A DNA stretch of 64,000 bases from the sequence record OV032902.1; one strand, written 5' to 3'. The notes below the pieces were generated by a model. That model was not told where the DNA came from. It made no database searches and was given only the letters and a program-made list of their open reading frames with translations. A program made the position numbers and the translations under genes. Positions within the stretch are counted from its first letter, which is position 1; each line of letters starts with the position of its first letter. Shown piece by piece: positions 1 to 64,000 of this stretch.

Positions 1-3000
1 GGTATCACCACCATGGAAAACATGTTCTATGGTGCAGTAGCGTTTAACCAGCCTCTAGCGGCTTGGGATGTTTCAAACGTAACTAACTTTGCTCAGATGT
101 TCCGTGATGCTTCTGTGTTTAATCAAGCGATTCCATGTTGGAACGTTGCTAATGCAACAGACATGACTCGTATGCTTAACAATGCAGTAGCGTTCGATCA
201 GAATCTAAGTGCATGGTGTGTGGGCAATAACATTGCTACAGAGCCAACTGACTTTGACTCTGGTTCTGGCATTGCAGGTGTACTAGCTAAAGCTCCTCAA
301 TGGGGTGTTGCATGTTCTCCTGTTGCTGGTCTGAATGGTACAGGCGTACTAGCACGTTGGGATGTTGTTACTAACGACAACCTTTGGGCTGACGTAGGTA
401 AGACTCTTCCTGTTGGTGTAAACGGTATCGTTGCAGTGATTGAAGATAGTTCAGGTAACGGTAACGATGCAATTGTTTCAGGTAATGTTCGTTGGAGAAA
501 CGACAGTTCCGGTAACGGTTACTTGGATTTCGAAAACGGTGCTCAGTTAACAGCAGCTGGAATCACAGATGCTTATGACATTGCATTCGTAGTACCTGGT
601 GTAGGTAACACTTACATCGAGCGTCCTGCTGATGCTGGCGGTGCACACTTCTGGGGACAATCAGCAACCGGTGTAGTAGGCAGTCTATTGATTACTTCAA
701 CTGGTAATGGTTCAACTGTAGGTGGCTTCCAATGTCTACCATACCAAGAGAAAGTTACAACGTCACTATCTCGTTACTTCCGCAATGAAGACCTATTTAA
801 CAATGACCTAAGTGCTTGGGACATGAATGGCATCACAGATGTTTCACACATGTTCGAAGGCGCTGACTTCTTTGAAAATGGTGGTCAACCATTAGCGTGG
901 GATACGTCGACTATTACTGACATGTCTTACTTGTTCCGTGACTGTATTGCATTCAATCAGGATATCACTGGTTGGGTAACATCAGCAGTTACAGATATGA
1001 GTTACATGTTTAATGAGGCAAATGCATTCAACCAAGATATTGGTGGTTGGGACGTGTCTGCGGTAACTGTGTTTACATCTATGCTGCAAGGTGCAACTGT
1101 GTTTAACCAAGACTTGTCTGGTTGGACTACAACGGCTGCAACTCGCATGGATAACATGTTCCGTGACGCAGTAGCGTTTAACTCTGATGTAAGTAACTTT
1201 GACATGAACGGCGTAACACGTGCTGATTACATGTTCTCTGGTTGTACGGTCTTTAACAATGCTGGTATCTCACTAGCTACTTGGGACGTAAGTACGATTC
1301 AGAACTTCTCAGGTATGTTTAATAGTGCTGAAGCATTCGACCAAGACATTACGACATGGACAACGACAAGCGCAACAGCAATGGCTAACATGTTTACCAA
1401 TGCTAAAGCGTTTAACCGTAACATCACAGGCTGGGATGTTGCTAATGTAACTAGCTTCTACAACATGTTCCGTGGAGCAACACTGTTTAACAATGGTGCG
1501 GCAAACGACGGTACTGAAGGTCCAGTGATGAACTGGGATGTTACAGGTGCAACTGATAACCAAGCGTTCCGTGGTATGTTCCAAGATGCGGTAGCGTTTA
1601 ACTGTGAAATGCCTAACTGGGTAATCATTGGTCTAGCAATGGACATGATGAATGGTTGTGCTAAGTTTAACCAAGATATCTCTTCTTGGGACTTAACGGC
1701 AACTACTTACCTGACTTCATTCTTGCGCAACTGTGCAGTGTTTGACAACAAGGGTGCAGCGTTAACTGTTAATGCTCCTCTATGTACTCACTTCAATACG
1801 TTCCTTGCTGGATGTTCAGTATTCAATCAAGACGTAACGATGGTGATGTCGTCAGCTACTAACACAGCTGGTATGTTCCAAGATACTTCGGTATTTAATG
1901 GCGCTATCAGTGGCTTCGATATGAGCGGCGTTACAAACGCAGCGTTGATGTTTAGCGGTGCAGCTAAGTTCAATCAGCCTATTGGTGATTGGGAAGTACA
2001 AAACATTCAGAACTTCTTAAGCTTCTTGAGTGGTGCGGCCGAGTTTAACCAAAAGCTGACATGTTGGGATGTAGGTTCTGCAACTAACATGAATAACATG
2101 TTCTCAGGAACTACAGCGTTTGATCAAGACATCTCTACATGGTGTACTCCAAGCATCACTGCTGAACCAACTGACTTTAAGACTGGTTCAGGTATCAGTG
2201 CAGCTAACGAGCCAAACTGGGCGACTATGGGCGGATGTACTCCAGGAGCAGGTTCAATTGCATCTGGCTCTACATTGGCTATTCTTGACCCGCGTGACAA
2301 GTCTAACTTGTTCCAAGACGTTGGTATGACTAACCCAGTAACAACAGCAGGTCAAACTGTATTAGCGGCTACTGATAGTTCAGGCAATGGCAATGACTTT
2401 GTCTTTGTGGACGGAACGGTAACATACCGTGAAGATACTAACGGCAACGGCATGCTAGAATATGGCCCAAGTGCTAAAGTGCGTGCTGTAGCGATTACGT
2501 CTACATATGACGTTGGCTTTATCGTACCTACTGTTGGTTACGGTTACATAGCTTCAACGGCAATTGCAGGCGGCGCTGAGTTTGGCGGTCGTTCGGGTAC
2601 ACAGCAAGTAGGTCCTATGATCTTTACTGCGAGTGGCTTTGGTAACACCGTTAGCGGAACAGAATGTATCAGTTATGCAAGCGTTAGTCCATTTGCACTA
2701 GAGAGCTTCTTCCGTAGTGAAAACAACCCTGTATTTGCAAGCAACTGGGATTTGACGAATATTACTTCTATTGATAGTATCTTCTTCTTCTCCGATGCAG
2801 CTAATGCAAGTGGCGTGGAAACATGGACTAATACGGGCAATCTAGTTAGTATGCGTTATGCCTTTAATGGCAATAGCAGCCTAAACCAAGACTTATCAAA
2901 CTTTGATACTTCTAATGTACAAGACTTCTTTAGTACGTTCTCTGGCTGTAGTGCGTTTACTGGTACTGGACTAAGCAGTTGGGATGTCGGTTCAGCATCA

Positions 3001-6000
3001 ACAATGGCTTCAATGTTTAACGGCTGCATTAACTTCAACGAAGATCTTTCTTTGTGGAATGTAATCAACTGTAACAACTTTGATAGTACGTTCTCTGGCT
3101 GTCGTGTATTTAACAACGGCGAAGCAGCAGGTTCAAGTACTAAGCCACTAGCATGGGACATCAATACTACTGCTTCTGGCGGTGTTGAGATGGAATCAAT
3201 GTTTAAGAACGCGTGGGTGTTTAACCAAGACATTACTACGTGGAATATGTCTAACGTTGATAACATGCTGAAGATGTTCCAAGACGCGCGCGCATTTAAC
3301 AATGGTAATGCGGCAGGTGTTTCTCATGCTGTAAACTGGGACACAACTCGTGCTGAAACCACAAGTTACATGTTTGACAGTGCTTGGGCATTTAATGGCG
3401 ATATCTCTTCATGGGATACTTCTAACATTGAAGACATGAGCTACATGTTCCAAGATGCACAGGCGTTTAACCAGAATGTTGACCACTTTGACTTTACGTC
3501 AATTATCCCTAATGCTGGTGTCATTCGTGTGTTTAAAGACGCAGTAGCATTTAACAATGGTGAAACTGCCCTAGCAACAACTGCACCTATTACTTGGACT
3601 AACTTACCTGCTGGTTCAAACCTAACTGGTTTGTTCGAGAATGCAGATTCGTTTAACCAAGACCTGGCAATTAACTGGGCTAACGTAACTTCAATTTACC
3701 GCATGTTCTACAATAACGGTGGATTCAACCGTGACGTAAACGGATGGGATGTATCTGGCATTACAAGTCTAGAAGGCGTGTTCTATAATGCTACGGCATT
3801 TAACAACGGGTCTGCTGGCGGCGTAACAGATAACCCTATCACTTGGGATACAAGTTCAGCTACTACAATGGAAGCATTGTTCCGTGGCGCTACGAGCTTT
3901 GACCAAGATGTGAGTGGATTTAACCTTGCTAATGTAACAACGTTACGTCGTATGTTCCGTGATGCTGATAACTTTAATCAGCCGGTTGGTTCATGGGATG
4001 TTTCAGGTGTATCGCGCTTCGATGAAATGTTTGAAGGCACAGACGCATTCAATCAATCTCTAGGTTGTTGGGATGTTTCAGGTGCTACAAACATGGATAG
4101 TATGTTTGAAGCTGCTTTAGGTTTCAATCAAAGTATCTCTGGATGGTGTACGCCAAACATTACGGTTCGTCCGACTTCGTTTGCCGATGCATCGCCAATT
4201 AATGGTACTGCGAATGAACCTGATTGGACTAACATGGGTTCTTGTACTCCAGGTGCGGCAACGCTTTCCTCTGGAAGTACTTTGGCACTATTCGACCCAC
4301 GAGACATGACGTCGCTTTACCAGGATACTGCAAGGACGATTCCTGTAACAGCACCTGGAGACAGCGTACGCGGTATTGCTGATTTGTCAGGAAATGGCAA
4401 CCATGGTGTCATTGATGGCACTGCTGCCCGCTATCGTGAAGATGTTGATGGTAAAGGATTCTTGGATTTATTTGCAGGGTCTTCAATCAAAGTCGCTACT
4501 GTTACAGTTGCATACGATGTAGGCTTTATTATCCCGGGTATCGGTAATGGCTGGGAAGGATTCCTGGCAGATGCTGCCGGTGCAGAATACTGGGGCAAGA
4601 ATGATGACTGCTGTCGTGGACCGTTGATATTCACAGGAAGTGGATTTGGCTCTTCAATGGGCGGCGCAGAATGTATCGCATATGCTCCTGGTACAGTCTC
4701 GTCACTAGACCGTACGTTCTCTAAGGCCGTTTCTTCTGGCGGTAACTTCGCAGATTGGAATACCACTGGTGTAACGCGCATGGAATACATGTTCGAAGAA
4801 CAGCGTACCTTCACGGGTACTGGAGTTGAGAACTGGGATGTAAGTGCAGTAACATCTTTCCAATATATGTTTGATGATTGTGATGTCTTTAATGCCGACC
4901 TTTCAGCATGGGATACGTCATCGGGTACATTGTTCCGTTATATGTTTAACAGAGCCCTCGCATTTAACAATGGCGGCGCTGGTAACGATAAGCCTATGAC
5001 GTTTGACACCTCTTCGGCTACAGATCTATCCGGTATGTTCTTCGGTAACGATGTGTTTAACCAAGATGTGGCAGCGTTCAATACGGCCAATGCAACTACC
5101 TTGGCATCCATGTTTAATGGTGCGAATGCGTTTAACCAAGATGTGAATCATTTCGACTTGACTAAATGTACAAACATAGCAAGTATTTTCCAAAATGCTA
5201 CGGTGTTTAATAATGGTTCTTCAGCAGGAGCTTCTGACAATCCGTTGTCTTGGAGTACGCCGGCACTGACCATTACTTCGCGTGCCTTTGCTAGTACTCA
5301 AGCATTTAACCAGGACTTAAGTTCTTGGACCATGGATAATGTCTGGTGGACAGAAGCCATGTTTAACAACGCCGATGCGTTTAACCAAAACTTGAATGCC
5401 TGGAACATGGAGAAGATGAGCAATGCTTATCTAATGTTCTGGAATGCCGATATCTTTAATAATGGCGGTGCTATAGGTGCTGGTGCCCCAGGTGGTGATG
5501 CTCCATTGACTTGGACTACAACTGCCTTGAGTAATGCTGAGAATATGTTCGCAAGTACAGGTGAGTTTAACCAACCAATGCCAAACTTCGCGTTTGCGGC
5601 AGGTTCGACAACACGCACGAGCAAGATGTTCCAGTCAGCACCGAAGTTTAACCAAGATATCTCTATGTGGGATATGTCTAATGTGACTCGTCTGAGCTAC
5701 ATGTTCCAGAAAGCAATAGCATTTAACAACGGCTCTGCTCCTGGGGTAACTGACAATCCATTAGTATGGGATACATCAAAAGTTATTACGCTTCAAGGCA
5801 CATTTGCTGGCGCTGAGTCATTCAACCAGGATATCGAATCTTGGGATACGTCCAGTGTTACTAATATGAATCAAACATTTAGCTATACTTCTTCTGGAGA
5901 AGAATCCATCTTTAACCGACCATTAAACAAATGGAACGTTTCAAGTGTGACTAACTTCGAAGAAACGTTTGCCCGTAACCGTGCGTTTAATCAGCCACTG

Positions 6001-7539
6001 GCTTGTTGGAACGTAAGTGCTGCTACAAACATGGCTCAAATGTTTGAATCTGCCGACGCAATGGATGGAGACTTAAGTGCATGGTGTACGCCAAACATCA
6101 CTGCCGAGCCTACCAACTTTGTATTTGCATCTAACCTAGATGGACAGACGGCTAAGCACCCTGACTGGGCTAACATGGCTTCTTGTACTCCTGGAGTACC
6201 TACGGCTAGCTGGCCTGATGCTGTAGCTATCTTTGATATGACTGATGTAACTACGTTGTATCAAGATGCAGGTATGACTACGCCGGTAACGGCAGCTGGT
6301 CAATCTGTTGCTAAGATCGAAGACTTGTCAGGTAACGGCAACCACATGACGTGTACAGACACAACAGCTAAGCAAGACGATAACGGTAACTGGTACATCT
6401 GTCGTTTAACTTCAGGTGACATGACCATACCTTCGGCTGCTGGTTCAGGTGACTTTGCATTCGCGATTAACCCGCCGTCTGTAGGTTGGATTACCGGTGC
6501 AACAAACTTCCATAGTGGAGATTGGGGCTTTACTGGTAGTTCGCGTCGTGACTTTGCACAAATCATGATTGGCCCATCTGGTACAGACAATACTATCACA
6601 GGCATTGACTGTGGCGATGGGAAGAGCTGGTCTTGGGCTTCGGCTGCTTCGTCTTCAGACCGCGTGTCGATTGGACGTATTGCCGAGTTTGCTAATGTAA
6701 ACAGTGACATCTCTAACTTGAACATGAGATGGGTATTCGATGCGGAGCGCGCATTTAGCCGTGTAACCTTTGCTAACCCTAACGTGGACTTGTCAGGATG
6801 GAACATGGCAGCGGTAGAGGACATGCAGTACATGTTCAATCAATCTAACTTCGCAGGTAGTGTGGAAAACTGGGATGCTTCTAGCTGTACTAGCTTTGAA
6901 GGCATGTTCTACTTCTGTGCGGACTTTAACGGCGATGTGAGTGGTTGGACAACAAACACTACTGGTTACAGTACCAAGCAAATGTTTGGCGGTTGTACCA
7001 ATTTCAACTCTGGTGCATCTGTAGCGATTACCGGTCCAGATCTTTCAAACTTGACGAGTGCGACTTCGAACTGTTACGACATGTTCCGAGACTGTACGTC
7101 ATTTAACTGTCAGATTCCAACTGTTAACATCATTGGCGATAGCCTGGATGCAGCATACATGTTCCGTGGTTGTTCATGGTTCCAGAATGGCGGCGTAGCG
7201 ATTACGATTAATGGTGACAATGCACGTTCATTGATTAGTTTCTTTGACGGCTGTACGTTGTTCAACCAGCCTGTGACTGTTACATTCCCTACCAACAATC
7301 TACAACGTTGTCAGAGAATGTTCTATGGTTGTCAAGCCATGAATAGTCCTGTAGTTCTACCGCAGTCTAATGCTACTACCATCGTACATACAGTGGGTAT
7401 GTTCCAAGAGGCGATTAACTTCGACCAAGATATGTCTTACTGGTGTGTATCGCATATAGCTTCTAAACCAACTAACTTTGCAACCAATGCTCCAATTGAT
7501 GGAACCGCTAAGGAACCACAATGGGGTGCTGCTTGTTAA
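1..7539 (+). CDS. Giant DUF285/BspA-like (surface-protein 26-residue-type) repeat protein with interspersed phage-fibre-like domains; 5'-truncated by the window edge; putative virion fibre/adhesin
   Basis: Dozens of W(D/N)VSxVTxMxxMFxxAxxFNQDLxx repeats. Bases 1-12 are in frame and stop-free (GITT) and the track start at 13 falls mid-repeat, so the gene begins upstream. Confidence 0.85.
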   Translation, partial: GITTMENMFYGAVAFNQPLAAWDVSNVTNFAQMFRDASVFNQAIPCWNVANATDMTRMLNNAVAFDQNLSAWCVGNNIATEPTDFDSGSGIAGVLAKAPQWGVACSPVAGLNGTGVLARWDVVTNDNLWADVGKTLPVGVNGIVAVIEDSSGNGNDAIVSGNVRWRNDSSGNGYLDFENGAQLTAAGITDAYDIAFVVPGVGNTYIERPADAGGAHFWGQSATGVVGSLLITSTGNGSTVGGFQCLPYQEKVTTSLSRYFRNEDLFNNDLSAWDMNGITDVSHMFEGADFFENGGQPLAWDTSTITDMSYLFRDCIAFNQDITGWVTSAVTDMSYMFNEANAFNQDIGGWDVSAVTVFTSMLQGATVFNQDLSGWTTTAATRMDNMFRDAVAFNSDVSNFDMNGVTRADYMFSGCTVFNNAGISLATWDVSTIQNFSGMFNSAEAFDQDITTWTTTSATAMANMFTNAKAFNRNITGWDVANVTSFYNMFRGATLFNNGAANDGTEGPVMNWDVTGATDNQAFRGMFQDAVAFNCEMPNWVIIGLAMDMMNGCAKFNQDISSWDLTATTYLTSFLRNCAVFDNKGAALTVNAPLCTHFNTFLAGCSVFNQDVTMVMSSATNTAGMFQDTSVFNGAISGFDMSGVTNAALMFSGAAKFNQPIGDWEVQNIQNFLSFLSGAAEFNQKLTCWDVGSATNMNNMFSGTTAFDQDISTWCTPSITAEPTDFKTGSGISAANEPNWATMGGCTPGAGSIASGSTLAILDPRDKSNLFQDVGMTNPVTTAGQTVLAATDSSGNGNDFVFVDGTVTYREDTNGNGMLEYGPSAKVRAVAITSTYDVGFIVPTVGYGYIASTAIAGGAEFGGRSGTQQVGPMIFTASGFGNTVSGTECISYASVSPFALESFFRSENNPVFASNWDLTNITSIDSIFFFSDAANASGVETWTNTGNLVSMRYAFNGNSSLNQDLSNFDTSNVQDFFSTFSGCSAFTGTGLSSWDVGSASTMASMFNGCINFNEDLSLWNVINCNNFDSTFSGCRVFNNGEAAGSSTKPLAWDINTTASGGVEMESMFKNAWVFNQDITTWNMSNVDNMLKMFQDARAFNNGNAAGVSHAVNWDTTRAETTSYMFDSAWAFNGDISSWDTSNIEDMSYMFQDAQAFNQNVDHFDFTSIIPNAGVIRVFKDAVAFNNGETALATTAPITWTNLPAGSNLTGLFENADSFNQDLAINWANVTSIYRMFYNNGGFNRDVNGWDVSGITSLEGVFYNATAFNNGSAGGVTDNPITWDTSSATTMEALFRGATSFDQDVSGFNLANVTTLRRMFRDADNFNQPVGSWDVSGVSRFDEMFEGTDAFNQSLGCWDVSGATNMDSMFEAALGFNQSISGWCTPNITVRPTSFADASPINGTANEPDWTNMGSCTPGAATLSSGSTLALFDPRDMTSLYQDTARTIPVTAPGDSVRGIADLSGNGNHGVIDGTAARYREDVDGKGFLDLFAGSSIKVATVTVAYDVGFIIPGIGNGWEGFLADAAGAEYWGKNDDCCRGPLIFTGSGFGSSMGGAECIAYAPGTVSSLDRTFSKAVSSGGNFADWNTTGVTRMEYMFEEQRTFTGTGVENWDVSAVTSFQYMFDDCDVFNADLSAWDTSSGTLFRYMFNRALAFNNGGAGNDKPMTFDTSSATDLSGMFFGNDVFNQDVAAFNTANATTLASMFNGANAFNQDVNHFDLTKCTNIASIFQNATVFNNGSSAGASDNPLSWSTPALTITSRAFASTQAFNQDLSSWTMDNVWWTEAMFNNADAFNQNLNAWNMEKMSNAYLMFWNADIFNNGGAIGAGAPGGDAPLTWTTTALSNAENMFASTGEFNQPMPNFAFAAGSTTRTSKMFQSAPKFNQDISMWDMSNVTRLSYMFQKAIAFNNGSAPGVTDNPLVWDTSKVITLQGTFAGAESFNQDIESWDTSSVTNMNQTFSYTSSGEESIFNRPLNKWNVSSVTNFEETFARNRAFNQPLACWNVSAATNMAQMFESADAMDGDLSAWCTPNITAEPTNFVFASNLDGQTAKHPDWANMASCTPGVPTASWPDAVAIFDMTDVTTLYQDAGMTTPVTAAGQSVAKIEDLSGNGNHMTCTDTTAKQDDNGNWYICRLTSGDMTIPSAAGSGDFAFAINPPSVGWITGATNFHSGDWGFTGSSRRDFAQIMIGPSGTDNTITGIDCGDGKSWSWASAASSSDRVSIGRIAEFANVNSDISNLNMRWVFDAERAFSRVTFANPNVDLSGWNMAAVEDMQYMFNQSNFAGSVENWDASSCTSFEGMFYFCADFNGDVSGWTTNTTGYSTKQMFGGCTNFNSGASVAITGPDLSNLTSATSNCYDMFRDCTSFNCQIPTVNIIGDSLDAAYMFRGCSWFQNGGVAITINGDNARSLISFFDGCTLFNQPVTVTFPTNNLQRCQRMFYGCQAMNSPVVLPQSNATTIVHTVGMFQEAINFDQDMSYWCVSHIASKPTNFATNAPIDGTAKEPQWGAAC

Positions 7540-7553
7540 TGTAATACTTATTA

Positions 7554-7585
7554 GAGGGAGTCTTCGGACTCCCTCATCTTTTTTC
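7554..7585 (+). terminator. Intrinsic terminator
   Basis: GAGGGAGTC-TTCG-GACTCCCTC followed by a T-rich tract, right after the stop at 7539. Confidence 0.9.
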
Positions 7586-7598
7586 TTTCGTTAAATCT

Positions 7599-7613
7599 TA
7601 TGACCTCAAGGTC
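7599..7613 (+). promoter_or_regulatory. Putative late promoter (phiKZ-type TATG) with +1 hairpin
   Basis: AT-rich ...AATCT-TATG, then GACC-TCAA-GGTC; lies between the terminator and the 7646 start. Confidence 0.55.
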
Positions 7614-7645
7614 AAGTTTAATGCATTAACTTTATAGGCCACAAA

Positions 7646-9253
7646 ATGAAAGAAAATTTTGTAATCCACTTGATCAATGCAAGTGATTCGACCCCAACGG
7701 GTTGGGTACTTATTACTAACGAAGAATACTTTAATGGAGAGGAGTTGCAACCGTTCTCTATTATGGCTTCTTACGAGAAGAGTGTTTTAGTAAACTTCGA
7801 AGGTAAGATTTACAAGTCATTGTTTGCTATGGGCCCTGGAGACTTCAATGAGTCGGCATGGGTTCGTGTAGATCGAGCTTATTCAGAAATTCCAAAGGTT
7901 GATTCGACTCTGTCGTATCCTGAAGACGCTTTGGTATTAGATATTCTAGGGAATCTTAAGTACAGTATTTTCGCGGTAGCTCCGGGTGATACTTCTACTT
8001 GGGAAGACCCAACTACTGGTCTCGAAGTTGCTTCGGCATTTGCCTACTTCGAAGACGAACTAGAAACTAAGTCTCGCTTAGTATCTGGTAAAATGGTTAA
8101 GCTAGCTTCAGCTGATGATACAGCATTGCCTGATTTCGTTGGCGAGTTAGAAGACCCAGAAGAAGCTTATAAGGGCGACCTTACTGAAAAGGTTGTTGCT
8201 TATTATGATGCAAGTCAAATCGCTACGCTGAGCACTACGCTTGCTCCTGGTAATGTTCCAGCAGAAGATGAGCGAGTAGCTTTTGTTCGTGATATCTCAG
8301 GTAATGGTAACCACGCTATTCAGATGGATGTACGTAAGCGTCCAGTTCTTAAGCGTGATGCCAATGGTCGTTTCTTCCTGCGATTCAATCCAGGTAACTA
8401 CATGGAAACCAAGTTCCCGCATACTGGCGAAGTAAGTCAGTTTGTAAACTTTGCGGCAGCTGGTGTTCCTCGTTTCGTTGATACTTACGACGGCAAGATT
8501 CGTCTAGGTATGAAGTCAGAAGCAGATGAGCGTTACTGGGCATGGGGCGGTGAAGCTATTGTTGAAGCAGAACAAGACATTCTTATTCGTGATGAGATTC
8601 GTGCTAAGGTTGTCACGGACAAAGATTCGTATGCTCCTCGTACGCAGTTCTCTGGCTTTAACTTGTTCCGTGATGAAACCACTCTAGTTGACCACATGTC
8701 AGACTTCGACACTACTGGCATGAAAGCATTACCTGGCTTCCTAGAAGGCTGTCTAAACTTCAACGATGATATCTCAGGTTGGGATGTTACAGAGAGTACA
8801 GACTTCCGACGCTTCTTTAAGAACTGTCCATTGTTTGACGGTGAAATCTCTAACTGGGATACTACCAAGGCTACTCGTATGGATGAGATGTTCCAGGGTG
8901 CTACGGCATTCAACTCTGACATCTCTAGCTGGACAGTCGACAACGTAACCAGCTTCTACTGTATGTTCCGTTTTGCTGAGTCTTTTGATCAGCCGCTTAA
9001 TACATGGAATACAGGACTTGCTGAAAGTATGTCATTTATGTTTGAAGGCGCATTAGCTTTCAATCAACCCCTTTCTAACTGGGACCTTTCTTCTTGTCAG
9101 TTCTTGATGGCATTCCTTCGTGGAGCAACATCATTCGAACAAGATCTAAGTACCTGGTGTGTTTCTCATATTGCTATTCGTCCTACTGACTTTATGGACG
9201 AAGACGAAGTCAACGGCGACGCATTCGAACCTCGCTGGGGCGAAGCTTGTTAA
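7646..9253 (+). CDS. DUF285-repeat protein, 535 aa: N-terminal anchor module + fibre-like domain + repeats + Cys cap
   Basis: Repeats in the C-terminal third, DISGNGNH domain, ends WCVSHI..PTDF..EPRWGEAC; N-terminus resembles the ~200-aa cassette adaptors. Confidence 0.8.
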   Translation: MKENFVIHLINASDSTPTGWVLITNEEYFNGEELQPFSIMASYEKSVLVNFEGKIYKSLFAMGPGDFNESAWVRVDRAYSEIPKVDSTLSYPEDALVLDILGNLKYSIFAVAPGDTSTWEDPTTGLEVASAFAYFEDELETKSRLVSGKMVKLASADDTALPDFVGELEDPEEAYKGDLTEKVVAYYDASQIATLSTTLAPGNVPAEDERVAFVRDISGNGNHAIQMDVRKRPVLKRDANGRFFLRFNPGNYMETKFPHTGEVSQFVNFAAAGVPRFVDTYDGKIRLGMKSEADERYWAWGGEAIVEAEQDILIRDEIRAKVVTDKDSYAPRTQFSGFNLFRDETTLVDHMSDFDTTGMKALPGFLEGCLNFNDDISGWDVTESTDFRRFFKNCPLFDGEISNWDTTKATRMDEMFQGATAFNSDISSWTVDNVTSFYCMFRFAESFDQPLNTWNTGLAESMSFMFEGALAFNQPLSNWDLSSCQFLMAFLRGATSFEQDLSTWCVSHIAIRPTDFMDEDEVNGDAFEPRWGEAC

Positions 9254-9264
9254 CGGAGTATACA

Positions 9265-12200
9265 ATGTCTACTTTTGTACGTTTATTTAAATATGACGGC
9301 GATGGTGACGTAGAACTTAACTACGGCATCATTCCTACTTCTATTAACGCTGACCCAGAACGAGTAATCAGTCGCTACAGTCCAACTACGGATTATCCGG
9401 CTAACTCTTTTATTGTTCGTGATGGCGATGTGTACCATTCTCCTCATGGTTCTGCACCTGGTCCGTTTAACTCGGCAGAGTGGAATAACGTTGAAGGTTT
9501 ATTTGCGTTAGTTCAAACGTTTGATACTGATGCTGCTTATGATGCAGATAGTGTTATGCTTCATCCTCGCGATGATGCTCCGTATTATGCTGAGGCAGCA
9601 ACAGGCCCAGGCTCTCTAGATGGCGATGCATGGGTTCCGTTTACTGAAACTGATGCAGCTGTAACCCTTCACTGTTATCTCGACCCAGATAGCGATACAG
9701 AGCTTCCTACGGTCATCGCAGGTAAGTGCGTAGAGATCAAAGACATCTCTCTTCAAGAATCAGACTACCTGGATTACTTTGCTGGTTTCTATGATGCAAC
9801 AAACTCGTCAGAAATGGCAGTGAATGCAGACGGTACAGGCACAGTAACTAATGGCTCTATTGTTCGCTGGATTCGTGACTTGACTGGTAAAGGCAATCAC
9901 GGTATCCAAACAGACGATACGCTATGTCCTCGTTTCGTAGCCAAGCCAGGCGGCGGTGGTTATCTTCGATTTGACCCAGGCGGTCACTTTAAAGTTCCTA
10001 CGATTACAACACCTACTGACCATTGGTTATCATGTGCTGGTCGTGGTGAAGCTGTCTTCCTTGGTATCGATAACGACCGTGATGAATCTAATCCTGGTGC
10101 TACTCTAGGTATGAAGAACCACACTGATACCAAAGCATGGATCTGGAGTGGTGAAGCTATCGCAACTGAGCGTGTCATCCAAGAACACGAAGATTATGTT
10201 CTAGAAGACTTGAAAGAACTAACCGCTAAAGCTGAAGGCGATGTCTCTCCGCTAGGTGGCTGTTTTGAAAACGAGTCTCGTTTGTATCGTGTTATCCCTG
10301 GATTCAATACGCTTGGTCAGACAATGGCACAGACGTTCAAGAACTGTACTATCTTTACTGGTGGTGTTTCTGGATGGGATGTTCGCTTTATTACAAGTCT
10401 TATCGAAACGTTCTATGGTTGTGCAAACTTTAACGAGTCAATCGGTAACTGGCAAACTAATAACTTGCAGCTATTGACGTCTACATTCCAAGGTGCTTTC
10501 AAGTTTAACCAAGACTTATCGGCATGGGATGTATCTAAGGTGCGTACGTTTGATTACTGTTTTGCAGATACCACTGCTTACAATAATGGCGGTGTTAATC
10601 TACTTAACTGGACAACTCCAGCAGCAGAATCAATGACGGGCATGTTCCTTAATGCGCAATCCTTTAATCAAGAGCTTGGTTACTGGGATACGTCAAGCGT
10701 TACGTCTATGGAAAGTATGTTTGATGGCGCAGAAACATTTAACCAAGACATTGGTTCTTGGGATGTTTCCTTAGTTGCTAACATGGACCGTATGTTTTAC
10801 GGTACGACTGATTTCAATCAAGACATCTCTTGGTGGTGTGCGGATTCTATTCCTACCGAACCAACTGACTTTGATACGGATTCTGGTTTTGTAGACCAAG
10901 CCGCATTACAGCCTAACTGGGGCGGTTGTTTACCTACGGGCTTCATTGCCATCTATGAATACGATGATCCTGCTACAATGGGTGCAGCAACAACTGGCGT
11001 TGGTGGTGTTACTGATGGCACTAAAGTCGCATACGTTACGGACATTACTGGTAATGACAATCACGCTATCCAAGCAGACCCATTACTTCAGCCTACGTTC
11101 CGTGAAGTTGCAGATGGCAAAGGTTACTTAGAGTTTACTAATGACCAACATCTAGTTTGTGCGGCTATCACTAATCCAACTCACTGCGCATCTGCTCATG
11201 AAGGTCGTGGTACTGTACGTCACGCTACAATGGACAATACTGCTGGCATGAAAGTCGGCATTAACTTTGCAGCAGCGGATAAGAAATGGGAACTGGCTTC
11301 TCAGTCTTTTGCTGAAACAACTGTACTTCAAGATGATTGGGATTTCGAATTCGATCGCCGTGGAGCAGTGGCTAAGCAGAATGCTATTCCTGCTGGCTCT
11401 CAAGTTAAGTCTATGTTTGAAGACGAACAATACGTCACTGATGGCGTAGCTGCACTGACACTTCCTGACCTAACTGACATGACAGCTATGATGAAAGGCT
11501 GTTTCCGTTGGAATGAAGATATTGATGCATGGGATGTATCGTCTTGTACTGATATGACTTCTGCCTTTGAAGGCTGTGTAGCGTTTAATGGTACTTGTTC
11601 TTCTTGGAATGTGTCTTCTGTTGTGTCGTTTAACTCTATGTTTAAAACAGCAGCGCTATTCAATCAGGACATCACGAGTTGGGTTACGTCTTCTGCAACT
11701 GACATGTCTGGCATGTTTATGTTTGCTGGTAGCTTCACTCAAGATCTATCTGGTTGGAACACAGAGTTCGTTACTGACATGTCTCAGATGTTTGAGCGTT
11801 CATCAGTTAACTTCGACTTGTCTGCTTTAGATACAGCTGCGGTAGTTAACTTCAATCGAATGTTTGCTGACTCGAACTTCTTTAACCAAGACATCAACGC
11901 CGTAGATTTCTCTGCTGCTGAAGACATGGGTGGAATGTTCTACGGTGCAAAAGCATTTAACAACGGTGGTCAGGCCCTAGCTATTAATGCTCCTGTTGCT
12001 ACAACACTTAATCAGTTCCTGAGCTTCAGTGATGTTTTCAATCAAGACATTTCTGCTATGAATCTGCCTGCTGTAGAAACACTAGGTGGCTTCCTGTCTG
12101 GCGCTCAGTCGTTTAACAACATCATTGCTGGTTTTAGTGCTCCTGTTGCCACAGATGTGAATTCGTTCTTTGCTTATGCTCCTGGTTTTAACCAAGACAT

Positions 12201-12762
12201 TTCTGAGATGGTTCTACCTAACGTTACTGGCGTAAGTGCATTTGTACGTGGTTGTCCACTATATGACAATGGCGGCATGGCGGTTACGCATGACCCTGCT
12301 AAGTTTAACTTTGCTAATGTGGTTTCGTTAGATAACTTCTTTGAAGATTGTCCAGTATTCAATCAAGACGTAAGCACTATGGCTGCGGGTACACTTACTC
12401 GTACTAATGCTACGTTTAAGAATTGTGCTGCCTTCAATCAAGATGTATCTAGCTGGAACATGTCTAATGTTATTATTACGGAAGATATGTTTTCTGGTTG
12501 TACGAACTTTGATGGCGATCTAACTCTATGGTCTCTTGACTCACTAGAGAATGCTAACTACATGTTCTTGGATGCTGTGTCATTCACAGGTACAGGTGTT
12601 GGCGGTTGGTCGTTTGGTGCACTAATTACGGCAGAAGAAATGTTCCGTGGATGTACAGTAGTGGGTGACGTGTTTAGCGCATGGGACTTTACTGGTGTTA
12701 GTTCTACGGATGCATTTACAGATGCTCCATTAGTCGTTAGCTTCCCTATCGGTTACGTTTAA
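9265..12762 (+). CDS. DUF285-repeat protein, 1165 aa, two modules
   Basis: GGAG RBS before ATG 9265 (the track start at 9247 is upstream of the RBS); two DLTGKGNH/DITGNDNH domains each followed by repeats. Confidence 0.8.
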   Translation: MSTFVRLFKYDGDGDVELNYGIIPTSINADPERVISRYSPTTDYPANSFIVRDGDVYHSPHGSAPGPFNSAEWNNVEGLFALVQTFDTDAAYDADSVMLHPRDDAPYYAEAATGPGSLDGDAWVPFTETDAAVTLHCYLDPDSDTELPTVIAGKCVEIKDISLQESDYLDYFAGFYDATNSSEMAVNADGTGTVTNGSIVRWIRDLTGKGNHGIQTDDTLCPRFVAKPGGGGYLRFDPGGHFKVPTITTPTDHWLSCAGRGEAVFLGIDNDRDESNPGATLGMKNHTDTKAWIWSGEAIATERVIQEHEDYVLEDLKELTAKAEGDVSPLGGCFENESRLYRVIPGFNTLGQTMAQTFKNCTIFTGGVSGWDVRFITSLIETFYGCANFNESIGNWQTNNLQLLTSTFQGAFKFNQDLSAWDVSKVRTFDYCFADTTAYNNGGVNLLNWTTPAAESMTGMFLNAQSFNQELGYWDTSSVTSMESMFDGAETFNQDIGSWDVSLVANMDRMFYGTTDFNQDISWWCADSIPTEPTDFDTDSGFVDQAALQPNWGGCLPTGFIAIYEYDDPATMGAATTGVGGVTDGTKVAYVTDITGNDNHAIQADPLLQPTFREVADGKGYLEFTNDQHLVCAAITNPTHCASAHEGRGTVRHATMDNTAGMKVGINFAAADKKWELASQSFAETTVLQDDWDFEFDRRGAVAKQNAIPAGSQVKSMFEDEQYVTDGVAALTLPDLTDMTAMMKGCFRWNEDIDAWDVSSCTDMTSAFEGCVAFNGTCSSWNVSSVVSFNSMFKTAALFNQDITSWVTSSATDMSGMFMFAGSFTQDLSGWNTEFVTDMSQMFERSSVNFDLSALDTAAVVNFNRMFADSNFFNQDINAVDFSAAEDMGGMFYGAKAFNNGGQALAINAPVATTLNQFLSFSDVFNQDISAMNLPAVETLGGFLSGAQSFNNIIAGFSAPVATDVNSFFAYAPGFNQDISEMVLPNVTGVSAFVRGCPLYDNGGMAVTHDPAKFNFANVVSLDNFFEDCPVFNQDVSTMAAGTLTRTNATFKNCAAFNQDVSSWNMSNVIITEDMFSGCTNFDGDLTLWSLDSLENANYMFLDAVSFTGTGVGGWSFGALITAEEMFRGCTVVGDVFSAWDFTGVSSTDAFTDAPLVVSFPIGYV

Positions 12763-12770
12763 TATTACAA

Positions 12771-12805
12771 CAACCCGTCCCGAAAGGGGCGGGTTGATTG
12801 TTTTT
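12771..12805 (+). terminator. Intrinsic terminator
   Basis: CAACCCGTCCC-GAAA-GGGGCGGGTTG followed by a T tract. Confidence 0.85.
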
Positions 12806-12810
12806 ACACA

Positions 12811-12836
12811 TCTATATTACCAACGTGGTTATTCAT
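12811..12836 (+). promoter_or_regulatory. Putative early promoter (phiKZ-type TATATTAC)
   Basis: TCTATATTAC-CAACGTGGTTATTCAT upstream of RBS AGGAG and ATG 12853; the motif recurs at four other operon heads. Confidence 0.7.
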
Positions 12837-12852
12837 CTATAGGAGACCAAAT

Positions 12853-13065
12853 ATGAAGATGGGACTACATCGACTGATAGGTCAAAAGACTGGTGCTATG
12901 CCAAAGCAAGAAGTCAAAAAGCCTAGACTCGTAAAAGAGATCATGGCTGAGCCTCAGTGGTTAGAATATCAAGGCAAGAAGTACATCGGTACAACGGTTC
13001 GTTATCGTGACCCTATTAGTTACGAAATCGAAAAGATTGAAACTGACTTCACGGAGATCAAGTAA
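12853..13065 (+). CDS. Hypothetical protein, 70 aa
   Basis: AGGAG RBS; first ORF after the promoter; stop overlaps the next start. Confidence 0.7.
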   Translation: MKMGLHRLIGQKTGAMPKQEVKKPRLVKEIMAEPQWLEYQGKKYIGTTVRYRDPISYEIEKIETDFTEIK

Positions 13066-14018
13066 TGCGTATTGGTATTCCATGTCAGATTGTCGAGGAG
13101 TACGAAAAGCGTAATGGTACAAAAGACATACGCAGTATAAAAGGTGCACTTATCGGAAAGATGCAAGTTGCTCAATGGTTTAAATACAAAGAGCAAGGCA
13201 TCCATGAAGAAAAGCTAATGGAGAAACTACAACAGAATTTGGATGCACTTATCTTCCAATTAGAAGTTGTCGCTAAGTTTCCTATTACAGCACGTATGCT
13301 TCGTATTAGTTCTGAGCTATTACCGCTTCGTGACTTTCCTGACGTAATGCCTACTTATGAAAAAGCTAACTTTAAATCTGTAGTTAATAAAGCTTTGAAT
13401 AAGGCGGGCGACATAATCAAAGAAAACAATATCCGTGTTAGTGTTCATCCAAGTCAATGGATTACGTTGTTCTCTGAGAATGACGAAACCGTAGATAAAG
13501 CTGAAGCACATATCAAGATTTGGATTGAGATGTTCCGCACTATGGGACTAGGTCCAACTGAGCACGGTGTTTGTATCGTTCTTCATACAAACGGCCAAAG
13601 AAAAGAAATGCGTTATTACGATACCGCTTTCAAACGCTGGCTGGCATTTGAAAACGATGAGAAACAAGCAGGCTTTGTTAAGACGTTAAAAGTCTGTCAA
13701 AAAGAAGGCATCCGTATGGTTGTCGATGTCCATCATTACTACTGCGAAAACAAGATGCATTTCTCTCTTAACTCAGACGAGATGTATGCCGTCTTAGCGA
13801 CGTGGAATGGTAAAGGTAGGGCAAAGATGCATTGGTCCTCTTCAAGAGGCACTAAGAACTTTAGAGAGCTTTGTAGCCATGCTGACTACATATCCGAAGA
13901 AGATATGGAAAGATGGTGGGAGTTCGGTTATCAATTTGACATTATGATAGAAGCCAAGCACAAGAACCTTGCTTCACATCTTGTCCACGACTATGTAACA
14001 AAACAAATGGGAATCTAA
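13065..14018 (+). CDS. uvsE: UV-damage endonuclease (UvsE/UVDE, TIM barrel)
   Basis: RISSELLP, RVSVHPSQW, IVLH, ENDE, DVHH, KMHWSSSR, HADYI and DIMIEAKHK match the UVDE metal-ligand motifs in order. Confidence 0.9.
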   Translation: MRIGIPCQIVEEYEKRNGTKDIRSIKGALIGKMQVAQWFKYKEQGIHEEKLMEKLQQNLDALIFQLEVVAKFPITARMLRISSELLPLRDFPDVMPTYEKANFKSVVNKALNKAGDIIKENNIRVSVHPSQWITLFSENDETVDKAEAHIKIWIEMFRTMGLGPTEHGVCIVLHTNGQRKEMRYYDTAFKRWLAFENDEKQAGFVKTLKVCQKEGIRMVVDVHHYYCENKMHFSLNSDEMYAVLATWNGKGRAKMHWSSSRGTKNFRELCSHADYISEEDMERWWEFGYQFDIMIEAKHKNLASHLVHDYVTKQMGI

Positions 14019-14019
14019 C

Positions 14020-14514
14020 ATGAAACATCTAAACTCTGAAACTCTAAACTACATTGGCGAAAAATTCAGCGGTCTTGAAATCATCGAAGACTTCAAACAT
14101 GAGTGTGGCTTTATGATCACTCCTGAAGTAAAAGCGATGCTTAACGCACTTGACTCTCTGCAACTACATACTGACATTACAGCTATGGAGATTGCTGAGT
14201 TTCTTGTAGACCATCAAGAATGTTCGCTACGTGACAACAATAAGTTTGACCCAGACTTTGGTTTGTTGCTTAACTTTGCAAGCTGTGAGAATACATTCCG
14301 TATCCGTTTGGGTGCTTTACATTCTTACCGCAATCGCAATCGTATTCTTGCTGAGCCTACACCAGAAGACTGCGGAATGACAAAAGTTCTTGGTCTGGGT
14401 GAATACCTAGTAGACGAAGAACTCAATGTCGTTGACGCGGATTGGTTCATGCAAGACTTGGACAGCCATGACGAAATCATGGTTACTGTAACTATCGCAG
14501 AGGAGGAACTATAA
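14020..14514 (+). CDS. Hypothetical protein
   Basis: 164-aa ORF tightly coupled in the operon. Confidence 0.7.
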   Translation: MKHLNSETLNYIGEKFSGLEIIEDFKHECGFMITPEVKAMLNALDSLQLHTDITAMEIAEFLVDHQECSLRDNNKFDPDFGLLLNFASCENTFRIRLGALHSYRNRNRILAEPTPEDCGMTKVLGLGEYLVDEELNVVDADWFMQDLDSHDEIMVTVTIAEEEL

Positions 14515-15122
14515 TGCCTGTTTACAACACCCTGCCATTCATGTTGAAAAACACTACCTTCAAACCGACTCGTTCATATCAGAACTGTACGATGGACCAG
14601 CTGTGGCGCATGCATAAAACCATCAATGCTTTAAACCCTAATTACAATCATACTGTGATTATGCCGGAGTCTCAAGCTAAAGCCTTCATGCAGCGTTACT
14701 ACGACAAGTTCCCTAAGGTAGATTTCTACTTTGTTCGTATTAAAGGTTGGGACCCAGAAGCTCGTGCAATGGATTACGAAATCATCATGAGTCGTGAAAC
14801 ATGCAAAAACAAGAAAGAACTTAACTGGCAGGCATTCTCACAAGTTGATTGGCTTAAAGACTTTAAGACACACATTAACAAGAAAGTCATGTCTGACCCG
14901 CGCAACCATGAATTGTCGAAGGGTACGCTTAATGACCTCATTCGTGATAAGTGGGATTCTACATCTCATGAGCAAGTTATTCGCGGCTACGAGCAGCGTA
15001 ACTTAACTCACAAAATCTTCTATAACTGGTATACTTCCGACGCCTACATGAACATGGACGGAGCTATTCCTAATCTAACTAAATCAACTCGTAAACCTGC
15101 ACTACCTACTAAAGAGGACTAA
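14514..15122 (+). CDS. Hypothetical protein
   Basis: 202 aa, GAGGAGG RBS, TAATG coupling. Confidence 0.75.
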   Translation: MPVYNTLPFMLKNTTFKPTRSYQNCTMDQLWRMHKTINALNPNYNHTVIMPESQAKAFMQRYYDKFPKVDFYFVRIKGWDPEARAMDYEIIMSRETCKNKKELNWQAFSQVDWLKDFKTHINKKVMSDPRNHELSKGTLNDLIRDKWDSTSHEQVIRGYEQRNLTHKIFYNWYTSDAYMNMDGAIPNLTKSTRKPALPTKED

Positions 15123-15125
15123 ATC

Positions 15126-16157
15126 ATGCCAGGACCTAAAACAGCAACACAAATTTTCGGCCTAGCTGGCCACGGTATTCCAACTGCATTGTTAGATGCA
15201 ATGCGTACAGAAGCAAGCAAGTTAGCTGTAATGAGCATTGCAGAAGAGACTAACGCTAAGTTTGCTAACATGATGCGTGAAGCAGCACATGCAGCAGAAG
15301 CGGGCAAGATGCTTACTATTGATTCTTTGGAGCAGCTTCGCGGTGGACTCGATGAGGGTGATTACTTCAGTCGTAAGCTACAGATGCAAAAGATAGCTGA
15401 GACGGCTATAACCAGAAATCATGGTTTTGGTCCAACACGCGATAGATCACATCTACTCCGTCGCGCTTATGCAGTGCACCAGCCTTTCGATGGAAGTCAC
15501 ATTCAATACCATCAAGACATCATGCGTGCCCACTGGGACTTACCTGAGTATCCAACTTACTTTGGTACAAACAAAATGGGATATCGATGCAACCTAGTTA
15601 ACATTGGTAAATTCCTTGTTAAGTTCCCTGAGATGCATTTACCCCAGTTAGTTACTGTATCTGTTTTGCCTGGTTCAACTTACGATATGGTTAAGCTGAA
15701 AGGCACTAAGCGTCTAGTGAAAGCTCCATCTCACTTTATGTTTAATCTGCATGGTCATGGCTATCTATACACTTGGCAACTAGAAATTCTCCGTCGCGTC
15801 AAAAATGAGGCATTCGCCCCATTAATTGAGGCAGCTATGCGTTTCGGTTACCACTTCCCTATGGGTGGTTATAATGAGTGGTTGCACCTGGATACCAAGT
15901 TAAACCGTATCCCGACAACTATTCGTACCAGCATCGGAACTAAGATGAGCTTAGCACCACACTGGCTCAAAATTCCGTACAATGTGTTTACGACTAAGTT
16001 TATTTTCAGTAAACCTAATCCTCTCACTGATGGTCCTACCCCTGCTTACTATCATCCGTATGGTCGTTACAACATCCCTGCGGTAGAACAATACCATCAC
16101 GATTATCTCGCTAACTTTAAATACAGTCCATTGGACATGGAGTTCAAAAATGCGTAA
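15126..16157 (+). CDS. Hypothetical protein
   Basis: 343 aa, GAGG RBS. Confidence 0.75.
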   Translation: MPGPKTATQIFGLAGHGIPTALLDAMRTEASKLAVMSIAEETNAKFANMMREAAHAAEAGKMLTIDSLEQLRGGLDEGDYFSRKLQMQKIAETAITRNHGFGPTRDRSHLLRRAYAVHQPFDGSHIQYHQDIMRAHWDLPEYPTYFGTNKMGYRCNLVNIGKFLVKFPEMHLPQLVTVSVLPGSTYDMVKLKGTKRLVKAPSHFMFNLHGHGYLYTWQLEILRRVKNEAFAPLIEAAMRFGYHFPMGGYNEWLHLDTKLNRIPTTIRTSIGTKMSLAPHWLKIPYNVFTTKFIFSKPNPLTDGPTPAYYHPYGRYNIPAVEQYHHDYLANFKYSPLDMEFKNA

Positions 16158-16542
16158 GCTAATTTGTCGTGTTATTAAGGCGGTCCGTGAAGATCGCCAA
16201 ACCCCTTCTCATGGCGGCTGGGGTACAGCTCGTTTAGATGAACGTCGCAAAACATGCGACCGTCTTCAGAAAGAGCTTCTCACAATGGAAGACATTCAGT
16301 TAGCCGTCTACGCTGATTTCGCTGAATTTCTGTACCATCTTCCTCAGACATCTGTGCCTGGTAGCTTCCACGAGCAATTAGAAGAAATCATGGAAAAGCG
16401 CATGTACCTTTTAGATGCTGTCCGTACTTGTGGCATGGTGCAAGCTTTCCTTCATGAAAGTAGTGAGGCAATCCTGTTTATCACTGCTGGCAAACTTAAA
16501 GACATCCAAGAACAATACGGAGTTTCCGATGAGCAAAACTAG
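16150..16542 (+). CDS. Hypothetical protein
   Basis: 130 aa, GGAG RBS, short overlap with the upstream gene. Confidence 0.7.
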   Translation: MRKLICRVIKAVREDRQTPSHGGWGTARLDERRKTCDRLQKELLTMEDIQLAVYADFAEFLYHLPQTSVPGSFHEQLEEIMEKRMYLLDAVRTCGMVQAFLHESSEAILFITAGKLKDIQEQYGVSDEQN

Positions 16543-17194
16543 ACTAGCGTTTACCGTCGCTTTCAACAAAGCGGCACTTACTGAAGAACAAGCTAAGCTG
16601 CTTGAGTCTTTCTATCGTCAAGACCTGGCTAAGATGGCTCGTGCTAACAATATCATTAAGTTGATGGGTATTCCTAAGATGTCTGATGCAAGTCGTGATA
16701 TCTTTCATTTGATACATAACATCAAAGTAAGTCGCGGTGGCAGTGTACCTGAACGCATCCGTATCAGTATCTGTCTAGAAGCTACGGGTTCAATGCCTCA
16801 TCTTATCCGTGCGTTAAACGCACTATTGGAAGAGCTAAAGCCTGCACTTGATGATTACGATGGTGATCTGCGTTTTGCGCGTTATGCTGAAGATACTAAG
16901 AAGATTCAGTTCTGTGCGCATCACAAAGAAAACTCTGCCTTTGCCGTAAGTGACACACAGTGTATTGAACCTGACGCAGAAATCTTACTTAAGAAGTTAG
17001 AGGACCGTGTCATGCATCAATTGAAGTTACGTGAAATGAGCTTTGCTCGTGCGAAGCCTACTGCCAAAGGTGGCACGGTAGTTAAAGCCGAAGGTCTAAC
17101 GGGCGCATCTGTTGAGCCGTACGAAGTCGGCTATGATGAAAATGGTGAAGCGGTTTATTTTTCAGCTGAAAATACTCAAGACGGAGAAGAGTAA
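16529..17194 (+). CDS. Hypothetical protein
   Basis: Start moved to ATG 16529 (GGAG upstream); acidic C-terminus. Confidence 0.7.
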   Translation: MSKTRLAFTVAFNKAALTEEQAKLLESFYRQDLAKMARANNIIKLMGIPKMSDASRDIFHLIHNIKVSRGGSVPERIRISICLEATGSMPHLIRALNALLEELKPALDDYDGDLRFARYAEDTKKIQFCAHHKENSAFAVSDTQCIEPDAEILLKKLEDRVMHQLKLREMSFARAKPTAKGGTVVKAEGLTGASVEPYEVGYDENGEAVYFSAENTQDGEE

Positions 17195-17195
17195 A

Positions 17196-17723
17196 ATGAA
17201 ACAACTAACTATGGTTATGGCCATTGACCGTAATGGCGCACTGGGTCGCGGTAACGATCTTATCATCCGCGATAAGAAAGACATGGACTTCTTTAAGTCT
17301 GTGACTAAAAACAAGACAACCATTATGGGCTACAAGACATGGCTGTCTATTGGCGCTAAGCCTCTGCCTGGCCGTACGGCAATTGTACTGACAAGTACTC
17401 CAGTAGCTGCCGAAATCGCACACCCTGGCGATACTGCTTTCTTCGTTAACTGTAAAGAAGAAGCACTTCGCATTGCTCGTGCTATTAACCGTGATGCTGT
17501 TGTTATTGGTGGCGGTCAAGTATACCGTGAATTCCAACAAGATGCAGATGTTATCTGGATGACTACTTGGGATACGGTTATCGAAGACGCAGATGTTTTC
17601 CTTTCTGCTTCTATCTACGACGGACGTATTGGTGAGACCATCGAACGTCTAACGCACAAGGATGGCTTTACTGGTCTAATCCGTGCATACAAATGGGCTG
17701 ACCCGGAGAAGAAAAATGGCTGA
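17196..17723 (+). CDS. folA: Dihydrofolate reductase (divergent)
   Basis: AIDRNGALG, DMDFFK, IMGYKTWLSIG, PLPGR, VIGGGQVY; start at ATG 17196 after GGAG. Confidence 0.85.
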   Translation: MKQLTMVMAIDRNGALGRGNDLIIRDKKDMDFFKSVTKNKTTIMGYKTWLSIGAKPLPGRTAIVLTSTPVAAEIAHPGDTAFFVNCKEEALRIARAINRDAVVIGGGQVYREFQQDADVIWMTTWDTVIEDADVFLSASIYDGRIGETIERLTHKDGFTGLIRAYKWADPEKKNG

Positions 17724-18267
17724 ACATCGTAAGGTACAAGTTGGCGTTATCAAAGGACGCTTTTCAACAAAAGACATGCCTGACACAGTCAGAAAGCTTT
17801 TGCTGTTTATTCAAGAGCGTTGCTCTACTGAGTTGATTATGGATGCATGGCGTAAAGCTCATCGTGAAGTAAAGGGCTACGATTCCATGGTCGGCGATAG
17901 CGTCGAAAAGCTAGTCGAGAACATGGATGTAGAAGATGCACGTAGTTTCCTTCACCAGTATCAATTAGAGCTGCACTTCTCTGCTCAGATGTTGCCAGGT
18001 AACTTTGCTGTTGCCATGGAAACATTCTTCTCAGTCATTTCTGCTTATCGTCGTGAGATTCGCTACCCAGGCATGATGTATTGTCTGCGTGCTAAAAACT
18101 CGGCGAAAGTCTGTCATTTCTTTACAGGTATCTATAACCAATCACACCGTGGGGTTGAGCATACTACACCACAAGGTCTTCTGGCGTGTCCTTTATATAA
18201 GGAATATCAAGTCGGTAAAATCTTTGGCGGTATTGCTCAAGTGGTTGAAGACTCTAGCTACCAGTAA
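17716..18267 (+). CDS. Hypothetical protein
   Basis: GGAG RBS before ATG 17716. Confidence 0.7.
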   Translation: MAEHRKVQVGVIKGRFSTKDMPDTVRKLLLFIQERCSTELIMDAWRKAHREVKGYDSMVGDSVEKLVENMDVEDARSFLHQYQLELHFSAQMLPGNFAVAMETFFSVISAYRREIRYPGMMYCLRAKNSAKVCHFFTGIYNQSHRGVEHTTPQGLLACPLYKEYQVGKIFGGIAQVVEDSSYQ

Positions 18268-18506
18268 TGAAACCTCCCCCATCGACCCCGTTAAGCGAAG
18301 TAATAACTACTATTATTGGTAGCTTTATTGCTTGTGGCTTAATGGTTGGACTTCCTTACATTGCCAAGGAATGGCGATATGATGATCTGCGCAAAACAAG
18401 CGCGGAACTGATTAAGGACAGGGAAACCAAAACATGCCCACCACCCCACGGTGGGCAGGTCACTGGTTGTGAACTAAACAGAGAAAATAAAAATAAGAGG
18501 CAATGA
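18267..18506 (+). CDS. Small membrane protein
   Basis: One hydrophobic segment (IITTIIGSFIACGLMVGL); TAATG coupling. Confidence 0.6.
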   Translation: MKPPPSTPLSEVITTIIGSFIACGLMVGLPYIAKEWRYDDLRKTSAELIKDRETKTCPPPHGGQVTGCELNRENKNKRQ

Positions 18507-18694
18507 CCATGGAAATTAAGAAACCGGAACATGCCGAAATCCTGACTGGCAAAGAGCCAACGACTGACACTAAGTCAGACATTCCTGATCGCGCAAGGGA
18601 GAATCAAAATGCGAACACTAATGGCAATACCTGTGATAGTACTTATTGCGGTGATAATCTTGTTGGGCGTCTTTCTACCGACGGAGAATCCTAA
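18503..18694 (+). CDS. Possible small protein, 63 aa, overlapping the next gene
   Basis: ATGA coupling to the previous stop and GAGG RBS, but overlaps 18609..19181 by 86 nt. Confidence 0.35.
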   Translation: MTMEIKKPEHAEILTGKEPTTDTKSDIPDRARENQNANTNGNTCDSTYCGDNLVGRLSTDGES

Positions 18695-19181
18695 CTATGG
18701 CTTTGAAACCACGCAGGAAGAACCAGCCTCTTTTACCCCAGTGTTTGAAGACGAAGATGACGATCGAGAGTTCGAACTATCTGACGGAATCTCTATTGAA
18801 GCCGACGGAGACATCAACATCGGAGACTTCGAAATCGAAACAGATGAAATCATGGCCGGACTTGCCGCGGGAGCAGCTGGAAAAGCTGGCCACTCCAAGT
18901 TTAAAGCAGGCGCTAAAGGAACTGGAACGCAGCGAGCAAAACCAGCAGGTGTCGTTCTCAATCCGAAGCCAGGGGCGAGCAGTCCAGCCAAGCGAGTGGA
19001 TATCAAACAGTCTGTACGTCCGGCAGCCGCTAATGCTGTATTGGCTCCGAGGGGAAATAACGCTGGAGGAACTAGTGGGACTAAATCAGGGAACACTAAC
19101 TCCACTGCGAAAACTAAACTGGACACCAAACCAGCTCCTCCGCCACCGCCTCCTAAGAGGAACAAATCACGCAAGCGTTAG
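18609..19181 (+). CDS. Membrane-anchored low-complexity protein (TM, acidic patch, Gly/Ala, basic Pro-rich tail)
   Basis: AGGGAG RBS; N-terminal hydrophobic helix; atypical GGA-rich Gly codons. Confidence 0.65.
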   Translation: MRTLMAIPVIVLIAVIILLGVFLPTENPNYGFETTQEEPASFTPVFEDEDDDREFELSDGISIEADGDINIGDFEIETDEIMAGLAAGAAGKAGHSKFKAGAKGTGTQRAKPAGVVLNPKPGASSPAKRVDIKQSVRPAAANAVLAPRGNNAGGTSGTKSGNTNSTAKTKLDTKPAPPPPPPKRNKSRKR

Positions 19182-19212
19182 AGGATATCCTATATATCCT
19201 AGGGAGTTTTAA

Positions 19213-19857
19213 ATGTTTGAAAATATAGCAATCGGCTGGTATCTGATACTGGCTGTTTTCGCTGTGGCTGTTATTGTGGCGTCTAACAAGCGCCACAAGA
19301 ATGACCCAGGTAATCCAGCGTATGGTCTAGACGAAGAAGTTGATATTCCTTCTCCTGATGATAGTCGCAAAGACTTATTGCAAATGTCCGTAATGGGCGA
19401 GCAATTTGATCGAGAGCGACGAGACGTAGATCAGATCACCGACTTTATGAAAGATCAAGACGGCAAGATGTTTCGTTTTACTCTTTCCATGCAAGGCAAA
19501 AGTCATGACTTCGTTTGGTCGGCTAACGTCGTTGGTGAGAATCTAGAAAACCTTGTCATTAACGGCTATTACTCTTTAGAGACTTGGGTAGAGTTGGTAG
19601 AGTCAGACAGAATGCATATCTGGCTTTTCAATTTCGATCATGTTCCAACTATCTACGATACTCATGATTCTTCTGGGATTTCTTTCGTGCCTGGTGACGT
19701 TGCCAACGTAAAAGACGTCAATAAAGATAAGCAGTATTATTTTTATGGGCGCACTGAGAATGGCCTGGCTGATTGGCGAGAAAAAGGCCCTGCGTCTACT
19801 GGGCGAATCTTTCGTTCAATGTACTTTAAAAGGAAGTATGCAAATGCGAACACATAG
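19213..19857 (+). CDS. Membrane-anchored hypothetical protein
   Basis: N-terminal TM (IGWYLILAVFAVAVIVA); GGGAG RBS. Confidence 0.75.
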   Translation: MFENIAIGWYLILAVFAVAVIVASNKRHKNDPGNPAYGLDEEVDIPSPDDSRKDLLQMSVMGEQFDRERRDVDQITDFMKDQDGKMFRFTLSMQGKSHDFVWSANVVGENLENLVINGYYSLETWVELVESDRMHIWLFNFDHVPTIYDTHDSSGISFVPGDVANVKDVNKDKQYYFYGRTENGLADWREKGPASTGRIFRSMYFKRKYANANT

Positions 19858-20245
19858 TCGTGAAAACGTCGAACTTAAGTCTTGTTGGTGTTTTCCAATA
19901 AAACGCTTTGACTTAGCTAGTGCCTACAGCACTGACTCACTAACTGTCTCTTTTATCTTTGATGGAGACAATTACCGCATCAATCACGATGCAGTTGAAG
20001 AAGTTCCAAACGGTGTAAGTATTACCCATCGTGAACTCATCATTGCTCCTGCCGTTATCTCCCTGAAAGGAGACAGCACGGTATTTACGGTGACCTTTAG
20101 TAATCTACATAGTCTGATTCGAGACATGGCACCTGATGAATATCTCACAGTCGAAGTAGAGCATACTCTAGACGGCATCGTTGATTACATCGCGCTCACT
20201 AAAAAGACGTGTGATCTTAATCCAATCCCAATCGAAATCTCTTAA
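19838..20245 (+). CDS. Hypothetical protein
   Basis: AAGGA RBS before ATG 19838. Confidence 0.6.
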   Translation: MQMRTHSRENVELKSCWCFPIKRFDLASAYSTDSLTVSFIFDGDNYRINHDAVEEVPNGVSITHRELIIAPAVISLKGDSTVFTVTFSNLHSLIRDMAPDEYLTVEVEHTLDGIVDYIALTKKTCDLNPIPIEIS

Positions 20246-20255
20246 GGAGAACCAC

Positions 20256-21305
20256 ATGGCTAAATCAGCACCCCAACTTGGCTTTGTCCGTGAATCAGAA
20301 GAAACATTGTCTCACGACATCACTAACCGTGGCGCAACTATGCGTATGCATCTGGCCCCTCTAAAGAACGAGGGTGTTCCGATGAAAGAGTTGTTTTCTC
20401 ATTGGGACCAACACGGTAACGTGGCGTTAAACGGCATTGCTCTTACAGTTGTCAATGATGACGGCAAAGAAGAACTTGTATCCTATGTAGAGATGGCACC
20501 TACTCAAGCGATCGCTATTCTCAATATGGAAACAAAGCGCAATCAAAACATCAAGTTCTTGTTGGGCAAAGAAGACCAGCAAAAAGTCTTCGGTCGTGTC
20601 CTGCCAGGTCTTAATCAACTCGAAGTGAATGTTTGCATCGACGAAGAGAAAGGCATACATGGCGATTATACGCTCGTCAACAATGGTGGCTTTGAAGCAC
20701 CTAGCAGTCTTAAGTTTACAGATCCTGCAAACGAAAAGATTCGTGTTTACTTTGGTGCTATCTCGGGTAAAGACGATACGCTGTTAAATATCTTTGCTAT
20801 TAACAAAGCACAGAATGACAAGATAGATGAAGCTCGTGAAAACCCTACCGAGGAGTTAGAAGTCGATCTTAATTCTACTAGTCCTTTTGGCGAATACAGA
20901 AAGACATCGGAAGTTGAATACGAAACAGTCATGGCATGGCGTTTAACTCCAGCGCAATTGATTGAAGCATCCATGATGGGTACAATTAACGTTATTGATA
21001 AAGTTCCTAATTGGGAGCATTGCGATGATTTATGTATTACTCATGCCTGTACGTTCGACGGTGGTGGCTTTACTGCTAAACTTCGTAAGACAGCCATCGG
21101 TAGAAGAAATGGTTGGGTTGTGACAGAAGATACGGATAAAGATGACAAGATCTTCGGTATCGGTATTGACATCCATGCGCTATCTTTTGACGCTGATAAG
21201 TTTGACTTAAACGTAGTAGCTTTCTTCAATCCAACGAAAGACTATTCTAACTTGTACGACATCGTGCACGTTGCACTAACATTGGAGCCTAAACAAAATG
21301 GGTAA
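20256..21305 (+). CDS. Hypothetical protein, 349 aa
   Basis: AAGGAG RBS before ATG 20256. Confidence 0.75.
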   Translation: MAKSAPQLGFVRESEETLSHDITNRGATMRMHLAPLKNEGVPMKELFSHWDQHGNVALNGIALTVVNDDGKEELVSYVEMAPTQAIAILNMETKRNQNIKFLLGKEDQQKVFGRVLPGLNQLEVNVCIDEEKGIHGDYTLVNNGGFEAPSSLKFTDPANEKIRVYFGAISGKDDTLLNIFAINKAQNDKIDEARENPTEELEVDLNSTSPFGEYRKTSEVEYETVMAWRLTPAQLIEASMMGTINVIDKVPNWEHCDDLCITHACTFDGGGFTAKLRKTAIGRRNGWVVTEDTDKDDKIFGIGIDIHALSFDADKFDLNVVAFFNPTKDYSNLYDIVHVALTLEPKQNG

Positions 21306-21462
21306 CTCATACACCGTAACATGGATGTGCGGAAAAGAAATCATCCAAGAAGTCTACCGTGGCGAATCTCTTTTAAAGGCGATTCTCGCTTATCTAAAAG
21401 CTCGTAAGAACAAACCGGAAGGTGCGTACTATATCGAGTTTATGGACCGTAGCTTCAATTAA
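21298..21462 (+). CDS. Small hypothetical protein, 54 aa (below the ORF-track cutoff)
   Basis: GGAG RBS; MGNSYTVTWMCGKEII...FMDRSFN*; fills the gap before the terminator. Confidence 0.6.
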   Translation: MGNSYTVTWMCGKEIIQEVYRGESLLKAILAYLKARKNKPEGAYYIEFMDRSFN

Positions 21463-21467
21463 TACTT

Positions 21468-21503
21468 ACCCTACTTGCCTTCGGGCAGGTAGGGTTTATT
21501 GTT
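21468..21503 (+). terminator. Intrinsic terminator
   Basis: ACCCTACTTGCC-TTCG-GGCAGGTAGGGT followed by TTATTGTTT. Confidence 0.85.
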
Positions 21504-21519
21504 TGATCTCTTTTTTATT

Positions 21520-21542
21520 TCTATATTACCAACATGGTCATC
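21520..21542 (+). promoter_or_regulatory. Putative early promoter
   Basis: TCTATATTAC-CAACATGGTCAT, T-rich upstream, ahead of ATG 21570. Confidence 0.7.
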
Positions 21543-21569
21543 CGGGCATAAACATAAAAGGAAACCACC

Positions 21570-22094
21570 ATGTCGGTCAAGTTATTAAAAACTCAATTAC
21601 ATAATCTGCGTGCCTACATCAAGTATGAAGAAGACACAGATTCATTGATAGTTGAACTCAAGAACACCAAAAGCCTAGAGAACGACGAATGGGTAACTAT
21701 TCATCGCATGGGCTTTAAAGACTTTGGTCGAGCTGCTAACGAAGACGTAACGATTAGATTTTCAATGTACAACAGTTTACATAAAGCTGTGGACATCGCA
21801 TCTATTACGATACCATTCTATCCTGGCAACTACGAGTTCGAAGAAGTCGTACTCCCACTTATCTTCCGCAGTGATGGACGTGTAACACAAAACAATCCTA
21901 TCATTCCGCGATTCGTGGAAGTAAAGCACTACCAGAACAAAAACACTCACTATGTCTGGAAAGATAATCATAACGCTCATAACTTTATGCGTATGGTCAT
22001 CACAGGCAAGTGGACTCTTCAACCTTGGCCTCTTACTCATCTGGCCCCTGGAACACACGTGGACAAAGAATATGCTACATACATGGACGACTAA
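21570..22094 (+). CDS. Hypothetical protein
   Basis: 174 aa; first gene after the early-type promoter. Confidence 0.75.
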   Translation: MSVKLLKTQLHNLRAYIKYEEDTDSLIVELKNTKSLENDEWVTIHRMGFKDFGRAANEDVTIRFSMYNSLHKAVDIASITIPFYPGNYEFEEVVLPLIFRSDGRVTQNNPIIPRFVEVKHYQNKNTHYVWKDNHNAHNFMRMVITGKWTLQPWPLTHLAPGTHVDKEYATYMDD

Positions 22095-22434
22095 ACGAGC
22101 AGAGATCTGCTATACGTTTGTCGAAGATACAATCGAAATTGAAACTTTTGCCTTGGATGAAATATACCGAGGTAAAGGTTTTGCTAAACAAGAGATGTTA
22201 GACTTTGTAAAGTACACGCAACAATATGACTTTACTGCTGTTCGTCTTTCTGCTTTTGATTCCCGTGACTCTAAAAGTGAAGCTGGCCTAAGTCAGTATT
22301 ATCTAGAAGAGTTTTACAAGAAACTAGGTTTCACTATTTACGACTATGTCAATATCGAAGGCATAGAAACCCCACGGTTCGTTATGCTTAAAAGCGAATG
22401 GAACAGTCTAATCGAGGAAAATGAAAATGTCTAA
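22072..22434 (+). CDS. GNAT-family acetyltransferase-like protein
   Basis: FALDEIYRGKGFAK (acetyl-CoA motif A) and FYKKLGF (motif B); start uncertain. Confidence 0.7.
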   Translation: MLHTWTTKRAEICYTFVEDTIEIETFALDEIYRGKGFAKQEMLDFVKYTQQYDFTAVRLSAFDSRDSKSEAGLSQYYLEEFYKKLGFTIYDYVNIEGIETPRFVMLKSEWNSLIEENENV

Positions 22435-23305
22435 ACCGTACGTTAACTATCAAAGTGTAAGTCCTGATGCTCTACACAACCTGCTGAAAATCCACGGCCC
22501 TACTTTCCAAGGTTTCACTGAGTCCACAATCGAATTCGAAAAGCTTTCGTTGCGTGGTGTTTGGGTTCCTAAAGCATATCAAGAACGTGCTCTAGAATCA
22601 ACCAAGGTAACTTTCGTAGAAGTAGACGGTTGTTTGGCTTTGACGTCTTATCCTGTCTGTGATACTTATAGTACTTTCCTAGCGGCTAAGTTTGACATTG
22701 GCGAAAGCTACGAACCAGACGGTGACGGTAAGATCCCTGAGTCAGGCGTCATTGAATTCTGGGGAGCTGGAAGTACAGCACTAGCTGAACTTTATGACGG
22801 TAAACTCCATGAATATCGTGGTAACTACTGGCTGGCGTTTAACAGCATGGCGGAGTTCGTTGAGCAGTATTCTAAATTGAAGTTACTGAGATCGAAACCA
22901 GAAGTTGCGACTGTGGTTCTTTCTTACATGTTTACCGAAACACCTGGTTGGGCAGGCGGTGTTCAAGGTGAGTTTTATCTAGATGGCGAGTGGTTTGAGT
23001 TTGCTGCAACAGGTAATCTCACTACAACTATCCAGCAAAAGATGTATCACTTCTTTGAGGGTAGTGGTGGTATTCCATTCAACGTCATGATGAAAACAGA
23101 TGCTTTTGAATCTGAAGTAGCAGATGAAATCTGTGAGCGCATGTCTGAAGAAGGCCAAACGGAATTCATTTACCGTAACCTTCGTCCAATCCTGAAACAT
23201 GCCAGAACTGGTAAAGTCCAGTACAAAGCGTTCTCAGTTGAAGATCGCGAGTACTACGACATCGTAACACAAGACCGTAATTACACACTAGAACTAGAGG
23301 GCTAA
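22421..23305 (+). CDS. Hypothetical protein
   Basis: 294 aa, GAGG RBS. Confidence 0.75.
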   Translation: MKMSKPYVNYQSVSPDALHNLLKIHGPTFQGFTESTIEFEKLSLRGVWVPKAYQERALESTKVTFVEVDGCLALTSYPVCDTYSTFLAAKFDIGESYEPDGDGKIPESGVIEFWGAGSTALAELYDGKLHEYRGNYWLAFNSMAEFVEQYSKLKLLRSKPEVATVVLSYMFTETPGWAGGVQGEFYLDGEWFEFAATGNLTTTIQQKMYHFFEGSGGIPFNVMMKTDAFESEVADEICERMSEEGQTEFIYRNLRPILKHARTGKVQYKAFSVEDREYYDIVTQDRNYTLELEG

Positions 23306-23309
23306 GAAA

Positions 23310-24113
23310 ATGGTATCAGCAAAATTCCACGATATTCCTGAAACAGTATTCGCACGTCTGTTTGAAGGTGAAGAGCGCTTTGTCGTTCTTCCTTGTAAAG
23401 GTTTAATTCAGTTAAGCGACAATACGTTCATTACTGATGTACCTGAACGACTTTGGCCTGTTAATACTGGACTTGACATGGACGTAATCCAGATTTCGTA
23501 CTCTCGTCAACCTGAGGGCAATGCACTAGTACTCTATCGTTTCCCGATGACATCTGCTGAAGATGTAAAGAACTACGTGTTTGAAAAAGAAACCTGTGGT
23601 ATCTCTGATTACGTAGACCAAGTTATCGGCGAGCGCGTAGAAAAACGACGTGAAGATCTGAAAGGTCGCATGAAAGATCTGGGTGAGCGCAAGCGTTTCC
23701 AAATGCAATCGCACCCTGAGTCTCGTCGCAATATCTTCTGGGACCCGCAATGGTCTAAGTGGATTGCCGAACGTTCTCCTATGGTTACGGAAAATGACGA
23801 AGACTTGTTCGAAATGGCACAAGACCTAGATCGTCGCTTTACTCAGTTATGGGATAAGCAGCAACATGAGAACTATGATCTACTGAAAAAGTTCATGGAT
23901 ATCATGACTGAGCTTTATCCTCATAAGTCTCCTGCGGACATCATTGCTGATCTAACAGCCGATACATTTGGCTGGTTCACTGAATATGGTCAGCCTCGCG
24001 GTAACTTTGAAGATCTGGAAATCGCTAGTGTTCCTGCTGGCAACAAAGAAGAGTTTGAGTTCTGGCACAAACTTTCTATTACTTTAAAGGATAAACGTCA
24101 AGATGGCTGCTAA
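23310..24113 (+). CDS. Hypothetical protein
   Basis: 267 aa. Confidence 0.75.
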   Translation: MVSAKFHDIPETVFARLFEGEERFVVLPCKGLIQLSDNTFITDVPERLWPVNTGLDMDVIQISYSRQPEGNALVLYRFPMTSAEDVKNYVFEKETCGISDYVDQVIGERVEKRREDLKGRMKDLGERKRFQMQSHPESRRNIFWDPQWSKWIAERSPMVTENDEDLFEMAQDLDRRFTQLWDKQQHENYDLLKKFMDIMTELYPHKSPADIIADLTADTFGWFTEYGQPRGNFEDLEIASVPAGNKEEFEFWHKLSITLKDKRQDGC

Positions 24114-24366
24114 TCCTGCACGTGAGGTGGCCAAGCGCCACTTCAATGAAACACTAAACGGCGTGGCAATGAGTGAGCGCCCTGAGTATTCTAAATCACT
24201 GCCACATCTTAAATGGATGCTGTACATGATCATTATGGGCGAGCTCTCTTCAGAAACGAAAGAGAACCGCTGGTTGGGTTATGTACAGTGTGCTTTAGAT
24301 TTCCATGGTTTGATTACTGTGGAATCCGAGCGCAATGCAACGAGGGATATCTTCAATGGATATTAG
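24103..24366 (+). CDS. Small phage hypothetical protein (HLxWML...KxxRWLGYVQ motif)
   Basis: The motif resembles a small-protein family I recall from many phages; not verified. Confidence 0.6.
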   Translation: MAANPAREVAKRHFNETLNGVAMSERPEYSKSLPHLKWMLYMIIMGELSSETKENRWLGYVQCALDFHGLITVESERNATRDIFNGY

Positions 24367-24772
24367 ACATAGACCCGGTATTTCAACCCGTGAAGTAATC
24401 GAGTTTCTTAATAGCGGTACTAACTTTGCCGTTCTTAAGGAATCACTAGAAACCAAAGAGAAGTCAGTTAAGTGGCTCGTCATTCAGCGTAAATATGCCA
24501 TTCAGATGATCGGTTTCTTGCGCAACCACAAAGAGTTATTTCCGCACAAGCGCCGTAAGGTTGGTCGTGCGATTAACTACGTGGAACAATACATCGCTTA
24601 TCTGAATAAGTATCTTAATGAAGCCAGAGAAAAATTCCGCGGTAAACACGGAATCTTGGGTTATGTCGTTAAACCAATAAAAGACATGCCAGAGCGTCCG
24701 AATTTAGTACGCGGTAAAGACTTAGTCATTGGTGATGACACTTACGTAACTTACAAACCAAAAGGAATGTAA
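24356..24772 (+). CDS. Hypothetical protein, RRKVGR-motif paralog 1
   Basis: GAGGG RBS before ATG 24356; similar to 26621..26920. Confidence 0.7.
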   Translation: MDIRHRPGISTREVIEFLNSGTNFAVLKESLETKEKSVKWLVIQRKYAIQMIGFLRNHKELFPHKRRKVGRAINYVEQYIAYLNKYLNEAREKFRGKHGILGYVVKPIKDMPERPNLVRGKDLVIGDDTYVTYKPKGM

Positions 24773-24773
24773 A

Positions 24774-25427
24774 ATGAAACACTATCGTCAATTGGTGCTG
24801 CAAGAGATGTTAGACTTGTTTGCAGCGCGTGCTAAGTATTTCCGTAACTTCATTATTACGGATAAGGTAACTATCTATCTAGGCAAAGACCACGAAGGTC
24901 CTGAAGAGCCTAAGGAAGGTAGTCTGGTTTTCTCGCATGACCATGTAGCTGGCAAGTTCAGTATTCTCATGGGTAGTAACGAAGAGATGGCTCGTATTCG
25001 TGCTTTACAAAACGAAGAGTCTATGGTTGACTTGGGACTTATCCATACATGGGTGTCTGATCCCTTCGACTTAAAAGGGTTGGAAGACGAAGAGTTTACC
25101 TTTGAAGTAAAAGGTTCACGCTGGAATAAAAACCCTATTGAATCATATTATGGCACGCCATGTATGAAGGTGGTGAAAAACATTGACATTCAACTTCCTA
25201 AAGACAAAAAGTTTCATCTGCGTCTGACGGACAAGCTTGACCCTGTTATTGATCATGGCTTAACAGTGTTTAGCATTATCGCCACTGGTTCTTCTGGCGG
25301 TGGTCATGGCGAAGGTCATTGGGACTCTGGTTTCCTATTCGATACCGAACTAGGTTACATTGCACCTAACCCTAAACGCCACAAAATCGAAATCACACTA
25401 CCATTTGCTGAAGTTAATTTCAAGTAA
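24774..25427 (+). CDS. Hypothetical protein
   Basis: 217 aa. Confidence 0.7.
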   Translation: MKHYRQLVLQEMLDLFAARAKYFRNFIITDKVTIYLGKDHEGPEEPKEGSLVFSHDHVAGKFSILMGSNEEMARIRALQNEESMVDLGLIHTWVSDPFDLKGLEDEEFTFEVKGSRWNKNPIESYYGTPCMKVVKNIDIQLPKDKKFHLRLTDKLDPVIDHGLTVFSIIATGSSGGGHGEGHWDSGFLFDTELGYIAPNPKRHKIEITLPFAEVNFK

Positions 25428-25437
25428 GGAGCACAGC

Positions 25438-26091
25438 ATGAAGTTTAAGTTAAACACAGATCTACGCGAACGTACCGGTAATCTCCTGTCTAGCTTCCGT
25501 AACTATAAAGACGCTCCAGAAGGTCATCATACGTTTTGTGTCCCAGGTGATGGTCTTATCAAGCGCAAGCGTCTTCTAACGGCTATGATGTCTTGGATGC
25601 GCTTTATGCATCACGAAGAAAACATCTCTTACAATGATGTTGACCTACGTGTTCGAAAACTGTCTGGTCCTTTCCTTAAAGTGAAGGGTCTTAAGAATAC
25701 CGAGCACGGCGTATTCTGGTTATTAGAAGGCGGTGCTATCTTAGACCCTCAGACTGTTCATGGTTACTCCATGAAGAAAGAGTATCAAGCACACTGGGAC
25801 ACATTTGCTCCGCTTATCTGGCAGGTAATGTATGTTCGCGGTATGGATGACATTCCTCGCTTTACGTTGATCACGGATTACGAAATCATGCAGAAGTATG
25901 TTAAAGCTAATCCGAACAAAGGCATCTTTACTCGTGCGGTACTGGGTAAGTTTCCTCGTCGCCAAGCAATGGGTAGCGTAGATTGTTCTCTGCCTAAAGA
26001 CGGTAATCCTGATTGTCAGATGCTGACATTAGAACAAGGTTACTGGAAGACCTTTGAACAAGAACAAGAATGCATTACGGGAGGCCTATAA
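25438..26091 (+). CDS. Hypothetical protein
   Basis: AAGGAG RBS before ATG 25438. Confidence 0.7.
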   Translation: MKFKLNTDLRERTGNLLSSFRNYKDAPEGHHTFCVPGDGLIKRKRLLTAMMSWMRFMHHEENISYNDVDLRVRKLSGPFLKVKGLKNTEHGVFWLLEGGAILDPQTVHGYSMKKEYQAHWDTFAPLIWQVMYVRGMDDIPRFTLITDYEIMQKYVKANPNKGIFTRAVLGKFPRRQAMGSVDCSLPKDGNPDCQMLTLEQGYWKTFEQEQECITGGL

Positions 26092-26306
26092 TGGATATCA
26101 TCTTTATCTTTGTTTGTTATACGGCAATCCAATTCTTGGGCGGGATGAGTACATCTGTTTTTGCTGATCTTAAGAAAGGTCCTGCGGATGGAATTAGCCC
26201 TGCTATCGGTTGGGCTATCTGGAGTGCTACTCAGTTAGGTCAAATCATTCTCCTGGCTATTATCATCAAGCTAGGTTATCCATATCTGGAGGCTATCTTT
26301 GGCTAA
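26091..26306 (+). CDS. Small two-TM membrane protein
   Basis: GGAGG RBS; two hydrophobic segments. Confidence 0.65.
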   Translation: MDIIFIFVCYTAIQFLGGMSTSVFADLKKGPADGISPAIGWAIWSATQLGQIILLAIIIKLGYPYLEAIFG

Positions 26307-26610
26307 GATACTATTCTGTGTTTTATACATCAGTATGGCTCTTACCCTTAGTCGACCATGGGCGGTACTTAACAGTCCGCCCTTGACCAATCGTTCTGTA
26401 TTCGTACGCAGACGTTTTGCTGTAGATGCCGCTGACATGAAGCTCTTTAGCATAGAGTTACAAACCACAAAGTGGGAATGCGGCGATACGGATTGGTCTA
26501 GAGGCTGGGGCAAGTCACTCGGTGATTTAACCAGAACAATCAAAACACTGAAGACCTGCGTGGACTTCGATAATCCAAAGGGTCAAGCGGCCCTAGCTAA
26601 ATACGTATAA
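26299..26610 (+). CDS. Hypothetical protein, start uncertain (TTG 26299 or ATG 26437)
   Basis: Open frame; the C-terminal 57 aa look more protein-like than the 5' part. Confidence 0.4.
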   Translation: MAKILFCVLYISMALTLSRPWAVLNSPPLTNRSVFVRRRFAVDAADMKLFSIELQTTKWECGDTDWSRGWGKSLGDLTRTIKTLKTCVDFDNPKGQAALAKYV

Positions 26611-26620
26611 GGAAAGAATC

Positions 26621-26920
26621 ATGGCTACTCGCGAATCTCTTGATCTGTTGGCATACACGCAGAACCAGAAAGACGTACTGAAGACTCTGCGTATTCGTGG
26701 GGCTCTTCAACGTCATATTGAACACATCGAAAAGAAAGAAGCACCTCGCGGCTACTTCCTCCGCATGTGGGATACAACCAATACTGTAATTCGTCTATTG
26801 GAAGTTCATCGCAAGATGCATCCCAAAGACAGACGCAAGGTAGGTCGCTGTATTGCAGACCTACAGTTGTTAGCCGCTACATTCAAGCGCCGCTGGCGTC
26901 TAATGTTAAAAGGAGCATAA
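26621..26920 (+). CDS. Hypothetical protein, RRKVGR-motif paralog 2
   Basis: AAGGA RBS; HRKMHPKDRRKVGRCI. Confidence 0.7.
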   Translation: MATRESLDLLAYTQNQKDVLKTLRIRGALQRHIEHIEKKEAPRGYFLRMWDTTNTVIRLLEVHRKMHPKDRRKVGRCIADLQLLAATFKRRWRLMLKGA

Positions 26921-26921
26921 C

Positions 26922-27386
26922 ATGGCTGCATTCGGAGCTGCGTTCGCTATGGAGGTTACTAAAGGTAACAAACCTAAGCGTCCTAAATACTCGGTACGTC
27001 AACATCGTGCCGCTATCCTCTATAAGTGTCCGCACTGTGAAGGCTTTAACATGCTGGAGCGTACTGGTCAGGTTCAGACTACTGCGACAGAAGAAGACAT
27101 CTCGTATTGTATTACTTCTGCACGCTGGTTTACCTGTGGTGACTGTAATGTTCCAGTCCCTATGGATGAAGCTATTAAGCGCAACCGCAAAACTTTAACC
27201 AACATAGAGCACACGCTTGTTCTTGCTGCGGTAATAAAGCAAGATAGTAAGACTAAGGTATATGATATCTTAGAGCGTAACAATCACGCACTCAATCCGC
27301 CTTCGCGTAGACTTGTTGAGTTGTACGACAAATACTATCCAACTGATCCTTTATCTGTAATGGAATATGAAGAAAATGAAGATTGA
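26922..27386 (+). CDS. Zinc-ribbon-containing protein
   Basis: CPHC...CGDC pair; AAGGAG RBS. Confidence 0.65.
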   Translation: MAAFGAAFAMEVTKGNKPKRPKYSVRQHRAAILYKCPHCEGFNMLERTGQVQTTATEEDISYCITSARWFTCGDCNVPVPMDEAIKRNRKTLTNIEHTLVLAAVIKQDSKTKVYDILERNNHALNPPSRRLVELYDKYYPTDPLSVMEYEENED

Positions 27387-27657
27387 TCATCTGTCTGGCT
27401 TTGAAGCTTTAACTGGTGCTGTTAACCAAGATATCCCTCTGGGTAAGTTTCTAGACTTTTGGCTTGCTGTTCGTAAGCAACAAAAAGAACTGGATGCTCT
27501 TAATCAGCGCATTGGTCAAATGTGTTACGATTACATGGATGCATGTGAAGCTGGTAAAACACCCGCATGTATTACTGAAGCTCGCACAGCGCGCGAAAAC
27601 AAACGCAAAGAACTCGATAGCTTTATTACTGAGTTCGTAGCAGCAAACCCTAAATAA
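27367..27657 (+). CDS. Hypothetical coiled-coil protein
   Basis: 96 aa, helical. Confidence 0.65.
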   Translation: MKKMKIDHLSGFEALTGAVNQDIPLGKFLDFWLAVRKQQKELDALNQRIGQMCYDYMDACEAGKTPACITEARTARENKRKELDSFITEFVAANPK

Positions 27658-27667
27658 GGAAAACAAA

Positions 27668-28228
27668 ATGGAAGCTAAAGCTCTAAAAGAAAAATACCAC
27701 GGCAAAATCGCCCACGTTTCATCGAAAGGTATTTCGATTAATGCTGAAACCCCAATGTACGTTCCGGCCCTGCAAAACACACCGTTTGAAAAATACTTCT
27801 ATGTAGAGGTAGTCGAAATGGAAGACATGCCTGATTCTGTTGTCTTTCGTTTCTTCGATTTCATCCGTGCGATTGCGGCATGTCCTAGAAAGACAGGTGA
27901 AGTCCGTCTAGCGGTACGTTATGACTTCGATGCTGCTCCTGAGGAAGACCACATTCGTTTAGAAGAAGGCGATATCTTTCAAGTCATCCCAGAAGACTGG
28001 GAGTACGATTTAAATGGAAGACCGATCATTTTCCAGGCTACTGAACTTACGTTCATCCTTGACCAAAAGATCACGTACGAAGAGTACGCTAAGCTCCCTG
28101 AGAAGTATCCTGGTCTGAAAGAACTCACACCAAAAATCATTTGCAATCCAAACGGATATTACTCGACCCTATTCGACGATGTCCGTAGTGTTTCGGAAAA
28201 GAATATCACGAGGCTTCAAAATGGATAA
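27668..28228 (+). CDS. Hypothetical protein
   Basis: 186 aa, AAGGA RBS. Confidence 0.7.
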   Translation: MEAKALKEKYHGKIAHVSSKGISINAETPMYVPALQNTPFEKYFYVEVVEMEDMPDSVVFRFFDFIRAIAACPRKTGEVRLAVRYDFDAAPEEDHIRLEEGDIFQVIPEDWEYDLNGRPIIFQATELTFILDQKITYEEYAKLPEKYPGLKELTPKIICNPNGYYSTLFDDVRSVSEKNITRLQNG

Positions 28229-28538
28229 AAGTTTCTACGATGGCTGCAAGGCCATCGATCATCATCTAACACACGGCGTTGTTTTCAACGTCAGCTTTAA
28301 GGACACTAGTATGATTCTTATTTATCAGAACACCATTGACGATGGTTTAATCCGTGAACGTGAATTTCATTTCGATGAGCCGGTCACCATTAAACACGGC
28401 AATGTACTTAAGTCTGGTGTTGGTAGTTTCCGTCTACCTATCAAGGGCAAGCTAAAAGTTTATGCTTCGAAACAACCGGTACGCATAGACCACAGCAAGC
28501 CTGCTTATGAACCTAACCAAAAGAAGGGTAAGAAATAA
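28221..28538 (+). CDS. Hypothetical protein
   Basis: GAGG RBS before ATG 28221. Confidence 0.6.
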   Translation: MDKSFYDGCKAIDHHLTHGVVFNVSFKDTSMILIYQNTIDDGLIREREFHFDEPVTIKHGNVLKSGVGSFRLPIKGKLKVYASKQPVRIDHSKPAYEPNQKKGKK

Positions 28539-29368
28539 TGGGTACATTTATTATCTTGTTTTTCCTCGTGCTTTATGTTGGCATCTTTCTGCTTTACAAA
28601 GATAAGTGGATGGAGAACACTTTCGTAGAGCGCGTTCGCACTATTCGCTGGCCTGACGTTTATGTTCCAATGACTAAAGAAGAAGTCGCTGAACAAGCTG
28701 AAGTCTTCAAGTATTGGTACGACAAGATGCGTGCCGATAACATTCAATTCCGTGGTCATGAACATGTCATTGGTTGTCTAGAATGGACGATCAGAGATTT
28801 GTTTTATCAGCAACTTAATGAGCCGGATTACTTCACATTCTTAGAAGGATACATGATCAATAATCCTGAAACAGGTGAGATTTATCGTGCTCGTCGCAAT
28901 ACAAACAGTACTCCTGACTTTGACCCGTATTCTTGGGAGCTTGTTGCATTGCGTCCTGAAGAAACCGGAATTGATTTCGACGTCAAAGACTGGGAACCTG
29001 ACTTATTGGTATTCGATGCACTGCCTCCTCTGGAAACAGTAGACGAAGGTGAAGTTGTTGTATTGGCTACATTCGAATTCCGTCGTAAGTGGGTTAACAA
29101 TGGTGAGCGTTGGGCACCTGCATCTCGTATGTGGGTAGAACTACCTAGCTTTAACTTTACTGACGGGTTAGATTGGGTAGAAGGTCAACGTGCTGTACTG
29201 GACGACAAGTTTGATCCATGTAACGGAATGATCTTTGAATTTAACAACGGCGAATGGAAGTTCCGTCGCGATTACGACAACAAAGAGAACTGGCCATTTA
29301 ACGGAGTGACTCCTGACCAATGGTTAGATTACTTTAGTATTGATATGGGTCAATGGGAGGAAGCGTAA
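28538..29368 (+). CDS. Membrane-anchored protein, paralog A
   Basis: N-terminal TM; C-terminal LDDxxD..G.(I/V)F...NGE.K motif shared with the next gene. Confidence 0.75.
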   Translation: MGTFIILFFLVLYVGIFLLYKDKWMENTFVERVRTIRWPDVYVPMTKEEVAEQAEVFKYWYDKMRADNIQFRGHEHVIGCLEWTIRDLFYQQLNEPDYFTFLEGYMINNPETGEIYRARRNTNSTPDFDPYSWELVALRPEETGIDFDVKDWEPDLLVFDALPPLETVDEGEVVVLATFEFRRKWVNNGERWAPASRMWVELPSFNFTDGLDWVEGQRAVLDDKFDPCNGMIFEFNNGEWKFRRDYDNKENWPFNGVTPDQWLDYFSIDMGQWEEA

Positions 29369-30372
29369 TGACTGCTGCTTTAATTATCTTCGGTTGTCTG
29401 TTTGTTTGTCAGCAGATTTATAAACGCCGTATCTGGTTGTTCTATGATCACATTCGTGAAGATAGTTCTACGTACGAGGTTTCTCCTCTAACGGGCCAGA
29501 AGCAATGGCTGACTGCCGAGCAGTATACTGCTGAGATGGACGAGCATGTCAAGGACTATCATGAAACCGTCACAAGTGCCAATCCTCTCTGGGTGTGGAT
29601 GCCATGGCATTGGGATTTCCAGGACATACCAGAGGCGATTCGCCTGGCCAAGTCTACGTACTGGCATTTAAAGGCCGAAGCACTCATGACAGATTGTCGC
29701 CGCATAGGAGCTAATGCTGACATAGATGGCGATATCTTTACACTTCCTATTCATTCTACGGTAGGCATGTTTAACGACTGTGCTGTTTTCAATCAAGATT
29801 TATCAGGTTGGAAAGTTAGCGAAGTTTGTGAACCTGGTATTGATATAAGTAGAAAGTTTCAGGCAGGATTTAAAACTGATGAAGAGGTAGAGATTGATCT
29901 TCATCGCACTATTTCTAAACTATCCGCACATCGCCCTATACAGCCCGGCGAAATAACCCCAAGTGATCTTATCGATCAAATTCGTCGCAGTCAGATAAAC
30001 TGGGATGACATTTCCGATAAGCCTCATTTCGGCGTTAGCTTGCCTGATCCTGAGCTTTATAAGCCAGGTGATTTCTTTGAGCTTTCTAACGAAGTTATTC
30101 AGTGCCGCTATGTTTTAATCGGCATGGATGACTTTAAAGAATGGAAGGAAGTTACTCCGGCTCAGATTCGTATCGACGTAATCGGCAATACCTATGACCT
30201 GGGACTTCCTGATGGAATGCTAGTCGAACTAGATGATGAATACGATTACCGCCATGGTAAAGTTTTCGTTATCCGTAACGGCGAAGCTAAACTAATTAAA
30301 CGAGATGCCGGCGATATGTTTGGTTTCACACCAGTAGAATATCGTGAACTCGCATCAACGAGGTATCTATGA
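29368..30372 (+). CDS. Membrane-anchored protein, paralog B, with a single DUF285-like repeat
   Basis: GGGAGG RBS; N-terminal TM; internal GMFNDCAVFNQDLSGWKVS. Confidence 0.75.
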   Translation: MTAALIIFGCLFVCQQIYKRRIWLFYDHIREDSSTYEVSPLTGQKQWLTAEQYTAEMDEHVKDYHETVTSANPLWVWMPWHWDFQDIPEAIRLAKSTYWHLKAEALMTDCRRIGANADIDGDIFTLPIHSTVGMFNDCAVFNQDLSGWKVSEVCEPGIDISRKFQAGFKTDEEVEIDLHRTISKLSAHRPIQPGEITPSDLIDQIRRSQINWDDISDKPHFGVSLPDPELYKPGDFFELSNEVIQCRYVLIGMDDFKEWKEVTPAQIRIDVIGNTYDLGLPDGMLVELDDEYDYRHGKVFVIRNGEAKLIKRDAGDMFGFTPVEYRELASTRYL

Positions 30373-31031
30373 TCTCTAAACTAAAACGTGCCGATCGACA
30401 TGGTCGGCTTGAACTACCTTTGTGGTTTGTTGGTTGGACAGCGCTGTTTGCTGTCCTATTTACCATTGTACTGTTCGCTGTGGGCATTTACCACATCGAG
30501 GTGAACAAGGATGGGGCTAACATCCAAAGCTTCTCAGATGCGCTCTGGTTGGGCGTAATGACTGTGTCCACTGTTGGTTACGGTGACCGATTCGCTACTA
30601 GTGATGCTGGTCGTGTCCTAGTAACGGCGTTTATCTTCAGTGGACCTATCTTGCTAGGTTTGTTTATGACTATCGGTCAAGGTATCTTCCGTACCAATGC
30701 CAATGTCACAAACCGTGAACAGATGTCTGTGATGATGGAGCAGCTAAGATTGCTTAATGTTATTCAGGGTCACTTGAATATCGATGAGCCTATTACTGCC
30801 GATGCACATGGACTAGATGAGTTTATCTTCCAAACGAAATACAACTCTCTGAAGTATAAGGGTTGGATTACGTTAGGTAAAGATAATACTGGTACGTTTG
30901 TAATCGCTATCGTAGCCGACTCTAAGAAAGATGGCATCATGCCTCTTAAGCGTCACATCTACGCAACCGATGATTATGACTATGCATGGAATCTCATGCA
31001 GTTCTACATCAAAGACGAACGCGTGTTTTAA
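30369..31031 (+). CDS. Two-TM potassium channel (KcsA/Ion_trans_2-like)
   Basis: TM1, pore helix SFSDALWLGVMTVS, selectivity filter TVGYGD, TM2 (GRVLVTAFIFSGPILLGLFM). Confidence 0.9.
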   Translation: MISKLKRADRHGRLELPLWFVGWTALFAVLFTIVLFAVGIYHIEVNKDGANIQSFSDALWLGVMTVSTVGYGDRFATSDAGRVLVTAFIFSGPILLGLFMTIGQGIFRTNANVTNREQMSVMMEQLRLLNVIQGHLNIDEPITADAHGLDEFIFQTKYNSLKYKGWITLGKDNTGTFVIAIVADSKKDGIMPLKRHIYATDDYDYAWNLMQFYIKDERVF

Positions 31032-31038
31032 TAAGAAC

Positions 31039-31090
31039 CCTACCTGCCGCAGGGCAGGTAGGTATTCTTTGTTCTTTATTTTTTTTTTCT
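31039..31090. terminator. Terminator between convergent blocks (probably bidirectional)
   Basis: CCTACCTGCC-GCAG-GGCAGGTAGG followed by a long T tract, at the +/- strand junction. Confidence 0.8.
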
Positions 31091-31657
31091 TTATAGGTTG
31101 TCGTGGATAACAAGACCATCATGGATAATCATGTCGTCGTAGAACTCAATAAGTTCACCGGCTTCAATCCAGTCACCATAAAAGAAAACACCTTCAGGAA
31201 TCTCAAGCGTTCTATCTCTCAATTCTTCCAGTTTATAAAGTGTAAGTGTCTTAAGCTCATCACCTGAGTTAATCAACATCCACTCGTCGCTTACCCAATC
31301 AACAGACACGCCAGGAGTCCGACGACAATACAGGTTTCCATTGCGGTATACAATGTCTTCCATTCGATAGAGTCGAAATGGCTTGAACGGATTAATATAA
31401 CCTTTCCGTACCTCGATAGGGTGAGCACTTTGTCTCGCTCCTTTCTTGTACCAGGCTTCTCGTTCACCGAGGTAGATAACGCCTCCGCCGCCCTCTGGTT
31501 CTGTCGTGTCAACGATGTTACCGTCTGAGGGGATAGACTCGTAGATTTTGGTCTTTTTGAATTTATCATAGAAGTGATGACTCGTTACGTAGATATTAAT
31601 CGGAGTAAACTCTTGGCCATTCATGACGTAGAGTTTGGTTACATACGCCTTTTCCAT
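31091..31657 (-). CDS. Cassette A gene 7: adaptor/anchor protein (~190 aa), putative virion protein
   Basis: AGTAGGTG RBS before ATG 31657; paralog of 38309..38953 and 48295..48915. Confidence 0.75.
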   Translation of the reverse strand: MEKAYVTKLYVMNGQEFTPINIYVTSHHFYDKFKKTKIYESIPSDGNIVDTTEPEGGGGVIYLGEREAWYKKGARQSAHPIEVRKGYINPFKPFRLYRMEDIVYRNGNLYCRRTPGVSVDWVSDEWMLINSGDELKTLTLYKLEELRDRTLEIPEGVFFYGDWIEAGELIEFYDDMIIHDGLVIHDNL

Positions 31658-31663
31658 GGACAC

Positions 31664-32143
31664 CTACTTAGGGATAGTTCCCAGTAATTCAAAATTAGCA
31701 ATAGCAAACGGAGTGTTAGCGGTAAGCATTACTTTGGTACGCAATAGCTTAATCTCATTCACACCGTCTGCGATAACTACGACACCGATAGGATATTCTT
31801 TTGCTGTGTTGTAAACACCATAAAAGAAACCCTCGTTTTCTTTCGTTGCCCAAAACAAACGCCAGTAGTTATGATCAAACAAAGGTTTGGTCTCACCCTG
31901 AGGAATATCTTTAACGCAACGGAAATAGCCAATTGACGAACGGATTTCATCACCAAAGACATAAGCCTTGCCTTCTTCCATAGACGCATAAGTATTCACG
32001 TCTGGATTGATAGGTGGCTGTTCATACGGGTCAGCATCTGCATTAGTAAATGACACGATGTCATTAATAGTGCGAACGATTTCTTGACCTGTACTATTCA
32101 ATGGGTCAGAAGCAGTAGGCTTAGAAACAATTGGATTCGTCAT
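31664..32143 (-). CDS. Cassette A gene 6: short paralog of the N-terminus of the 500-aa protein
   Basis: STGQEIVRTIN helix motif + GYFRCVKD..NYW.LFW; paralog of 38956..39450. Confidence 0.75.
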   Translation of the reverse strand: MTNPIVSKPTASDPLNSTGQEIVRTINDIVSFTNADADPYEQPPINPDVNTYASMEEGKAYVFGDEIRSSIGYFRCVKDIPQGETKPLFDHNYWRLFWATKENEGFFYGVYNTAKEYPIGVVVIADGVNEIKLLRTKVMLTANTPFAIANFELLGTIPK

Positions 32144-32760
32144 TCTATTTTACCTTCTAGCTCTACGCTGTAACAATACATGAAGCGACGCGAGGTACGC
32201 TTCGGACGGATAACAGACACTGCGGACTGTCTGTATAGCTTACTGTATGGAAGTTCTTTAACAACCGTAACAGCAGCTTGACGATATAGGCTCGCACTAT
32301 CTTTGATGCGGATTACAGAAGTTGCAGTCACGCGATACATGTGAGATGGGTCACGTTGTCGCACAACAGTTACAGCGGCTTGTCTGTATAACTTAGCAGC
32401 TCCCTTAATCTTAATTACCGACACTGCGGACTGTCGATATAGATTAGCGGGTTCTGGCATCTTCATAATGTAATCAACAGACATCGAAGTAAGGTTCGGG
32501 CCTGGATTCGGTTTCAGGATATAATCAATAGAAGCACCCGTCACATTAGGTCCCGGATTAGGAGCCATGATGTAATCAATAGATGCACCATATGTTTGCA
32601 CAGACTGTTGATCTGTATAAACTACTGATATTTCCTGTGCCTTGATATTAGGACCAGTGGCAGGCCCAAGAACTAACGAGAGCTCCTGAGCCTTAATGTT
32701 CGGACCATCTGAAGGACCTAAGACCAAAGACATCTCATGTGCATTGATCTTAGTACTCAT
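32140..32760 (-). CDS. Cassette A gene 5: 11-repeat beta-strand 'scaffold' protein
   Basis: ~17-aa repeats in three classes: 3x (K/N)I(N/K)A(H/Q)E.S.V, 3x (GA/SM)S.DYI, 5x LYRQ.AV.V. Confidence 0.75.
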   Translation of the reverse strand: MSTKINAHEMSLVLGPSDGPNIKAQELSLVLGPATGPNIKAQEISVVYTDQQSVQTYGASIDYIMAPNPGPNVTGASIDYILKPNPGPNLTSMSVDYIMKMPEPANLYRQSAVSVIKIKGAAKLYRQAAVTVVRQRDPSHMYRVTATSVIRIKDSASLYRQAAVTVVKELPYSKLYRQSAVSVIRPKRTSRRFMYCYSVELEGKIE

Positions 32761-34061
32761 TTCCAGGTCTCATACCAAAGCAGAACTTTCTGCGGTTGTG
32801 CTTTAATCTTATCAAAGAAAGCTTTCAAGCTAGAGCTTCCTGACGAACGCATATAGAAAGAACCACCTGACTGAGTGAATACATCACTATAAGTCATGCC
32901 GTCCTCTGTGCCCAGATAGACACGCATGTAAGTATGCACTGCACCATCTGGATCTTCTACAACGTTATTGCCAAGGTTCTTGATGTAACCCCCGCCAGTA
33001 GAGTTAATTTGAAACTCTTTCCAGCCAAAGCCACGCCAAGCACTATTGCCTGAAATCTTGTCAGCGTTATTATCGAAACCAACACCGGCACCAAAGTTAC
33101 CCATGTTAAACAAAGACGCATCAAAGTCAGCTTTTAAACCAAACGACAAACCAGCTACGTCACTAACACTCCATGGCTGTCCTGTCAATGGATTCGTCTC
33201 AGAAACCGTAAGGATAGGACCAGGGGTCAAATCAACGTGTGCGTATAGCGGCCACTTAAGTTCTTCTGTGTCAGTACCATCAGTAACGACAGGAGAGAGC
33301 CTAGGAGCGTCTGTATCAGCCGTTGCGGTAATAACATTAGACATTACAACGGCCTTAATGCTAAGGTCGCCTACAACGCCATTCAGAGGGTCTGTGTGTT
33401 TGAATGTCTGTATAGCAGGAACAGAAGTATTAAAACCTTCTTTAGTAACTGCCGTACCTTGAACGTTAGCTAAGTCACCATCCATCTCCGAGATATCGCC
33501 TAGAGCATCTGGAGCAGATGTAGCCAGACGGAAACCACGAGTGTCACTGTCAGCAACAATGATCTCACCAACATGACAACTGGTTGCACGGAACACACTG
33601 ATATGTGTAGTACCAAAACCAATAACGTTCTTTGCCCATGTAGTTACTTCATTGCCGTCCGCATAAATCGTGATGCCTTGTTCGTTAACATGGAAATCAA
33701 ACGTTCTCATCGAAGAGTTACTGAAAGTATGTGTCTCACGAACATAATTCAATGCATCGCAATACTCTACTTTCATTTTGGCATTACTTACCGAAACTTG
33801 GATGTAACCTTTCGAGCCACTTGAATCATTAAAGTAAAACTTAACGTAGCGAGAAGAAACACTACCGCCAGAAGCAATGGCATGAAGCCAGTATTCTTTC
33901 TCGCCATTCAAATCAATAGTTCGAGTAGAGCTATCGGGAATAGATGATACATCGCCAAAGGAAGCATGCGTACATGGAATCATCGTGGTGCGACCATCTG
34001 AACCATCAATGGCTGCATTGCCTCGAACAGTACTTGCATTAAGTACATTGATAATAGCCAT
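32757..34061 (-). CDS. Cassette A gene 4: ~434-aa putative adhesin/receptor-binding paralog
   Basis: GEIIVADSDTRGFRL...NPLTGQPW core shared by six paralogs. Confidence 0.65.
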   Translation of the reverse strand: MAIINVLNASTVRGNAAIDGSDGRTTMIPCTHASFGDVSSIPDSSTRTIDLNGEKEYWLHAIASGGSVSSRYVKFYFNDSSGSKGYIQVSVSNAKMKVEYCDALNYVRETHTFSNSSMRTFDFHVNEQGITIYADGNEVTTWAKNVIGFGTTHISVFRATSCHVGEIIVADSDTRGFRLATSAPDALGDISEMDGDLANVQGTAVTKEGFNTSVPAIQTFKHTDPLNGVVGDLSIKAVVMSNVITATADTDAPRLSPVVTDGTDTEELKWPLYAHVDLTPGPILTVSETNPLTGQPWSVSDVAGLSFGLKADFDASLFNMGNFGAGVGFDNNADKISGNSAWRGFGWKEFQINSTGGGYIKNLGNNVVEDPDGAVHTYMRVYLGTEDGMTYSDVFTQSGGSFYMRSSGSSSLKAFFDKIKAQPQKVLLWYETWK

Positions 34062-35347
34062 TATAAAGCCTCCACAAATAGACGAACTTTACCGCCAACG
34101 TTATTCTTAAAGATGTTATTGAAAGCAGCAACTTCCGTACCACGGTATCGTGAAACATCCCAAGAAAGAGTATTAGAAGCAACAGTTCCATCAGGTGCAA
34201 CTGCATGAATACGGATTTGATTGGCTCCGTCCCATTTGCCGTTATTCGCAGCACTAAAATAGAACATGTTGGTGTTGTACACCATTGCCAGTGTAATGGC
34301 AGACCCGCTAGGGAAAGTACCTTCAGCTGAACCATTGCCCGTATCCATTCCGTAATACAGGCCACTCTGGGCTACTGTTACAGATACGTCAGACGCTACG
34401 TTCTGGAAACCAAACTGCATTGACTCTGCATCAGCTTTAAGCCATTGTTCGCCAGTATGAGGATTGACGTTAAAGACCTTGGCTGAACCATTAGCGTACT
34501 GCTGTAATAGCTCGAAGGAACCAATGTCGTGATTTGTACCATCAGAAACAATTGGCTTCATGAACGGATTGGCTGCGTCTGCTTTAGCAAAGGAAGTATG
34601 ATTAAAAACCATAGCTTCTGGAACCATACCTGCCACTGAAGAATCAATGCCTTCAAAGGTAAATGTCTGTTGGCTATCAACACCGCCAGTAGACATAAAG
34701 TCATTCGTCAATCGATCAGTATTGATATCACTGACTTCACCAGCCCATTCAGACAATGCGCCTTTAGCTGCTACCTTACCTTCACTTAAACGCATGCCGC
34801 GAGTATCTTTAGTAGAGATAATGATCTCCCCGATACCTGTACTCGTAGCGCCCGTTTCCCACTCGTAGCTAAACGCAGCGATTTGAGTACCGGTATTGAT
34901 GTTCATAGCTAGATCTGGTTTAGCAGTACCGTCTACATAACCATAGACTCTGCCTGTCGTACCATCAATAAACAAATCGATGTCTTTATAGCCTGCGGAA
35001 CCTAGATGCCAGCTAGAGGAGCTTGAGCTAGGTGAGCTGAATGAACCGTGTCCCATCCAAAAGAATGGATACTTGCCGCCGCCCGTATTGTAAAACTCGA
35101 ACTTAACCTTTTCATCACTGTAGGCACGACTAAAGTGCCAGCGGAAATGAACCCAAAAGGAATTCGATGTTTCTGCAAAGTCATGACGGAATTGAGTAAT
35201 GCGCTCGCCCTTAGGAATACGACGAGTAAGAATATTACTGTCCGCAGCAATAGCTCCTTGGCGAGGGTCTACAGAAGAACCAGCCATATTGGAGTTATTG
35301 TTAAGAATACGCATACTGTCCAGATTACCAGTTGCTAGAATAGCCAT
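34061..35347 (-). CDS. Cassette A gene 3: ~428-aa putative adhesin paralog
   Basis: GEIIISTKDTRGMRL...NPHTGEQW core. Confidence 0.65.
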   Translation of the reverse strand: MAILATGNLDSMRILNNNSNMAGSSVDPRQGAIAADSNILTRRIPKGERITQFRHDFAETSNSFWVHFRWHFSRAYSDEKVKFEFYNTGGGKYPFFWMGHGSFSSPSSSSSSWHLGSAGYKDIDLFIDGTTGRVYGYVDGTAKPDLAMNINTGTQIAAFSYEWETGATSTGIGEIIISTKDTRGMRLSEGKVAAKGALSEWAGEVSDINTDRLTNDFMSTGGVDSQQTFTFEGIDSSVAGMVPEAMVFNHTSFAKADAANPFMKPIVSDGTNHDIGSFELLQQYANGSAKVFNVNPHTGEQWLKADAESMQFGFQNVASDVSVTVAQSGLYYGMDTGNGSAEGTFPSGSAITLAMVYNTNMFYFSAANNGKWDGANQIRIHAVAPDGTVASNTLSWDVSRYRGTEVAAFNNIFKNNVGGKVRLFVEAL

Positions 35348-35350
35348 GTC

Positions 35351-36706
35351 TTACTCCTCGAACGTAACAAAGATCGTAGAGTTATCTTTAAACAACTCAT
35401 CTAGTTTTGTACTAGTAACCGCATCGGTTTGATACCAACCACCTACTTGTTCAATGAACGTAACTGTTTCAGTTACACCATCAGCATTACTGAAAGTAGC
35501 ATCTAGGTTCGTCTTACCGCCCCACTGCTTAGTGCCATCGAACTCAAGAGAGATCTTCTTGGTAGAACCATCTCGGAAAAGGGTAAGCATTTCGGTTTGG
35601 TCGTCTGCGGTATGATGCATTGTCTGTGAACCATTGGCTTGGTCCACGCCGTAACGCCCACTAAAGCCTAGCATGGATACTACGTTTACTGTGAAGTTAG
35701 GACCTTTACTGATTTCCACACCTACCTGCATGCTGTTAAGGTCAGCCTTTGTCCAAGGTAAACCTGTGTGAGGGTTAGTCAACAGGATGTCTTGGTGCGT
35801 ACCTAGAGCAGAGTTCTCGTCAAGGTTAGTACCAGCGCCCACAGTATAGTGGTCATTAGAACCAAACATGATTGTATTCTTTAGATGCTTAGCAGCAGCT
35901 GTCGCTTGTGCGTCTGCCACAGAACCAACACCAACAGCAAGGATTTCATACTTGTCCATGTCGACGCCGCCTTTAACGTCACCGACAGCAAAGTTCTGTT
36001 TGCCTGGTCCATAGAACTTGAACGCGTCTTGAGTTAGCTCTTCGCCAAGGTCACTGTATGAACCTTCAGCTTCTTGTTTAACGCCTTCGTTTTCCATGAC
36101 GTGTTCGATAACGCGCATGCCGATAGTTTCTTCGTCTTCAGTCAGAACCATCTGCGTAATAGAGCCGTCACAGATAATACCGTGTGAAAGATTACGCCAG
36201 TCAAGTTGCTGCATCTTAGTTACAGTAGCTTCGCCTTGGAATTGTTCGTCTGCCCAGAATGCTACTTTACCTGTATTGTTATTCATACGAATATCAATAT
36301 TGTAAGCACCACCAGGACGAGTGAATGAAATCTGTGTCTGACCGGCAGAAGAACCATCCGGCATAAACTGAATGACCAGCTTAGTACTTGTTACTGAGAC
36401 CCAGATATTGAATGTACTTAATGCGATGTTTGATTTACCGATACGAATATCAGGATTACCGCCCGCAGAGGTCGCGCAGAAGTGCAGCCAAAGGATACCT
36501 TTCTCCGTGCTGAATTGGCGAAGTGGGAATTTACTGCGTTCGTAGTTGTCAATCAGATGCGACTGACGGTAGTAAGAAAACTTGTTATCGCCTGTGGATG
36601 CATCAAGAATCTTCAGGTTACGAGCACGAAGGTCGTAATCCGAGTTAAACTGGTAGCCGCTTTGTACTTCGTAATTGACGTCGTTTTGAATATATAGAAA
36701 TGACAT
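35351..36706 (-). CDS. Cassette A gene 2: 451-aa putative adhesin paralog
   Basis: MSFLYIQN; ETIGMRV...NPHTGLPW core. Confidence 0.65.
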   Translation of the reverse strand: MSFLYIQNDVNYEVQSGYQFNSDYDLRARNLKILDASTGDNKFSYYRQSHLIDNYERSKFPLRQFSTEKGILWLHFCATSAGGNPDIRIGKSNIALSTFNIWVSVTSTKLVIQFMPDGSSAGQTQISFTRPGGAYNIDIRMNNNTGKVAFWADEQFQGEATVTKMQQLDWRNLSHGIICDGSITQMVLTEDEETIGMRVIEHVMENEGVKQEAEGSYSDLGEELTQDAFKFYGPGKQNFAVGDVKGGVDMDKYEILAVGVGSVADAQATAAAKHLKNTIMFGSNDHYTVGAGTNLDENSALGTHQDILLTNPHTGLPWTKADLNSMQVGVEISKGPNFTVNVVSMLGFSGRYGVDQANGSQTMHHTADDQTEMLTLFRDGSTKKISLEFDGTKQWGGKTNLDATFSNADGVTETVTFIEQVGGWYQTDAVTSTKLDELFKDNSTIFVTFEE

Positions 36707-38208
36707 TATATAACCTTACATTCAAGGGTGAACGCGATGTCTGCTAATGTAGAGTCAGCAGACCCTTTAACTTGTAGTTTGATGAGATCGGTGGTCGAGA
36801 AATTGACCGTGGCAGGTACACTAAACGTGCCTTCTGTTTCGCCTGCATTCCAAGTAACCGTACCAACTTCTGTGTCGTTCTTAAGGATAGAAATAACACA
36901 TGTTCCTGTAGCAGCTGTTTGAGCAACAGCAGAAGATGCTAATGGAATCGTAGCAAGTTGGAACTTACGTACTGGATTGTCTACACATAAAAGCTCGTCA
37001 TCACGTAGTGTTTCAGACAAGAAAGCTTTTGTATAGTGTAACTCAGGTTTAGTGAAGGATAGTTTTTGTGTCCAATCATTCGCATCAAAGGCTTTTGGTA
37101 GAATCGTAGCTTTGGCTGTATAAACATACAGATTGATTCCGTCGGCTACAAGAACACTATCGTCTGCAACATAGGTGTTAGCAGCTGAAAAGTATCCCTT
37201 GAATTCTCCACCTTTGTGGATGGTCTCATGGTTGTCCCACTGAATGGGATCAAAAGGACCGGCAGCAATATTTAATTTTGCAGAGAGAACATCAATCTCA
37301 CCGTCATCATTAATGCGTGTTATCACGTCGTATTTGTTATATGATGCGGTAGCGTCAAATCGATTTCTGTATCGACCGCCAATGAGAAATGTTTCTTGCA
37401 AATTCCAGAGCGAAAGATTAAAAGCAGAAGAGTTGTCGATGTTAGTGCGAGCAACGTATAACTTGATGTTACCGTCAGCTTCTTCTTTGATTACGGTGTC
37501 ACCAGTAATGTAGTTAACACCTGCACCATATCGACCTTTGTAGGAAGGTAGTTGTACGTCTAGTCGTAAAGTCCACTCATTGACATCGAATGCTTTCGGC
37601 TCTATGTCCAATTTACATTCGTATACTTTCGTACCCAGTACCACAAGGTCATGCTCTTCGTAAGAAAGAGCTACGTTGTGATTACCGCGCCAATGCGAGT
37701 GTACGTCATTTACGGTAGCGTTGAGTTCTGTTAGAACTTCAAAGTTATTAGCGTCATACGGAACTGGGTCCGAGAACACTTTTGATTTAATTATCTTTAT
37801 GGTTTCCGACTCAACCTTAAGAAAGACTAAGTCAATGAACAAAGGTTTGCTTGCGTCATACATACCACCCCAGATTTCCCCCGAAATATCCGGAACATAA
37901 AACAAGTCCCAGTAATTACTGTCGGTGATAGGTATGTTGTTTCCCGCAGGCATTTCCTTTACACACTTAAAGAAACCGAACTTCAATCTCATCTCTGTAC
38001 CCAGAGGATACGCAAGATTAGGATTGTAGACAGTTTCTACTTGGACGCCAACTCCAGGAGCTGGTTCCGTCACATGGTCTTCTAAGATACCCGTGATATC
38101 AATCAACCCGTTGACAGTTTCGGCAAGATCTTTACCGTTACTGTTTTCTGGATGATCTTTCTCCGGGTGAGACACTAGCTTTTTAACGTTGTGTGATGTA
38201 GTTCTCAT
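36706..38208 (-). CDS. Cassette A gene 1: 500-aa fibre-like protein with Trp-capped ~55-aa repeats
   Basis: Start MRTTSH at 38208; repeated G.(F/Y)...Y...D.V....Y.A....F....W units; C-terminal beta domain ending ADSTLADIAFTL. Confidence 0.7.
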   Translation of the reverse strand: MRTTSHNVKKLVSHPEKDHPENSNGKDLAETVNGLIDITGILEDHVTEPAPGVGVQVETVYNPNLAYPLGTEMRLKFGFFKCVKEMPAGNNIPITDSNYWDLFYVPDISGEIWGGMYDASKPLFIDLVFLKVESETIKIIKSKVFSDPVPYDANNFEVLTELNATVNDVHSHWRGNHNVALSYEEHDLVVLGTKVYECKLDIEPKAFDVNEWTLRLDVQLPSYKGRYGAGVNYITGDTVIKEEADGNIKLYVARTNIDNSSAFNLSLWNLQETFLIGGRYRNRFDATASYNKYDVITRINDDGEIDVLSAKLNIAAGPFDPIQWDNHETIHKGGEFKGYFSAANTYVADDSVLVADGINLYVYTAKATILPKAFDANDWTQKLSFTKPELHYTKAFLSETLRDDELLCVDNPVRKFQLATIPLASSAVAQTAATGTCVISILKNDTEVGTVTWNAGETEGTFSVPATVNFSTTDLIKLQVKGSADSTLADIAFTLECKVI

Positions 38209-38239
38209 GGATAAAATTTCCATTCTAATTAAAAGAAAC

Positions 38240-38257
38240 GGTCTTCGGGTGACCATA
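38240..38257 (-). promoter_or_regulatory. Putative late promoter (TATG) with +1 hairpin, cassette A
   Basis: Minus strand TTAATTA-TATG, then G(+1)GTC-ACCCGAA-GACC. Confidence 0.55.
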
Positions 38258-38258
38258 T

Positions 38259-38301
38259 AATTAAACCGAAAAAATAAACCTCCTGACCCGAAGGCCAGGA
38301 G
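38259..38301 (-). terminator. Intrinsic terminator ending cassette B
   Basis: Minus strand CTCCTGGCC-TTCG-GGTCAGGAG followed by GTTTATTTTTT. Confidence 0.85.
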
Positions 38302-38308
38302 AATTTAG

Positions 38309-38953
38309 TTAGTCTTCATCAGGACTTGTACTACCATCATCTCGGAAAAGACGCAAGTTATCATGGAGTATCATCTCATCCCAAAAGGATGTGGTATCCG
38401 TGATAATCTCAGGCTTCTCTTCTTCGACGGTATCTGGATCGAACGGTTCTTCTGCGTACTCCAATCGGTCGCCGTAAAAGAACACGCCGTATTTCATTTC
38501 GAAAGGTTCTGTTTCAAAGTCAATAGAATCGTAAACAGTCAATGCTGGTATCTGGTGGCCAGACTCTACTTCTACCCATTCTTCAGGACGCCAAATTCCT
38601 TTACCTGCATCTAAGCGAGAAAAGATTTTGCCGCCATAAGAGATAACGTCAAACTTGTCGTAATGCTCTTCTGGATTAAAGTAAGAGATGAAACCTTGGT
38701 GTACTGTGATAGGAAGAAGCTTACGGTTATTCTTACCGGTGTAAAAAGCCTTGTCTTCTTCCAACAGGATAACGCCCGTATCCTTTTCGTCAATAACACT
38801 ATCGACAAGATACTGGACGTCACCATTGATTTCATATACTGCATCCTTTACAAAGCGTTCGTAAAACGTACGACTTGTAAGGTAAACGTTCAGTGGAACT
38901 TCTAGACTTTGGTCAATCGTGAATAGTCGAACGATAAAACTTCTGTCTAGCAT
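38309..38953 (-). CDS. Cassette B gene 7: adaptor/anchor protein, 214 aa
   Basis: Paralog of 31091..31657 (F.V.L..., GF(I)..F.P...Y...D.I.Y.G...W). Confidence 0.75.
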   Translation of the reverse strand: MLDRSFIVRLFTIDQSLEVPLNVYLTSRTFYERFVKDAVYEINGDVQYLVDSVIDEKDTGVILLEEDKAFYTGKNNRKLLPITVHQGFISYFNPEEHYDKFDVISYGGKIFSRLDAGKGIWRPEEWVEVESGHQIPALTVYDSIDFETEPFEMKYGVFFYGDRLEYAEEPFDPDTVEEEKPEIITDTTSFWDEMILHDNLRLFRDDGSTSPDED

Positions 38954-38955
38954 AA

Positions 38956-39450
38956 TTACACCTTAGGAATACGTTGTGTGATTTTGAATTTCGAAATATC
39001 GAAAGCGGTATTAGCAGGGATGAGAACTTGTGATACAAGCACTAGAATCTCAGAGCCCTGTTCGTACAGCACAGTAACACCAGCAGGATACTCTAGTGTG
39101 TTGGTGTACATACCGCCGAATGCCGTAAGATCTTGGGCTGGCATCCAGAATAGCTTCCAATAGTTTCGATCTGTAATATCTACAGTCTGACTTGCAGAGA
39201 TGTCCTGAACACAACGAAAGTAGCCTTGTGCGCTGCGTAGTTCATCGCCTACTGCATAAGCCTTAGACTGATCGTAATAATCGTAAGTGTTCACGTTAGG
39301 ATTTACCTCTGGTTCAGCATTGATAGATTCAGCGCCTGTACGCTCTACAAGGAAGTTAGCCGTGTTAATGATAGTTTGGTACAGATCATTAGCAGGGTCT
39401 TCCTTAGTAGACATAGAGACGATTTTACGTAAGGGACGTTCAGTGTTCAT
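38956..39450 (-). CDS. Cassette B gene 6: short paralog of the N-terminus of the 499-aa protein
   Basis: VNPNVNTY...GDELRSAQGYFRCVQDI...NYWKLFW. Confidence 0.75.
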   Translation of the reverse strand: MNTERPLRKIVSMSTKEDPANDLYQTIINTANFLVERTGAESINAEPEVNPNVNTYDYYDQSKAYAVGDELRSAQGYFRCVQDISASQTVDITDRNYWKLFWMPAQDLTAFGGMYTNTLEYPAGVTVLYEQGSEILVLVSQVLIPANTAFDISKFKITQRIPKV

Positions 39451-39459
39451 ACATTCTCC

Positions 39460-40083
39460 TTACTTCAAATCTACAACGTATGAGTTTACGAAACGGCGTC
39501 GCTTAGGTCCCGCAGGAACAACGACAACCGATACTGTTTGCTTGTGTACTTTACCGTACCAGTAAATAGGTGCGACAACAGTAGAAGCTGTTTGCTTATG
39601 TAGACGTGCCTCCGGTGGTGGAGGAGCAATAACAATCGAAATCGTTTGTTTGTGTAGCTTCGCCTTCAAGTTACTTGGAGCAACAACTACCGATACAGTT
39701 TGTTTATGTACGTCTGCCAATGGAGCAGGGAACATAACTACATCAATATAAGCTGACTTAACATTAGGTCCTGGCTGTGGAGCTAGAACAACATCCTGAT
39801 AAGCTGACTTGACAAAAGGACCTAGTTCGGGCTGAAGGACTACGTCTTGATAAGCTGACTTTATATTTGGGCCTGAAATGGGAGCGAAGACAACGTCTTT
39901 ATACAAGCTCTTCGTCGTAACCAGATTTTGTGTGCGCATTACAACAGAAATCTGCTGGTGAGAGACACGAGGACCTGGGTCCGGTTTCATAACAACAGAA
40001 ATCTGCTGATGTGCTACCTTTGGACCCGGTTCTGGTTTTAATACAAGAGAGACCTGTTGATGGCGTACATCAGTTGTACTCAT
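39460..40083 (-). CDS. Cassette B gene 5: 11-repeat beta-strand 'scaffold' protein
   Basis: 3x HQQ(V/I)S.V, 4x KS(A/L)Y.DVV, 4x HKQT.S.V; C-terminal RRF..Y.V.L as in cassette A. Confidence 0.75.
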   Translation of the reverse strand: MSTTDVRHQQVSLVLKPEPGPKVAHQQISVVMKPDPGPRVSHQQISVVMRTQNLVTTKSLYKDVVFAPISGPNIKSAYQDVVLQPELGPFVKSAYQDVVLAPQPGPNVKSAYIDVVMFPAPLADVHKQTVSVVVAPSNLKAKLHKQTISIVIAPPPPEARLHKQTASTVVAPIYWYGKVHKQTVSVVVVPAGPKRRRFVNSYVVDLK

Positions 40084-40093
40084 GGTCTACTCC

Positions 40094-41416
40094 TTATGAG
40101 ATTGGACGGATAATCGCCTTAACGGTTGTATTCTCGGCAGCCACAAAATCATCACGGCAGCCGTCAGGGACTACGCCTTCGTATCTGGTAGAGCCATCAT
40201 ACTCTAGAGTAAATTCATACCCTTTTCCGTTAACAAGTACCGACACTAAAATCTTAGACTCGCCAGTGCTGATGAGTCCATTGCTACCGCCAGTGAACGA
40301 AATATTGAATTCGGAAGGACTTCCTGACTTAGAAAAGAAACGATTAATAGTTTCTCCTGTCATTGCCTTGGTTGTAGAACCAAAGATGACCGTAGTGGCC
40401 ATTCCGTATTCGTTGGATGCTGACTTACCGACTGTGATTTCAAAATCCGACTCTAATGCCTGAACACCGAATTGCATGTTATCGAAATCGGTGTTTGTCC
40501 ATACTTGTCCCGTAAGCGGATTAGTATGCATGATAGTTGTCAAAGAACCAGCGTGACTGTCCGGCCCCTGTCCGATAGGAGTTGCGCACTCTTTAGGCGA
40601 GCCGCTGTCATTAACTATATTAGCCAAGAACGGAGCTGTAGACGATGACGTCGCAGACGCTACCGTGCCAATGATAACAGCCTCTGGAACAAGACCTGCG
40701 GCCTTAGCAGAAGTAGGAATATTCTCATAGTCATACGTTTGTGAGCTGGCACCAGTTGCAGATGCGAATGTAATCGGGTCTAGCTGATCGCCAGAAATAT
40801 CCGCATAGCTGCCACTAAAGCCAGTCAGTGCACCATCACTTTCTGCGTCTACTGTTAGCAGGCGCATTCCTCGTGTATCCGAATCAGAAACAATAATCTC
40901 TGTCATTCGATTACCATTTAATGCACGAGCAGCAAAACCATGTAAGGTATTTACAGGATGCGATGTACCCATCCAACCGGCAGTGTCTTCTCCATCGATT
41001 ACACCGTCACGGTAAATTCTAACGGTATTGCCGGTAATCTGAATGTCCCAGTCATGCGGGTCATTTGAACCAACGGCACCCGCTGTAGGAGTAATCGTGG
41101 AAACCAGTGACGCTCCCTGATAAACCTTGAATAGTCCATCAGAGCCATCAATCAAAACGGCAGCAATGTCTGCATTATTGGTACTCTTGAAACGGGCAGC
41201 TACATCTCGACTGCCTGCTCGAAAGTGAATCCAGATAGAACCCGTAGTGGTTTCCTCAAATGGTGCGAAATCAGCAAAGTTGTTATCAATCGACCAAGAT
41301 TGAAAATCGCCGGAGTTAGATGTCGCCGAGGTACTCGTACGTTGGTTACCAGCCTGCAAAGAGTTAGCTAGAGGAACATGCATCGTTGCGATGTTTATTA
41401 CGTGTAAAATAGCCAT
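40094..41416 (-). CDS. Cassette B gene 4: 440-aa putative adhesin paralog
   Basis: TEIIVSDSDTRGMRL...NPLTGQVW core. Confidence 0.65.
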   Translation of the reverse strand: MAILHVINIATMHVPLANSLQAGNQRTSTSATSNSGDFQSWSIDNNFADFAPFEETTTGSIWIHFRAGSRDVAARFKSTNNADIAAVLIDGSDGLFKVYQGASLVSTITPTAGAVGSNDPHDWDIQITGNTVRIYRDGVIDGEDTAGWMGTSHPVNTLHGFAARALNGNRMTEIIVSDSDTRGMRLLTVDAESDGALTGFSGSYADISGDQLDPITFASATGASSQTYDYENIPTSAKAAGLVPEAVIIGTVASATSSSTAPFLANIVNDSGSPKECATPIGQGPDSHAGSLTTIMHTNPLTGQVWTNTDFDNMQFGVQALESDFEITVGKSASNEYGMATTVIFGSTTKAMTGETINRFFSKSGSPSEFNISFTGGSNGLISTGESKILVSVLVNGKGYEFTLEYDGSTRYEGVVPDGCRDDFVAAENTTVKAIIRPIS

Positions 41417-41427
41417 GGTCTAACTCC

Positions 41428-42759
41428 TTATGCATTACCGATGATCGTGAAGTATAACTTCTTACCTACGTCTTTCTCAATAGATTCAGAAATACGAAGC
41501 GCGAGGTCACTGCCGAAAAGTCGGAAGTAGTTACCAGTTTCATGAGGAATCTCTAAAATTCCACCTGGTCCGTCTTCTACCGCAATTTTAAGCGTCACCG
41601 AACTAAAGCCGTTGTCGCCACCACCGTCAAACTCTAGGAACATGTCGCCATTCTGTTTAAATGCTAACGCATAGAGCGCAGCATGAGCGCCACCATGTGT
41701 CATGTCACCAGAAATAATAGTAGAGTTAAGTTTACCGTAGCCGAATTGAACTGGGCTACCGCCAAGGTTATCGGTGTCCGTTACAACAGTCATTGCAACA
41801 TTGCGAATACGCAGACTAGATGTATCGATCAGAGCAGATGACCATTGACCACCAGTAAGAGGAGCCACAGCATCAATGTTCTGGTTTAGGTTTGCATCCG
41901 TTTCTGTCGACAGTACACGGTAACCGATAAGATGCTCATCTGTACCGTCAAACAGAGAGTACTCCAAGACAGGAGAGTCAGGTGTACCTACGATGTCTGC
42001 AACAGAACCCACGTTAACTCCAACAACCTTCATGCCAGAAAGCTGAACGTTAGAGAAGTTAAGGTCAAGTACTGAGCCAGCAGCAGGAGATGACATAGCA
42101 GCTTCAGTAAGCGATGTAGTTTGAATATCAGAAAGAGAACCACTGAAATCATTCTGTGCGCCGATAGAAGCGGGCTTGGTGGATTGAACGCGCCAGCCGC
42201 GAGTATCTGTATCCGAGAAACAGATTTCAGACAAATAGGCACTGGAACTTGCCAGATTAAACGTCATGTATGATAACTGACGAGATCCCATATAGCCGTT
42301 CGAACCACCAAAGGCACGTGCGCCGTTTATATAAACGTCAAACTTGTTTTCCGCTCCATTCCAATGAATATCGACGTCATTGAAATCGTTCTGACTCATA
42401 CTAGGACTCAGACCACCGGTTGAAGGAGTAGACGATGAATTGTTTGCACCAAAAGCATTAGCAGACAGTTTAAAGTTAGTGTAACCAGCATCAGAGCCGC
42501 CTGCCTCATAATGGACCTTCATGGTAAGGTTACCAGAACTAGGTCTTAGACGGAAATGCATCCAAAGATTTTCAGTGGACAATGTAACCGGTAGACGGAA
42601 GAAGGTATCCGAATCTGTCCATTGGCTAAATGCCCAGTCAGTAACAGTATCCAGGGCAGTAGCGTCAACAACGCCAGCGGTACGCTCATCTTCTGACGTG
42701 TATTCTTTACCTGACTGAACAGAAGCGTTGCCTGGGTTGAGAGTATGAATAATAGTCAT
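41428..42759 (-). CDS. Cassette B gene 3: 443-aa putative adhesin paralog
   Basis: SEICFSDTDTRGWRV...APLTGGQW core. Confidence 0.65.
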   Translation of the reverse strand: MTIIHTLNPGNASVQSGKEYTSEDERTAGVVDATALDTVTDWAFSQWTDSDTFFRLPVTLSTENLWMHFRLRPSSGNLTMKVHYEAGGSDAGYTNFKLSANAFGANNSSSTPSTGGLSPSMSQNDFNDVDIHWNGAENKFDVYINGARAFGGSNGYMGSRQLSYMTFNLASSSAYLSEICFSDTDTRGWRVQSTKPASIGAQNDFSGSLSDIQTTSLTEAAMSSPAAGSVLDLNFSNVQLSGMKVVGVNVGSVADIVGTPDSPVLEYSLFDGTDEHLIGYRVLSTETDANLNQNIDAVAPLTGGQWSSALIDTSSLRIRNVAMTVVTDTDNLGGSPVQFGYGKLNSTIISGDMTHGGAHAALYALAFKQNGDMFLEFDGGGDNGFSSVTLKIAVEDGPGGILEIPHETGNYFRLFGSDLALRISESIEKDVGKKLYFTIIGNA

Positions 42760-42769
42760 TTTCTTATCC

Positions 42770-44125
42770 TTATACTGTTACGTAAATCTTAACTAGTTTA
42801 CCTAGCTGGCCTTGCAGCCAAGTAGTAATCGCAGGGTCTGTTACACTGTAATCGATTGTAGCGAACGTCACGGTAGCCGATGCTTCCGTACCGTCTTCAC
42901 TCACAAGACGAACAGTAACAGTATTGGCATTATCGAACTTAGTATCGGTATCGAAGCGAATAGTGAAAACGTTACTTGCAGTAATGGCATTACAGCGAAT
43001 CAAAGCATTACCCGCAGTCTTGTCGGTTGAGATAGAAGTAAACTCACCAGCAAAGCCATCAGCATAGCCAAAGTAAGTTCCGCTATCTGCAACAATCATT
43101 CGACCAACCGGCGGAGCACTGTAAGAGAAACCAGCTTCTAGAGCATTGATTTCAGCAATTGTCCATGCTGCACCAGTAGCAGGGTTTATTTCCATGATGT
43201 CTTTCTGATGCAAAGCATCTGAAGCCGTATCAATGATTGAACCTTTGCCTTTGTATTCAGTACCACCTATCTTGATAACGTTCTCACCGAAGTTATCTTC
43301 AAATAGTTCATCTGCCGAGGCAATAGTGTTGATAGACACGGCACGTACTTCCATGTCAGTCAGGTCTACACCTGCTTTAATGTCTTCGTACGTAAATGTT
43401 TGACTACCAGCGGCGTCAGTAGACATACCTGCCTCAGTTAGCGTGATTGATTGAACATCACTTAGGTTGCCTGTAAGGTCAGTACTTGTACCTAGTGCTT
43501 CTGGTGGAAGTTCGATGAGACGCATACCTAGAGTAGGGATACCCTGTGTAATGATTACTTCGGCAGCACCTGAGCTTACATTAGACGAGTCATTATACCA
43601 CCATTTAAAATCGGAAGCATCCAGAGTCGCTATGCTAGAGTTAGTGCCTTCGCCTACTTTATTTTCGTTAACAAAAGCAGCCCATGCACCAGAAGTAATA
43701 TTGATCTTCACGTCTATGGAACAACGCTGGTTAGTAGGGATAACCGTTTCGCCATAGATTTCAACCGAAGAACCTTTTTCGACATAGATGCCTAGGTTAC
43801 TGGAAGAAGTACCAAAGATCATAAAGTGCGCGCGATTAGAACCTTTTCTTTCGCCTTCAGGGAAGAAGTCGATTTGACAAGCACTAAAGCCTTCGTTCAT
43901 ACGGAAATGAAACCACAGATCATCTGTTTCGTTTTCGAAATCTTCCAGAACACGATAGTTGTAATGCATGTTGTGATCTATGCCGCGCTGATAGTCTGGG
44001 TGACGGTGGCCGTTAGACGTAGACGTCGTTGTACGTTTATCTGTGTTAGTAAAAACGTCATTAGGACCTAAGTCTTTACGGAAGTTAGAGTCACACTCGT
44101 TTTGGATGTATAGGAATTTTGCCAT
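42770..44125 (-). CDS. Cassette B gene 2: 451-aa putative adhesin paralog
   Basis: MAKFLYIQN; PTLGMRL...NPATGAAW core. Confidence 0.65.
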   Translation of the reverse strand: MAKFLYIQNECDSNFRKDLGPNDVFTNTDKRTTTSTSNGHRHPDYQRGIDHNMHYNYRVLEDFENETDDLWFHFRMNEGFSACQIDFFPEGERKGSNRAHFMIFGTSSSNLGIYVEKGSSVEIYGETVIPTNQRCSIDVKINITSGAWAAFVNENKVGEGTNSSIATLDASDFKWWYNDSSNVSSGAAEVIITQGIPTLGMRLIELPPEALGTSTDLTGNLSDVQSITLTEAGMSTDAAGSQTFTYEDIKAGVDLTDMEVRAVSINTIASADELFEDNFGENVIKIGGTEYKGKGSIIDTASDALHQKDIMEINPATGAAWTIAEINALEAGFSYSAPPVGRMIVADSGTYFGYADGFAGEFTSISTDKTAGNALIRCNAITASNVFTIRFDTDTKFDNANTVTVRLVSEDGTEASATVTFATIDYSVTDPAITTWLQGQLGKLVKIYVTV

Positions 44126-44135
44126 GATAAAAACC

Positions 44136-45635
44136 TTATATTACCTGACCTTCGATGGTTACAGAAATGTTAGCAAGAGTAGTATCAGCTGTACCATCTT
44201 GAGTTAACACTAAAGTATCACCGGTAGTGAATGTAGAGTCCGCAGCGAATACAACTGTAGCTGTTGTTGCTCCGGCAGCAAAGTTCAAACGTCCTACCGC
44301 AGTAGAACCATTAGAGATGATTAAAGATGTAGCATTCGTAGAGGCTACTTGAGCTACTGCACTAATACCTGCGCCACCAGCAGCAATTGTAAAGTCACGA
44401 ACAGGAACCTCAATAAAGAGTACCTCGTCGTCTGCGATGGTGTCCATGATAACGGCTTTGGTTACATGAAGAGCAGGCTTAACAAACGTTTGATTAGAAT
44501 CCCACTTGCTTAGATCAATAGGTCCAGCAGGGATTGTTTCTTTAGCGGTCAGTACTTGTAGGTTACCTGAGCCGTCATCATAGAGGACAACGTCACCTTC
44601 GCCATAAGTATTAGCGGCACTAAAGTCACCTCGGAATTCACCACCTTTAAGGATGGTAGTTTTAACCGTCCACTCACCAGCTTGGAATGGACCAGCAGTA
44701 ATTAAAGCATTCGCTTCCAGGATGTCGATTTCACCGTCAGCGTTTTCATTGGTAACGATATCAAACGGGTCATAGTTAGTCACCGTTGAGAAGGCACCTT
44801 TAAACTTACCGCCTACTTTGAAGATAGCCTTTAGCGACCACTGAGCTGAATTGAAAGCACCAGTAGGAACATCTGCGTCTGCTTCATATAGGTTATGATA
44901 ACCCACCAAGTCAACGTAAATGACCAAGTCACCTTTCTTATATGCAACGGCCGTATCGAACGTACCTTTATAAGTAGGCTGGTAGACAGTAGTAAGGATT
45001 GTCCATGCCGCTGGATTGAATGTACCCGCTAACTGACTTGTGTTAGCTTGATAAACGATGTTCTCAATGTAAACGATATCTTCTTCATCATAATCAGAAG
45101 TTTCGCTGAACATACCTTTCCATGCAGCTGAACCACCTGTCGACATAACTTCATGCAAAACAGTAAAGTTGTTTTCGTCGTAAGGTGTATCTGCGTCGAT
45201 TGGACCAATAGCCTTAATAATAAGAATACGGTCTGGCTCAACTTTGTATAGTACCTCACCTTGAACAATGGCTTGAGTCTCGTCAAACTCTCCGCCGAAT
45301 ACATCACCTACTGACGAAGGTAGGTAAAATAAGTCCCAGTGATTTTTATCAGTCAAAGGGATATTGTTGTTGGCTGGCATATCTTCCGTACAGCGAAAGA
45401 AACCAAAAGGAGTTCTGATTTCTGAACCTACTAAATACGGGAAGTTCGGATTGTAGACTGTGTCGACTACGACAGCAGGGGGTGCATCAGGAACCAGACT
45501 TGGGTCTAGTTCGGCACCAGTAATATCAATCAGCCCGTTAAGTACCTCAGCCAGATCTTTACCGTTCGGGTTACGAGGGTCGTATCTGTCTGGATAAGTA
45601 ATGAGCTTCTTTATCTCATGAGAGGTTGTACGCAT
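44136..45635 (-). CDS. Cassette B gene 1: 499-aa fibre-like protein with Trp-capped repeats
   Basis: GGAG RBS before MRTTSHEIKK at 45635; colinear paralog of 36706..38208. Confidence 0.7.
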   Translation of the reverse strand: MRTTSHEIKKLITYPDRYDPRNPNGKDLAEVLNGLIDITGAELDPSLVPDAPPAVVVDTVYNPNFPYLVGSEIRTPFGFFRCTEDMPANNNIPLTDKNHWDLFYLPSSVGDVFGGEFDETQAIVQGEVLYKVEPDRILIIKAIGPIDADTPYDENNFTVLHEVMSTGGSAAWKGMFSETSDYDEEDIVYIENIVYQANTSQLAGTFNPAAWTILTTVYQPTYKGTFDTAVAYKKGDLVIYVDLVGYHNLYEADADVPTGAFNSAQWSLKAIFKVGGKFKGAFSTVTNYDPFDIVTNENADGEIDILEANALITAGPFQAGEWTVKTTILKGGEFRGDFSAANTYGEGDVVLYDDGSGNLQVLTAKETIPAGPIDLSKWDSNQTFVKPALHVTKAVIMDTIADDEVLFIEVPVRDFTIAAGGAGISAVAQVASTNATSLIISNGSTAVGRLNFAAGATTATVVFAADSTFTTGDTLVLTQDGTADTTLANISVTIEGQVI

Positions 45636-45664
45636 GTTATGAGCTCCGTCGTACATTAATCTTA

Positions 45665-45681
45665 GTGGTCTTTGCCACATA
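45665..45681 (-). promoter_or_regulatory. Putative late promoter (TATG) with +1 hairpin, cassette B
   Basis: Minus strand TTAATTT-TATG, then G(+1)TGG-CAAAGA-CCAC. Confidence 0.55.
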
Positions 45682-45682
45682 A

Positions 45683-45727
45683 AATTAAACCGAAAAATAA
45701 ACTCCCCCTGCCCGAAGGCAGGAGGAG
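45683..45727 (-). terminator. Intrinsic terminator ending the tailspike unit
   Basis: Minus strand CTCCTCCTGCC-TTCG-GGCAGGGGGAG followed by TTTATTTTT. Confidence 0.85.
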
Positions 45728-45733
45728 GATATA

Positions 45734-48298
45734 TTAATCTACATAACCAGCGTGCATTGCGAACTTGAACCAGTGACGTGCATTGGTATCAGGGTCGAAT
45801 ACAATATCTGTACCAGTGTTGTTAATGATCTGGAATTCAGCACGGATGTACGGAACGCCAGAAGCATTTTCGATAACACGGTAACGAGGGTTAGTAACAT
45901 GTACTAGTTGATCTAACGGTGGTTGATCGTCCCAACTTTCACCCGGGTCAGTCTTCAGAGATTCGTGGTAAACATAGTTCATTGTGATAGAAACATTTTC
46001 CCAATCGAAATCCTCAGCAGAAATACCGCGAGGGAAGTTAGTCAGAGAGATAAACGCTTCGTAAGGTTCATCAGCCTTAAGAGTCTTACCCTTCAGGTTG
46101 ATTGCCTTGCTTTCGTAGCTAAGTACGTTCATGATGAACTGATCAGTAATACCGATGCCATCTGCTACCGCTGCTACGCTCTTACCAGCGCCAGGGGCAT
46201 TTGCATTCTTAGCCGAGAAACGCATCTTCCAGTCAAACTCTAACTGGCCATCCCAAGGAGTCTTATCGTAGACCCATGGACGGAATACGTATTCACGTTG
46301 ACCACAGAACAAACCTTGGAATTCACCGATGTTCGAACCAGCAGGAGACTGTACGTCACCACCTAGTCGTTCGTGCTCTTGGTAAGCGGTCAAGTGCAAC
46401 AGGTGAATAGATTTGCTTCGTGTCTCTACTAGGGAACCAAACACGTCACTACGAGGGTGAGTGATATGGTTCTTAGACATAGCAGAGTAAACGTTAGAAT
46501 CCGCGTTAGTGTCCGCAGCTGTTTCTTCTAGGTAGCGCATCTTACACATTGTGTTACGACGAATATCCGTAGATGTTGTCGTAAAGTTAATGTCGTTAGA
46601 GAACGCACGAGGAGTTACAGCTAGACATGCAGACCAACGACATGGGTTCCAGTCAGCTTTGTCTTTAATAGCAGACGTACCGAATGGGTCGATGTTGTGC
46701 GCATCAAAGTGTTTCTCTGCCGATACACCATTACCAGTAGTACCACGAGTACCAAAGTAGAAAGCACCACCACGGTTACCGAACGTATCGAAGTTACCGA
46801 TGTCGTTAACTGAAGCAATGTATGTGTATTTAGCGTGAGTAACAAGACGACCATCTGGAGTAGGCCATTGACCTTTATCACGGGTGTTCATAGACGTTTG
46901 GTAAGCATCACGTAGATACATGCCCCAACCGCCGTTGTTAACCGCACCACAAGAAGTCCAAGTGTTGTGCATCAAGTCTTCGTAACCAGCAGGGTTGTAC
47001 CAGCCATCAAGGCCATTGTTACGACCTAGACATAAATGGAACGTATTGTACGCACCATCGATAAGCAACCAACCATTCCAAGGCATGTAGTCACAAAGAA
47101 TGTTAGTGAACTTGTTGTAAGATGAACGTGCTTGTGAGTAGAACTTACCTTCCAAGAACGGAGTCATCTGTGAAGCAGCAGAAGGGTACGACTGTAGGTT
47201 GTACAGAGAAACTTCAACAGTTTCAGTGCCAGCAGGTAGACCGCCAGGTACAACAACAGTAGTAGTCGTATCGCCTTCAGCAATAGGCTTATGATAAGCA
47301 CGCTCTTCACCAGCATTCGGCATGTAGTCAGCATCCACATCAGGACGAGAAGTACATTGACGGTTCTTAGCGAAGATACCTACAACACCGCCGCCTAGTT
47401 TAGCACCAACGTTAGCCATACGAAGAATTTCTACACCCGATGCATCAAAAGCACGTACCCAGCGAACTAGCGGGATGTCAATTGTGTTATCTGGGATAAC
47501 TTCTTCTGGCGTGCTGAAACCACCAACTTCAGGAACGATGATTTCTGCATGGCCACCAGCAGTAGTAGAGAAAGACGTTAGTCCTTCCCAAACGTTTGGC
47601 TTAGCAAAACGCTTCTGTGGGAAAGTGTTGTTTTGAGCCGCCCAGTATTGCTGCGTTGAAGGAGCAGTAGTTGGACCAGCAATTGCAGGAAGAGGAGGAG
47701 TATGACCTGTAACGATGCCGTTACCGCCGTCGCCTTCTTGCTTAAGTGTACCGATAACAGCAAAGTCACCGATGTCAGCAGAACCACATTGGGTACGGAT
47801 ACCATCGTTGTCATTGCCGCCAATAGGCATGAATGCCGTAGCGTATTCGATAAGGCCTTGTAGAGCATCGCTCGACGCACCAGCAATCTGCTTACGACGA
47901 ATGAATGAACCTTGACCTTTAAACTTACCCGAGCCTACAGGGATAAGTAGGTTACCGACGATCGGGAAATAACCACGACCAACGACAACATTGAATTTAG
48001 CGTTGATACTAGTAAGATCAACATCTAAGCCGTTTTCATCTTTAGTACCTAGGGCTTGTTCTAGCTTGAGCTGGTTACGTTCTGCCATCGCAGTACCTGC
48101 AATAGGGTCGATAGCAAAATTGATTTCAGCTTCTTCTTTAGTTTCGCCTAGGCTTTCAAGAAACACTGTAACATCACCCTCTTCAGCCGAAGCCTGGATG
48201 ATGTCAATCATCGCGTTGATAACATTCGCCAGGTCTTCACCTGTTGAGTTACCAGTGTCACCCAGAATGCCAGCTGTAATTTTATTGAGTTGTGTCAT
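45734..48298 (-). CDS. Putative tailspike/depolymerase-like virion protein, 854 aa
   Basis: N-terminal STGEDLANVINAMIDI anchor helix, then AMAERNQLKLEQAL...VVVGRGYFPIVGNLLIP...FKGQG, typical of the entry to a right-handed beta-helix; Gly/Asn/Trp-rich body. Confidence 0.55.
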   Translation of the reverse strand: MTQLNKITAGILGDTGNSTGEDLANVINAMIDIIQASAEEGDVTVFLESLGETKEEAEINFAIDPIAGTAMAERNQLKLEQALGTKDENGLDVDLTSINAKFNVVVGRGYFPIVGNLLIPVGSGKFKGQGSFIRRKQIAGASSDALQGLIEYATAFMPIGGNDNDGIRTQCGSADIGDFAVIGTLKQEGDGGNGIVTGHTPPLPAIAGPTTAPSTQQYWAAQNNTFPQKRFAKPNVWEGLTSFSTTAGGHAEIIVPEVGGFSTPEEVIPDNTIDIPLVRWVRAFDASGVEILRMANVGAKLGGGVVGIFAKNRQCTSRPDVDADYMPNAGEERAYHKPIAEGDTTTTVVVPGGLPAGTETVEVSLYNLQSYPSAASQMTPFLEGKFYSQARSSYNKFTNILCDYMPWNGWLLIDGAYNTFHLCLGRNNGLDGWYNPAGYEDLMHNTWTSCGAVNNGGWGMYLRDAYQTSMNTRDKGQWPTPDGRLVTHAKYTYIASVNDIGNFDTFGNRGGAFYFGTRGTTGNGVSAEKHFDAHNIDPFGTSAIKDKADWNPCRWSACLAVTPRAFSNDINFTTTSTDIRRNTMCKMRYLEETAADTNADSNVYSAMSKNHITHPRSDVFGSLVETRSKSIHLLHLTAYQEHERLGGDVQSPAGSNIGEFQGLFCGQREYVFRPWVYDKTPWDGQLEFDWKMRFSAKNANAPGAGKSVAAVADGIGITDQFIMNVLSYESKAINLKGKTLKADEPYEAFISLTNFPRGISAEDFDWENVSITMNYVYHESLKTDPGESWDDQPPLDQLVHVTNPRYRVIENASGVPYIRAEFQIINNTGTDIVFDPDTNARHWFKFAMHAGYVD

Positions 48299-48915
48299 TT
48301 GTGAATCTCCAACTGATTGTGAATTTCAAGATCACGATGTAGCTCGCCCAATGTAGAGCCAGCTTGGTAAAGTGATTCGATATTTGGGTCTGTGTCCTTA
48401 GGACGTCTCATTCGATTCTTGGTCCTTGTAGGACGACCCAACTCGATGATCATAGAATCACCAAGTACAGTAGATTCTGCACCACCTGTATCAGAGTAGT
48501 ACGTAACATCGGTAAGGGTATATTCAGGACGCACAAGAACCCACTCTTTGCGCTTGAACGGACCTTTACCAGGAGCACGACGAATGTAGACATTACCACC
48601 AACAATGGCTAAGTCTTCATCTGCGTAGTACTTTTCAGGGTCGAAGGGAGCTACATAAGCCGTACCTGATTCTAAAGGTAGTAGAGTACCCTCAGTAACA
48701 GCACGATAAAACTTTCCTTCTTTACTTAGCAATGAACCCAGAAAACGACGAACGTAAGTTTCGCTTTCTGTAATCGCTACTTGGGTTTCAACATTAGTGC
48801 TGAAGTCCGCAACCAAGCGACCATGAAGATCTTTACTAACGATATAGTAATTGGTATTCTCGATAGTTCCATCTGTCTTGAATAACGCCAACCTTAAAAT
48901 AAGTTCATTTTTCAT
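48295..48915 (-). CDS. Adaptor/anchor protein, 206 aa (third paralog)
   Basis: Same AGTAGGTGTC leader as 31657; PFDPEKYY.DED...GG.VY.RR.PG.G.F...EW.LV motif. Confidence 0.75.
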   Translation of the reverse strand: MKNELILRLALFKTDGTIENTNYYIVSKDLHGRLVADFSTNVETQVAITESETYVRRFLGSLLSKEGKFYRAVTEGTLLPLESGTAYVAPFDPEKYYADEDLAIVGGNVYIRRAPGKGPFKRKEWVLVRPEYTLTDVTYYSDTGGAESTVLGDSMIIELGRPTRTKNRMRRPKDTDPNIESLYQAGSTLGELHRDLEIHNQLEIHK

Positions 48916-48947
48916 TACGACACCTACTTCGTTGAAAAAGATTTATA

Positions 48948-48966
48948 GGTCTTTCCTGAGACCATA
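48948..48966 (-). promoter_or_regulatory. Putative late promoter (TATG) with +1 hairpin
   Basis: Minus strand AAATCT-TATG, then G(+1)GTCT-CAGGAA-AGACC. Confidence 0.55.
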
Positions 48967-48992
48967 AGATTTGATTTGAAACAAATGTTAAT

Positions 48993-49018
48993 TCTATATT
49001 ACTGACATGGTTATTCAT
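48993..49018 (+). promoter_or_regulatory. Putative early promoter
   Basis: TCTATATTAC-TGACATGGTTATTCAT ahead of RBS and ATG 49036. Confidence 0.7.
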
Positions 49019-49035
49019 TCATAAAGGAAAATATA

Positions 49036-49980
49036 ATGTATTTCGACCCATTGAAAGAACTTCAGATCACTGAAGGCAACTTGGAATCAACTGACTACCC
49101 TCGCGGTACTTGGTTCCGTTGTGCCGAGTTTAACTGTATTCCTCGCGGTTGGAAATTCCATGCTAAAGACAAAGTAGCTCAATGGCTGCCTACTCGTCTT
49201 TTGGCTCTAGACATTGACGAGGTTTTAACAAACCAAGCAACTGCGTCTCGTTTAGATTCTACGCCAACAATCTGTCCTGCTAAAGTTTCTATGTTAGTGG
49301 AGCTTTGTCTGCGATTCGATCTTAAAGTGTTTCTGTGCAGCACTTGGGCATCGCATTCTAAAACTGGTGTAGGAAATAAAAAGACTCTAGAAGCTATGGG
49401 CTTTCCGCCTAAAGTCATCTTTGAAGAAAGTCATGCGTTCCGCAAGGATGCAGCATATCGTGGAGTTAATCTTCATAATATGCTTAGCCTTCCGGAATGT
49501 AATCACGTTATCGACTATGTCATCGTAGACGATAGTCAAGATTACCTTCCGTACCAACTTGACCATCTAGTGCATGTTTCGGCATTGGATGGTTTCACTG
49601 TAACTGACTTCGAAAAGATTGAGGCATACTTCGGTTTTGCGGCACCTCATCTTTCAGGTCAGCTAAATGCGACTATGGGACCACGTCGTTATGGTTACAG
49701 CCTAGGTTATTTTAAGAAGAATCTTCCGACCTATGATTTCCATAAGTCAGAGTTCTATCCTGGTGACTACTTTGTCTTCGCAGACACTGTATTCTGTGCC
49801 ACGTCCCGTATCCTCAAAACAGATAGTCCGCTTCGTCTATCTGGTGCACATGCAAACTGTCGTGTAGTGACAATAGCAGAAATTGCACAAAAGGGTCATT
49901 ATGACTTCATGAAGCGTCAAGGTGTTGACTGGGAATTATACAAACCAATCAAGTTCCCTAAAAACATCGAAGTAAAATAA
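49036..49980 (+). CDS. HAD-superfamily protein (resembles the 'Swiss Army Knife' RNA-repair-type HAD domain)
   Basis: LALDIDEVL (DxD motif I), FLCSTWA (SSxW-like motif II), YVIVDDS (motif IV), HVSALDGFT. Confidence 0.65.
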   Translation: MYFDPLKELQITEGNLESTDYPRGTWFRCAEFNCIPRGWKFHAKDKVAQWLPTRLLALDIDEVLTNQATASRLDSTPTICPAKVSMLVELCLRFDLKVFLCSTWASHSKTGVGNKKTLEAMGFPPKVIFEESHAFRKDAAYRGVNLHNMLSLPECNHVIDYVIVDDSQDYLPYQLDHLVHVSALDGFTVTDFEKIEAYFGFAAPHLSGQLNATMGPRRYGYSLGYFKKNLPTYDFHKSEFYPGDYFVFADTVFCATSRILKTDSPLRLSGAHANCRVVTIAEIAQKGHYDFMKRQGVDWELYKPIKFPKNIEVK

Positions 49981-50013
49981 TTTGTACAACCCGACATATA
50001 AAGGAGAATCATT

Positions 50014-50316
50014 ATGTCAATTTCAGCGCAAACTCTAAACCTTCTAGCAAAAGATTCTGAAGGCACTCGTTTCTTTAAAGTTATCGGCAAGAAAGACGGC
50101 AAGATCACTATCTCTGTTGACCCTCAAAATGAACTGGGTGTTGAAGAAGTAACGATCAAAATGCCTGAAGGCCTAAAAGCAAAAGTAAACGACAAAGTTG
50201 CGATCACGCTAGACGGCGACAAGCAGAAGTTTGAAGTTACTAGCAAAGAAGCAATCGGCAAAACTAGCCGTTCTTCTACGCCTCGTCACAGCATGGATTC
50301 TAATGCTGGTATGTAA
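50014..50316 (+). CDS. Hypothetical small beta-barrel-like protein
   Basis: 100 aa, AAGGAG RBS. Confidence 0.7.
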   Translation: MSISAQTLNLLAKDSEGTRFFKVIGKKDGKITISVDPQNELGVEEVTIKMPEGLKAKVNDKVAITLDGDKQKFEVTSKEAIGKTSRSSTPRHSMDSNAGM

Positions 50317-50324
50317 TACCCGTC

Positions 50325-50365
50325 CATCCTCTGCCTTCGGGCAGGGGATGTCTTATTCTTTTTTC
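50325..50365 (+). terminator. Intrinsic terminator
   Basis: CATCCTCTGCC-TTCG-GGCAGGGGATG followed by a T tract. Confidence 0.85.
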
Positions 50366-50380
50366 TAATAAGGACTTGCC

Positions 50381-50959
50381 ATGACAACTATAGTCGCCAT
50401 TAACGGTTACCTAGCCGCTGACCAAAATCATGCCTCCTATCAAAACTTGCCACGTTACGTTGCTCAGAAAATGCACGCCTCAGAACACAATTCAATTATG
50501 GGTGCAATCTACGGTGACTCTACATCGCTGGCTGAACTTTACCAGATGTCTACTCTTTTAGAAATCTACATGCATCGCTGTCGAACAAAAGACGAAGAGC
50601 TAAAAGAGAAATGTGCCGAAGCAGCCGATATGCTTAAGAAGATAGTCGGACATAACGACTTCCTAGCTATTCAGAAATGTGGAGAAGATATTTTGACGAT
50701 TCACGTTGCTGACGGGGGAGTTGATCTTCCTTGGCGTGAAGACGGAATTGCTTTTGGTACGGGATGCTTCATTGCTAAGGCTATGTATCATATCCAAAAA
50801 CAAAACGATGAGTTTGACATCCGTGAGATCATGGGACACTGCATTGCCATTGACCCTCAAACTGGCGGAGGTTATACAGTCTGCAACGGAGAAACGTTGT
50901 TTGATGCTCGTGACCTCACTGACGACGATATCCGTAAAGCAATTGAGAAGGCGATGTAA
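50381..50959 (+). CDS. Ntn-hydrolase / HslV-proteasome-subunit-like protein
   Basis: M-TTIVAINGYLAAD (N-terminal Thr after Met removal), IAFGTG (GSG-like), IDPQTGG (D..TGG). Confidence 0.65.
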   Translation: MTTIVAINGYLAADQNHASYQNLPRYVAQKMHASEHNSIMGAIYGDSTSLAELYQMSTLLEIYMHRCRTKDEELKEKCAEAADMLKKIVGHNDFLAIQKCGEDILTIHVADGGVDLPWREDGIAFGTGCFIAKAMYHIQKQNDEFDIREIMGHCIAIDPQTGGGYTVCNGETLFDARDLTDDDIRKAIEKAM

Positions 50960-51495
50960 TGACTAACTTTATTCTTATGTTTCGCAAGAAACTAATTGTC
51001 CCTGCCACAATGGCAACTCGTAACAATATGGCGTCTGATAGTCCATCTATCCGTCGTACTGAATACGGTACATCTATCTTTGGCTCAGTAGTAGATCTGT
51101 CTTACTACAACTTCATTAAACGTGGTACTGTTGAGAACTTATGTACGGCAAACAATAATGCTCGTCCTCAGTTCGTTAACGTGCTGCCTGACGGTACGGT
51201 TGAGTTCCGTACAATAGACGCCAATGACGATCGTGTGCGCGAAGCAATGATGACATTCACTCCTGAAGATGATCTCATCGTTTGTTTTGCTCAACAAGAC
51301 AGTCGCATCCAAGTTCTTGAAACTCTCGGTTACAAGTACGAGTACGGTCAAGAATACAAACTCATCGAGATGATGGAAAATATGTTCCCTAGCATGGGTA
51401 AGTACATCGTCGTAGATATTGCAACTATGGCTAAGAAAGCTGTAGCTAATAAACCACAACCACGTCCAATCATAATTAAGCGTCAATACAAATAA
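50959..51495 (+). CDS. Hypothetical protein
   Basis: 178 aa, TAATG coupling. Confidence 0.7.
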   Translation: MTNFILMFRKKLIVPATMATRNNMASDSPSIRRTEYGTSIFGSVVDLSYYNFIKRGTVENLCTANNNARPQFVNVLPDGTVEFRTIDANDDRVREAMMTFTPEDDLIVCFAQQDSRIQVLETLGYKYEYGQEYKLIEMMENMFPSMGKYIVVDIATMAKKAVANKPQPRPIIIKRQYK

Positions 51496-51506
51496 GGAAT
51501 ACTATC

Positions 51507-52391
51507 ATGTGTAAGAAAACTTGCGGTAACTGTGAATCTGGCTGTAAACGTACAAAGATGATGGTTTTTTCTCATCTCAACAAAAAGCATGAAGAAAATC
51601 TTCAGAACCTAATGTCTAAAAACTTTTATCTGGTTAAAGACAATGCGGCTCTTTTGGCTTTCCCTAAAGAAAACAAATATGCTTATGCGGGTGACATGTT
51701 TGACATGGAAGACAAGATCAAAGAAGGTTGGACTTTGCAGTATGGTCTTAAGTACTACCACAATCAACTGTTCGAACTGCTTAAATTCATTCGTGGAATG
51801 GACATTAAGTTGGTACTTGATGATTGGGAAGGCATTGAGATTGATTATGCAAAATATACTGACGAAGCTCTTTGGGAACTTTCTCGCATGCCTACGACTC
51901 TGCATGACTTCCGTCTTAAAGGTCTGGACCTTACCGTTGGCCAGGTAATTCTTGATAATCATTGTTTTAATGCTGAAGTACTGCTCAACGTTATCAAGAA
52001 CGATGATCGTGAAATCACGTACAATGATTATGTCATGATGTGCGGTAACTATGGTCTAATGCCTGAGATGGTTCCACTGTTTAAAGTTAAAGTGAATACC
52101 AAGCCAGCTGTATTGGACTATGCGGTACATCGCTTTACTATAGGCAGTAAGTCTTACCTTCTTGAGCAAACGATGCTACAGCGCCCTGGTGTTTGCAATG
52201 ACTTAAAAGCATGTTACTGGGAAGAAGGTACCGATAATCTAATCGATCTTCCTGACACTGCTATCCCTTCAACCACGATTAGTAATCGTGACGTAATCAC
52301 GTCTACTATGGGAGTTCTTTCTGCACATAGTGGCGACTTCACTTCTTACAGCTACGAGGCTATTTTATGGAACAATACTACGGATTCTTAA
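51507..52391 (+). CDS. Hypothetical protein with N-terminal Cys cluster
   Basis: MCKKTCGNCESGC; AAGGA RBS. Confidence 0.7.
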   Translation: MCKKTCGNCESGCKRTKMMVFSHLNKKHEENLQNLMSKNFYLVKDNAALLAFPKENKYAYAGDMFDMEDKIKEGWTLQYGLKYYHNQLFELLKFIRGMDIKLVLDDWEGIEIDYAKYTDEALWELSRMPTTLHDFRLKGLDLTVGQVILDNHCFNAEVLLNVIKNDDREITYNDYVMMCGNYGLMPEMVPLFKVKVNTKPAVLDYAVHRFTIGSKSYLLEQTMLQRPGVCNDLKACYWEEGTDNLIDLPDTAIPSTTISNRDVITSTMGVLSAHSGDFTSYSYEAILWNNTTDS

Positions 52392-52819
52392 TTTGGTTCC
52401 TGGGCTTAGTTGCCTGGGTTTCTATTTTCATTGCTATGTACAGTAAATGGCGAGCAGTTCAAATGCTCGTCGAGTACATGGCCCCTGGACCACGTTCTTA
52501 TGAACAACGTCAAAATACGCTGGCCTATATTAAGACGCGCAACGAACACGAGGCGCGTTTTCCTCATGGGACTATCCGTTACAGCGAAGATACTTTCATT
52601 ATCCTCAATGCTGACGGAAGCGGCACATTACATGTACGTGACGTATCTATCGAAGAAGTCTTTCAGAAAGAGTGGCCTGGTCACAAGGAAGACTTTGCTC
52701 ACATGCATGTAACAGCAGAAGACATTGCGTTCTTCGAAAAACAACTTTGGTCTGATTTGTCAGCCAAGCTCCATTTCTCAATCAAGAAAAAAGAAGGTGA
52801 TGTATGCGTGGTTTCTTAA
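52367..52819 (+). CDS. Membrane-anchored hypothetical protein
   Basis: N-terminal TM (GFLIWFLGLVAWVSIFIAM). Confidence 0.7.
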   Translation: MEQYYGFLIWFLGLVAWVSIFIAMYSKWRAVQMLVEYMAPGPRSYEQRQNTLAYIKTRNEHEARFPHGTIRYSEDTFIILNADGSGTLHVRDVSIEEVFQKEWPGHKEDFAHMHVTAEDIAFFEKQLWSDLSAKLHFSIKKKEGDVCVVS

Positions 52820-53361
52820 CCGACTCTCGCTCAGAAGTCGTAGAGGTAGTTTTCTGTGAACGCGATGGTGTTCCGTTTGAAGCACGTTACGGTGCTACTC
52901 GTCTAGACATTACAACTGAAATGGTAGACAGCGAAAGTTTCATCGTTATTCCTGCTGACCAAGAAGACATAGAAGGCGCAATGATCAGCACTAGCTTTGG
53001 CACGTATGTCATGTACAAGACCGAAGACGGCTGGACTGCTACTCATGTCGGAAAGTTGATTAGTGCAAACGGCAACGGCATGAAGATGACTTATCGCATC
53101 ATGGATGAGAAGGCTACGTTCCGCCGTGTCGAAGGCATGCCATGGCCACGTGACATTCAGCGTGCGGGTATCGCTACTTGTAAACGTTTGGGTCACAAGG
53201 TACATTATCTCTTTGACAGTGTTCCAAATCACCTGCTTGACTTAGAACAAGACGATTTGACTCTAACTCTAACAAGCGAACGTACTACTCCTTGGGGCAA
53301 AAAGTACACCACGTCGAACATGGATACCATCCGTCAATTCCTGATGGACTATCACGTTTGA
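52804..53361 (+). CDS. Hypothetical protein
   Basis: 185 aa, AAGGTG RBS. Confidence 0.7.
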   Translation: MRGFLTDSRSEVVEVVFCERDGVPFEARYGATRLDITTEMVDSESFIVIPADQEDIEGAMISTSFGTYVMYKTEDGWTATHVGKLISANGNGMKMTYRIMDEKATFRRVEGMPWPRDIQRAGIATCKRLGHKVHYLFDSVPNHLLDLEQDDLTLTLTSERTTPWGKKYTTSNMDTIRQFLMDYHV

Positions 53362-53374
53362 TAAATCATTAATC

Positions 53375-53384
53375 TCTATATAAC
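53375..53384 (+). promoter_or_regulatory. Possible early promoter variant (TCTATATAAC)
   Basis: One mismatch to TCTATATTAC; intergenic, ahead of GAGG RBS and ATG 53421. Confidence 0.45.
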
Positions 53385-53420
53385 CTAATTGCATATCCAC
53401 CAATAAACGAGGAAAAACAT

Positions 53421-54020
53421 ATGCCAGCTCATACAGACTTCGGCGCTTCACTTACTTCACATGGCCCTACAAAAGTTTTCACCCAGGTTAAAGACAACAA
53501 GCGTGCAGACTTTACTATTCACGGCGATGATGTTCAAGTAGTCAACGGCGTCATTCTTGTGGACGGTAAAAAGTTTACTGCTCAGGAAATTGTCTACTCT
53601 CTTATTTCGGGCAATGAAGAATTGGTTAATATCCCACCAGGCATTCACATCGGTGAGCTTCTGGGTGTTAACCAGAACTATGTTACTTTAGCTTGTATGG
53701 CTCCTTTCTCTGGTCGTGAAGAGCTACGCGAAATTAACATCAAGTTCGAAGACCACGCCATCTATCATATCAATCTCATGTTCAGTCCGTACATCGCACC
53801 TGGTGAGACTTTTACGATTGATGGTACTAAATACGTTGCTCTGCAAGGCGTAGCATGGTCACTGTCTCATATGGCAGTAGCTTCTGATACTAAAGCAGAA
53901 ATCGTAACAACCGCATCAGTAATGAAATGGCTCCTTGAAGAAGAGATGATTGCCCCATTGGGTAAAAACATCACCATTCAAGAAAACGCCGATTCTCTAC
54001 TTGTTGTAACTAAGCGCTAA
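53421..54020 (+). CDS. Hypothetical protein
   Basis: 199 aa, GAGG RBS. Confidence 0.75.
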   Translation: MPAHTDFGASLTSHGPTKVFTQVKDNKRADFTIHGDDVQVVNGVILVDGKKFTAQEIVYSLISGNEELVNIPPGIHIGELLGVNQNYVTLACMAPFSGREELREINIKFEDHAIYHINLMFSPYIAPGETFTIDGTKYVALQGVAWSLSHMAVASDTKAEIVTTASVMKWLLEEEMIAPLGKNITIQENADSLLVVTKR

Positions 54021-54036
54021 GCGCATCCTTAATAAC

Positions 54037-54065
54037 GCCCTCTGCGGAGGGCATCTTTCTTTTCT
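54037..54065 (+). terminator. Short intrinsic terminator
   Basis: GCCCTC-TGCG-GAGGGC followed by ATCTTTCTTTT. Confidence 0.65.
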
Positions 54066-54084
54066 TATCGTTGGAGATAACATC

Positions 54085-54729
54085 ATGAACTCAGTATTTA
54101 CTTTCACTACATCTAAAGCAGGCGAAAAAATGACAGGCATCGAGAAAGGCTCTCGTGTCACCATGCTAGACGGCAACGTTCTAGACGCCTTGGGTAAAAA
54201 GGTCCTAGTGAACAATACAGAAGAATCTGCTTCTGAAGTATTCAAAAACATGTGTGGTAAAGATGAGCGTCCGTTCTTTGTAGAAGCGCTTCCTCTATCA
54301 CAAGGCGCTATTGATTTACAAGACATCGTGTTTCTTAACCCTGAGCAGGTTGAACTACGCACAGGTCTTGCAGTAATGCGTCTGACAATTTCTACCGAGT
54401 ACGCTTCAATCATCACAGATATGGGTTGGACCAACTACGGTAAATTCGAGCTGTTGTTACCTGAAGACGTTTCTATGAAAGCACTTCAAGAAACAATGCA
54501 GAAGTTCTTTGACAAAGTAGATTTCGTTCCTCTTTACAACACAGGCGGTTGGGAAGACGCAGCGGACTTACCTGCTAAGAACTACAAACGTTTCGTGGGC
54601 AACGTAATTAAATCATTCGGTGAGGGCTGGCCTCGTCGTTTCTTCCACGCTCACAATCCTTACTTTACTGGTACAGTGGAGATTCTTCCTGTACTTGCTA
54701 AAGAACTAGAACTAATCGACTCAATCTAA
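54085..54729 (+). CDS. Hypothetical protein
   Basis: 214 aa, GGAG RBS. Confidence 0.75.
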   Translation: MNSVFTFTTSKAGEKMTGIEKGSRVTMLDGNVLDALGKKVLVNNTEESASEVFKNMCGKDERPFFVEALPLSQGAIDLQDIVFLNPEQVELRTGLAVMRLTISTEYASIITDMGWTNYGKFELLLPEDVSMKALQETMQKFFDKVDFVPLYNTGGWEDAADLPAKNYKRFVGNVIKSFGEGWPRRFFHAHNPYFTGTVEILPVLAKELELIDSI

Positions 54730-54738
54730 GAGGTATTT

Positions 54739-55113
54739 ATGACTATTAAAATCCTAGACCCAATGAACTTCCGTCGCAATGCTGATGCTGCTCAGCGCGG
54801 TCTCGATATTGATAAGTCAACTATTGAAGTTGGTGAAAGCGAGCAAGATGCGTTAGATAAAGGCCTTGACTTCTATCTAATCCCTTCTTGTGGAAACCAA
54901 CACAAAATCGCCCTGGCTTCCGGGGCGATTAAACGTTTGACTATTTCTCGTGCTGGCAATGGAGTAGATGAATGCGAAGTATGTGTCGCTATCTCCAAGA
55001 CAGTACGTAAACGCACCACTGCTCAAGTTAAGCAGGGGCAAAACCGTCGTCGCATTGAGCTTATTCATGAGGCTCGCGAACTTGGTGTGTCAGTAGAAGA
55101 ACTGGCCGCTTAA
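54739..55113 (+). CDS. Small Zn-motif protein (C-x3-H...CxxC) with an EARELG tail, paralog 1
   Basis: FYLIPSCGNQH...ECEVC...RRRIELIHEARELGVSVEEL. Confidence 0.65.
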   Translation: MTIKILDPMNFRRNADAAQRGLDIDKSTIEVGESEQDALDKGLDFYLIPSCGNQHKIALASGAIKRLTISRAGNGVDECEVCVAISKTVRKRTTAQVKQGQNRRRIELIHEARELGVSVEELAA

Positions 55114-55168
55114 TCTTAATGCCTTACTCAGGCAAACACGTTATCGTTATTATACAGAGGATATTATC

Positions 55169-56251
55169 ATGACTATTTCATCAGAGCAAAAGCAAGTAAC
55201 TCATACTCCGACTCCTGCTCCATTGCAGACTCCACAATTCAATCAGCGCCGCAACGTTATCTCTCGCTGGCCATGTCAAGACGAAGAGCAACCTGCACCG
55301 CACAAGTGGACAGAGAAGCAAATTGCGTTTCTTAAGAATCAGCCTCTAGAACTAGGTCTTCTAAAGGTCTTTCGTGAACTTGGCCTTATTGGCGCTGCCG
55401 CTCGTTTTCCTATCGAGGATTTGAACTGGTCGCTCTATGACTTTTTCACTATGTCCGTAGAGCATACGGCTCACAATAACCATTTGCCAACAGTCCTTGA
55501 TGACGCTATCCGTTTCCGTTTCTATGACATCGATTCCGGTCAGTTCGTAATCGAGTTCTGTGAGGGTCTGGTTATTCGTGTTCGCGAAGAAAAGATCATT
55601 GTTACTTCGCCTATTGGCGGTTTCACTCCGCACGGTTTCCGTGGTAAGCCATTAGTCAACGAAGTAGGTGAAATGCGCAAGCACTATGACCGCAAGAGTG
55701 GACGCATGAAGCGCCAAACGGTTCCTCAGCAGACCACAACGTACGAGTCAGTTGAAGTGCCTTTCCCTTCATTTGGTGGCGCGGAACACAGCATCATGGT
55801 TCGTTCTGATGGCGTCTACGTAAATCGTTCTGGTTGTGGTGTAAACATCAATCACATTTCGGGTGATGACCAAAGCGGCGGTTACGATCTAAGCTTCTCT
55901 CAGCCTGATCGTCGCGTTTATGTTTATCGTGCAGACGGCATCCAGATTGAATCAGTGGCTACTGGACCTACCAATCATGCTGAAACTCGCCATATTTATT
56001 GTCTAGAGAAAAAGCGTCTGATTCGTAGTACTAGCATGTCTGGCGTGACTAAATACCACTACAGTCCTGAAGGCCTGAAAATTAAAGAAGAGCTTATTGG
56101 TGAGAATCCTCGTGATGACCATGAGCTTCACTTTGTTTACCAACGCAATAGCGACGGAAAGGTTGTTGCTATTCATACCAATAGCGTTGGTGCTGAAAAC
56201 AGCATCTATCGCTTAGATAACATGACCGTATCTCTTAAGGAGTACAAATAA
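55169..56251 (+). CDS. Hypothetical beta-rich protein with Y.Y...G hairpin-like units
   Basis: 360 aa, GAGG RBS; VYVYRADG, YHYSPEG, FVYQRNSDG. Confidence 0.7.
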   Translation: MTISSEQKQVTHTPTPAPLQTPQFNQRRNVISRWPCQDEEQPAPHKWTEKQIAFLKNQPLELGLLKVFRELGLIGAAARFPIEDLNWSLYDFFTMSVEHTAHNNHLPTVLDDAIRFRFYDIDSGQFVIEFCEGLVIRVREEKIIVTSPIGGFTPHGFRGKPLVNEVGEMRKHYDRKSGRMKRQTVPQQTTTYESVEVPFPSFGGAEHSIMVRSDGVYVNRSGCGVNINHISGDDQSGGYDLSFSQPDRRVYVYRADGIQIESVATGPTNHAETRHIYCLEKKRLIRSTSMSGVTKYHYSPEGLKIKEELIGENPRDDHELHFVYQRNSDGKVVAIHTNSVGAENSIYRLDNMTVSLKEYK

Positions 56252-57117
56252 TGGAAATGAAACTTAGCTATACTGGCGAGCACGCAATGGCCGTCATGTT
56301 TCATCTGGATGGTTTTGCCTTCCACATTGATTCTATGTCGGAGCTATCGCAAAGTCGCGTTATGTCGGAAAGCGAGCACGTACTTACACGTGAAGTTTGT
56401 CCTACTAATGGCTTCTTTATTCTCGACCAGTTAATTACGGCTTTAGCGTTTCGCTTGGTTCGTAATCATGACGGTGTTAAGAGTTTTGATATCTTCCAAT
56501 CCGGCGAGTACATTAGCCTTCATGCAAATGACGGCAGTGAGCACCGCCTGCGTTTTGAGTTTACTTCTTGCAGTGGTCCTGAAGTTCACTACGAAACAAT
56601 CCAAAATGGCGCAGTTAAACTAACTGCTCTGTTTGAAACGTTCTACGCTGATGCTGGCACGCTGCTTGTTCTTACTTATACGGATACGGGCAGTAGCTTA
56701 GTAGAAGGTAATACTACTTCTTACTTCTACCGTGACGTAGACAAAAAAGTGGATTACTCTATGCGTGGTCCTCATGGCCATACTCGCATGATGCGTGTGT
56801 TTGGTAAATACGACCCAGAGGTATTTCCTCGTATTCCTGGTTTGTTCTGTATGAAGTTAGACCTGGATGTTGGCGGAAATGGCACCATTTATCAAATCGG
56901 TCCTGAGAATCGTTTGTTAAGTACAATCGAAATCAAAGACATTGGTGATAGTACTAAGTCTTTAGAGTTCGTACGTAAACCGCGTAACGATAACGACCAT
57001 CCAGCATCGCTTGCATGGTCTGTTACTGTGTTTGGCGATGAGCGTGGCTACAAGACAGAATGGATGGATGTTAAGGCATCTGCGAAAACTCATCGAGTTC
57101 TTGTTTTTAACGACTAG
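56251..57117 (+). CDS. Hypothetical protein
   Basis: 288 aa, AAGGAG RBS. Confidence 0.75.
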   Translation: MEMKLSYTGEHAMAVMFHLDGFAFHIDSMSELSQSRVMSESEHVLTREVCPTNGFFILDQLITALAFRLVRNHDGVKSFDIFQSGEYISLHANDGSEHRLRFEFTSCSGPEVHYETIQNGAVKLTALFETFYADAGTLLVLTYTDTGSSLVEGNTTSYFYRDVDKKVDYSMRGPHGHTRMMRVFGKYDPEVFPRIPGLFCMKLDLDVGGNGTIYQIGPENRLLSTIEIKDIGDSTKSLEFVRKPRNDNDHPASLAWSVTVFGDERGYKTEWMDVKASAKTHRVLVFND

Positions 57118-57136
57118 TTTGCGCTGGTCAACTAAC

Positions 57137-57162
57137 GCCCTCTTAGGAGGGCTTTCTTTTTT
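57137..57162 (+). terminator. Short intrinsic terminator
   Basis: GCCCTC-TTAG-GAGGGC followed by TTTCTTTTTT. Confidence 0.7.
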
Positions 57163-57181
57163 ATCTATCGGAGAATAAATT

Positions 57182-57814
57182 ATGGAAGGTTATATCTGGC
57201 TAGCGTTTGTAGCCGCTATCATTCTTTTAGGTACGATTGCATTGGGTATTTGGATTGGCAAGAAGATCGGCAAGAGCATCGCTGAGCGCAATGACGCTAA
57301 ACTTAAATCTGCACTGGAGCGCGATATGGCCCGTTTGCGTGCCACTCAACCAGTATCTGCATCGCGTCAGTCTATGGCGAGCTCTCAGGTTAACCGCGCT
57401 TACCCTAATAAGCTAACTGATAAGCATGGCTCTAAAGGCGTGGCTACTCGCGTTATCAAAGACAGCGACGTAGAGTTTGACGAAGATGATTTTGATGATG
57501 ATCTAGAAGACCTAATGGAACTAAATCGTGAAGGTACTGAAGCTGACCGTGATTACCTCAACAAGTGGACAGCCGACGAAAAGAAAAGCGACGATGGTTC
57601 TGATCTTCTAGTGGCGCTAGGTGCTGGTGCTGCCATAGGTGCTGCTGCGGCTGTTGCGTTATCTGAAGAAGATGACGACCCAATGGAAACAGTAGAAGAG
57701 TGTACGCGCTCGTTTGCTGAATCTGTGCCGGAGCCAGAAGCACCACAATACGAGTCGGCCCCTGAGCCATCTTACGACTCTGGTTCTTCATTTGATAGCG
57801 GAGACAGTGAGTAA
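57182..57814 (+). CDS. Membrane-anchored acidic low-complexity protein
   Basis: N-terminal TM, DEDDFDDD patch, GAGAAIGAAAA segment, Ser/Asp tail. Confidence 0.75.
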   Translation: MEGYIWLAFVAAIILLGTIALGIWIGKKIGKSIAERNDAKLKSALERDMARLRATQPVSASRQSMASSQVNRAYPNKLTDKHGSKGVATRVIKDSDVEFDEDDFDDDLEDLMELNREGTEADRDYLNKWTADEKKSDDGSDLLVALGAGAAIGAAAAVALSEEDDDPMETVEECTRSFAESVPEPEAPQYESAPEPSYDSGSSFDSGDSE

Positions 57815-58362
57815 TGTCAACTACAGCAATCGTTGCTATTTCGGTTGCTGTATTTCTTTCAGTAGCAGTAATCTGTTTTACTTACTTAGAAGTACAGCGA
57901 CGTAAGGAATACAAAAAAGAAATCGATGAACTCGTTGAAGAAAACGAGGCTAAAGTAGAAGTAGCGCAGGAACCTCATTCTGATGAGTTTACAAAAGCCA
58001 TAGAAGTTCTACAGCAGCTAGACCAGTTCGTAGATTACGAAATGAATGCAGTTGGACGTGTTGATGACATGGCTGAATTAGCTGAAGAAATCAACAAGCG
58101 TTTCCGCATGGACTTAAAACATCACAACATGTGCTTTACCTACTTAAGTAGAGACGAGCGCATTACGTTAACATGGATTATCGTGGCAAGCTATTTTGAA
58201 AAGCATCATGAAGTTCTGTTGACGTTTAAGTTCAAAGGTGCATTCGAGCAAGCTAAGTTAGAGCGCCTACCTGTACCAGTACGTAATGCATTCTTAGATG
58301 CAGGCAAGTACTACAGTGAACGTGACGGCGTAATTACTTACGGTCGTATTGCAACATCATAA
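57814..58362 (+). CDS. Membrane-anchored hypothetical protein
   Basis: N-terminal TM followed by a coiled segment. Confidence 0.75.
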   Translation: MSTTAIVAISVAVFLSVAVICFTYLEVQRRKEYKKEIDELVEENEAKVEVAQEPHSDEFTKAIEVLQQLDQFVDYEMNAVGRVDDMAELAEEINKRFRMDLKHHNMCFTYLSRDERITLTWIIVASYFEKHHEVLLTFKFKGAFEQAKLERLPVPVRNAFLDAGKYYSERDGVITYGRIATS

Positions 58363-58397
58363 AAGGAGGGAGCTTCGGCTCCTTCCTTTATCTTTTT
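58363..58397 (+). terminator. Intrinsic terminator
   Basis: AAGGAGGGAGC-TTCG-GCTCCTTCCTT followed by a T tract. Confidence 0.85.
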
Positions 58398-58431
58398 CGC
58401 ATATCTATTTATTTTTGATTGTTTGTAAATC

Positions 58432-58441
58432 TCTATATTAC
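58432..58441 (+). promoter_or_regulatory. Putative early promoter
   Basis: TCTATATTAC with AT-rich upstream, ahead of AAGGAG and ATG 58479. Confidence 0.65.
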
Positions 58442-58478
58442 CATAGTGAGATTAATCCATTAAGCTAAGGAGCTTAGC

Positions 58479-59234
58479 ATGAAACCACGCAAAATTGGTA
58501 AAGCAAAATTTAACCGTCTAGTAGAAGAACGCAAAGGCTGGCAGCGTGCTGTTGCTATTACAAATGTCTTGTTTAGTTCTTGGGTACACATTGACGATGC
58601 GCCAGAGGACTACTATAAACGTCGCTCTGAGTTAAATACTTTATGGCCGGAAGGCTCTGTACTGGATGTTGATCCTGATCGTATTCGTCAGATTTACAAA
58701 GAAGGAGAAACACACTTCTATCGCGAACTTCGCCGCACAGGTATCTTTATCTTCTGGTACTCTACAGAGTTTGATTCATCGCATCAGAAACGCTATGCGC
58801 ATCTTTACGGCGAACATCATTTCCCTAGTCTTGATGACTATCTAAAAGCAGTTCCTCGTATCCAGCATCGTCGCAAATGTCGTCGCGGTATGAAAGAACT
58901 AATGGCACACAGCCGTCGTCGTGCACGCCGTAATGCAGATCGTCTTTGCAAGCAATGGAGAAAGATTCTAGATAAAGACAAGCTAGCCGCTAACATCGGT
59001 AAGGTTACCTCTGACTTATCTAATCTAGATTGTAAAAAGCTTGTGGGCGAATCAATGGGCAATACGATCTCCTTAAGAGCATCTAACATTGAAGACCAGG
59101 TGCTGCGTCGTGAGATTCTTGAAGCCCACGGAAATGAGATTAAACCTTATCAAATGCAGATGATGGGTCGTCTATCTCGCATGCAATCAGGACAAAAACT
59201 AGAAGGCCCTAGTGGCGACTTCGATGGAGAATAA
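58479..59234 (+). CDS. Hypothetical basic protein
   Basis: 251 aa, Arg/Lys-rich; first gene after the promoter. Confidence 0.75.
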   Translation: MKPRKIGKAKFNRLVEERKGWQRAVAITNVLFSSWVHIDDAPEDYYKRRSELNTLWPEGSVLDVDPDRIRQIYKEGETHFYRELRRTGIFIFWYSTEFDSSHQKRYAHLYGEHHFPSLDDYLKAVPRIQHRRKCRRGMKELMAHSRRRARRNADRLCKQWRKILDKDKLAANIGKVTSDLSNLDCKKLVGESMGNTISLRASNIEDQVLRREILEAHGNEIKPYQMQMMGRLSRMQSGQKLEGPSGDFDGE

Positions 59235-59236
59235 AA

Positions 59237-59704
59237 ATGGAAACAACAAAAGTCTATCGTTTTGAGATAGAAAAAGATGGGGCCTGGAAAGGGCCCTTTA
59301 CTGCTGGTCATGGTCATCGTACTTGTCCTAATGGCCTAATGAAAGAACCACAAGAAGAAGGTTTAGATTTCTCGTGGGGAATGTTGAGTGCCGTAGAGCG
59401 TCCTTGTCAGATGATGAACTGGGTGTCTCCTATTCAATACAAAGAAATGTATGAGATGGGATATCGCCTAGCTATCTATGAAGTCAAGGAAGCTCAACAT
59501 GGTGAAACTCAATCTGTCTTTCATAAGTCCGATATCGTAAGTGTCGAACGCTTCGAAGATTGGTACGATGCAAAGGAATTTGTTTTGGCTGATGAGTGGC
59601 GTAAGTTTTCAAATGGCGACGAAGAGTACGTCGAAAAGAAGATGACGCGTTTTCGTAATGCGAGAGCTAAACGTGAAGCAGGGAAAGGCATGGAGGTTGT
59701 ATGA
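59237..59704 (+). CDS. Hypothetical protein
   Basis: 155 aa, GGAG RBS. Confidence 0.7.
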   Translation: METTKVYRFEIEKDGAWKGPFTAGHGHRTCPNGLMKEPQEEGLDFSWGMLSAVERPCQMMNWVSPIQYKEMYEMGYRLAIYEVKEAQHGETQSVFHKSDIVSVERFEDWYDAKEFVLADEWRKFSNGDEEYVEKKMTRFRNARAKREAGKGMEVV

Positions 59705-60102
59705 TTCAAGTAAGTAACACTTGGCGTCGTATGCGCGTTGATTGCGCCATTCTGATAACAGACAAAAATATGTGTTATGTTGAATGGGTGGCCGAAAACA
59801 GGGAAGAAGCCAATCGCGTTAGTGCTAAGCTAATGCTCGGCAAGCCTTGTAAAAGAAATCCTCAGCATAACTACTTTCATGAAGTTAAAGATGGAGAAGT
59901 TATCAGACGTGAAGGTACTATTCGATACATCAAGGGCACAAGTAATTGTGTTCACTGTAAACGAGACGCTGGCGTAGAGCGTAACCGTAAACGCTTTGCA
60001 GCAGAACAGAAAAGTAATGGCGCTGCCGGCGAAGCCCGTCGTCGTGCCGAAGCAATTCGTGAGGCTAGAGAACTAGGCCTCAATGTAGAAGACATATTGT
60101 AA
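59701..60102 (+). CDS. Small Zn-motif protein with an EARELG tail, paralog 2
   Basis: GKPCKRNPQH...NCVHC...RRRAEAIREARELGLNVEDIL; GGAGG RBS. Confidence 0.7.
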   Translation: MIQVSNTWRRMRVDCAILITDKNMCYVEWVAENREEANRVSAKLMLGKPCKRNPQHNYFHEVKDGEVIRREGTIRYIKGTSNCVHCKRDAGVERNRKRFAAEQKSNGAAGEARRRAEAIREARELGLNVEDIL

Positions 60103-60113
60103 AGGAAAATACA

Positions 60114-61043
60114 ATGCACAAACTAATCGATTTTTACCAAGTAATCTGCCCTAACTCAGGAGCACGTCCTACTTTCGGCAACACACGCAAGAAGTCTCTT
60201 AAGATGCTTAATGCCTTGGGTGTCGACATTTACGTAACTCCTCGTTCTAAGCGTGAACTTAATCCGTCTGATGTTCCTGACATATCGGTGTACTTTGATC
60301 GCTGGCGTTTTGCTCTGACTGAAACTCGTCTAAGTAAGTTCGTTGTGGATGGTAAACTATTACCGCCTAACAAGACAAGTGAGTTAGTGAACGGCAAAGC
60401 CAAAGCGGGTAAAGTCATGCAAGACTTCCTAGACGGTCATGCTAAGAAGTACAAGTTCATTATCGTGGACAAGTACATGCTAGAGCCGCACAAGGCAATC
60501 TTTAACACGGGTAAGTTCTGGTTCCATATTTCTACTGGCACTCACGAGGATAAGATTACCAAGATGCAAATGCTGTCAGAAGAAAGCATTACTAAGGGAG
60601 CTACTCGCTTCTGGTCCTGTCGTTCTATTGCCAAGCACCTTGACTTGAGTGGCTTGCGATTTGCTGTTGATGACAAACCAGTCGAATGGGATGGATTACG
60701 TTCATTTATGATTAAGCTTCATGAGCAGATGATGTTGGATGGAAACTTCTTTCCTGAAGTCGGACGCTACACATGGGGAGCATCAATGCGCCAATGGATG
60801 ACAGATCATCGTTACCCTTACGGTGCACCACTGGAAGATCTAATATCTTTCCTTAATCACGGAAACCACAAACTATCAATTGTTGATCAAGATGGAGAAA
60901 CGCTGTACCATGTCAACAGTAAATTCAAAGCCGAGGAGGTTGGGGATGTCAATCGACGCTCATGTACCAACGGGTCTAGTAACCAGAACGGAAGCTCATC
61001 GCTTCTCGAAAAAGCCGTGCATCGTAAGATGCGCTGGTTCTAA
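60114..61043 (+). CDS. Hypothetical protein
   Basis: 309 aa, AAGGA RBS; 3' end overlaps the next gene. Confidence 0.7.
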   Translation: MHKLIDFYQVICPNSGARPTFGNTRKKSLKMLNALGVDIYVTPRSKRELNPSDVPDISVYFDRWRFALTETRLSKFVVDGKLLPPNKTSELVNGKAKAGKVMQDFLDGHAKKYKFIIVDKYMLEPHKAIFNTGKFWFHISTGTHEDKITKMQMLSEESITKGATRFWSCRSIAKHLDLSGLRFAVDDKPVEWDGLRSFMIKLHEQMMLDGNFFPEVGRYTWGASMRQWMTDHRYPYGAPLEDLISFLNHGNHKLSIVDQDGETLYHVNSKFKAEEVGDVNRRSCTNGSSNQNGSSSLLEKAVHRKMRWF

Positions 61044-61284
61044 AGAAGAGGCCATAGCTAGACGCATGCGTTTCTATGCTGGCCCTGTATGTCCTAAGAA
61101 CCACAGAATACGAGATCTAGTTACACATACTAAGATTCCTTTTTCTGTTCGCTTCAAACGTGACGACAAGTGCGCTTGGTGTACCTTCTTTGCACGCGTC
61201 AACGCGCGTAAACCTAAGAAAAAGAAAGGTACGCGTATTCGAGACGGATACGCTACTTACAAAGACAAATCCCATCGCGGATAA
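60946..61284 (+). CDS. Small Zn-motif protein, paralog 3
   Basis: GAGGAGG RBS 6 nt before ATG 60946; SKEEAIARRMRFYAGPVCPKNH...KCAWC. Confidence 0.6.
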   Translation: MSIDAHVPTGLVTRTEAHRFSKKPCIVRCAGSKEEAIARRMRFYAGPVCPKNHRIRDLVTHTKIPFSVRFKRDDKCAWCTFFARVNARKPKKKKGTRIRDGYATYKDKSHRG

Positions 61285-61332
61285 AGGAAGGGGCTTCGGC
61301 TCCTTCCTCTGTTTTTCTTTCTTTTTCTTTTT
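61285..61332 (+). terminator. Intrinsic terminator
   Basis: AGGAAGGGGC-TTCG-GCTCCTTCCT followed by a long T tract. Confidence 0.85.
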
Positions 61333-61374
61333 CAACAAATCGTAAAAATCGTGTGTCTTTATAAGGAGAACCAC

Positions 61375-62112
61375 ATGCGAGTTTTAAAACCAATAGTAGC
61401 GAGACATCTGTTTCCTACTCAGATTTATCTTCTGCTGGAACACATGGGTATCGTCGGATTACGTTGGGATATCCTCGGCAAAATTAAAGGTACATGGATG
61501 ACAGCCTATGGCGTCGATGGTGAAGTACGTCTTACCGAAGACGATAATTTGAAATCCATCGGTAAACATATTGCGGCTATCTATGGCAATGACACTACTT
61601 TCATCTGTCACAAAGTAAGTTCTACCCTGCGCATCAAGTTCAGTGGTCCTGACATGGAAAAGATTGTCAGCGTGGCAGATGGTCCGCATTGCTGTGCTAA
61701 GCATCGTCCTGTTCGTTACGTGCAGTCGGGAGACGAAGTATCTGAAGTAGTAGAGCATCCTGGTGGCCGTACGAATGTTTTCAAAATGGACAGTAACGAG
61801 AACGTTCGCTTTATCAGTCCGTCTACTGAAGTTATCTATGACTCAGAAGAATGGGTTCGTGGCTACAAGGTTCGTGACCGTGAATTCGAATATCTCGATT
61901 ATGACGGCACTAGAGTTCCAACTGCCATCATGACCGGCACCGAAACTGTAAGTAGCTATGACCTTACTGTGAATGCAGATGGTCGCGTTACAAAGGTTTC
62001 TGCGGGAGCAACCGTTTTACTTGATCTGTCTGAAGCATGGGATTATGTAGACTCCCTACCTCCAGGTGATTACCACCACAAACACTTTGACCGTATGTTT
62101 AAGAAGGACTAG
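61375..62112 (+). CDS. Hypothetical protein
   Basis: AAGGAG RBS before ATG 61375. Confidence 0.7.
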   Translation: MRVLKPIVARHLFPTQIYLLLEHMGIVGLRWDILGKIKGTWMTAYGVDGEVRLTEDDNLKSIGKHIAAIYGNDTTFICHKVSSTLRIKFSGPDMEKIVSVADGPHCCAKHRPVRYVQSGDEVSEVVEHPGGRTNVFKMDSNENVRFISPSTEVIYDSEEWVRGYKVRDREFEYLDYDGTRVPTAIMTGTETVSSYDLTVNADGRVTKVSAGATVLLDLSEAWDYVDSLPPGDYHHKHFDRMFKKD

Positions 62113-62114
62113 TT

Positions 62115-62426
62115 ATGTTAGCTTTTCTTTTTGTTGCCTCTCTTGTAGTCAACGCCGCTTTACTTGTTCTATATAAGAGCAAGAAACGTTCTGTGCGCAT
62201 TCTTAGTGAACGCAGTACACATCAGTATCGTCAACTGGCACGTTGGCGCGCTGTTCATGCTCACATGCGCAATGCCGCCTATAACCAGCAACTGGGCAAT
62301 GTCGAGTACATGCAAACCATAAAGTCTGCTACTGATGCAGCATCGGAAGGAGATGAGTATGGTTTCACTGAACTCATCAAAACACTAAACGAACTAAACG
62401 AGGAAGCTCGAAAATGCAAGCGTTAA
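62115..62426 (+). CDS. Membrane-anchored small protein
   Basis: N-terminal TM. Confidence 0.7.
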   Translation: MLAFLFVASLVVNAALLVLYKSKKRSVRILSERSTHQYRQLARWRAVHAHMRNAAYNQQLGNVEYMQTIKSATDAASEGDEYGFTELIKTLNELNEEARKCKR

Positions 62427-63052
62427 TGGAAACAGTATCCACCAACATCTACTTCTACATGATGGTCGCCTTTGGCGTATTGGCTTTTGTCTTTATGTGT
62501 ATTGCCGGTCGCAAGCACAATCAAGTAATTGAACGTGACGACCAGTTATCCAGGCTCCGCGTTCATTGCTATGGCATCCGTGAAACTCTGACTACGTTAC
62601 ATGCTAATCGTCTCGATTTGCCTTTGCCTTATGTTTGTGCACTCAGCAATTACATGCACGAACTACAATTAACGCTAGTAGATAAGTTCCGTCGTGAAAT
62701 CCTGGAGCGAGACTTTGATCAGTTAAACGAATTCGTTCTTTATCTTCAGCGTACACAGGAACGAAGAAAGTTTGTTTTCTATATTACTGAAGGGAAGTAC
62801 TACCTAGTAGATACACGAACCAACAAAGCTCATACATCCTCTGCTACCGCGATCATCTTAGATGGCAAAGAAGCTGATTGTAAAGTAATGGAAGTATGGA
62901 TTGATCGTGAAGCACAATGCCTCAAGATGTTCGACCCTGATGGTACACTGCATGTCCCAAGTTTCTGGATTGCGGCATTCCCTGACGAGTACGACTTTGA
63001 GAAAGGTCTTCAAGAAATGGAGTTTAAGAACTATGGAAACGTTGCACAGTAA
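62414..63052 (+). CDS. Membrane-anchored hypothetical protein
   Basis: N-terminal TM; GAGG RBS. Confidence 0.7.
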   Translation: MQALMETVSTNIYFYMMVAFGVLAFVFMCIAGRKHNQVIERDDQLSRLRVHCYGIRETLTTLHANRLDLPLPYVCALSNYMHELQLTLVDKFRREILERDFDQLNEFVLYLQRTQERRKFVFYITEGKYYLVDTRTNKAHTSSATAIILDGKEADCKVMEVWIDREAQCLKMFDPDGTLHVPSFWIAAFPDEYDFEKGLQEMEFKNYGNVAQ

Positions 63053-63638
63053 TGCTATTGCTGCAATCTTCGTTGTTATGCTCTTAGCGATCTTCGGATT
63101 GCTTTGGGCATGGCGCTGTTCCCGCAAAGAGTATTGGGACGAAGAGAAAGAGACTAACCGTTATCGAGCAATGCTAGATCAAGCGGAATGTCTAAATAAA
63201 GATAGAGAGTGGATGACTACGCTCTTCTTTACTATCGAGACTTACTACTATATCCTTCCTCGTATTTGGAAAGCGTATAAAATGGGCGTGCAGTCTCGTG
63301 ACGAAGTCTGCATAAAACAAACGATAGCTCTCCTTAAGTCCTATCGTGAATTTTACTCGACGGTTAAGAGTAATCCAGGATGGTATATTAAAGTCAACGC
63401 CACGAACAGCGTCCCTATGTTTATCAAACCAGGTGGACTGCTTATGGCTAAGACTATGTACTACAAATATGTTCACTTGAGTATCCATCAAAACGGCATG
63501 ATTAAAATGACGGTTCCAGTGGGTGAAAGCGTACAGTCTTGTTTGCTCCGTGATTTCTTAATTGAACCAGAGGTAGAAATCGGCCCTTCGTTCTGTCAGC
63601 AATTATCGGTGAGTCATGAACCTCGAAAACTTCCTTAG
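63033..63638 (+). CDS. Membrane-anchored hypothetical protein
   Basis: GGAG RBS before ATG 63033; TM AAIFVVMLLAIFGLLWAW. Confidence 0.7.
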   Translation: METLHSNAIAAIFVVMLLAIFGLLWAWRCSRKEYWDEEKETNRYRAMLDQAECLNKDREWMTTLFFTIETYYYILPRIWKAYKMGVQSRDEVCIKQTIALLKSYREFYSTVKSNPGWYIKVNATNSVPMFIKPGGLLMAKTMYYKYVHLSIHQNGMIKMTVPVGESVQSCLLRDFLIEPEVEIGPSFCQQLSVSHEPRKLP

Positions 63639-64000
63639 AAAACAGGCTAAGCTGAAACATGCGGCTGCGATGTATTACACTGAAGATAATCCTATCATGA
63701 ATGATGAAGATTATGATGCTTTGTATCGTCTGGTCGTAAAAGCTGAGCCTATGTTCCCTGATGCGGTTGACCCAACGTCACCAACTCAAACAGTAGGTGG
63801 TCCACTGTCTGCCTATCTTGATCCAGTAGAACATCAAGAACCTATGTTAAGCTTAGACAACATCTTCCTTAAAGAAGAGTATGACAAGTTTATCAAAGAC
63901 ACTGATGTTAAGTCTTACTACTGTGACGAGAAGATGGATGGTTTGGCCCTGTGTCTAATCTATCGATTTGGTGTGCTTACACAAATACTAACTCGTGGTA
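63616..64000 (+). CDS. ligA: NAD-dependent DNA ligase, N-terminal part (3'-truncated; absent from the ORF track)
   Basis: My translation from ATG 63616: ...AMYYTEDNPIMNDEDYDALYR...DPTSPTQTVGG...HQEPMLSLDN...DEKMDGLALCLIYRFGVLTQILTRG, i.e. domain Ia plus the KxDG adenylation motif. Confidence 0.95.
   Translation, partial: MNLENFLRKQAKLKHAAAMYYTEDNPIMNDEDYDALYRLVVKAEPMFPDAVDPTSPTQTVGGPLSAYLDPVEHQEPMLSLDNIFLKEEYDKFIKDTDVKSYYCDEKMDGLALCLIYRFGVLTQILTRG

Follow-up and report, generated by a model that had tools for sequence, protein, structure and literature searches.

Phages Mu and P1 carry alternative tail-fibre gene sets, in the G and C segments, respectively, which are switched by DNA inversion. 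Fibres occupy two kinds of site on the phiKZ particle, twelve in all, and its fibre base is a hetero-hexamer of gp131-like N-termini from several paralogues; the gp131 paralogues share an N-terminal anchor and differ distally (PMC13250141). In Goslar, DUF7941 proteins, which chimalliviruses have as many paralogues, are placed at the baseplate periphery; some have carbohydrate-binding domains, and a host-finding function has been proposed (PMC13742148). Agrobacterium phages Milano and 7-7-1 have a tail spike, gp124 (PDB 8fqc, 9rkv), with a C-terminal jelly-roll domain (PMC10811340); small paralogous partner genes follow the gp124 gene. Jelly-roll sugar-binding modules also occur on tail-tip proteins, as in the evolved Dit CBM2 of Lactobacillus phage J-1 (5ly8) and the tailspike domain of Pan3 (9vyh).

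The window analysed here (64,000 nucleotides) comes from Vibrio phage vB_VpaM_sm033 (OV032902.1, to which it is 100% identical; hereafter sm033), a phiKZ-like phage of 320 kb. In its relatives pir03 and C-ZP2022, the sheath and the spike are of the phiKZ type, and both phages show matches to proteins of BONAISHI; a literature search found no paper on sm033 or C-ZP2022. The window contains two seven-gene cassettes in tandem, both on the minus strand, with cassette B first in transcription order, then cassette A. The minus-strand block extends upstream of cassette B into U206 and U854, a third partial unit, which makes the whole larger than the initial annotation saw. All 16 proteins of the block are annotated as hypothetical. 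In transcription order, they are:

48295–48915, minus strand: U206, 206 aa, a gene-7 paralogue that opens the minus-strand block (BLASTP, gene-7 profile)
45734–48298, minus strand: U854, 854 aa (N-domain profile; orthologue in L008)
44136–45635, minus strand: B1, 499 aa, fibre-like (phrog_9851, phrog_7049; knob and repeat analysis)
42770–44125, minus strand: B2, 451 aa, lectin-like (phrog_6368, E 4e-24; AF2 model; Foldseek)
41428–42759, minus strand: B3, 443 aa, lectin-like paralogue (phrog_6368, E 2.5e-15)
40094–41416, minus strand: B4, 440 aa, lectin-like paralogue (phrog_6368, E 2e-23)
39460–40083, minus strand: B5, 207 aa, repeat protein (tandem DNA repeats, unit parsing)
38956–39450, minus strand: B6, 164 aa, counterpart of the gene-1 N-terminal part, without a knob (BLASTP to B1 and A1)
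38309–38953, minus strand: B7, 214 aa, small protein at the end of cassette B (BLASTP to A7)
36706–38208, minus strand: A1, 500 aa, fibre-like paralogue of B1 (42.5% identity to B1; phrog_7049, E 4e-6)
35351–36706, minus strand: A2, 451 aa, lectin-like (phrog_6368, E 5e-15)
34061–35347, minus strand: A3, 428 aa, lectin-like (phrog_6368, E 1.4e-13)
32757–34061, minus strand: A4, 434 aa, lectin-like (phrog_6368, E 5e-19)
32140–32760, minus strand: A5, 206 aa, repeat protein (unit parsing; 39% identity to C1_5 of the relative L014)
31664–32143, minus strand: A6, 159 aa, paralogue of the gene-1 N-terminal part (BLASTP to A1 and B6)
31091–31657, minus strand: A7, 188 aa, small protein at the end of cassette A (37% identity to C1_7 of L014)

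The gene lengths first given for the two cassettes match both the open reading frames and the OV032902.1 annotation, at the same positions. All 14 cassette reading frames are intact, with ATG starts, Shine–Dalgarno-like sites and intergenic gaps of −4 to 11 nt; the stretch has just two gaps of ~100 nt, one ahead of each cassette.

The cassettes are paralogous at all seven positions (25–44% identity, E 1e-16 to 1e-134, BLASTP). Identity is 42.5% over 515 aa for gene 1 (E 1e-134) and 43.9% for gene 6 (E 2.5e-43), followed by gene 5 (31.7%, E 3e-25), gene 7 (29.5%, E 1e-30), gene 4 (29.4%, E 8e-21), gene 2 (27.7%, E 2e-23) and gene 3 (25.4%, E 1e-16); A3 is closer to B4 (29.4%, E 3e-27) than to B3. 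The positional paralogy claimed by the initial annotation is thus seen as whole-protein similarity at every position, and the alternative of shared low-complexity motifs is not borne out. No DNA-level similarity between the cassettes was found outside the regulatory stretch described below and the divergence must therefore be deep, which agrees with what had been proposed.

The metagenomic relative L014 carries an A-type (C1) and a B-type (C2) cassette in tandem, with one-to-one orthologues at all seven positions (43% identity between A1 and C1_1, for example), plus a third unit. A-like and B-like pieces are found too in sample SRR24799356, and pir03, whose host range is said to be broad, has the B type only, as one expanded set, a point to set against the suggestion in the initial annotation that two appendage types could broaden host range. 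The cassettes of sm033, pir03 and L014 occupy the same locus. Since L014 has orthologues of both cassettes, the A/B split is old by these comparisons and both cassettes have been maintained; the long retention suggested at the outset is upheld gene by gene, and the presence of both sets in a distant relative argues that they are kept for a purpose. Redundancy, with one cassette decaying or silent, is hardly credible: the deep divergence itself, and nothing more, speaks for it, against 14 of 14 genes that are open, closely spaced as in an operon and equipped with ribosome-binding sites, regulatory stretches conserved in both cassettes, full orthologous sets of both types in L014 and the same layout throughout eight near-identical contigs.

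Ahead of each cassette come first a hairpin that is rich in G+C and carries a T run, then an AT-rich stretch with a terminal TATG:

45702–45727, minus strand: hairpin terminator lying between U854 and cassette B (11-bp stem with 8 G–C pairs, TTCG loop, T run)
45678–45701, minus strand: AT-rich promoter-like stretch of cassette B, with TATG end
38279–38302, minus strand: hairpin terminator between cassettes B and A (10-bp stem, TTCG loop, T run)
38254–38278, minus strand: AT-rich promoter-like stretch of cassette A, with TATG end
31039–31062, both strands: two-way hairpin terminator serving cassette A and a converging K+-transporter-like gene (10-bp stem)

These elements bear out the expectation that each cassette has its own TATG site and terminator. 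The two promoter-like stretches share 79% identity across 42 nt, and no further copy was found elsewhere in the 64 kb. In both, the predicted +1 G (45678 for B, 38254 for A) opens a 4-bp stem–loop. The late-promoter motif of phiKZ is TATG, with the G as start site (PMC4666361). TATG lies 43–46 nt ahead of the A1 and B1 start codons, as it does in the L008 and pir03 cassettes, although the motif is short and the start a predicted one.

As in Mu G and P1 C, two sets of fibre genes that have diverged from each other share one genome here, but those sets are exchanged by inversion, whereas the sm033 sets are direct tandem copies with their own promoter-like sites and no long inverted repeats. The longest inverted-repeat pairs found were 19–35 nt at 71–89% identity, none of them at the cassette borders, and an invertible host-range switch of the Mu G or P1 C type was rejected on the strength of orientation and borders. 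Given this arrangement, cassettes A and B are presumably expressed together.

Gene 1 consists of a conserved N-terminal motif, tandem repeats of ~55 aa and a C-terminal knob. Its PHROG matches are labelled as tail fiber or tail proteins: B1 matches phrog_9851 ('tail fiber protein', E 9e-8), B1 and A1 both match phrog_7049 ('tail fiber protein', E 8e-4 to 4e-6), and phrog_11660 is matched as well. Seven of nine knob sequences (C-terminal ~120 aa) match phrog_7049, with a best E of 4.7e-11; for B1 and A1 the knob match is at E 2e-4 to 4e-6. A profile of the knob aligns to the solved C-terminal jelly-roll of the gp124 spike (residues 490–579), at marginal values of E 0.027 for 7-7-1 and 1.3 for Milano; the neighbouring gp126 is weakly knob-like (13 bits). 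The middle part of gp124 is a β-helix, in contrast to the ~55-aa repeats of sm033 gene 1, and no similarity to sm033 genes 2–7 is seen in gp125 and gp127, the garland proteins, which are of about 140 aa and have a T4 gp8-like fold. Judged by sequence, gene 1 would encode a tail-fibre-like protein with a C-terminal knob. Residues 177–211 of B1 score 23.3 bits against Pfam CBM_5_12, below the cut-off of 26.2, and A1 has no match to this Pfam model; membership of CBM family 5/12 was rejected, and the ~55-aa units are merely CBM5/12-like.

Gene 6 corresponds by homology to the N-terminal ~160 aa of gene 1 (B6 versus B1, E 1e-21; B6 versus A1, E 2e-19; A6 versus A1, E 1e-21; BLASTP), retaining the motif and two repeat units without the knob. 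U854 resembles the gene 1/6 motif in its N-terminal ~25 residues alone, where the N-domain profile matches residues 14–39 (E 8e-4, small database), and it has no knob; its L008 orthologue is 57% identical. One N-terminal motif is thus common to A1, B1, A6, B6 and U854. It is also the best-conserved part, with gene-1 identities of 60–69% here and 34–42% in the repeats. Searches of the gene-1 N-terminal part against PDB sequences, Pfam, PHROGs and NCBIfam gave no informative match.

A motif held in common by five proteins raises the possibility that the products of A, B and U854 feed a single mixed structure, joined at common attachment points. The analogy would be with phiKZ, whose fibres are anchored by the mixed N-terminal segments of paralogues around a six-helix bundle (PMC13250141). 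We think this unlikely: each cassette is complete, separately promoted and kept together as a set in L014, the B type alone is enough for pir03, and the sm033 proteins show no detectable sequence similarity to those of phiKZ. Although phiKZ belongs to the same broad group, it has no seven-gene cassette, and its distal domains are seven-bladed propellers rather than knobs with lectin-like partners. A tblastn search of 50,697 phage records with B1 matched sm033, pir03 and C-ZP2022 exclusively, and PDB sequence searches with B1 and the N-domain profile found no phage protein, leading us to reject membership of the gp131-type fibres by sequence.

Genes 2, 3 and 4 belong to a single family, represented six times in the window. 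All six match phrog_6368 (E 1.4e-13 to 4e-24) over profile positions ~1–326 of 328, and a six-protein profile recovers 2,283 representatives at E ≤ 1e-3. This PHROGs family of about 330 aa is listed with unknown function and was previously without an assigned fold, role or partner. The sm033 proteins share nearly the whole profile; the jumbo-phage versions add a C-terminal domain (residues ~376–451) and form arrays of three to six ordered paralogues. Divergence within genes 2–4 is greatest in that C-terminal domain (8–38% identity). A tree resolves six orthogroups (bootstrap 85–100), among them B3 with pir6, pir7 and L014 C2_3 (100), B4 with C2_4 (86), A2 with C1_2 and L009 (91), A3 with C1_3 and L009 (100) and A4 with C1_4 (89); support for A/B pairing at positions 2–4 is 13–41%.

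The AF2 model of B2 (pLDDT 87, pTM 0.84) has calreticulin lectin domains as its top Foldseek matches (probability 1.0, target TM 0.47–0.54, RMSD 4.4–5.1), and Laminin_G_3 is matched by 6 of 134 family members. The pir03 paper independently reports IPR013320 and, by HHpred, 3ZYP. On this modelling, genes 2–4 are predicted to have a ConA-like lectin fold. Clostridial neurotoxin Hc was dismissed as a relative (Foldseek TM 0.2–0.25, RMSD 17–22 Å, 7–10% identity), sharing the generic jelly-roll fold class alone; genes 2–4 gave no sequence match to clostridial neurotoxins.

The ConA-like fold class also includes glycanases and lyases, and genes 2–4 might instead encode glucanases or lyases, fibre-borne or released, that cut host polysaccharide, making the cassettes depolymerase sets for different capsule or O-antigen types. 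Weak matches to the GH16 β-glucanase jelly-roll profile (E 0.004, about 65 residues), the label 'glycoside hydrolase' in some records and the pir03 paper, and an alginate lyase among the fold matches of the first genes 2–4 model all lean this way. The best fold matches are nevertheless lectins, and among the columns at least 90% conserved across 134 members (M, W, T, G, G, P and W) there is no acidic, basic or other catalytic-type residue, which leaves the enzymatic reading distinctly improbable.

Both 5ly8 and 9vyh are among the fold matches of that first model. The J-1 and Pan3 modules are domains inserted in Dit or a spike, whereas those of sm033 are separate proteins of 330–450 aa in ordered arrays. 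DUF7941 gave no match in the 16 proteins at E ≤ 0.1 with a Pfam copy from which the model may be absent; it is reported to be specific to chimalliviruses, whereas the lectin-like family has members in T5-like, N4-like and GTA-like siphophages as well.

Gene 5 is built from short repeats. B5 has 11 units of 17–18 aa in three sub-types (3/4/4), visible in its DNA as tandem 51- and 54-nt repeats, and A5 has 11 units of 17 aa, again in three sub-types (3/3/5). B5 homologues occur in pir03 (626 aa), L014 and VCPH, a T5-like Vibrio phage. Unit counts in relatives are proportional in no more than a rough way, and the agreement between three sub-types and three paralogues is so far a numerical coincidence. 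U206 is related to B7 (E 7e-13) and A7 (E 1e-8) by BLASTP and matches the gene-7 profile at E 1.5e-86; orthologues exist in L008 (54%) and after cassette C2 of L014 (49%). For gene 5, gene 7 and U854, nothing informative was matched among PDB sequences or in Pfam, PHROGs and NCBIfam.

The family recurs beside tail genes in unrelated phages. In VCPH, pb4 and a collar gene are followed by a series of knob, lectin-like and gene-5-like genes; in the N4-like Vibrio phage 1.188.A, pairs of knob and lectin-like genes lie between an adaptor gene and the lysis genes; and in siphophages phrog_6368 members lie between the tape measure and hub genes, the tail-tip module. Together with the knob PHROG matches and the predicted lectin fold, this context speaks for the virion tail-appendage identity that the initial annotation had assigned, a role that we infer with good support. 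As a counterpoint, the sm033 block is not adjacent to known baseplate genes and sits among early-looking plus-strand genes. That distance would suit decorations placed off the baseplate, as collar, sheath or head fibres that raise the odds of contact with cells or particles and are not the receptor-binding fibres by which infection is triggered; chimalliviruses do have additional filaments that bear carbohydrate-binding domains (DUF7941 in Goslar, PMC13742148), and a VCPH protein annotated 'capsid decoration protein' ends in a C-terminal knob. The siphophage position between tape measure and hub genes, and the tail-fibre or appendage region occupied in T5-like and N4-like phages, make this quite unlikely.

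We consider it fairly probable that the block at 31091–48915 is a late-transcribed, variable tail-appendage locus of two operons and a third partial unit. Operon B would be transcribed first in order, then A, each from its own TATG-type promoter-like site, alongside U206 and U854, with a terminator ending each unit. Gene 1 would be the fibre, and genes 2–4 three non-redundant proteins carried on it, each with a ConA-like lectin domain, a conserved β-sandwich and a variable C-terminal domain; these are likely to be the sugar-binding, receptor-contacting parts. Gene 5, a chain of strand-and-turn units, may serve as the shaft or 'string' for the three kinds of lectin-like protein. Gene 6, the anchoring part alone, could act as an adaptor at the attachment site, and gene 7 as a small accessory or assembly protein. 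Two cassettes would then give two appendage sets on the particle, differing in their distal parts. Virion location, partner binding, sugar binding, late timing and any difference in receptor are all aspects that we infer.

A more speculative version, which we hold to be doubtful, is a self-contained and portable 'beads on a string' appendage in which each gene-5 sub-type docks one lectin-like paralogue by strand addition; the gene-1 fibre with its knob tip would carry the assembly, and gene 6 would be the anchor adaptor. A single variable locus, fixed in position, would gain, lose, reorder and expand cassettes as wholes, and the trio of knob, lectin-like protein and string would be an unrecognised receptor-binding module of myo-, sipho- and podophages of marine bacteria.

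With the tail-appendage locus as the preferred reading, phrog_6368 would gain a lectin-type fold, partners that recur with it (a fibre tipped by a knob, and a repeat protein) and a tail-appendage context in three unrelated phage types, turning a block of marine phage 'dark matter' into a testable receptor-binding module. Whole cassettes are the unit of variation, from one expanded set in pir03 to two sets and a third unit in sm033 and L014. This would be a third chimallivirus-type solution for diversity of the attachment organ, beside the phiKZ gp131 paralogues and the Goslar DUF7941 filaments, and in phiKZ-like Vibrio phages, which are considered for aquaculture, the choice of what the particle attaches to would most likely be made at this locus.

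The stretch 31091–45727 matches Vibrio phage vB_VpaM_sm033 (OV032902.1, 320,253 bp) at 100% identity and with equal coordinates, and the deposited record annotates every gene in it as 'hypothetical protein'. Among the phages of the collection, relatives of gene 1 are recognisable only in vB_pir03 and C-ZP2022 (both ~287 kb); a literature search returned no paper mentioning sm033 or C-ZP2022. Because its relative pir03 has a phiKZ-type sheath and cell-puncturing device, with best matches to phage BONAISHI (PMC7765460), sm033 is a member of the phiKZ-like jumbo phage lineage. The block forms three transcription units on one strand (minus)—U206–U854, then B1–B7, then A1–A7—flanked by non-structural plus-strand genes (endonuclease, DHFR, a K+-transporter-like gene and ligase). 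The giant repeat proteins at the record start (2508, 535 and 1165 aa) each match phrog_17273, phrog_22899, phrog_3649 and phrog_35701 in 2 to 14 stretches; their 19-kb counterpart in pir03 was labelled a PARCEL/DUF285 protein (PMC7765460).

Features of the block and its surroundings
48295–48915 (−), U206, the 206-aa gene upstream of cassette B
45734–48298 (−), U854, the 854-aa gene upstream of cassette B
31091–45727 (−), cassettes B and A, seven genes each
45636–45680 (−), in-frame extension ahead of B1, adding 15 codons
45665–45678 (−), stem-loop beginning at the predicted +1 G ahead of B1
39460–40083 (−), repeat units of B5
38209–38256 (−), in-frame extension ahead of A1, adding 16 codons
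38240–38254 (−), stem-loop beginning at the predicted +1 G ahead of A1
32140–32760 (−), repeat units of A5
31039–31062, two-way hairpin terminator common to cassette A and the K+-transporter-like gene
30369–31031 (+), phage gene like Kef-type K+ transporters or Ion_trans_2, converging on cassette A
13–12762 (+), three giant repeat proteins at the record start

The initial annotation described two complete, diverged copies of a seven-gene appendage cassette, and this observation is confirmed in full. Its gene lengths are exactly those of the called ORFs and of the deposited record, and the positional paralogy holds, with all seven A/B pairs matching by BLASTP along the entire proteins.

Identity between positional counterparts in cassettes A and B (BLASTP)
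Gene 1: 42.5% identity, E 1e-134
Gene 2: 27.7% identity, E 2e-23
Gene 3: 25.4% identity, E 1e-16
Gene 4: 29.4% identity, E 8e-21
Gene 5: 31.7% identity, E 3e-25
Gene 6: 43.9% identity, E 2.5e-43
Gene 7: 29.5% identity, E 1e-30

All 14 cassette ORFs are open and start with ATG, at a spacing of −4 to 11 nt, and a Shine–Dalgarno-like site precedes most of them; the G+C content of the cassettes is similar to that of the remainder of the window. U206 and gene 7 are paralogous (E 7e-13 for the match with B7), and U854 starts with the N-terminal motif common to genes 1 and 6.

Only two long gaps interrupt the cassettes region (98 and 100 nt). As had been claimed, each cassette has its own TATG site and terminator: in both gaps a strong hairpin (TTCG loop, T run) comes first and an AT-rich stretch ending in TATG comes next. 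Over 42 nt the two AT-rich stretches share 79% identity; the cassettes have no other similarity at the DNA level, and this pattern has no further occurrence within the 64-kb window. Cassette A ends in a third hairpin, the two-way one. The non-virion RNA polymerase of phiKZ uses late promoters that carry TATG and start transcription at its G (PMC4666361). Here, the TATG that closes the conserved AT-rich stretch lies just past a terminator, 43–46 nt before the A1 and B1 start codons, and likewise in pir03 and in the metagenomic contig L008; by analogy we reasonably infer that each unit would be transcribed late on its own. A 4–5-bp stem-loop begins at the predicted +1 G in both gaps, in L008, in pir03 and between the two cassettes of another contig, L014; the stem letters differ, and the energies are −4.5 to −8.1 kcal/mol versus means of −1 to −3 for shuffled sequences. 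Such a stem-loop may belong to the promoter or be a structure at the 5′ end of late transcripts. The ATG within TATG is in frame with gene 1, and a mechanical ORF list therefore gives 516 (A1) and 514 aa (B1). Because the two N-terminal extensions are dissimilar and the equivalent L008 frame is closed by a stop, the annotated starts are likely to be the true ones.

Relatives bear on the age of the duplication. In pir03 and C-ZP2022 a single cassette comprises gene 1 (331 aa), six lectin-like genes (the family of genes 2–4), a long gene 5 (626 aa) and genes 6 and 7; every one of them is nearer to B than to A. The other relatives, L008–L015, are metagenomic contigs. L008 carries U206-like (54%), U854-like (57%) and B1-like (50%) genes and two B2-type genes, with an equivalent hairpin and TATG stretch ahead of gene 1; L009, from the same sample, carries A2-like and A3-like genes, and one further contig has five or more lectin-like paralogues. 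L014, a 64-kb contig, holds two tandem seven-gene cassettes and then a U206-like gene. Its first cassette is orthologous to A gene by gene (43, 31, 35, 27, 39, 40 and 37% identity for genes 1 to 7), and its second to B and to the pir03 cassette. In a neighbour-joining tree, A2, A3, A4, B2, B3 and B4 form six orthogroups (bootstrap 85–100), with weak support for the deeper A/B pairing.

The block occupies 31091–48915 in the window, 7150–21317 in L014 and 14001–26160 in the pir03 record (L002). Since the genes diverging from it are syntenic in sm033, pir03 and L014, these positions are a single fixed locus that differs in content by entire units: sm033 has U-B-A, L014 has A-B-U and pir03 has only B, in expanded form. 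The sm033 layout is kept in 8 near-identical contigs. The divergent cluster beside the block starts with a HAD_SAK_2 polynucleotide-kinase-like gene. Given the orthologues in relatives, L014 being decisive, both cassette types are by these comparisons old, with each of the seven positions individually maintained; the earlier claim that both had long been kept is borne out by the gene-by-gene orthologues on L014. That one of two copies as diverged as these is a decaying duplicate is highly improbable beside 14 open frames and conserved counterparts. The two-cassette arrangement is a true feature of the genome, intact as well as old and conserved.

Genes 2, 3 and 4 belong to a single family; its six members in the window share 17–25% pairwise identity, and all six match phrog_6368, a family of unknown function. 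The six-paralogue profile gave nothing informative in a PDB sequence search, and sm033 itself made up almost everything that word-indexed protein searches with B2, B1 or A1 retrieved. The family was revealed by an exhaustive profile search of 1.84 billion representatives, which yielded 2,283 proteins (E ≤ 1e-3). The majority have ~330 aa and span profile positions 1–332; an additional domain at the C-terminus distinguishes the ~440-aa form.

A first structural model, from a six-sequence alignment, was poor (pLDDT 59) and its fold matches served as a lead only. A confident AlphaFold2 model of B2, from an alignment of 134 of these proteins (pLDDT 87, pTM 0.84), is differentiated into a jelly-roll (~1–215), a very confident β-sandwich (216–340) and a small C-terminal domain (376–451). 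A fold search of the PDB with this model places calreticulin lectin domains first (probability 1.0, target TM ~0.5). The clostridial neurotoxin binding domain, also considered, matches in a generic lectin-type sub-domain only (TM 0.2, rmsd ~20 Å), a likeness that on the model is one of fold class and nothing further. The sequences agree with this fold: Laminin_G_3 is found in 6 of the 134 family members, GH16 jelly-rolls are matched weakly, and the pir03 authors independently reported IPR013320 and an HHpred match to 3ZYP (PMC7765460). Genes 2–4 are phrog_6368 members of the ConA-like lectin fold class. The GH16 matches would also suit enzymatic depolymerases, a reading we consider quite improbable; no catalytic-type residue is conserved family-wide, so that binding is predicted as more likely than catalysis. 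Divergence is greatest in the C-terminal domain (8–38% identity) and least in the second domain (24–46%).

Gene 1 ends in a tail-fibre-type knob: its C-terminal ~120 residues match PHROGs annotated 'tail fiber protein' or 'tail protein', with phrog_7049 matched by seven of nine aligned knob sequences (best E 4.7e-11). The knob profile also matches residues 490–579 of the solved tail spike of phages 7-7-1 and Milano, weakly (E 0.027 and 1.3); the matched domain is the C-terminal jelly-roll of the trimeric Milano spike (PMC10811340). The middle of gene 1 consists of four tandem ~55-aa units, with further copies in the N-terminal part, in gene 6 (two) and in gene 7 (one); one unit matches CBM_5_12, under the Pfam threshold. 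Across paralogues and orthologues, identity is highest in the first 45 residues (60–69%) and lowest in the repeats (34–42%), a gradient commonly seen in fibres whose attachment end is conserved. The first ~160 residues of gene 1 have a homologue in gene 6 (E about 1e-20). B1 found no informative match in a PDB sequence search and no match in viral_contigs, and the N-terminal part, gene 5, gene 7 and U854 found none that was informative among PDB sequences, Pfam, PHROGs and NCBIfam.

Gene 5 is built of eleven 17–18-aa units, seen as tandem 51- and 54-nt repeats in the DNA, each with alternating hydrophobic residues and then a Pro/Gly-rich turn. The units fall into three sub-types (3/3/5 in A5, 3/4/4 in B5), a number equal to that of the lectin-like paralogues per cassette. 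This equality, with the 'beads on a string' arrangement of the A511 and Milano connectors (PMC10811340), leads us to the speculative suggestion that the sub-types dock the three paralogues. In pir03, with six paralogues, gene 5 (L002 23144–25024, 626 aa) is much longer and has more sub-types. Its first ~300 residues match no cassette profile, a comparison that ruled them out as a lectin-like member.

Related genes lie at the end of the tail module in VCPH, a T5-like Vibrio phage, past pb4 and a collar-like gene.

Related genes of VCPH, in order
First: 820 aa, knob at the C-terminus
Second: 502 aa, lectin-like
Third: 187 aa, knob
Fourth: 440 aa, lectin-like
Fifth: 336 aa, gene-5-like
Sixth: 123 aa, knob
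Seventh: 466 aa, lectin-like
Eighth: 66 aa, gene-5-like

In the N4-like Vibrio phage 1.188.A, the interval from the head-completion adaptor to the lysis genes has knob genes (128, 340 and 164 aa) alternating with lectin-like ones (332 and 346 aa); N4-type phages encode tail appendages in this interval. The siphophage vB_RpoS-V10 and one metagenomic contig carry the ~330-aa form between the tape measure and GTA-type hub genes. The knob/lectin-like adjacency is present in the Vibrio phages and absent from the GTA-like siphophages examined. The lectin-like family is thus associated with tails of three unrelated types; in Vibrio phages it travels with the knob and the repeat protein. The contig L019 (217–2243) has two tandem ~330-aa lectin-like members and no knob gene; given this pair, paralogue arrays of the family arise outside jumbo phages too.

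It is mainly this gene context in other phages that leads us to call the cassette a tail-appendage module, the location of its products on the virion being a prediction. Decoration elsewhere on the particle would suit a block remote from the baseplate genes; with the family placed in the tail regions of other phages, we regard it as rather improbable.

We favour, with moderate confidence, tail-appendage cassettes that would equip the particle with distal binding parts of several kinds. Each cassette would encode one multi-protein tail appendage: gene 1 a knob-tipped fibre, genes 2–4 three distinct lectin-like proteins with a variable, probably sugar-binding surface, gene 5 a repeat protein serving as shaft or string, gene 6 an anchor-only adaptor and gene 7 a small accessory protein. 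Two such sets, with U854 bearing the same anchoring motif, would provide the several kinds of binding parts. In its predicted function the cassette resembles the multi-component receptor-binding complexes of large myophages. The main alternative, which we hold unlikely, is that the sets mix at shared attachment points, as the phiKZ gp131 paralogues do; the well-conserved start of gene 1 would fit. By sequence the cassette is not a member of the gp131 family. Nor is it by sequence a member of DUF7941. [quoted passage not shown]

The block is best read as a variable locus that holds two tail-appendage cassettes and part of a third unit. Multiple receptor-binding sets are expected in jumbo phages; what is new is the composition of the cassette, its cassette-wise variation at one locus, and the lectin-type tail role, with recurring partners, now predicted for a large family of unknown function.

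Follow-up and report, generated by a model that had tools for sequence, protein, structure and literature searches.

A rare strand-repeat protein family encoded beside LamG/galectin-like phage tail proteins, with a proposed adaptor role

Two tandem cassettes in Vibrio phage sm033

The window analysed in this study, a stretch of 64,000 nucleotides, comprises bases 1-64000 of Vibrio phage vB_VpaM_sm033 and carries, on its minus strand, two tandem cassettes of seven genes each with terminator-like hairpins at their borders. The products of each cassette are a fibre-like protein, three LamG/galectin-like paralogs, a repeat protein of 206 or 207 aa, an anchor-domain protein and a protein of 188 or 214 aa. 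The cassettes, A and B, are colinear duplicates over all seven genes, which the original prediction for this DNA did not point out; identity between A and B is 43% for the fibre-like proteins, 44% for the anchor-domain proteins of 159 and 164 aa, and 32% for the repeat proteins.

A minus-strand hairpin with an 11-bp stem of which 8 pairs are GC, then a T run (45702..45727), lies upstream of cassette B, past the gene for an 854-aa protein. The cassette B fibre-like protein (44136..45635, minus, 499 aa) consists of an N domain, four CBM5/12-like repeats and an X domain, and is followed on the same strand by paralog 1 (42770..44125, 451 aa), paralog 2 (41428..42759, 443 aa), paralog 3 (40094..41416, 440 aa), repeat protein B (39460..40083, 207 aa), a 164-aa protein in which the N-domain HMM finds only that domain (38956..39450), and the 214-aa protein (38309..38953), which is related in sequence to the 188-aa protein of cassette A. 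Between the cassettes is a second minus-strand hairpin, a 10-bp stem and then a T run (38279..38302).

Cassette A, also on the minus strand, opens with a 500-aa fibre-like protein (36706..38208) composed of an N domain, CBM5/12-like repeats and a C-terminal X domain recognized by the X-domain HMM. The C-terminus of this protein matches PHROG tail-fibre families, and the X profile has a weak match in the long tail fibre of phage 7-7-1, at its jelly-roll tip (PDB 9rkv_M, E 0.02). Next come paralog 1 (35351..36706, 451 aa), which matches the first paralog of cassette B best, paralog 2 (34061..35347, 428 aa), paralog 3 (32757..34061, 434 aa) and repeat protein A (32140..32760, 206 aa), the stop of which is overlapped by the start of the gene for the 159-aa protein (31664..32143). 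The 159-aa protein corresponds to the N-terminal domain of the fibre-like protein, with about 30% identity to residues 1-160 in either fibre-like protein, as the N-domain HMM confirms. The last gene encodes the 188-aa protein (31091..31657), which shares 30% identity with the cassette B 214-aa protein, is also related to a 206-aa protein encoded at 48295-48915 and to a 214-aa protein of phage pir03, and has no matches in Pfam or PHROG. Directly past its stop codon, a bidirectional terminator-like hairpin (31039..31062; 10-bp stem, 7 GC pairs) closes the cassette.

A further minus-strand unit upstream of both cassettes (45734..48915) encodes the 206-aa relative of the 188- and 214-aa proteins and then the 854-aa protein, and may belong to the same apparatus. 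A Pfam search of the 14 cassette proteins and their neighbours gave no match except a weak one to CBM_5_12, and neither the PapD-like periplasmic chaperone nor the outer-membrane usher expected of a chaperone-usher system was found. On the best explanation, the genes of each cassette form an operon bounded by terminators and encode an accessory module of the tail for receptor binding.

As the original prediction stated, exactly three paralogs of 428-451 aa are encoded directly upstream of each repeat gene. The six share 20-30% identity among themselves, and all of them match the profile phrog_6368 over about 330 residues, with E values from 1e-13 to 4e-24 (5e-15, 1e-13 and 5e-19 for paralogs 1 to 3 of cassette A, and 2e-23 for paralog 3 of cassette B). 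A family HMM that we built for the paralogs finds 10 loci, with 15 long members and 8 core-only ones. In an AlphaFold2 model of cassette B paralog 3, which is of medium to low confidence, residues 60-177 form a galectin/LamG-like jelly roll, and the first 57 residues are of low confidence. In a Foldseek comparison with the PDB it matches the carbohydrate-recognition domains of galectins (E 3e-6, probability 1.0, target TM-score 0.6), and matches in BFVD are LamG and ConA-like phage proteins. An incomplete Ig-like pilin fold without its last strand was considered for the paralogs and set aside, since the model holds this jelly roll instead. Because of the predicted fold and the tail-module context, the label 'adhesin' that the paralogs had been given is plausible.

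Blocks of 17-residue units in the repeat proteins

Both repeat proteins were found as open reading frames where the original prediction had placed them. Their period of 17 residues greatly exceeds chance: at lag 17 the BLOSUM62 score averages 1.68 for A and 1.10 for B, and the best lag among 300 shuffles never exceeds -0.10. Independent segmentation by dynamic programming divides each protein into 11 units, and the unit-by-unit identity matrices are block-diagonal, with consecutive blocks of 3, 3 and 5 units in A and of 3, 4 and 4 in B. The motifs previously quoted for these blocks are present, namely three A.E.S.V, three S.DYI and five YR(Q/V)..(V/T).V in A, and three HQQ.S.V, four KS(A/L)Y.DVV and four HKQT.S.V in B. 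A PxPGP (or xGP) turn is absent from the last unit of blocks 1 and 2 in both proteins. The units are followed by a basic patch and then by a degenerate terminal strand, the twelfth; both proteins end in RRF...Y.V.L. Since the cassettes are colinear duplicates, the three-block layout that they have in common is inherited. The equal totals of 11 arise from a gain and a loss of one unit each, as aligning A with B opens a gap the length of one unit in block 2 of A and another in block 3 of B.

Across 60 units, positions 7-9 are hydrophobic in 88-100% and position 11 is Pro in 68%. These core positions are universal, and class identity resides in the polar strand positions 1-6, among which Gln3 is a conserved polar residue at a fixed position in many units. 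Units of the same class are 50-61% identical in nucleotides, no 51-bp DNA repeat is found among them, and their identical residues are encoded by the same codon in only 32-53% of cases, against 38-41% expected at random. Same-class units thus have residues in common but not codons, and it follows that selection on the protein maintains the blocks. The blocks are old, with class identity kept by protein-level selection and not by recent duplication.

No sequence match to the repeat proteins exists in Pfam, PHROG, NCBIfam or the PDB. The AlphaFold2 monomer model, built from an alignment of two sequences and of low confidence (pLDDT 57), is self-contained and has 12 strands, one per unit; its best Foldseek matches in the PDB are all solenoids, at E values of 0.2-6 that are not significant. 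Like curli CsgA, FapC and left-handed beta-helices, the repeat proteins have tandem strand-turn units, a polar residue at a fixed position (Gln3) and, in the model, one strand per unit. Unlike them they fall into discrete blocks, whereas known solenoids follow one consensus throughout; matches to these proteins have E values above 0.2, and Pfam finds no curlin or hexapeptide signature in the repeat protein.

A rare family that travels with the paralogs

We defined the family by units with polar residues at positions 1-6, hydrophobic ones at 7-9 and Pro11, by a basic patch and strand at the C-terminus, and by a gene beside that of a LamG-like tail protein. All of these features are present in both window proteins, the pir03 protein, three proteins of phage VCPH, and those of loci L008 and L014, while L009, L010 and L016 have the units and the context and lack the C-terminal cap. 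The basic patch and last strand are common to the stand-alone members from Vibrio phages and looser in two short proteins from uncultured phages. A profile search of 1.84 billion representatives gave 3 real matches, and the only GenBank phages with the family are sm033, pir03, C-ZP2022 and VCPH. The strand-repeat family is therefore very rare, and it was previously unannotated.

In all ten arrays found, a paralog homologue is encoded directly upstream of the repeat gene or, in L016, as the second gene upstream, and this constant context spans jumbo, T5-like and uncultured phages. Gene order in every locus thus supports a functional tie between repeat protein and paralogs, as had been proposed. 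In the smallest cases, a lectin-like protein of some 340 aa has a three-unit partner of 64-72 aa. In VCPH, three triplets each encode an X-domain protein, a paralog and a repeat protein, and the classes of the two three-unit proteins are those of the first two blocks of the 18-unit protein (between-class scores of 40.6 and 32.2, against 34.7-45.1 within those classes). In pir03 the array is fused C-terminally to 370 aa; in L010 and L016 it is fused N-terminally to proteins of 566 and 693 aa, the genes for which lie among tail genes.

The proposal that the number of classes follows the number of paralogs is largely borne out, in about eight lineages of which some are related. Where a locus has one paralog, its array is of one class (L008, L014, L016, L009 and the two small VCPH proteins), and multi-paralog genomes have multi-class arrays, at paralog-to-class ratios of 3:3, 3:3, about 4:4 and 6:5, where the assignment of classes is partly subjective and L010 admits a reading of 4 classes or fewer. 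The 6:5 ratio is that of pir03, with six paralogs and five clear classes. In VCPH three paralogs stand alongside three main classes, and the three-class, 18-unit protein itself adjoins a single paralog. The association could be a historical trace, left by duplicated pairs of a paralog and a mini-repeat gene whose small genes were fused later.

The number of units behaves differently from the number of classes. All four mini-proteins have exactly three units, and totals over the family are 3, 3, 3, 3, 6, 8, 11, 11, 14, 18 and about 28, so the 11 slots envisaged in the original prediction are not conserved. Nor do blocks of 2 to 22 units have the look of a stoichiometry code, as had been suggested for repeat number; in L009, 22 units of one class stand beside one paralog, and the unit number therefore has no obvious meaning.

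Candidate roles of the repeat protein

We tentatively favour, as a plausible reading held at somewhat less than even confidence, a role for the repeat protein as a strand-repeat adaptor, or hub, with paralog-specific blocks for the lectin-like tail proteins. The adaptor would be a rod of stacked 17-residue units, each consisting of one beta-strand and a Pro-rich return, and the rod would probably be solenoid-like. Hydrophobic positions 7-9 and Pro11, which are alike in all units, would build a common core. Because class specificity lies in polar positions 1-6, every block of like units would have a surface of its own, which may serve one cognate LamG/galectin-like tail protein. The array may be tied by its basic patch and last strand to the remainder of the module, either to the X-domain fibre tip or to the anchor-domain protein encoded next. 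A multi-block array could hold several different lectin-like proteins at one fibre position. Weighing against this reading are the imperfect match of classes to paralogs in pir03, the single paralog beside the 18-unit VCPH protein, the 22 like units of L009, and the presence of the paralog core in phages that have no repeat protein (N4-like Vibrio phages, RcXuper, RpAliso and L015).

Branched receptor-binding complexes are familiar from TSP1-4 of phage CBA120, gp63.1/gp66 of G7C and the hyperbranched fibres of Klebsiella jumbo phages. There, as proposed here, several receptor-binding proteins are encoded in a row, adaptor modules bring them to one attachment point, and the number of genes varies among relatives. 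Their adaptors, however, are folded N-terminal domains of the tailspikes, whereas the candidate here is a separate protein of 17-residue strand units in blocks, for which no sequence or fold match was found. If the hub reading is right, its organization would be that of the cellulosome scaffoldin, one polypeptide on which tandem docking modules of differing specificity array different lectin-like or enzymatic subunits. Scaffoldin cohesins are folded domains of about 150 aa with cohesin-dockerin specificity types; the candidate docking block here would have 2-7 strands of 17 aa, and the two are not homologous.

A plain fibre shaft is an unlikely but serious alternative. On this view the repeat protein would form a homotrimeric rod of beta structure, such as a triple beta-spiral or triple beta-helix, that sets length only, with its blocks as structural subdomains and the paralogs attached at another place, for example the X-domain tip. 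Fibrous phage and viral shafts are typically built of units 15-20 residues long in which hydrophobic residues alternate and a Pro/Gly turn is conserved. The repeat proteins have units of this type, in their period of 17 and their Pro11, and compared by description they resemble the triple beta-spiral of adenovirus fibres in these respects. The N-terminal position of the arrays in the large L010 and L016 proteins is also that of shafts, and the equal totals of 11, reached despite indels of one unit in either direction, could reflect a constraint on length. However, the layers of a homotrimer are symmetric whatever their neighbour, so there is no cause for consecutive units to be kept identical over saturated synonymous sites, and the triple beta-spiral fold does not account for blocks. 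A stand-alone three-unit shaft would be only about 1.5 nm long, and neither the association of class and paralog counts nor the classes shared within VCPH would be explained. No solved fibre or fibre shaft is among the Foldseek matches of the low-confidence repeat model in the PDB, all of which have E values above 0.2.

The position of the gene invites comparison with an assembly chaperone. Fibres with a downstream chaperone or tip adhesin include T4 gp37/gp38 and the Tfa systems of Mu and lambda, and the loci of the present family likewise have a small gene directly downstream of that of its adhesin partner (second gene in L016), with overlapping stop and start codons. Each block or mini-protein would be a cognate folding or trimerization helper for the preceding adhesin gene, absent from the virion or only transiently bound, a role that suits both the 64-72 aa of the mini-proteins and their cognate class specificity. 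Such pairs are specific, as the pairing of classes with paralogs would be here. Fibre and chaperone pairs also move jointly between unrelated phage families, and the chaperones of the Alteromonas V22/A5 modules resemble intramolecular chaperone domains, not strand repeats (PMC10579305). The repeat protein shares no homology with any of these pairs, its arrays are multi-block and in some cases joined to large proteins from tail-gene regions, and Pfam, PHROG, NCBIfam and PDB sequences contain no match to Tfa/gp38-like proteins or another known chaperone family. In addition, several phages make do with the paralog core and no such gene, and arrays of 18-28 units would be hard to account for in a chaperone. 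Covalent fusion to large, probably structural domains in pir03, L010 and L016 fits a structural part better than a free chaperone, and we regard this explanation as improbable.

Very unlikely, in our judgement, is that the repeat protein is itself an adhesin, its blocks binding periodic host-surface polymers (O-antigen, capsule or chitin) with different specificities. Solenoid proteins do bind periodic ligands through flat arrays of identical polar side chains, class identity here sits at polar positions, and the neighbouring fibre-like protein has CBM5/12-like repeats; yet the repeat protein resembles no carbohydrate-binding family, and direct binding would leave unexplained why class number follows paralog number and why the small VCPH proteins share classes with blocks of the large one.

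Least probable, and hardly to be expected, is the donor-strand complementation of the original prediction, by which each unit would be inserted into the incomplete fold of one paralog copy and ratios of 3:3:5 and 3:4:4 would set order and stoichiometry: although class specificity lends it indirect support and the low-confidence first 57 residues of the modelled paralog might fold only in complex, no chaperone-usher components or pilin-like folds were found, the jelly roll has no obvious missing strand at the confidence of its model, the paralogs carry no unit-like strand (1 of 15 scores above shuffles), blocks of 2 to 22 units would serve a single partner type, totals are not conserved, and the only structural model, though of low confidence, is a monomer folded on itself as the self-contained solenoid that the prediction had named as contrary to it. 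The analysis supports, of that interpretation, the tie to the paralogs, the tracking and selection of classes and the plausibility of the adhesin label, and gives no support to the 11 slots, the stoichiometry or the donor strand.

Under the adaptor reading that we prefer, the blocks may further constitute a compact docking code, in which at least two and typically three identical 17-residue strands would form the specific site for one, probably trimeric, lectin-like tail protein, and which could be deployed as mini-proteins, as fused hubs or as grafts onto tail proteins. This extension is rather doubtful. The three-unit mini-protein and its partner of about 340 aa make the adaptor idea directly testable by structural means.

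Altogether, this study gives a first functional context to phrog_6368 and to a conserved gene pair of marine phages, a fibre ending in an X domain and a LamG-like protein. To our knowledge, the mounting of several receptor-binding proteins on one tail position is known for few tailspike systems, with folded adaptor domains; if the adaptor reading is true, blocks of 17-residue strands would be a much smaller solution. Should the docking code also hold, phages would rewire a multivalent receptor-binding array by shuffling modules of 50 bp, a scaffolding principle that would be undescribed for any virus.

Gene content of the two cassettes

All genes in the cassette region of Vibrio phage vB_VpaM_sm033, a 320-kb jumbo phage, are annotated as hypothetical, and we found nothing on the cassette genes in the literature on sm033 and its relative pir03. 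The window, identical to positions 1-64000 of this phage genome (OV032902.1), contains two seven-gene cassettes with the same gene order, both on the minus strand; cassette B runs from 45635 down to 38309 and cassette A from 38208 down to 31091, and both are flanked by strong terminator-like hairpins on that strand (45727-45702, 38302-38279 and 31062-31039). Each encodes, in order, a fibre-like protein (499 aa in B, 500 aa in A), three paralogs (451, 443 and 440 aa in B; 451, 428 and 434 aa in A), a repeat protein (207 aa, 39460..40083, in B; 206 aa, 32140..32760, in A), a protein of 164 (B) or 159 aa (A), and a protein of 214 (B) or 188 aa (A). Compared by position, A and B share 43% identity in the fibre-like proteins, 28-29% in the paralogs, 32% in the repeat proteins, 44% in the 164/159-aa proteins and 30% in the 214/188-aa proteins. 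Stop-to-start overlaps occur at several genes; in cassette A the repeat gene has one with the third paralog and another with the 159-aa gene.

The final gene of each cassette belongs to a 188-214-aa family without known relatives (48295-48915, 38309-38953 and 31091-31657, minus strand), of which a further copy precedes a gene for an 854-aa protein upstream of the cassettes and one copy occurs in pir03. On the opposite strand, a 220-aa potassium-channel-like protein adjoins the cassettes (30369-31031, plus strand; Pfam Ion_trans_2, E 2e-12; PHROG 'Kef-type K+ transporter'), and the annotated NAD-dependent DNA ligase gene (ligA) begins at the window edge (63616-64000, plus strand). A protein at 49036-49980 (plus strand) carries HAD_SAK_2, the HAD domain of 'Swiss Army Knife' RNA repair proteins (E 6e-9); since the same Pfam domain is found in a protein flanking the pir03 cassette (L011, 1-734), the two jumbo phages may share synteny at this locus.

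The fibre-like proteins (44136-45635 and 36706-38208, minus strand) consist of an N domain of ~160 aa, about four tandem CBM5/12-like repeats resembling chitin or carbohydrate-binding modules (a weak Pfam match, E 8e-5, under the curated cut-off) and, at the C-terminus, an X domain of ~110 aa. The X domain matches PHROG tail-fibre families, and its profile has a weak match (PDB 9rkv_M, E 0.02) to the jelly-roll tip at the C-terminus of the phage 7-7-1 long tail fibre, a fibre whose N-terminus is anchored in the baseplate. The 159/164-aa proteins correspond to the N domain alone; because the N-domain HMM also matches the internal CBM5/12-like units of the fibre-like proteins, they probably include one such unit.

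All six paralogs match phrog_6368, a family of unknown function. A low- to medium-confidence model of the 440-aa paralog (pLDDT 59, best at residues 60-177) contains a jelly roll that, against the PDB, matches galectin carbohydrate-recognition domains (E 3e-6, probability 1.0). Its matches in BFVD include the pir03 paralogs, LamG/ConA-like phage proteins, and ~320-aa proteins of many phages, one of them named virion structural protein. The Foldseek list also includes lectin-like subdomains of clostridial neurotoxin binding regions, which is a generic jelly-roll resemblance.

Units, blocks and their age

Both repeat proteins read as originally described, with the quoted motifs, 11 units each and three classes. 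Self-similarity is maximal at a lag of 17 residues, with harmonics at 34 and 51, and scores 1.68 for A and 1.10 for B against a highest lag score of -0.10 in 300 shuffles. Both proteins were segmented into 11 units, and the identity matrices are block-diagonal, with blocks of 3/3/5 units in A and 3/4/4 in B. A single-unit HMM with hmmsearch gave fragmentary matches, so a position matrix with dynamic programming was used for segmentation instead. Over 15 residues, units of one block are mostly 40-80% identical, the most degenerate ones 27-33%; units of different blocks share 0-27% in A and as much as 40% in B. The last unit is followed by a basic patch and one further strand (RRF...Y.V.L). When A and B are aligned, A is short of one unit in block 2 and B of one unit in block 3, so the three-block layout goes back to the duplication of the cassette, and the two totals of 11 agree as a +1/-1 outcome.

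The blocks do not stem from recent duplication or gene conversion: both origins are ruled out by Tandem Repeats Finder and a test of codon use. Residues shared by same-class units are encoded by the same codon in 32-53% of cases, and the genes' own codon usage predicts 38-41%; nucleotide identity between same-class units is 50-61%, and Tandem Repeats Finder found no 51-bp DNA repeat in the arrays. The codon result also holds between the small repeat proteins of the T5-like phage VCPH and the blocks of its large one, and a fresh duplication was seen only in locus L008, where two units are identical at 48/48 bases. A same-codon rate close to random, together with the low nucleotide identity and the lack of a DNA repeat, indicates that class identity is old and is kept by selection on the protein. 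Across 60 units, positions 7, 8 and 9 are hydrophobic in 88-100% and Pro11 is present in 68%. Positions 1-6 are mostly polar, with position 5 often hydrophobic, and they hardly vary inside a class (0.16-0.82 bits) and differ from class to class (2.0-2.8 bits).

Repeat arrays in other phages

The repeat family is very rare. Among GenBank phages it is confined to sm033, pir03, C-ZP2022 and VCPH, and the repeat proteins gave no usable match in Pfam, PHROGs, NCBIfam or PDB sequences. Word-based homologue searches returned the window's own proteins, one C-ZP2022 protein, one short contig and no others. Scans of IMG/VR, JGI metagenomes and GTDB genomes with the repeat, N-domain and paralog alignments returned almost nothing; the single productive IMG/VR scan, which used the core-only members of the family as its alignment, added three loci. 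A profile search of 1.84 billion representatives yielded eight matches, three of them real. The other five (P0002, P0004, P0006, P0008 and P0009) were rejected on inspection as unrelated eukaryote-like tandem repeats of similar period. Four of these, P0002, P0006, P0008 and P0009, are long proteins with near-perfect ~17-residue tandem repeats and E-values down to 4e-55, a caution for profile searches with short-period repeats.

The arrays differ in size and setting. In pir03 and C-ZP2022, six paralogs accompany 14 units in five classes (2/4/3/3/2) at the C-terminus of a 626-aa protein, and pir03 may carry one or two extra degenerate upstream units; its cassette also encodes proteins of 331 aa (fibre-like), 161 aa (N domain) and 214 aa. 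The first 370 residues of the 626-aa protein bear no resemblance to the paralogs and are ruled out as a seventh one. VCPH has three paralogs, with arrays organized as three triplets of a protein ending in the X domain, a paralog and a repeat protein; the repeat proteins have 3, 18 and 3 units, the largest with blocks of 1/6/4/7 and the small ones with one class each. The classes of the two three-unit proteins recur as blocks 1 and 2 in the 18-unit protein (mean scores of 40.6 and 32.2, against 34.7-45.1 within those classes). L008 and L014 each have one core-only paralog, preceded by an X-domain protein, and a three-unit, one-class protein (64 aa in L008; ~64 aa, from a 68-codon ORF, in L014). 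L009 has one core-only paralog and a 520-aa protein of ~28 units, 22 of them of one degenerate class, without blocks. L010 has four distant paralogs, tied to the family by hhalign (probability 83.5%, E 8e-6), and eight N-terminal units on a 566-aa protein (2/2/2/2, open to a coarser reading). L016 has one paralog and six N-terminal units of one class on a 693-aa protein; its core protein matches the four L010 proteins (E 1e-16 to 1e-24), a second link to the paralog family. Between the LamG-like paralog and the 693-aa protein of L016 lies a 331-aa protein (6394-7386) with a single repeat-like unit (..KNFAYGVVLTPPAP..) at its start.

Class number was proposed to track paralog number, and this largely held: every one-paralog context has one class and every multi-paralog genome several, with paralog-to-class matches of 3:3, 3:3, about 4:4 and 6:5 and three main classes for the three VCPH paralogs, in a small sample that includes related lineages and in which the assignment of classes is in part a matter of judgement. 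We could not demonstrate clear orthology of classes between phages (co-phylogeny with paralog types); the blocks of A and B alone are weakly colinear.

Possible roles of the repeat protein

Taken together, the data support a putative specific association of the blocks with their cognate lectin-like proteins. We tentatively favour an adaptor with a common core of strand repeats, on which each block would display the polar face of its class. Two observations speak for this: in three lineages the arrays are fused to large domains or to proteins whose genes lie among tail genes, and the polar strand positions are under selection. The X-domain protein of L014 has a collagen triple-helix region and is therefore probably trimeric; that the four stand-alone mini-proteins all contain exactly three units, beside such a fibre, suggests that one block could serve each trimer. 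A plain trimeric shaft is an unlikely alternative. An AlphaFold2 monomer of the 207-aa protein (pLDDT 57, from a two-sequence alignment) shows 12 strands, one for each unit and one for the tail; this low-confidence model is a self-contained stack whose Foldseek fold matches are solely solenoids, none significant. A cognate assembly chaperone for the lectin-like proteins is less probable still, and direct binding of periodic glycans by the array is improbable. Least probable is the original prediction that units are donor strands for the paralogs and that their number encodes stoichiometry: unit totals range from 3 to about 28 and block sizes from 2 to 22 across all loci, and no unit-like strands were found in the paralogs (1/15 above shuffles). 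The last strand of the 440-aa paralog (..TTVKAIIRP.., 40094-40130), which directly precedes the repeat gene, scores as a unit (12.1; the 95% level of the shuffles is 8.7), alone among the 15; this may be chance or a remnant.

Whether or not a repeat protein is present, the pair of an X-domain-ending protein and a LamG-like core is kept across N4-like, T5-like, jumbo and uncultured phages (L005 and L006, from Vibrio phages 1.224.A and 1.188.A, and L014, L008 and L003). The N4-like Vibrio phages have the pair without a repeat protein, and RcXuper, RpAliso and L015 have the paralog core alone. The module is common to jumbo myoviruses, a T5-like siphovirus, N4-like podoviruses and uncultured phages, which parallels the reported exchange of host-recognition modules among Alteromonas phages (PMC10579305). 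The CBM5/12-like units of the sm033 fibre-like proteins are of interest in a phage of chitin-associated vibrios.
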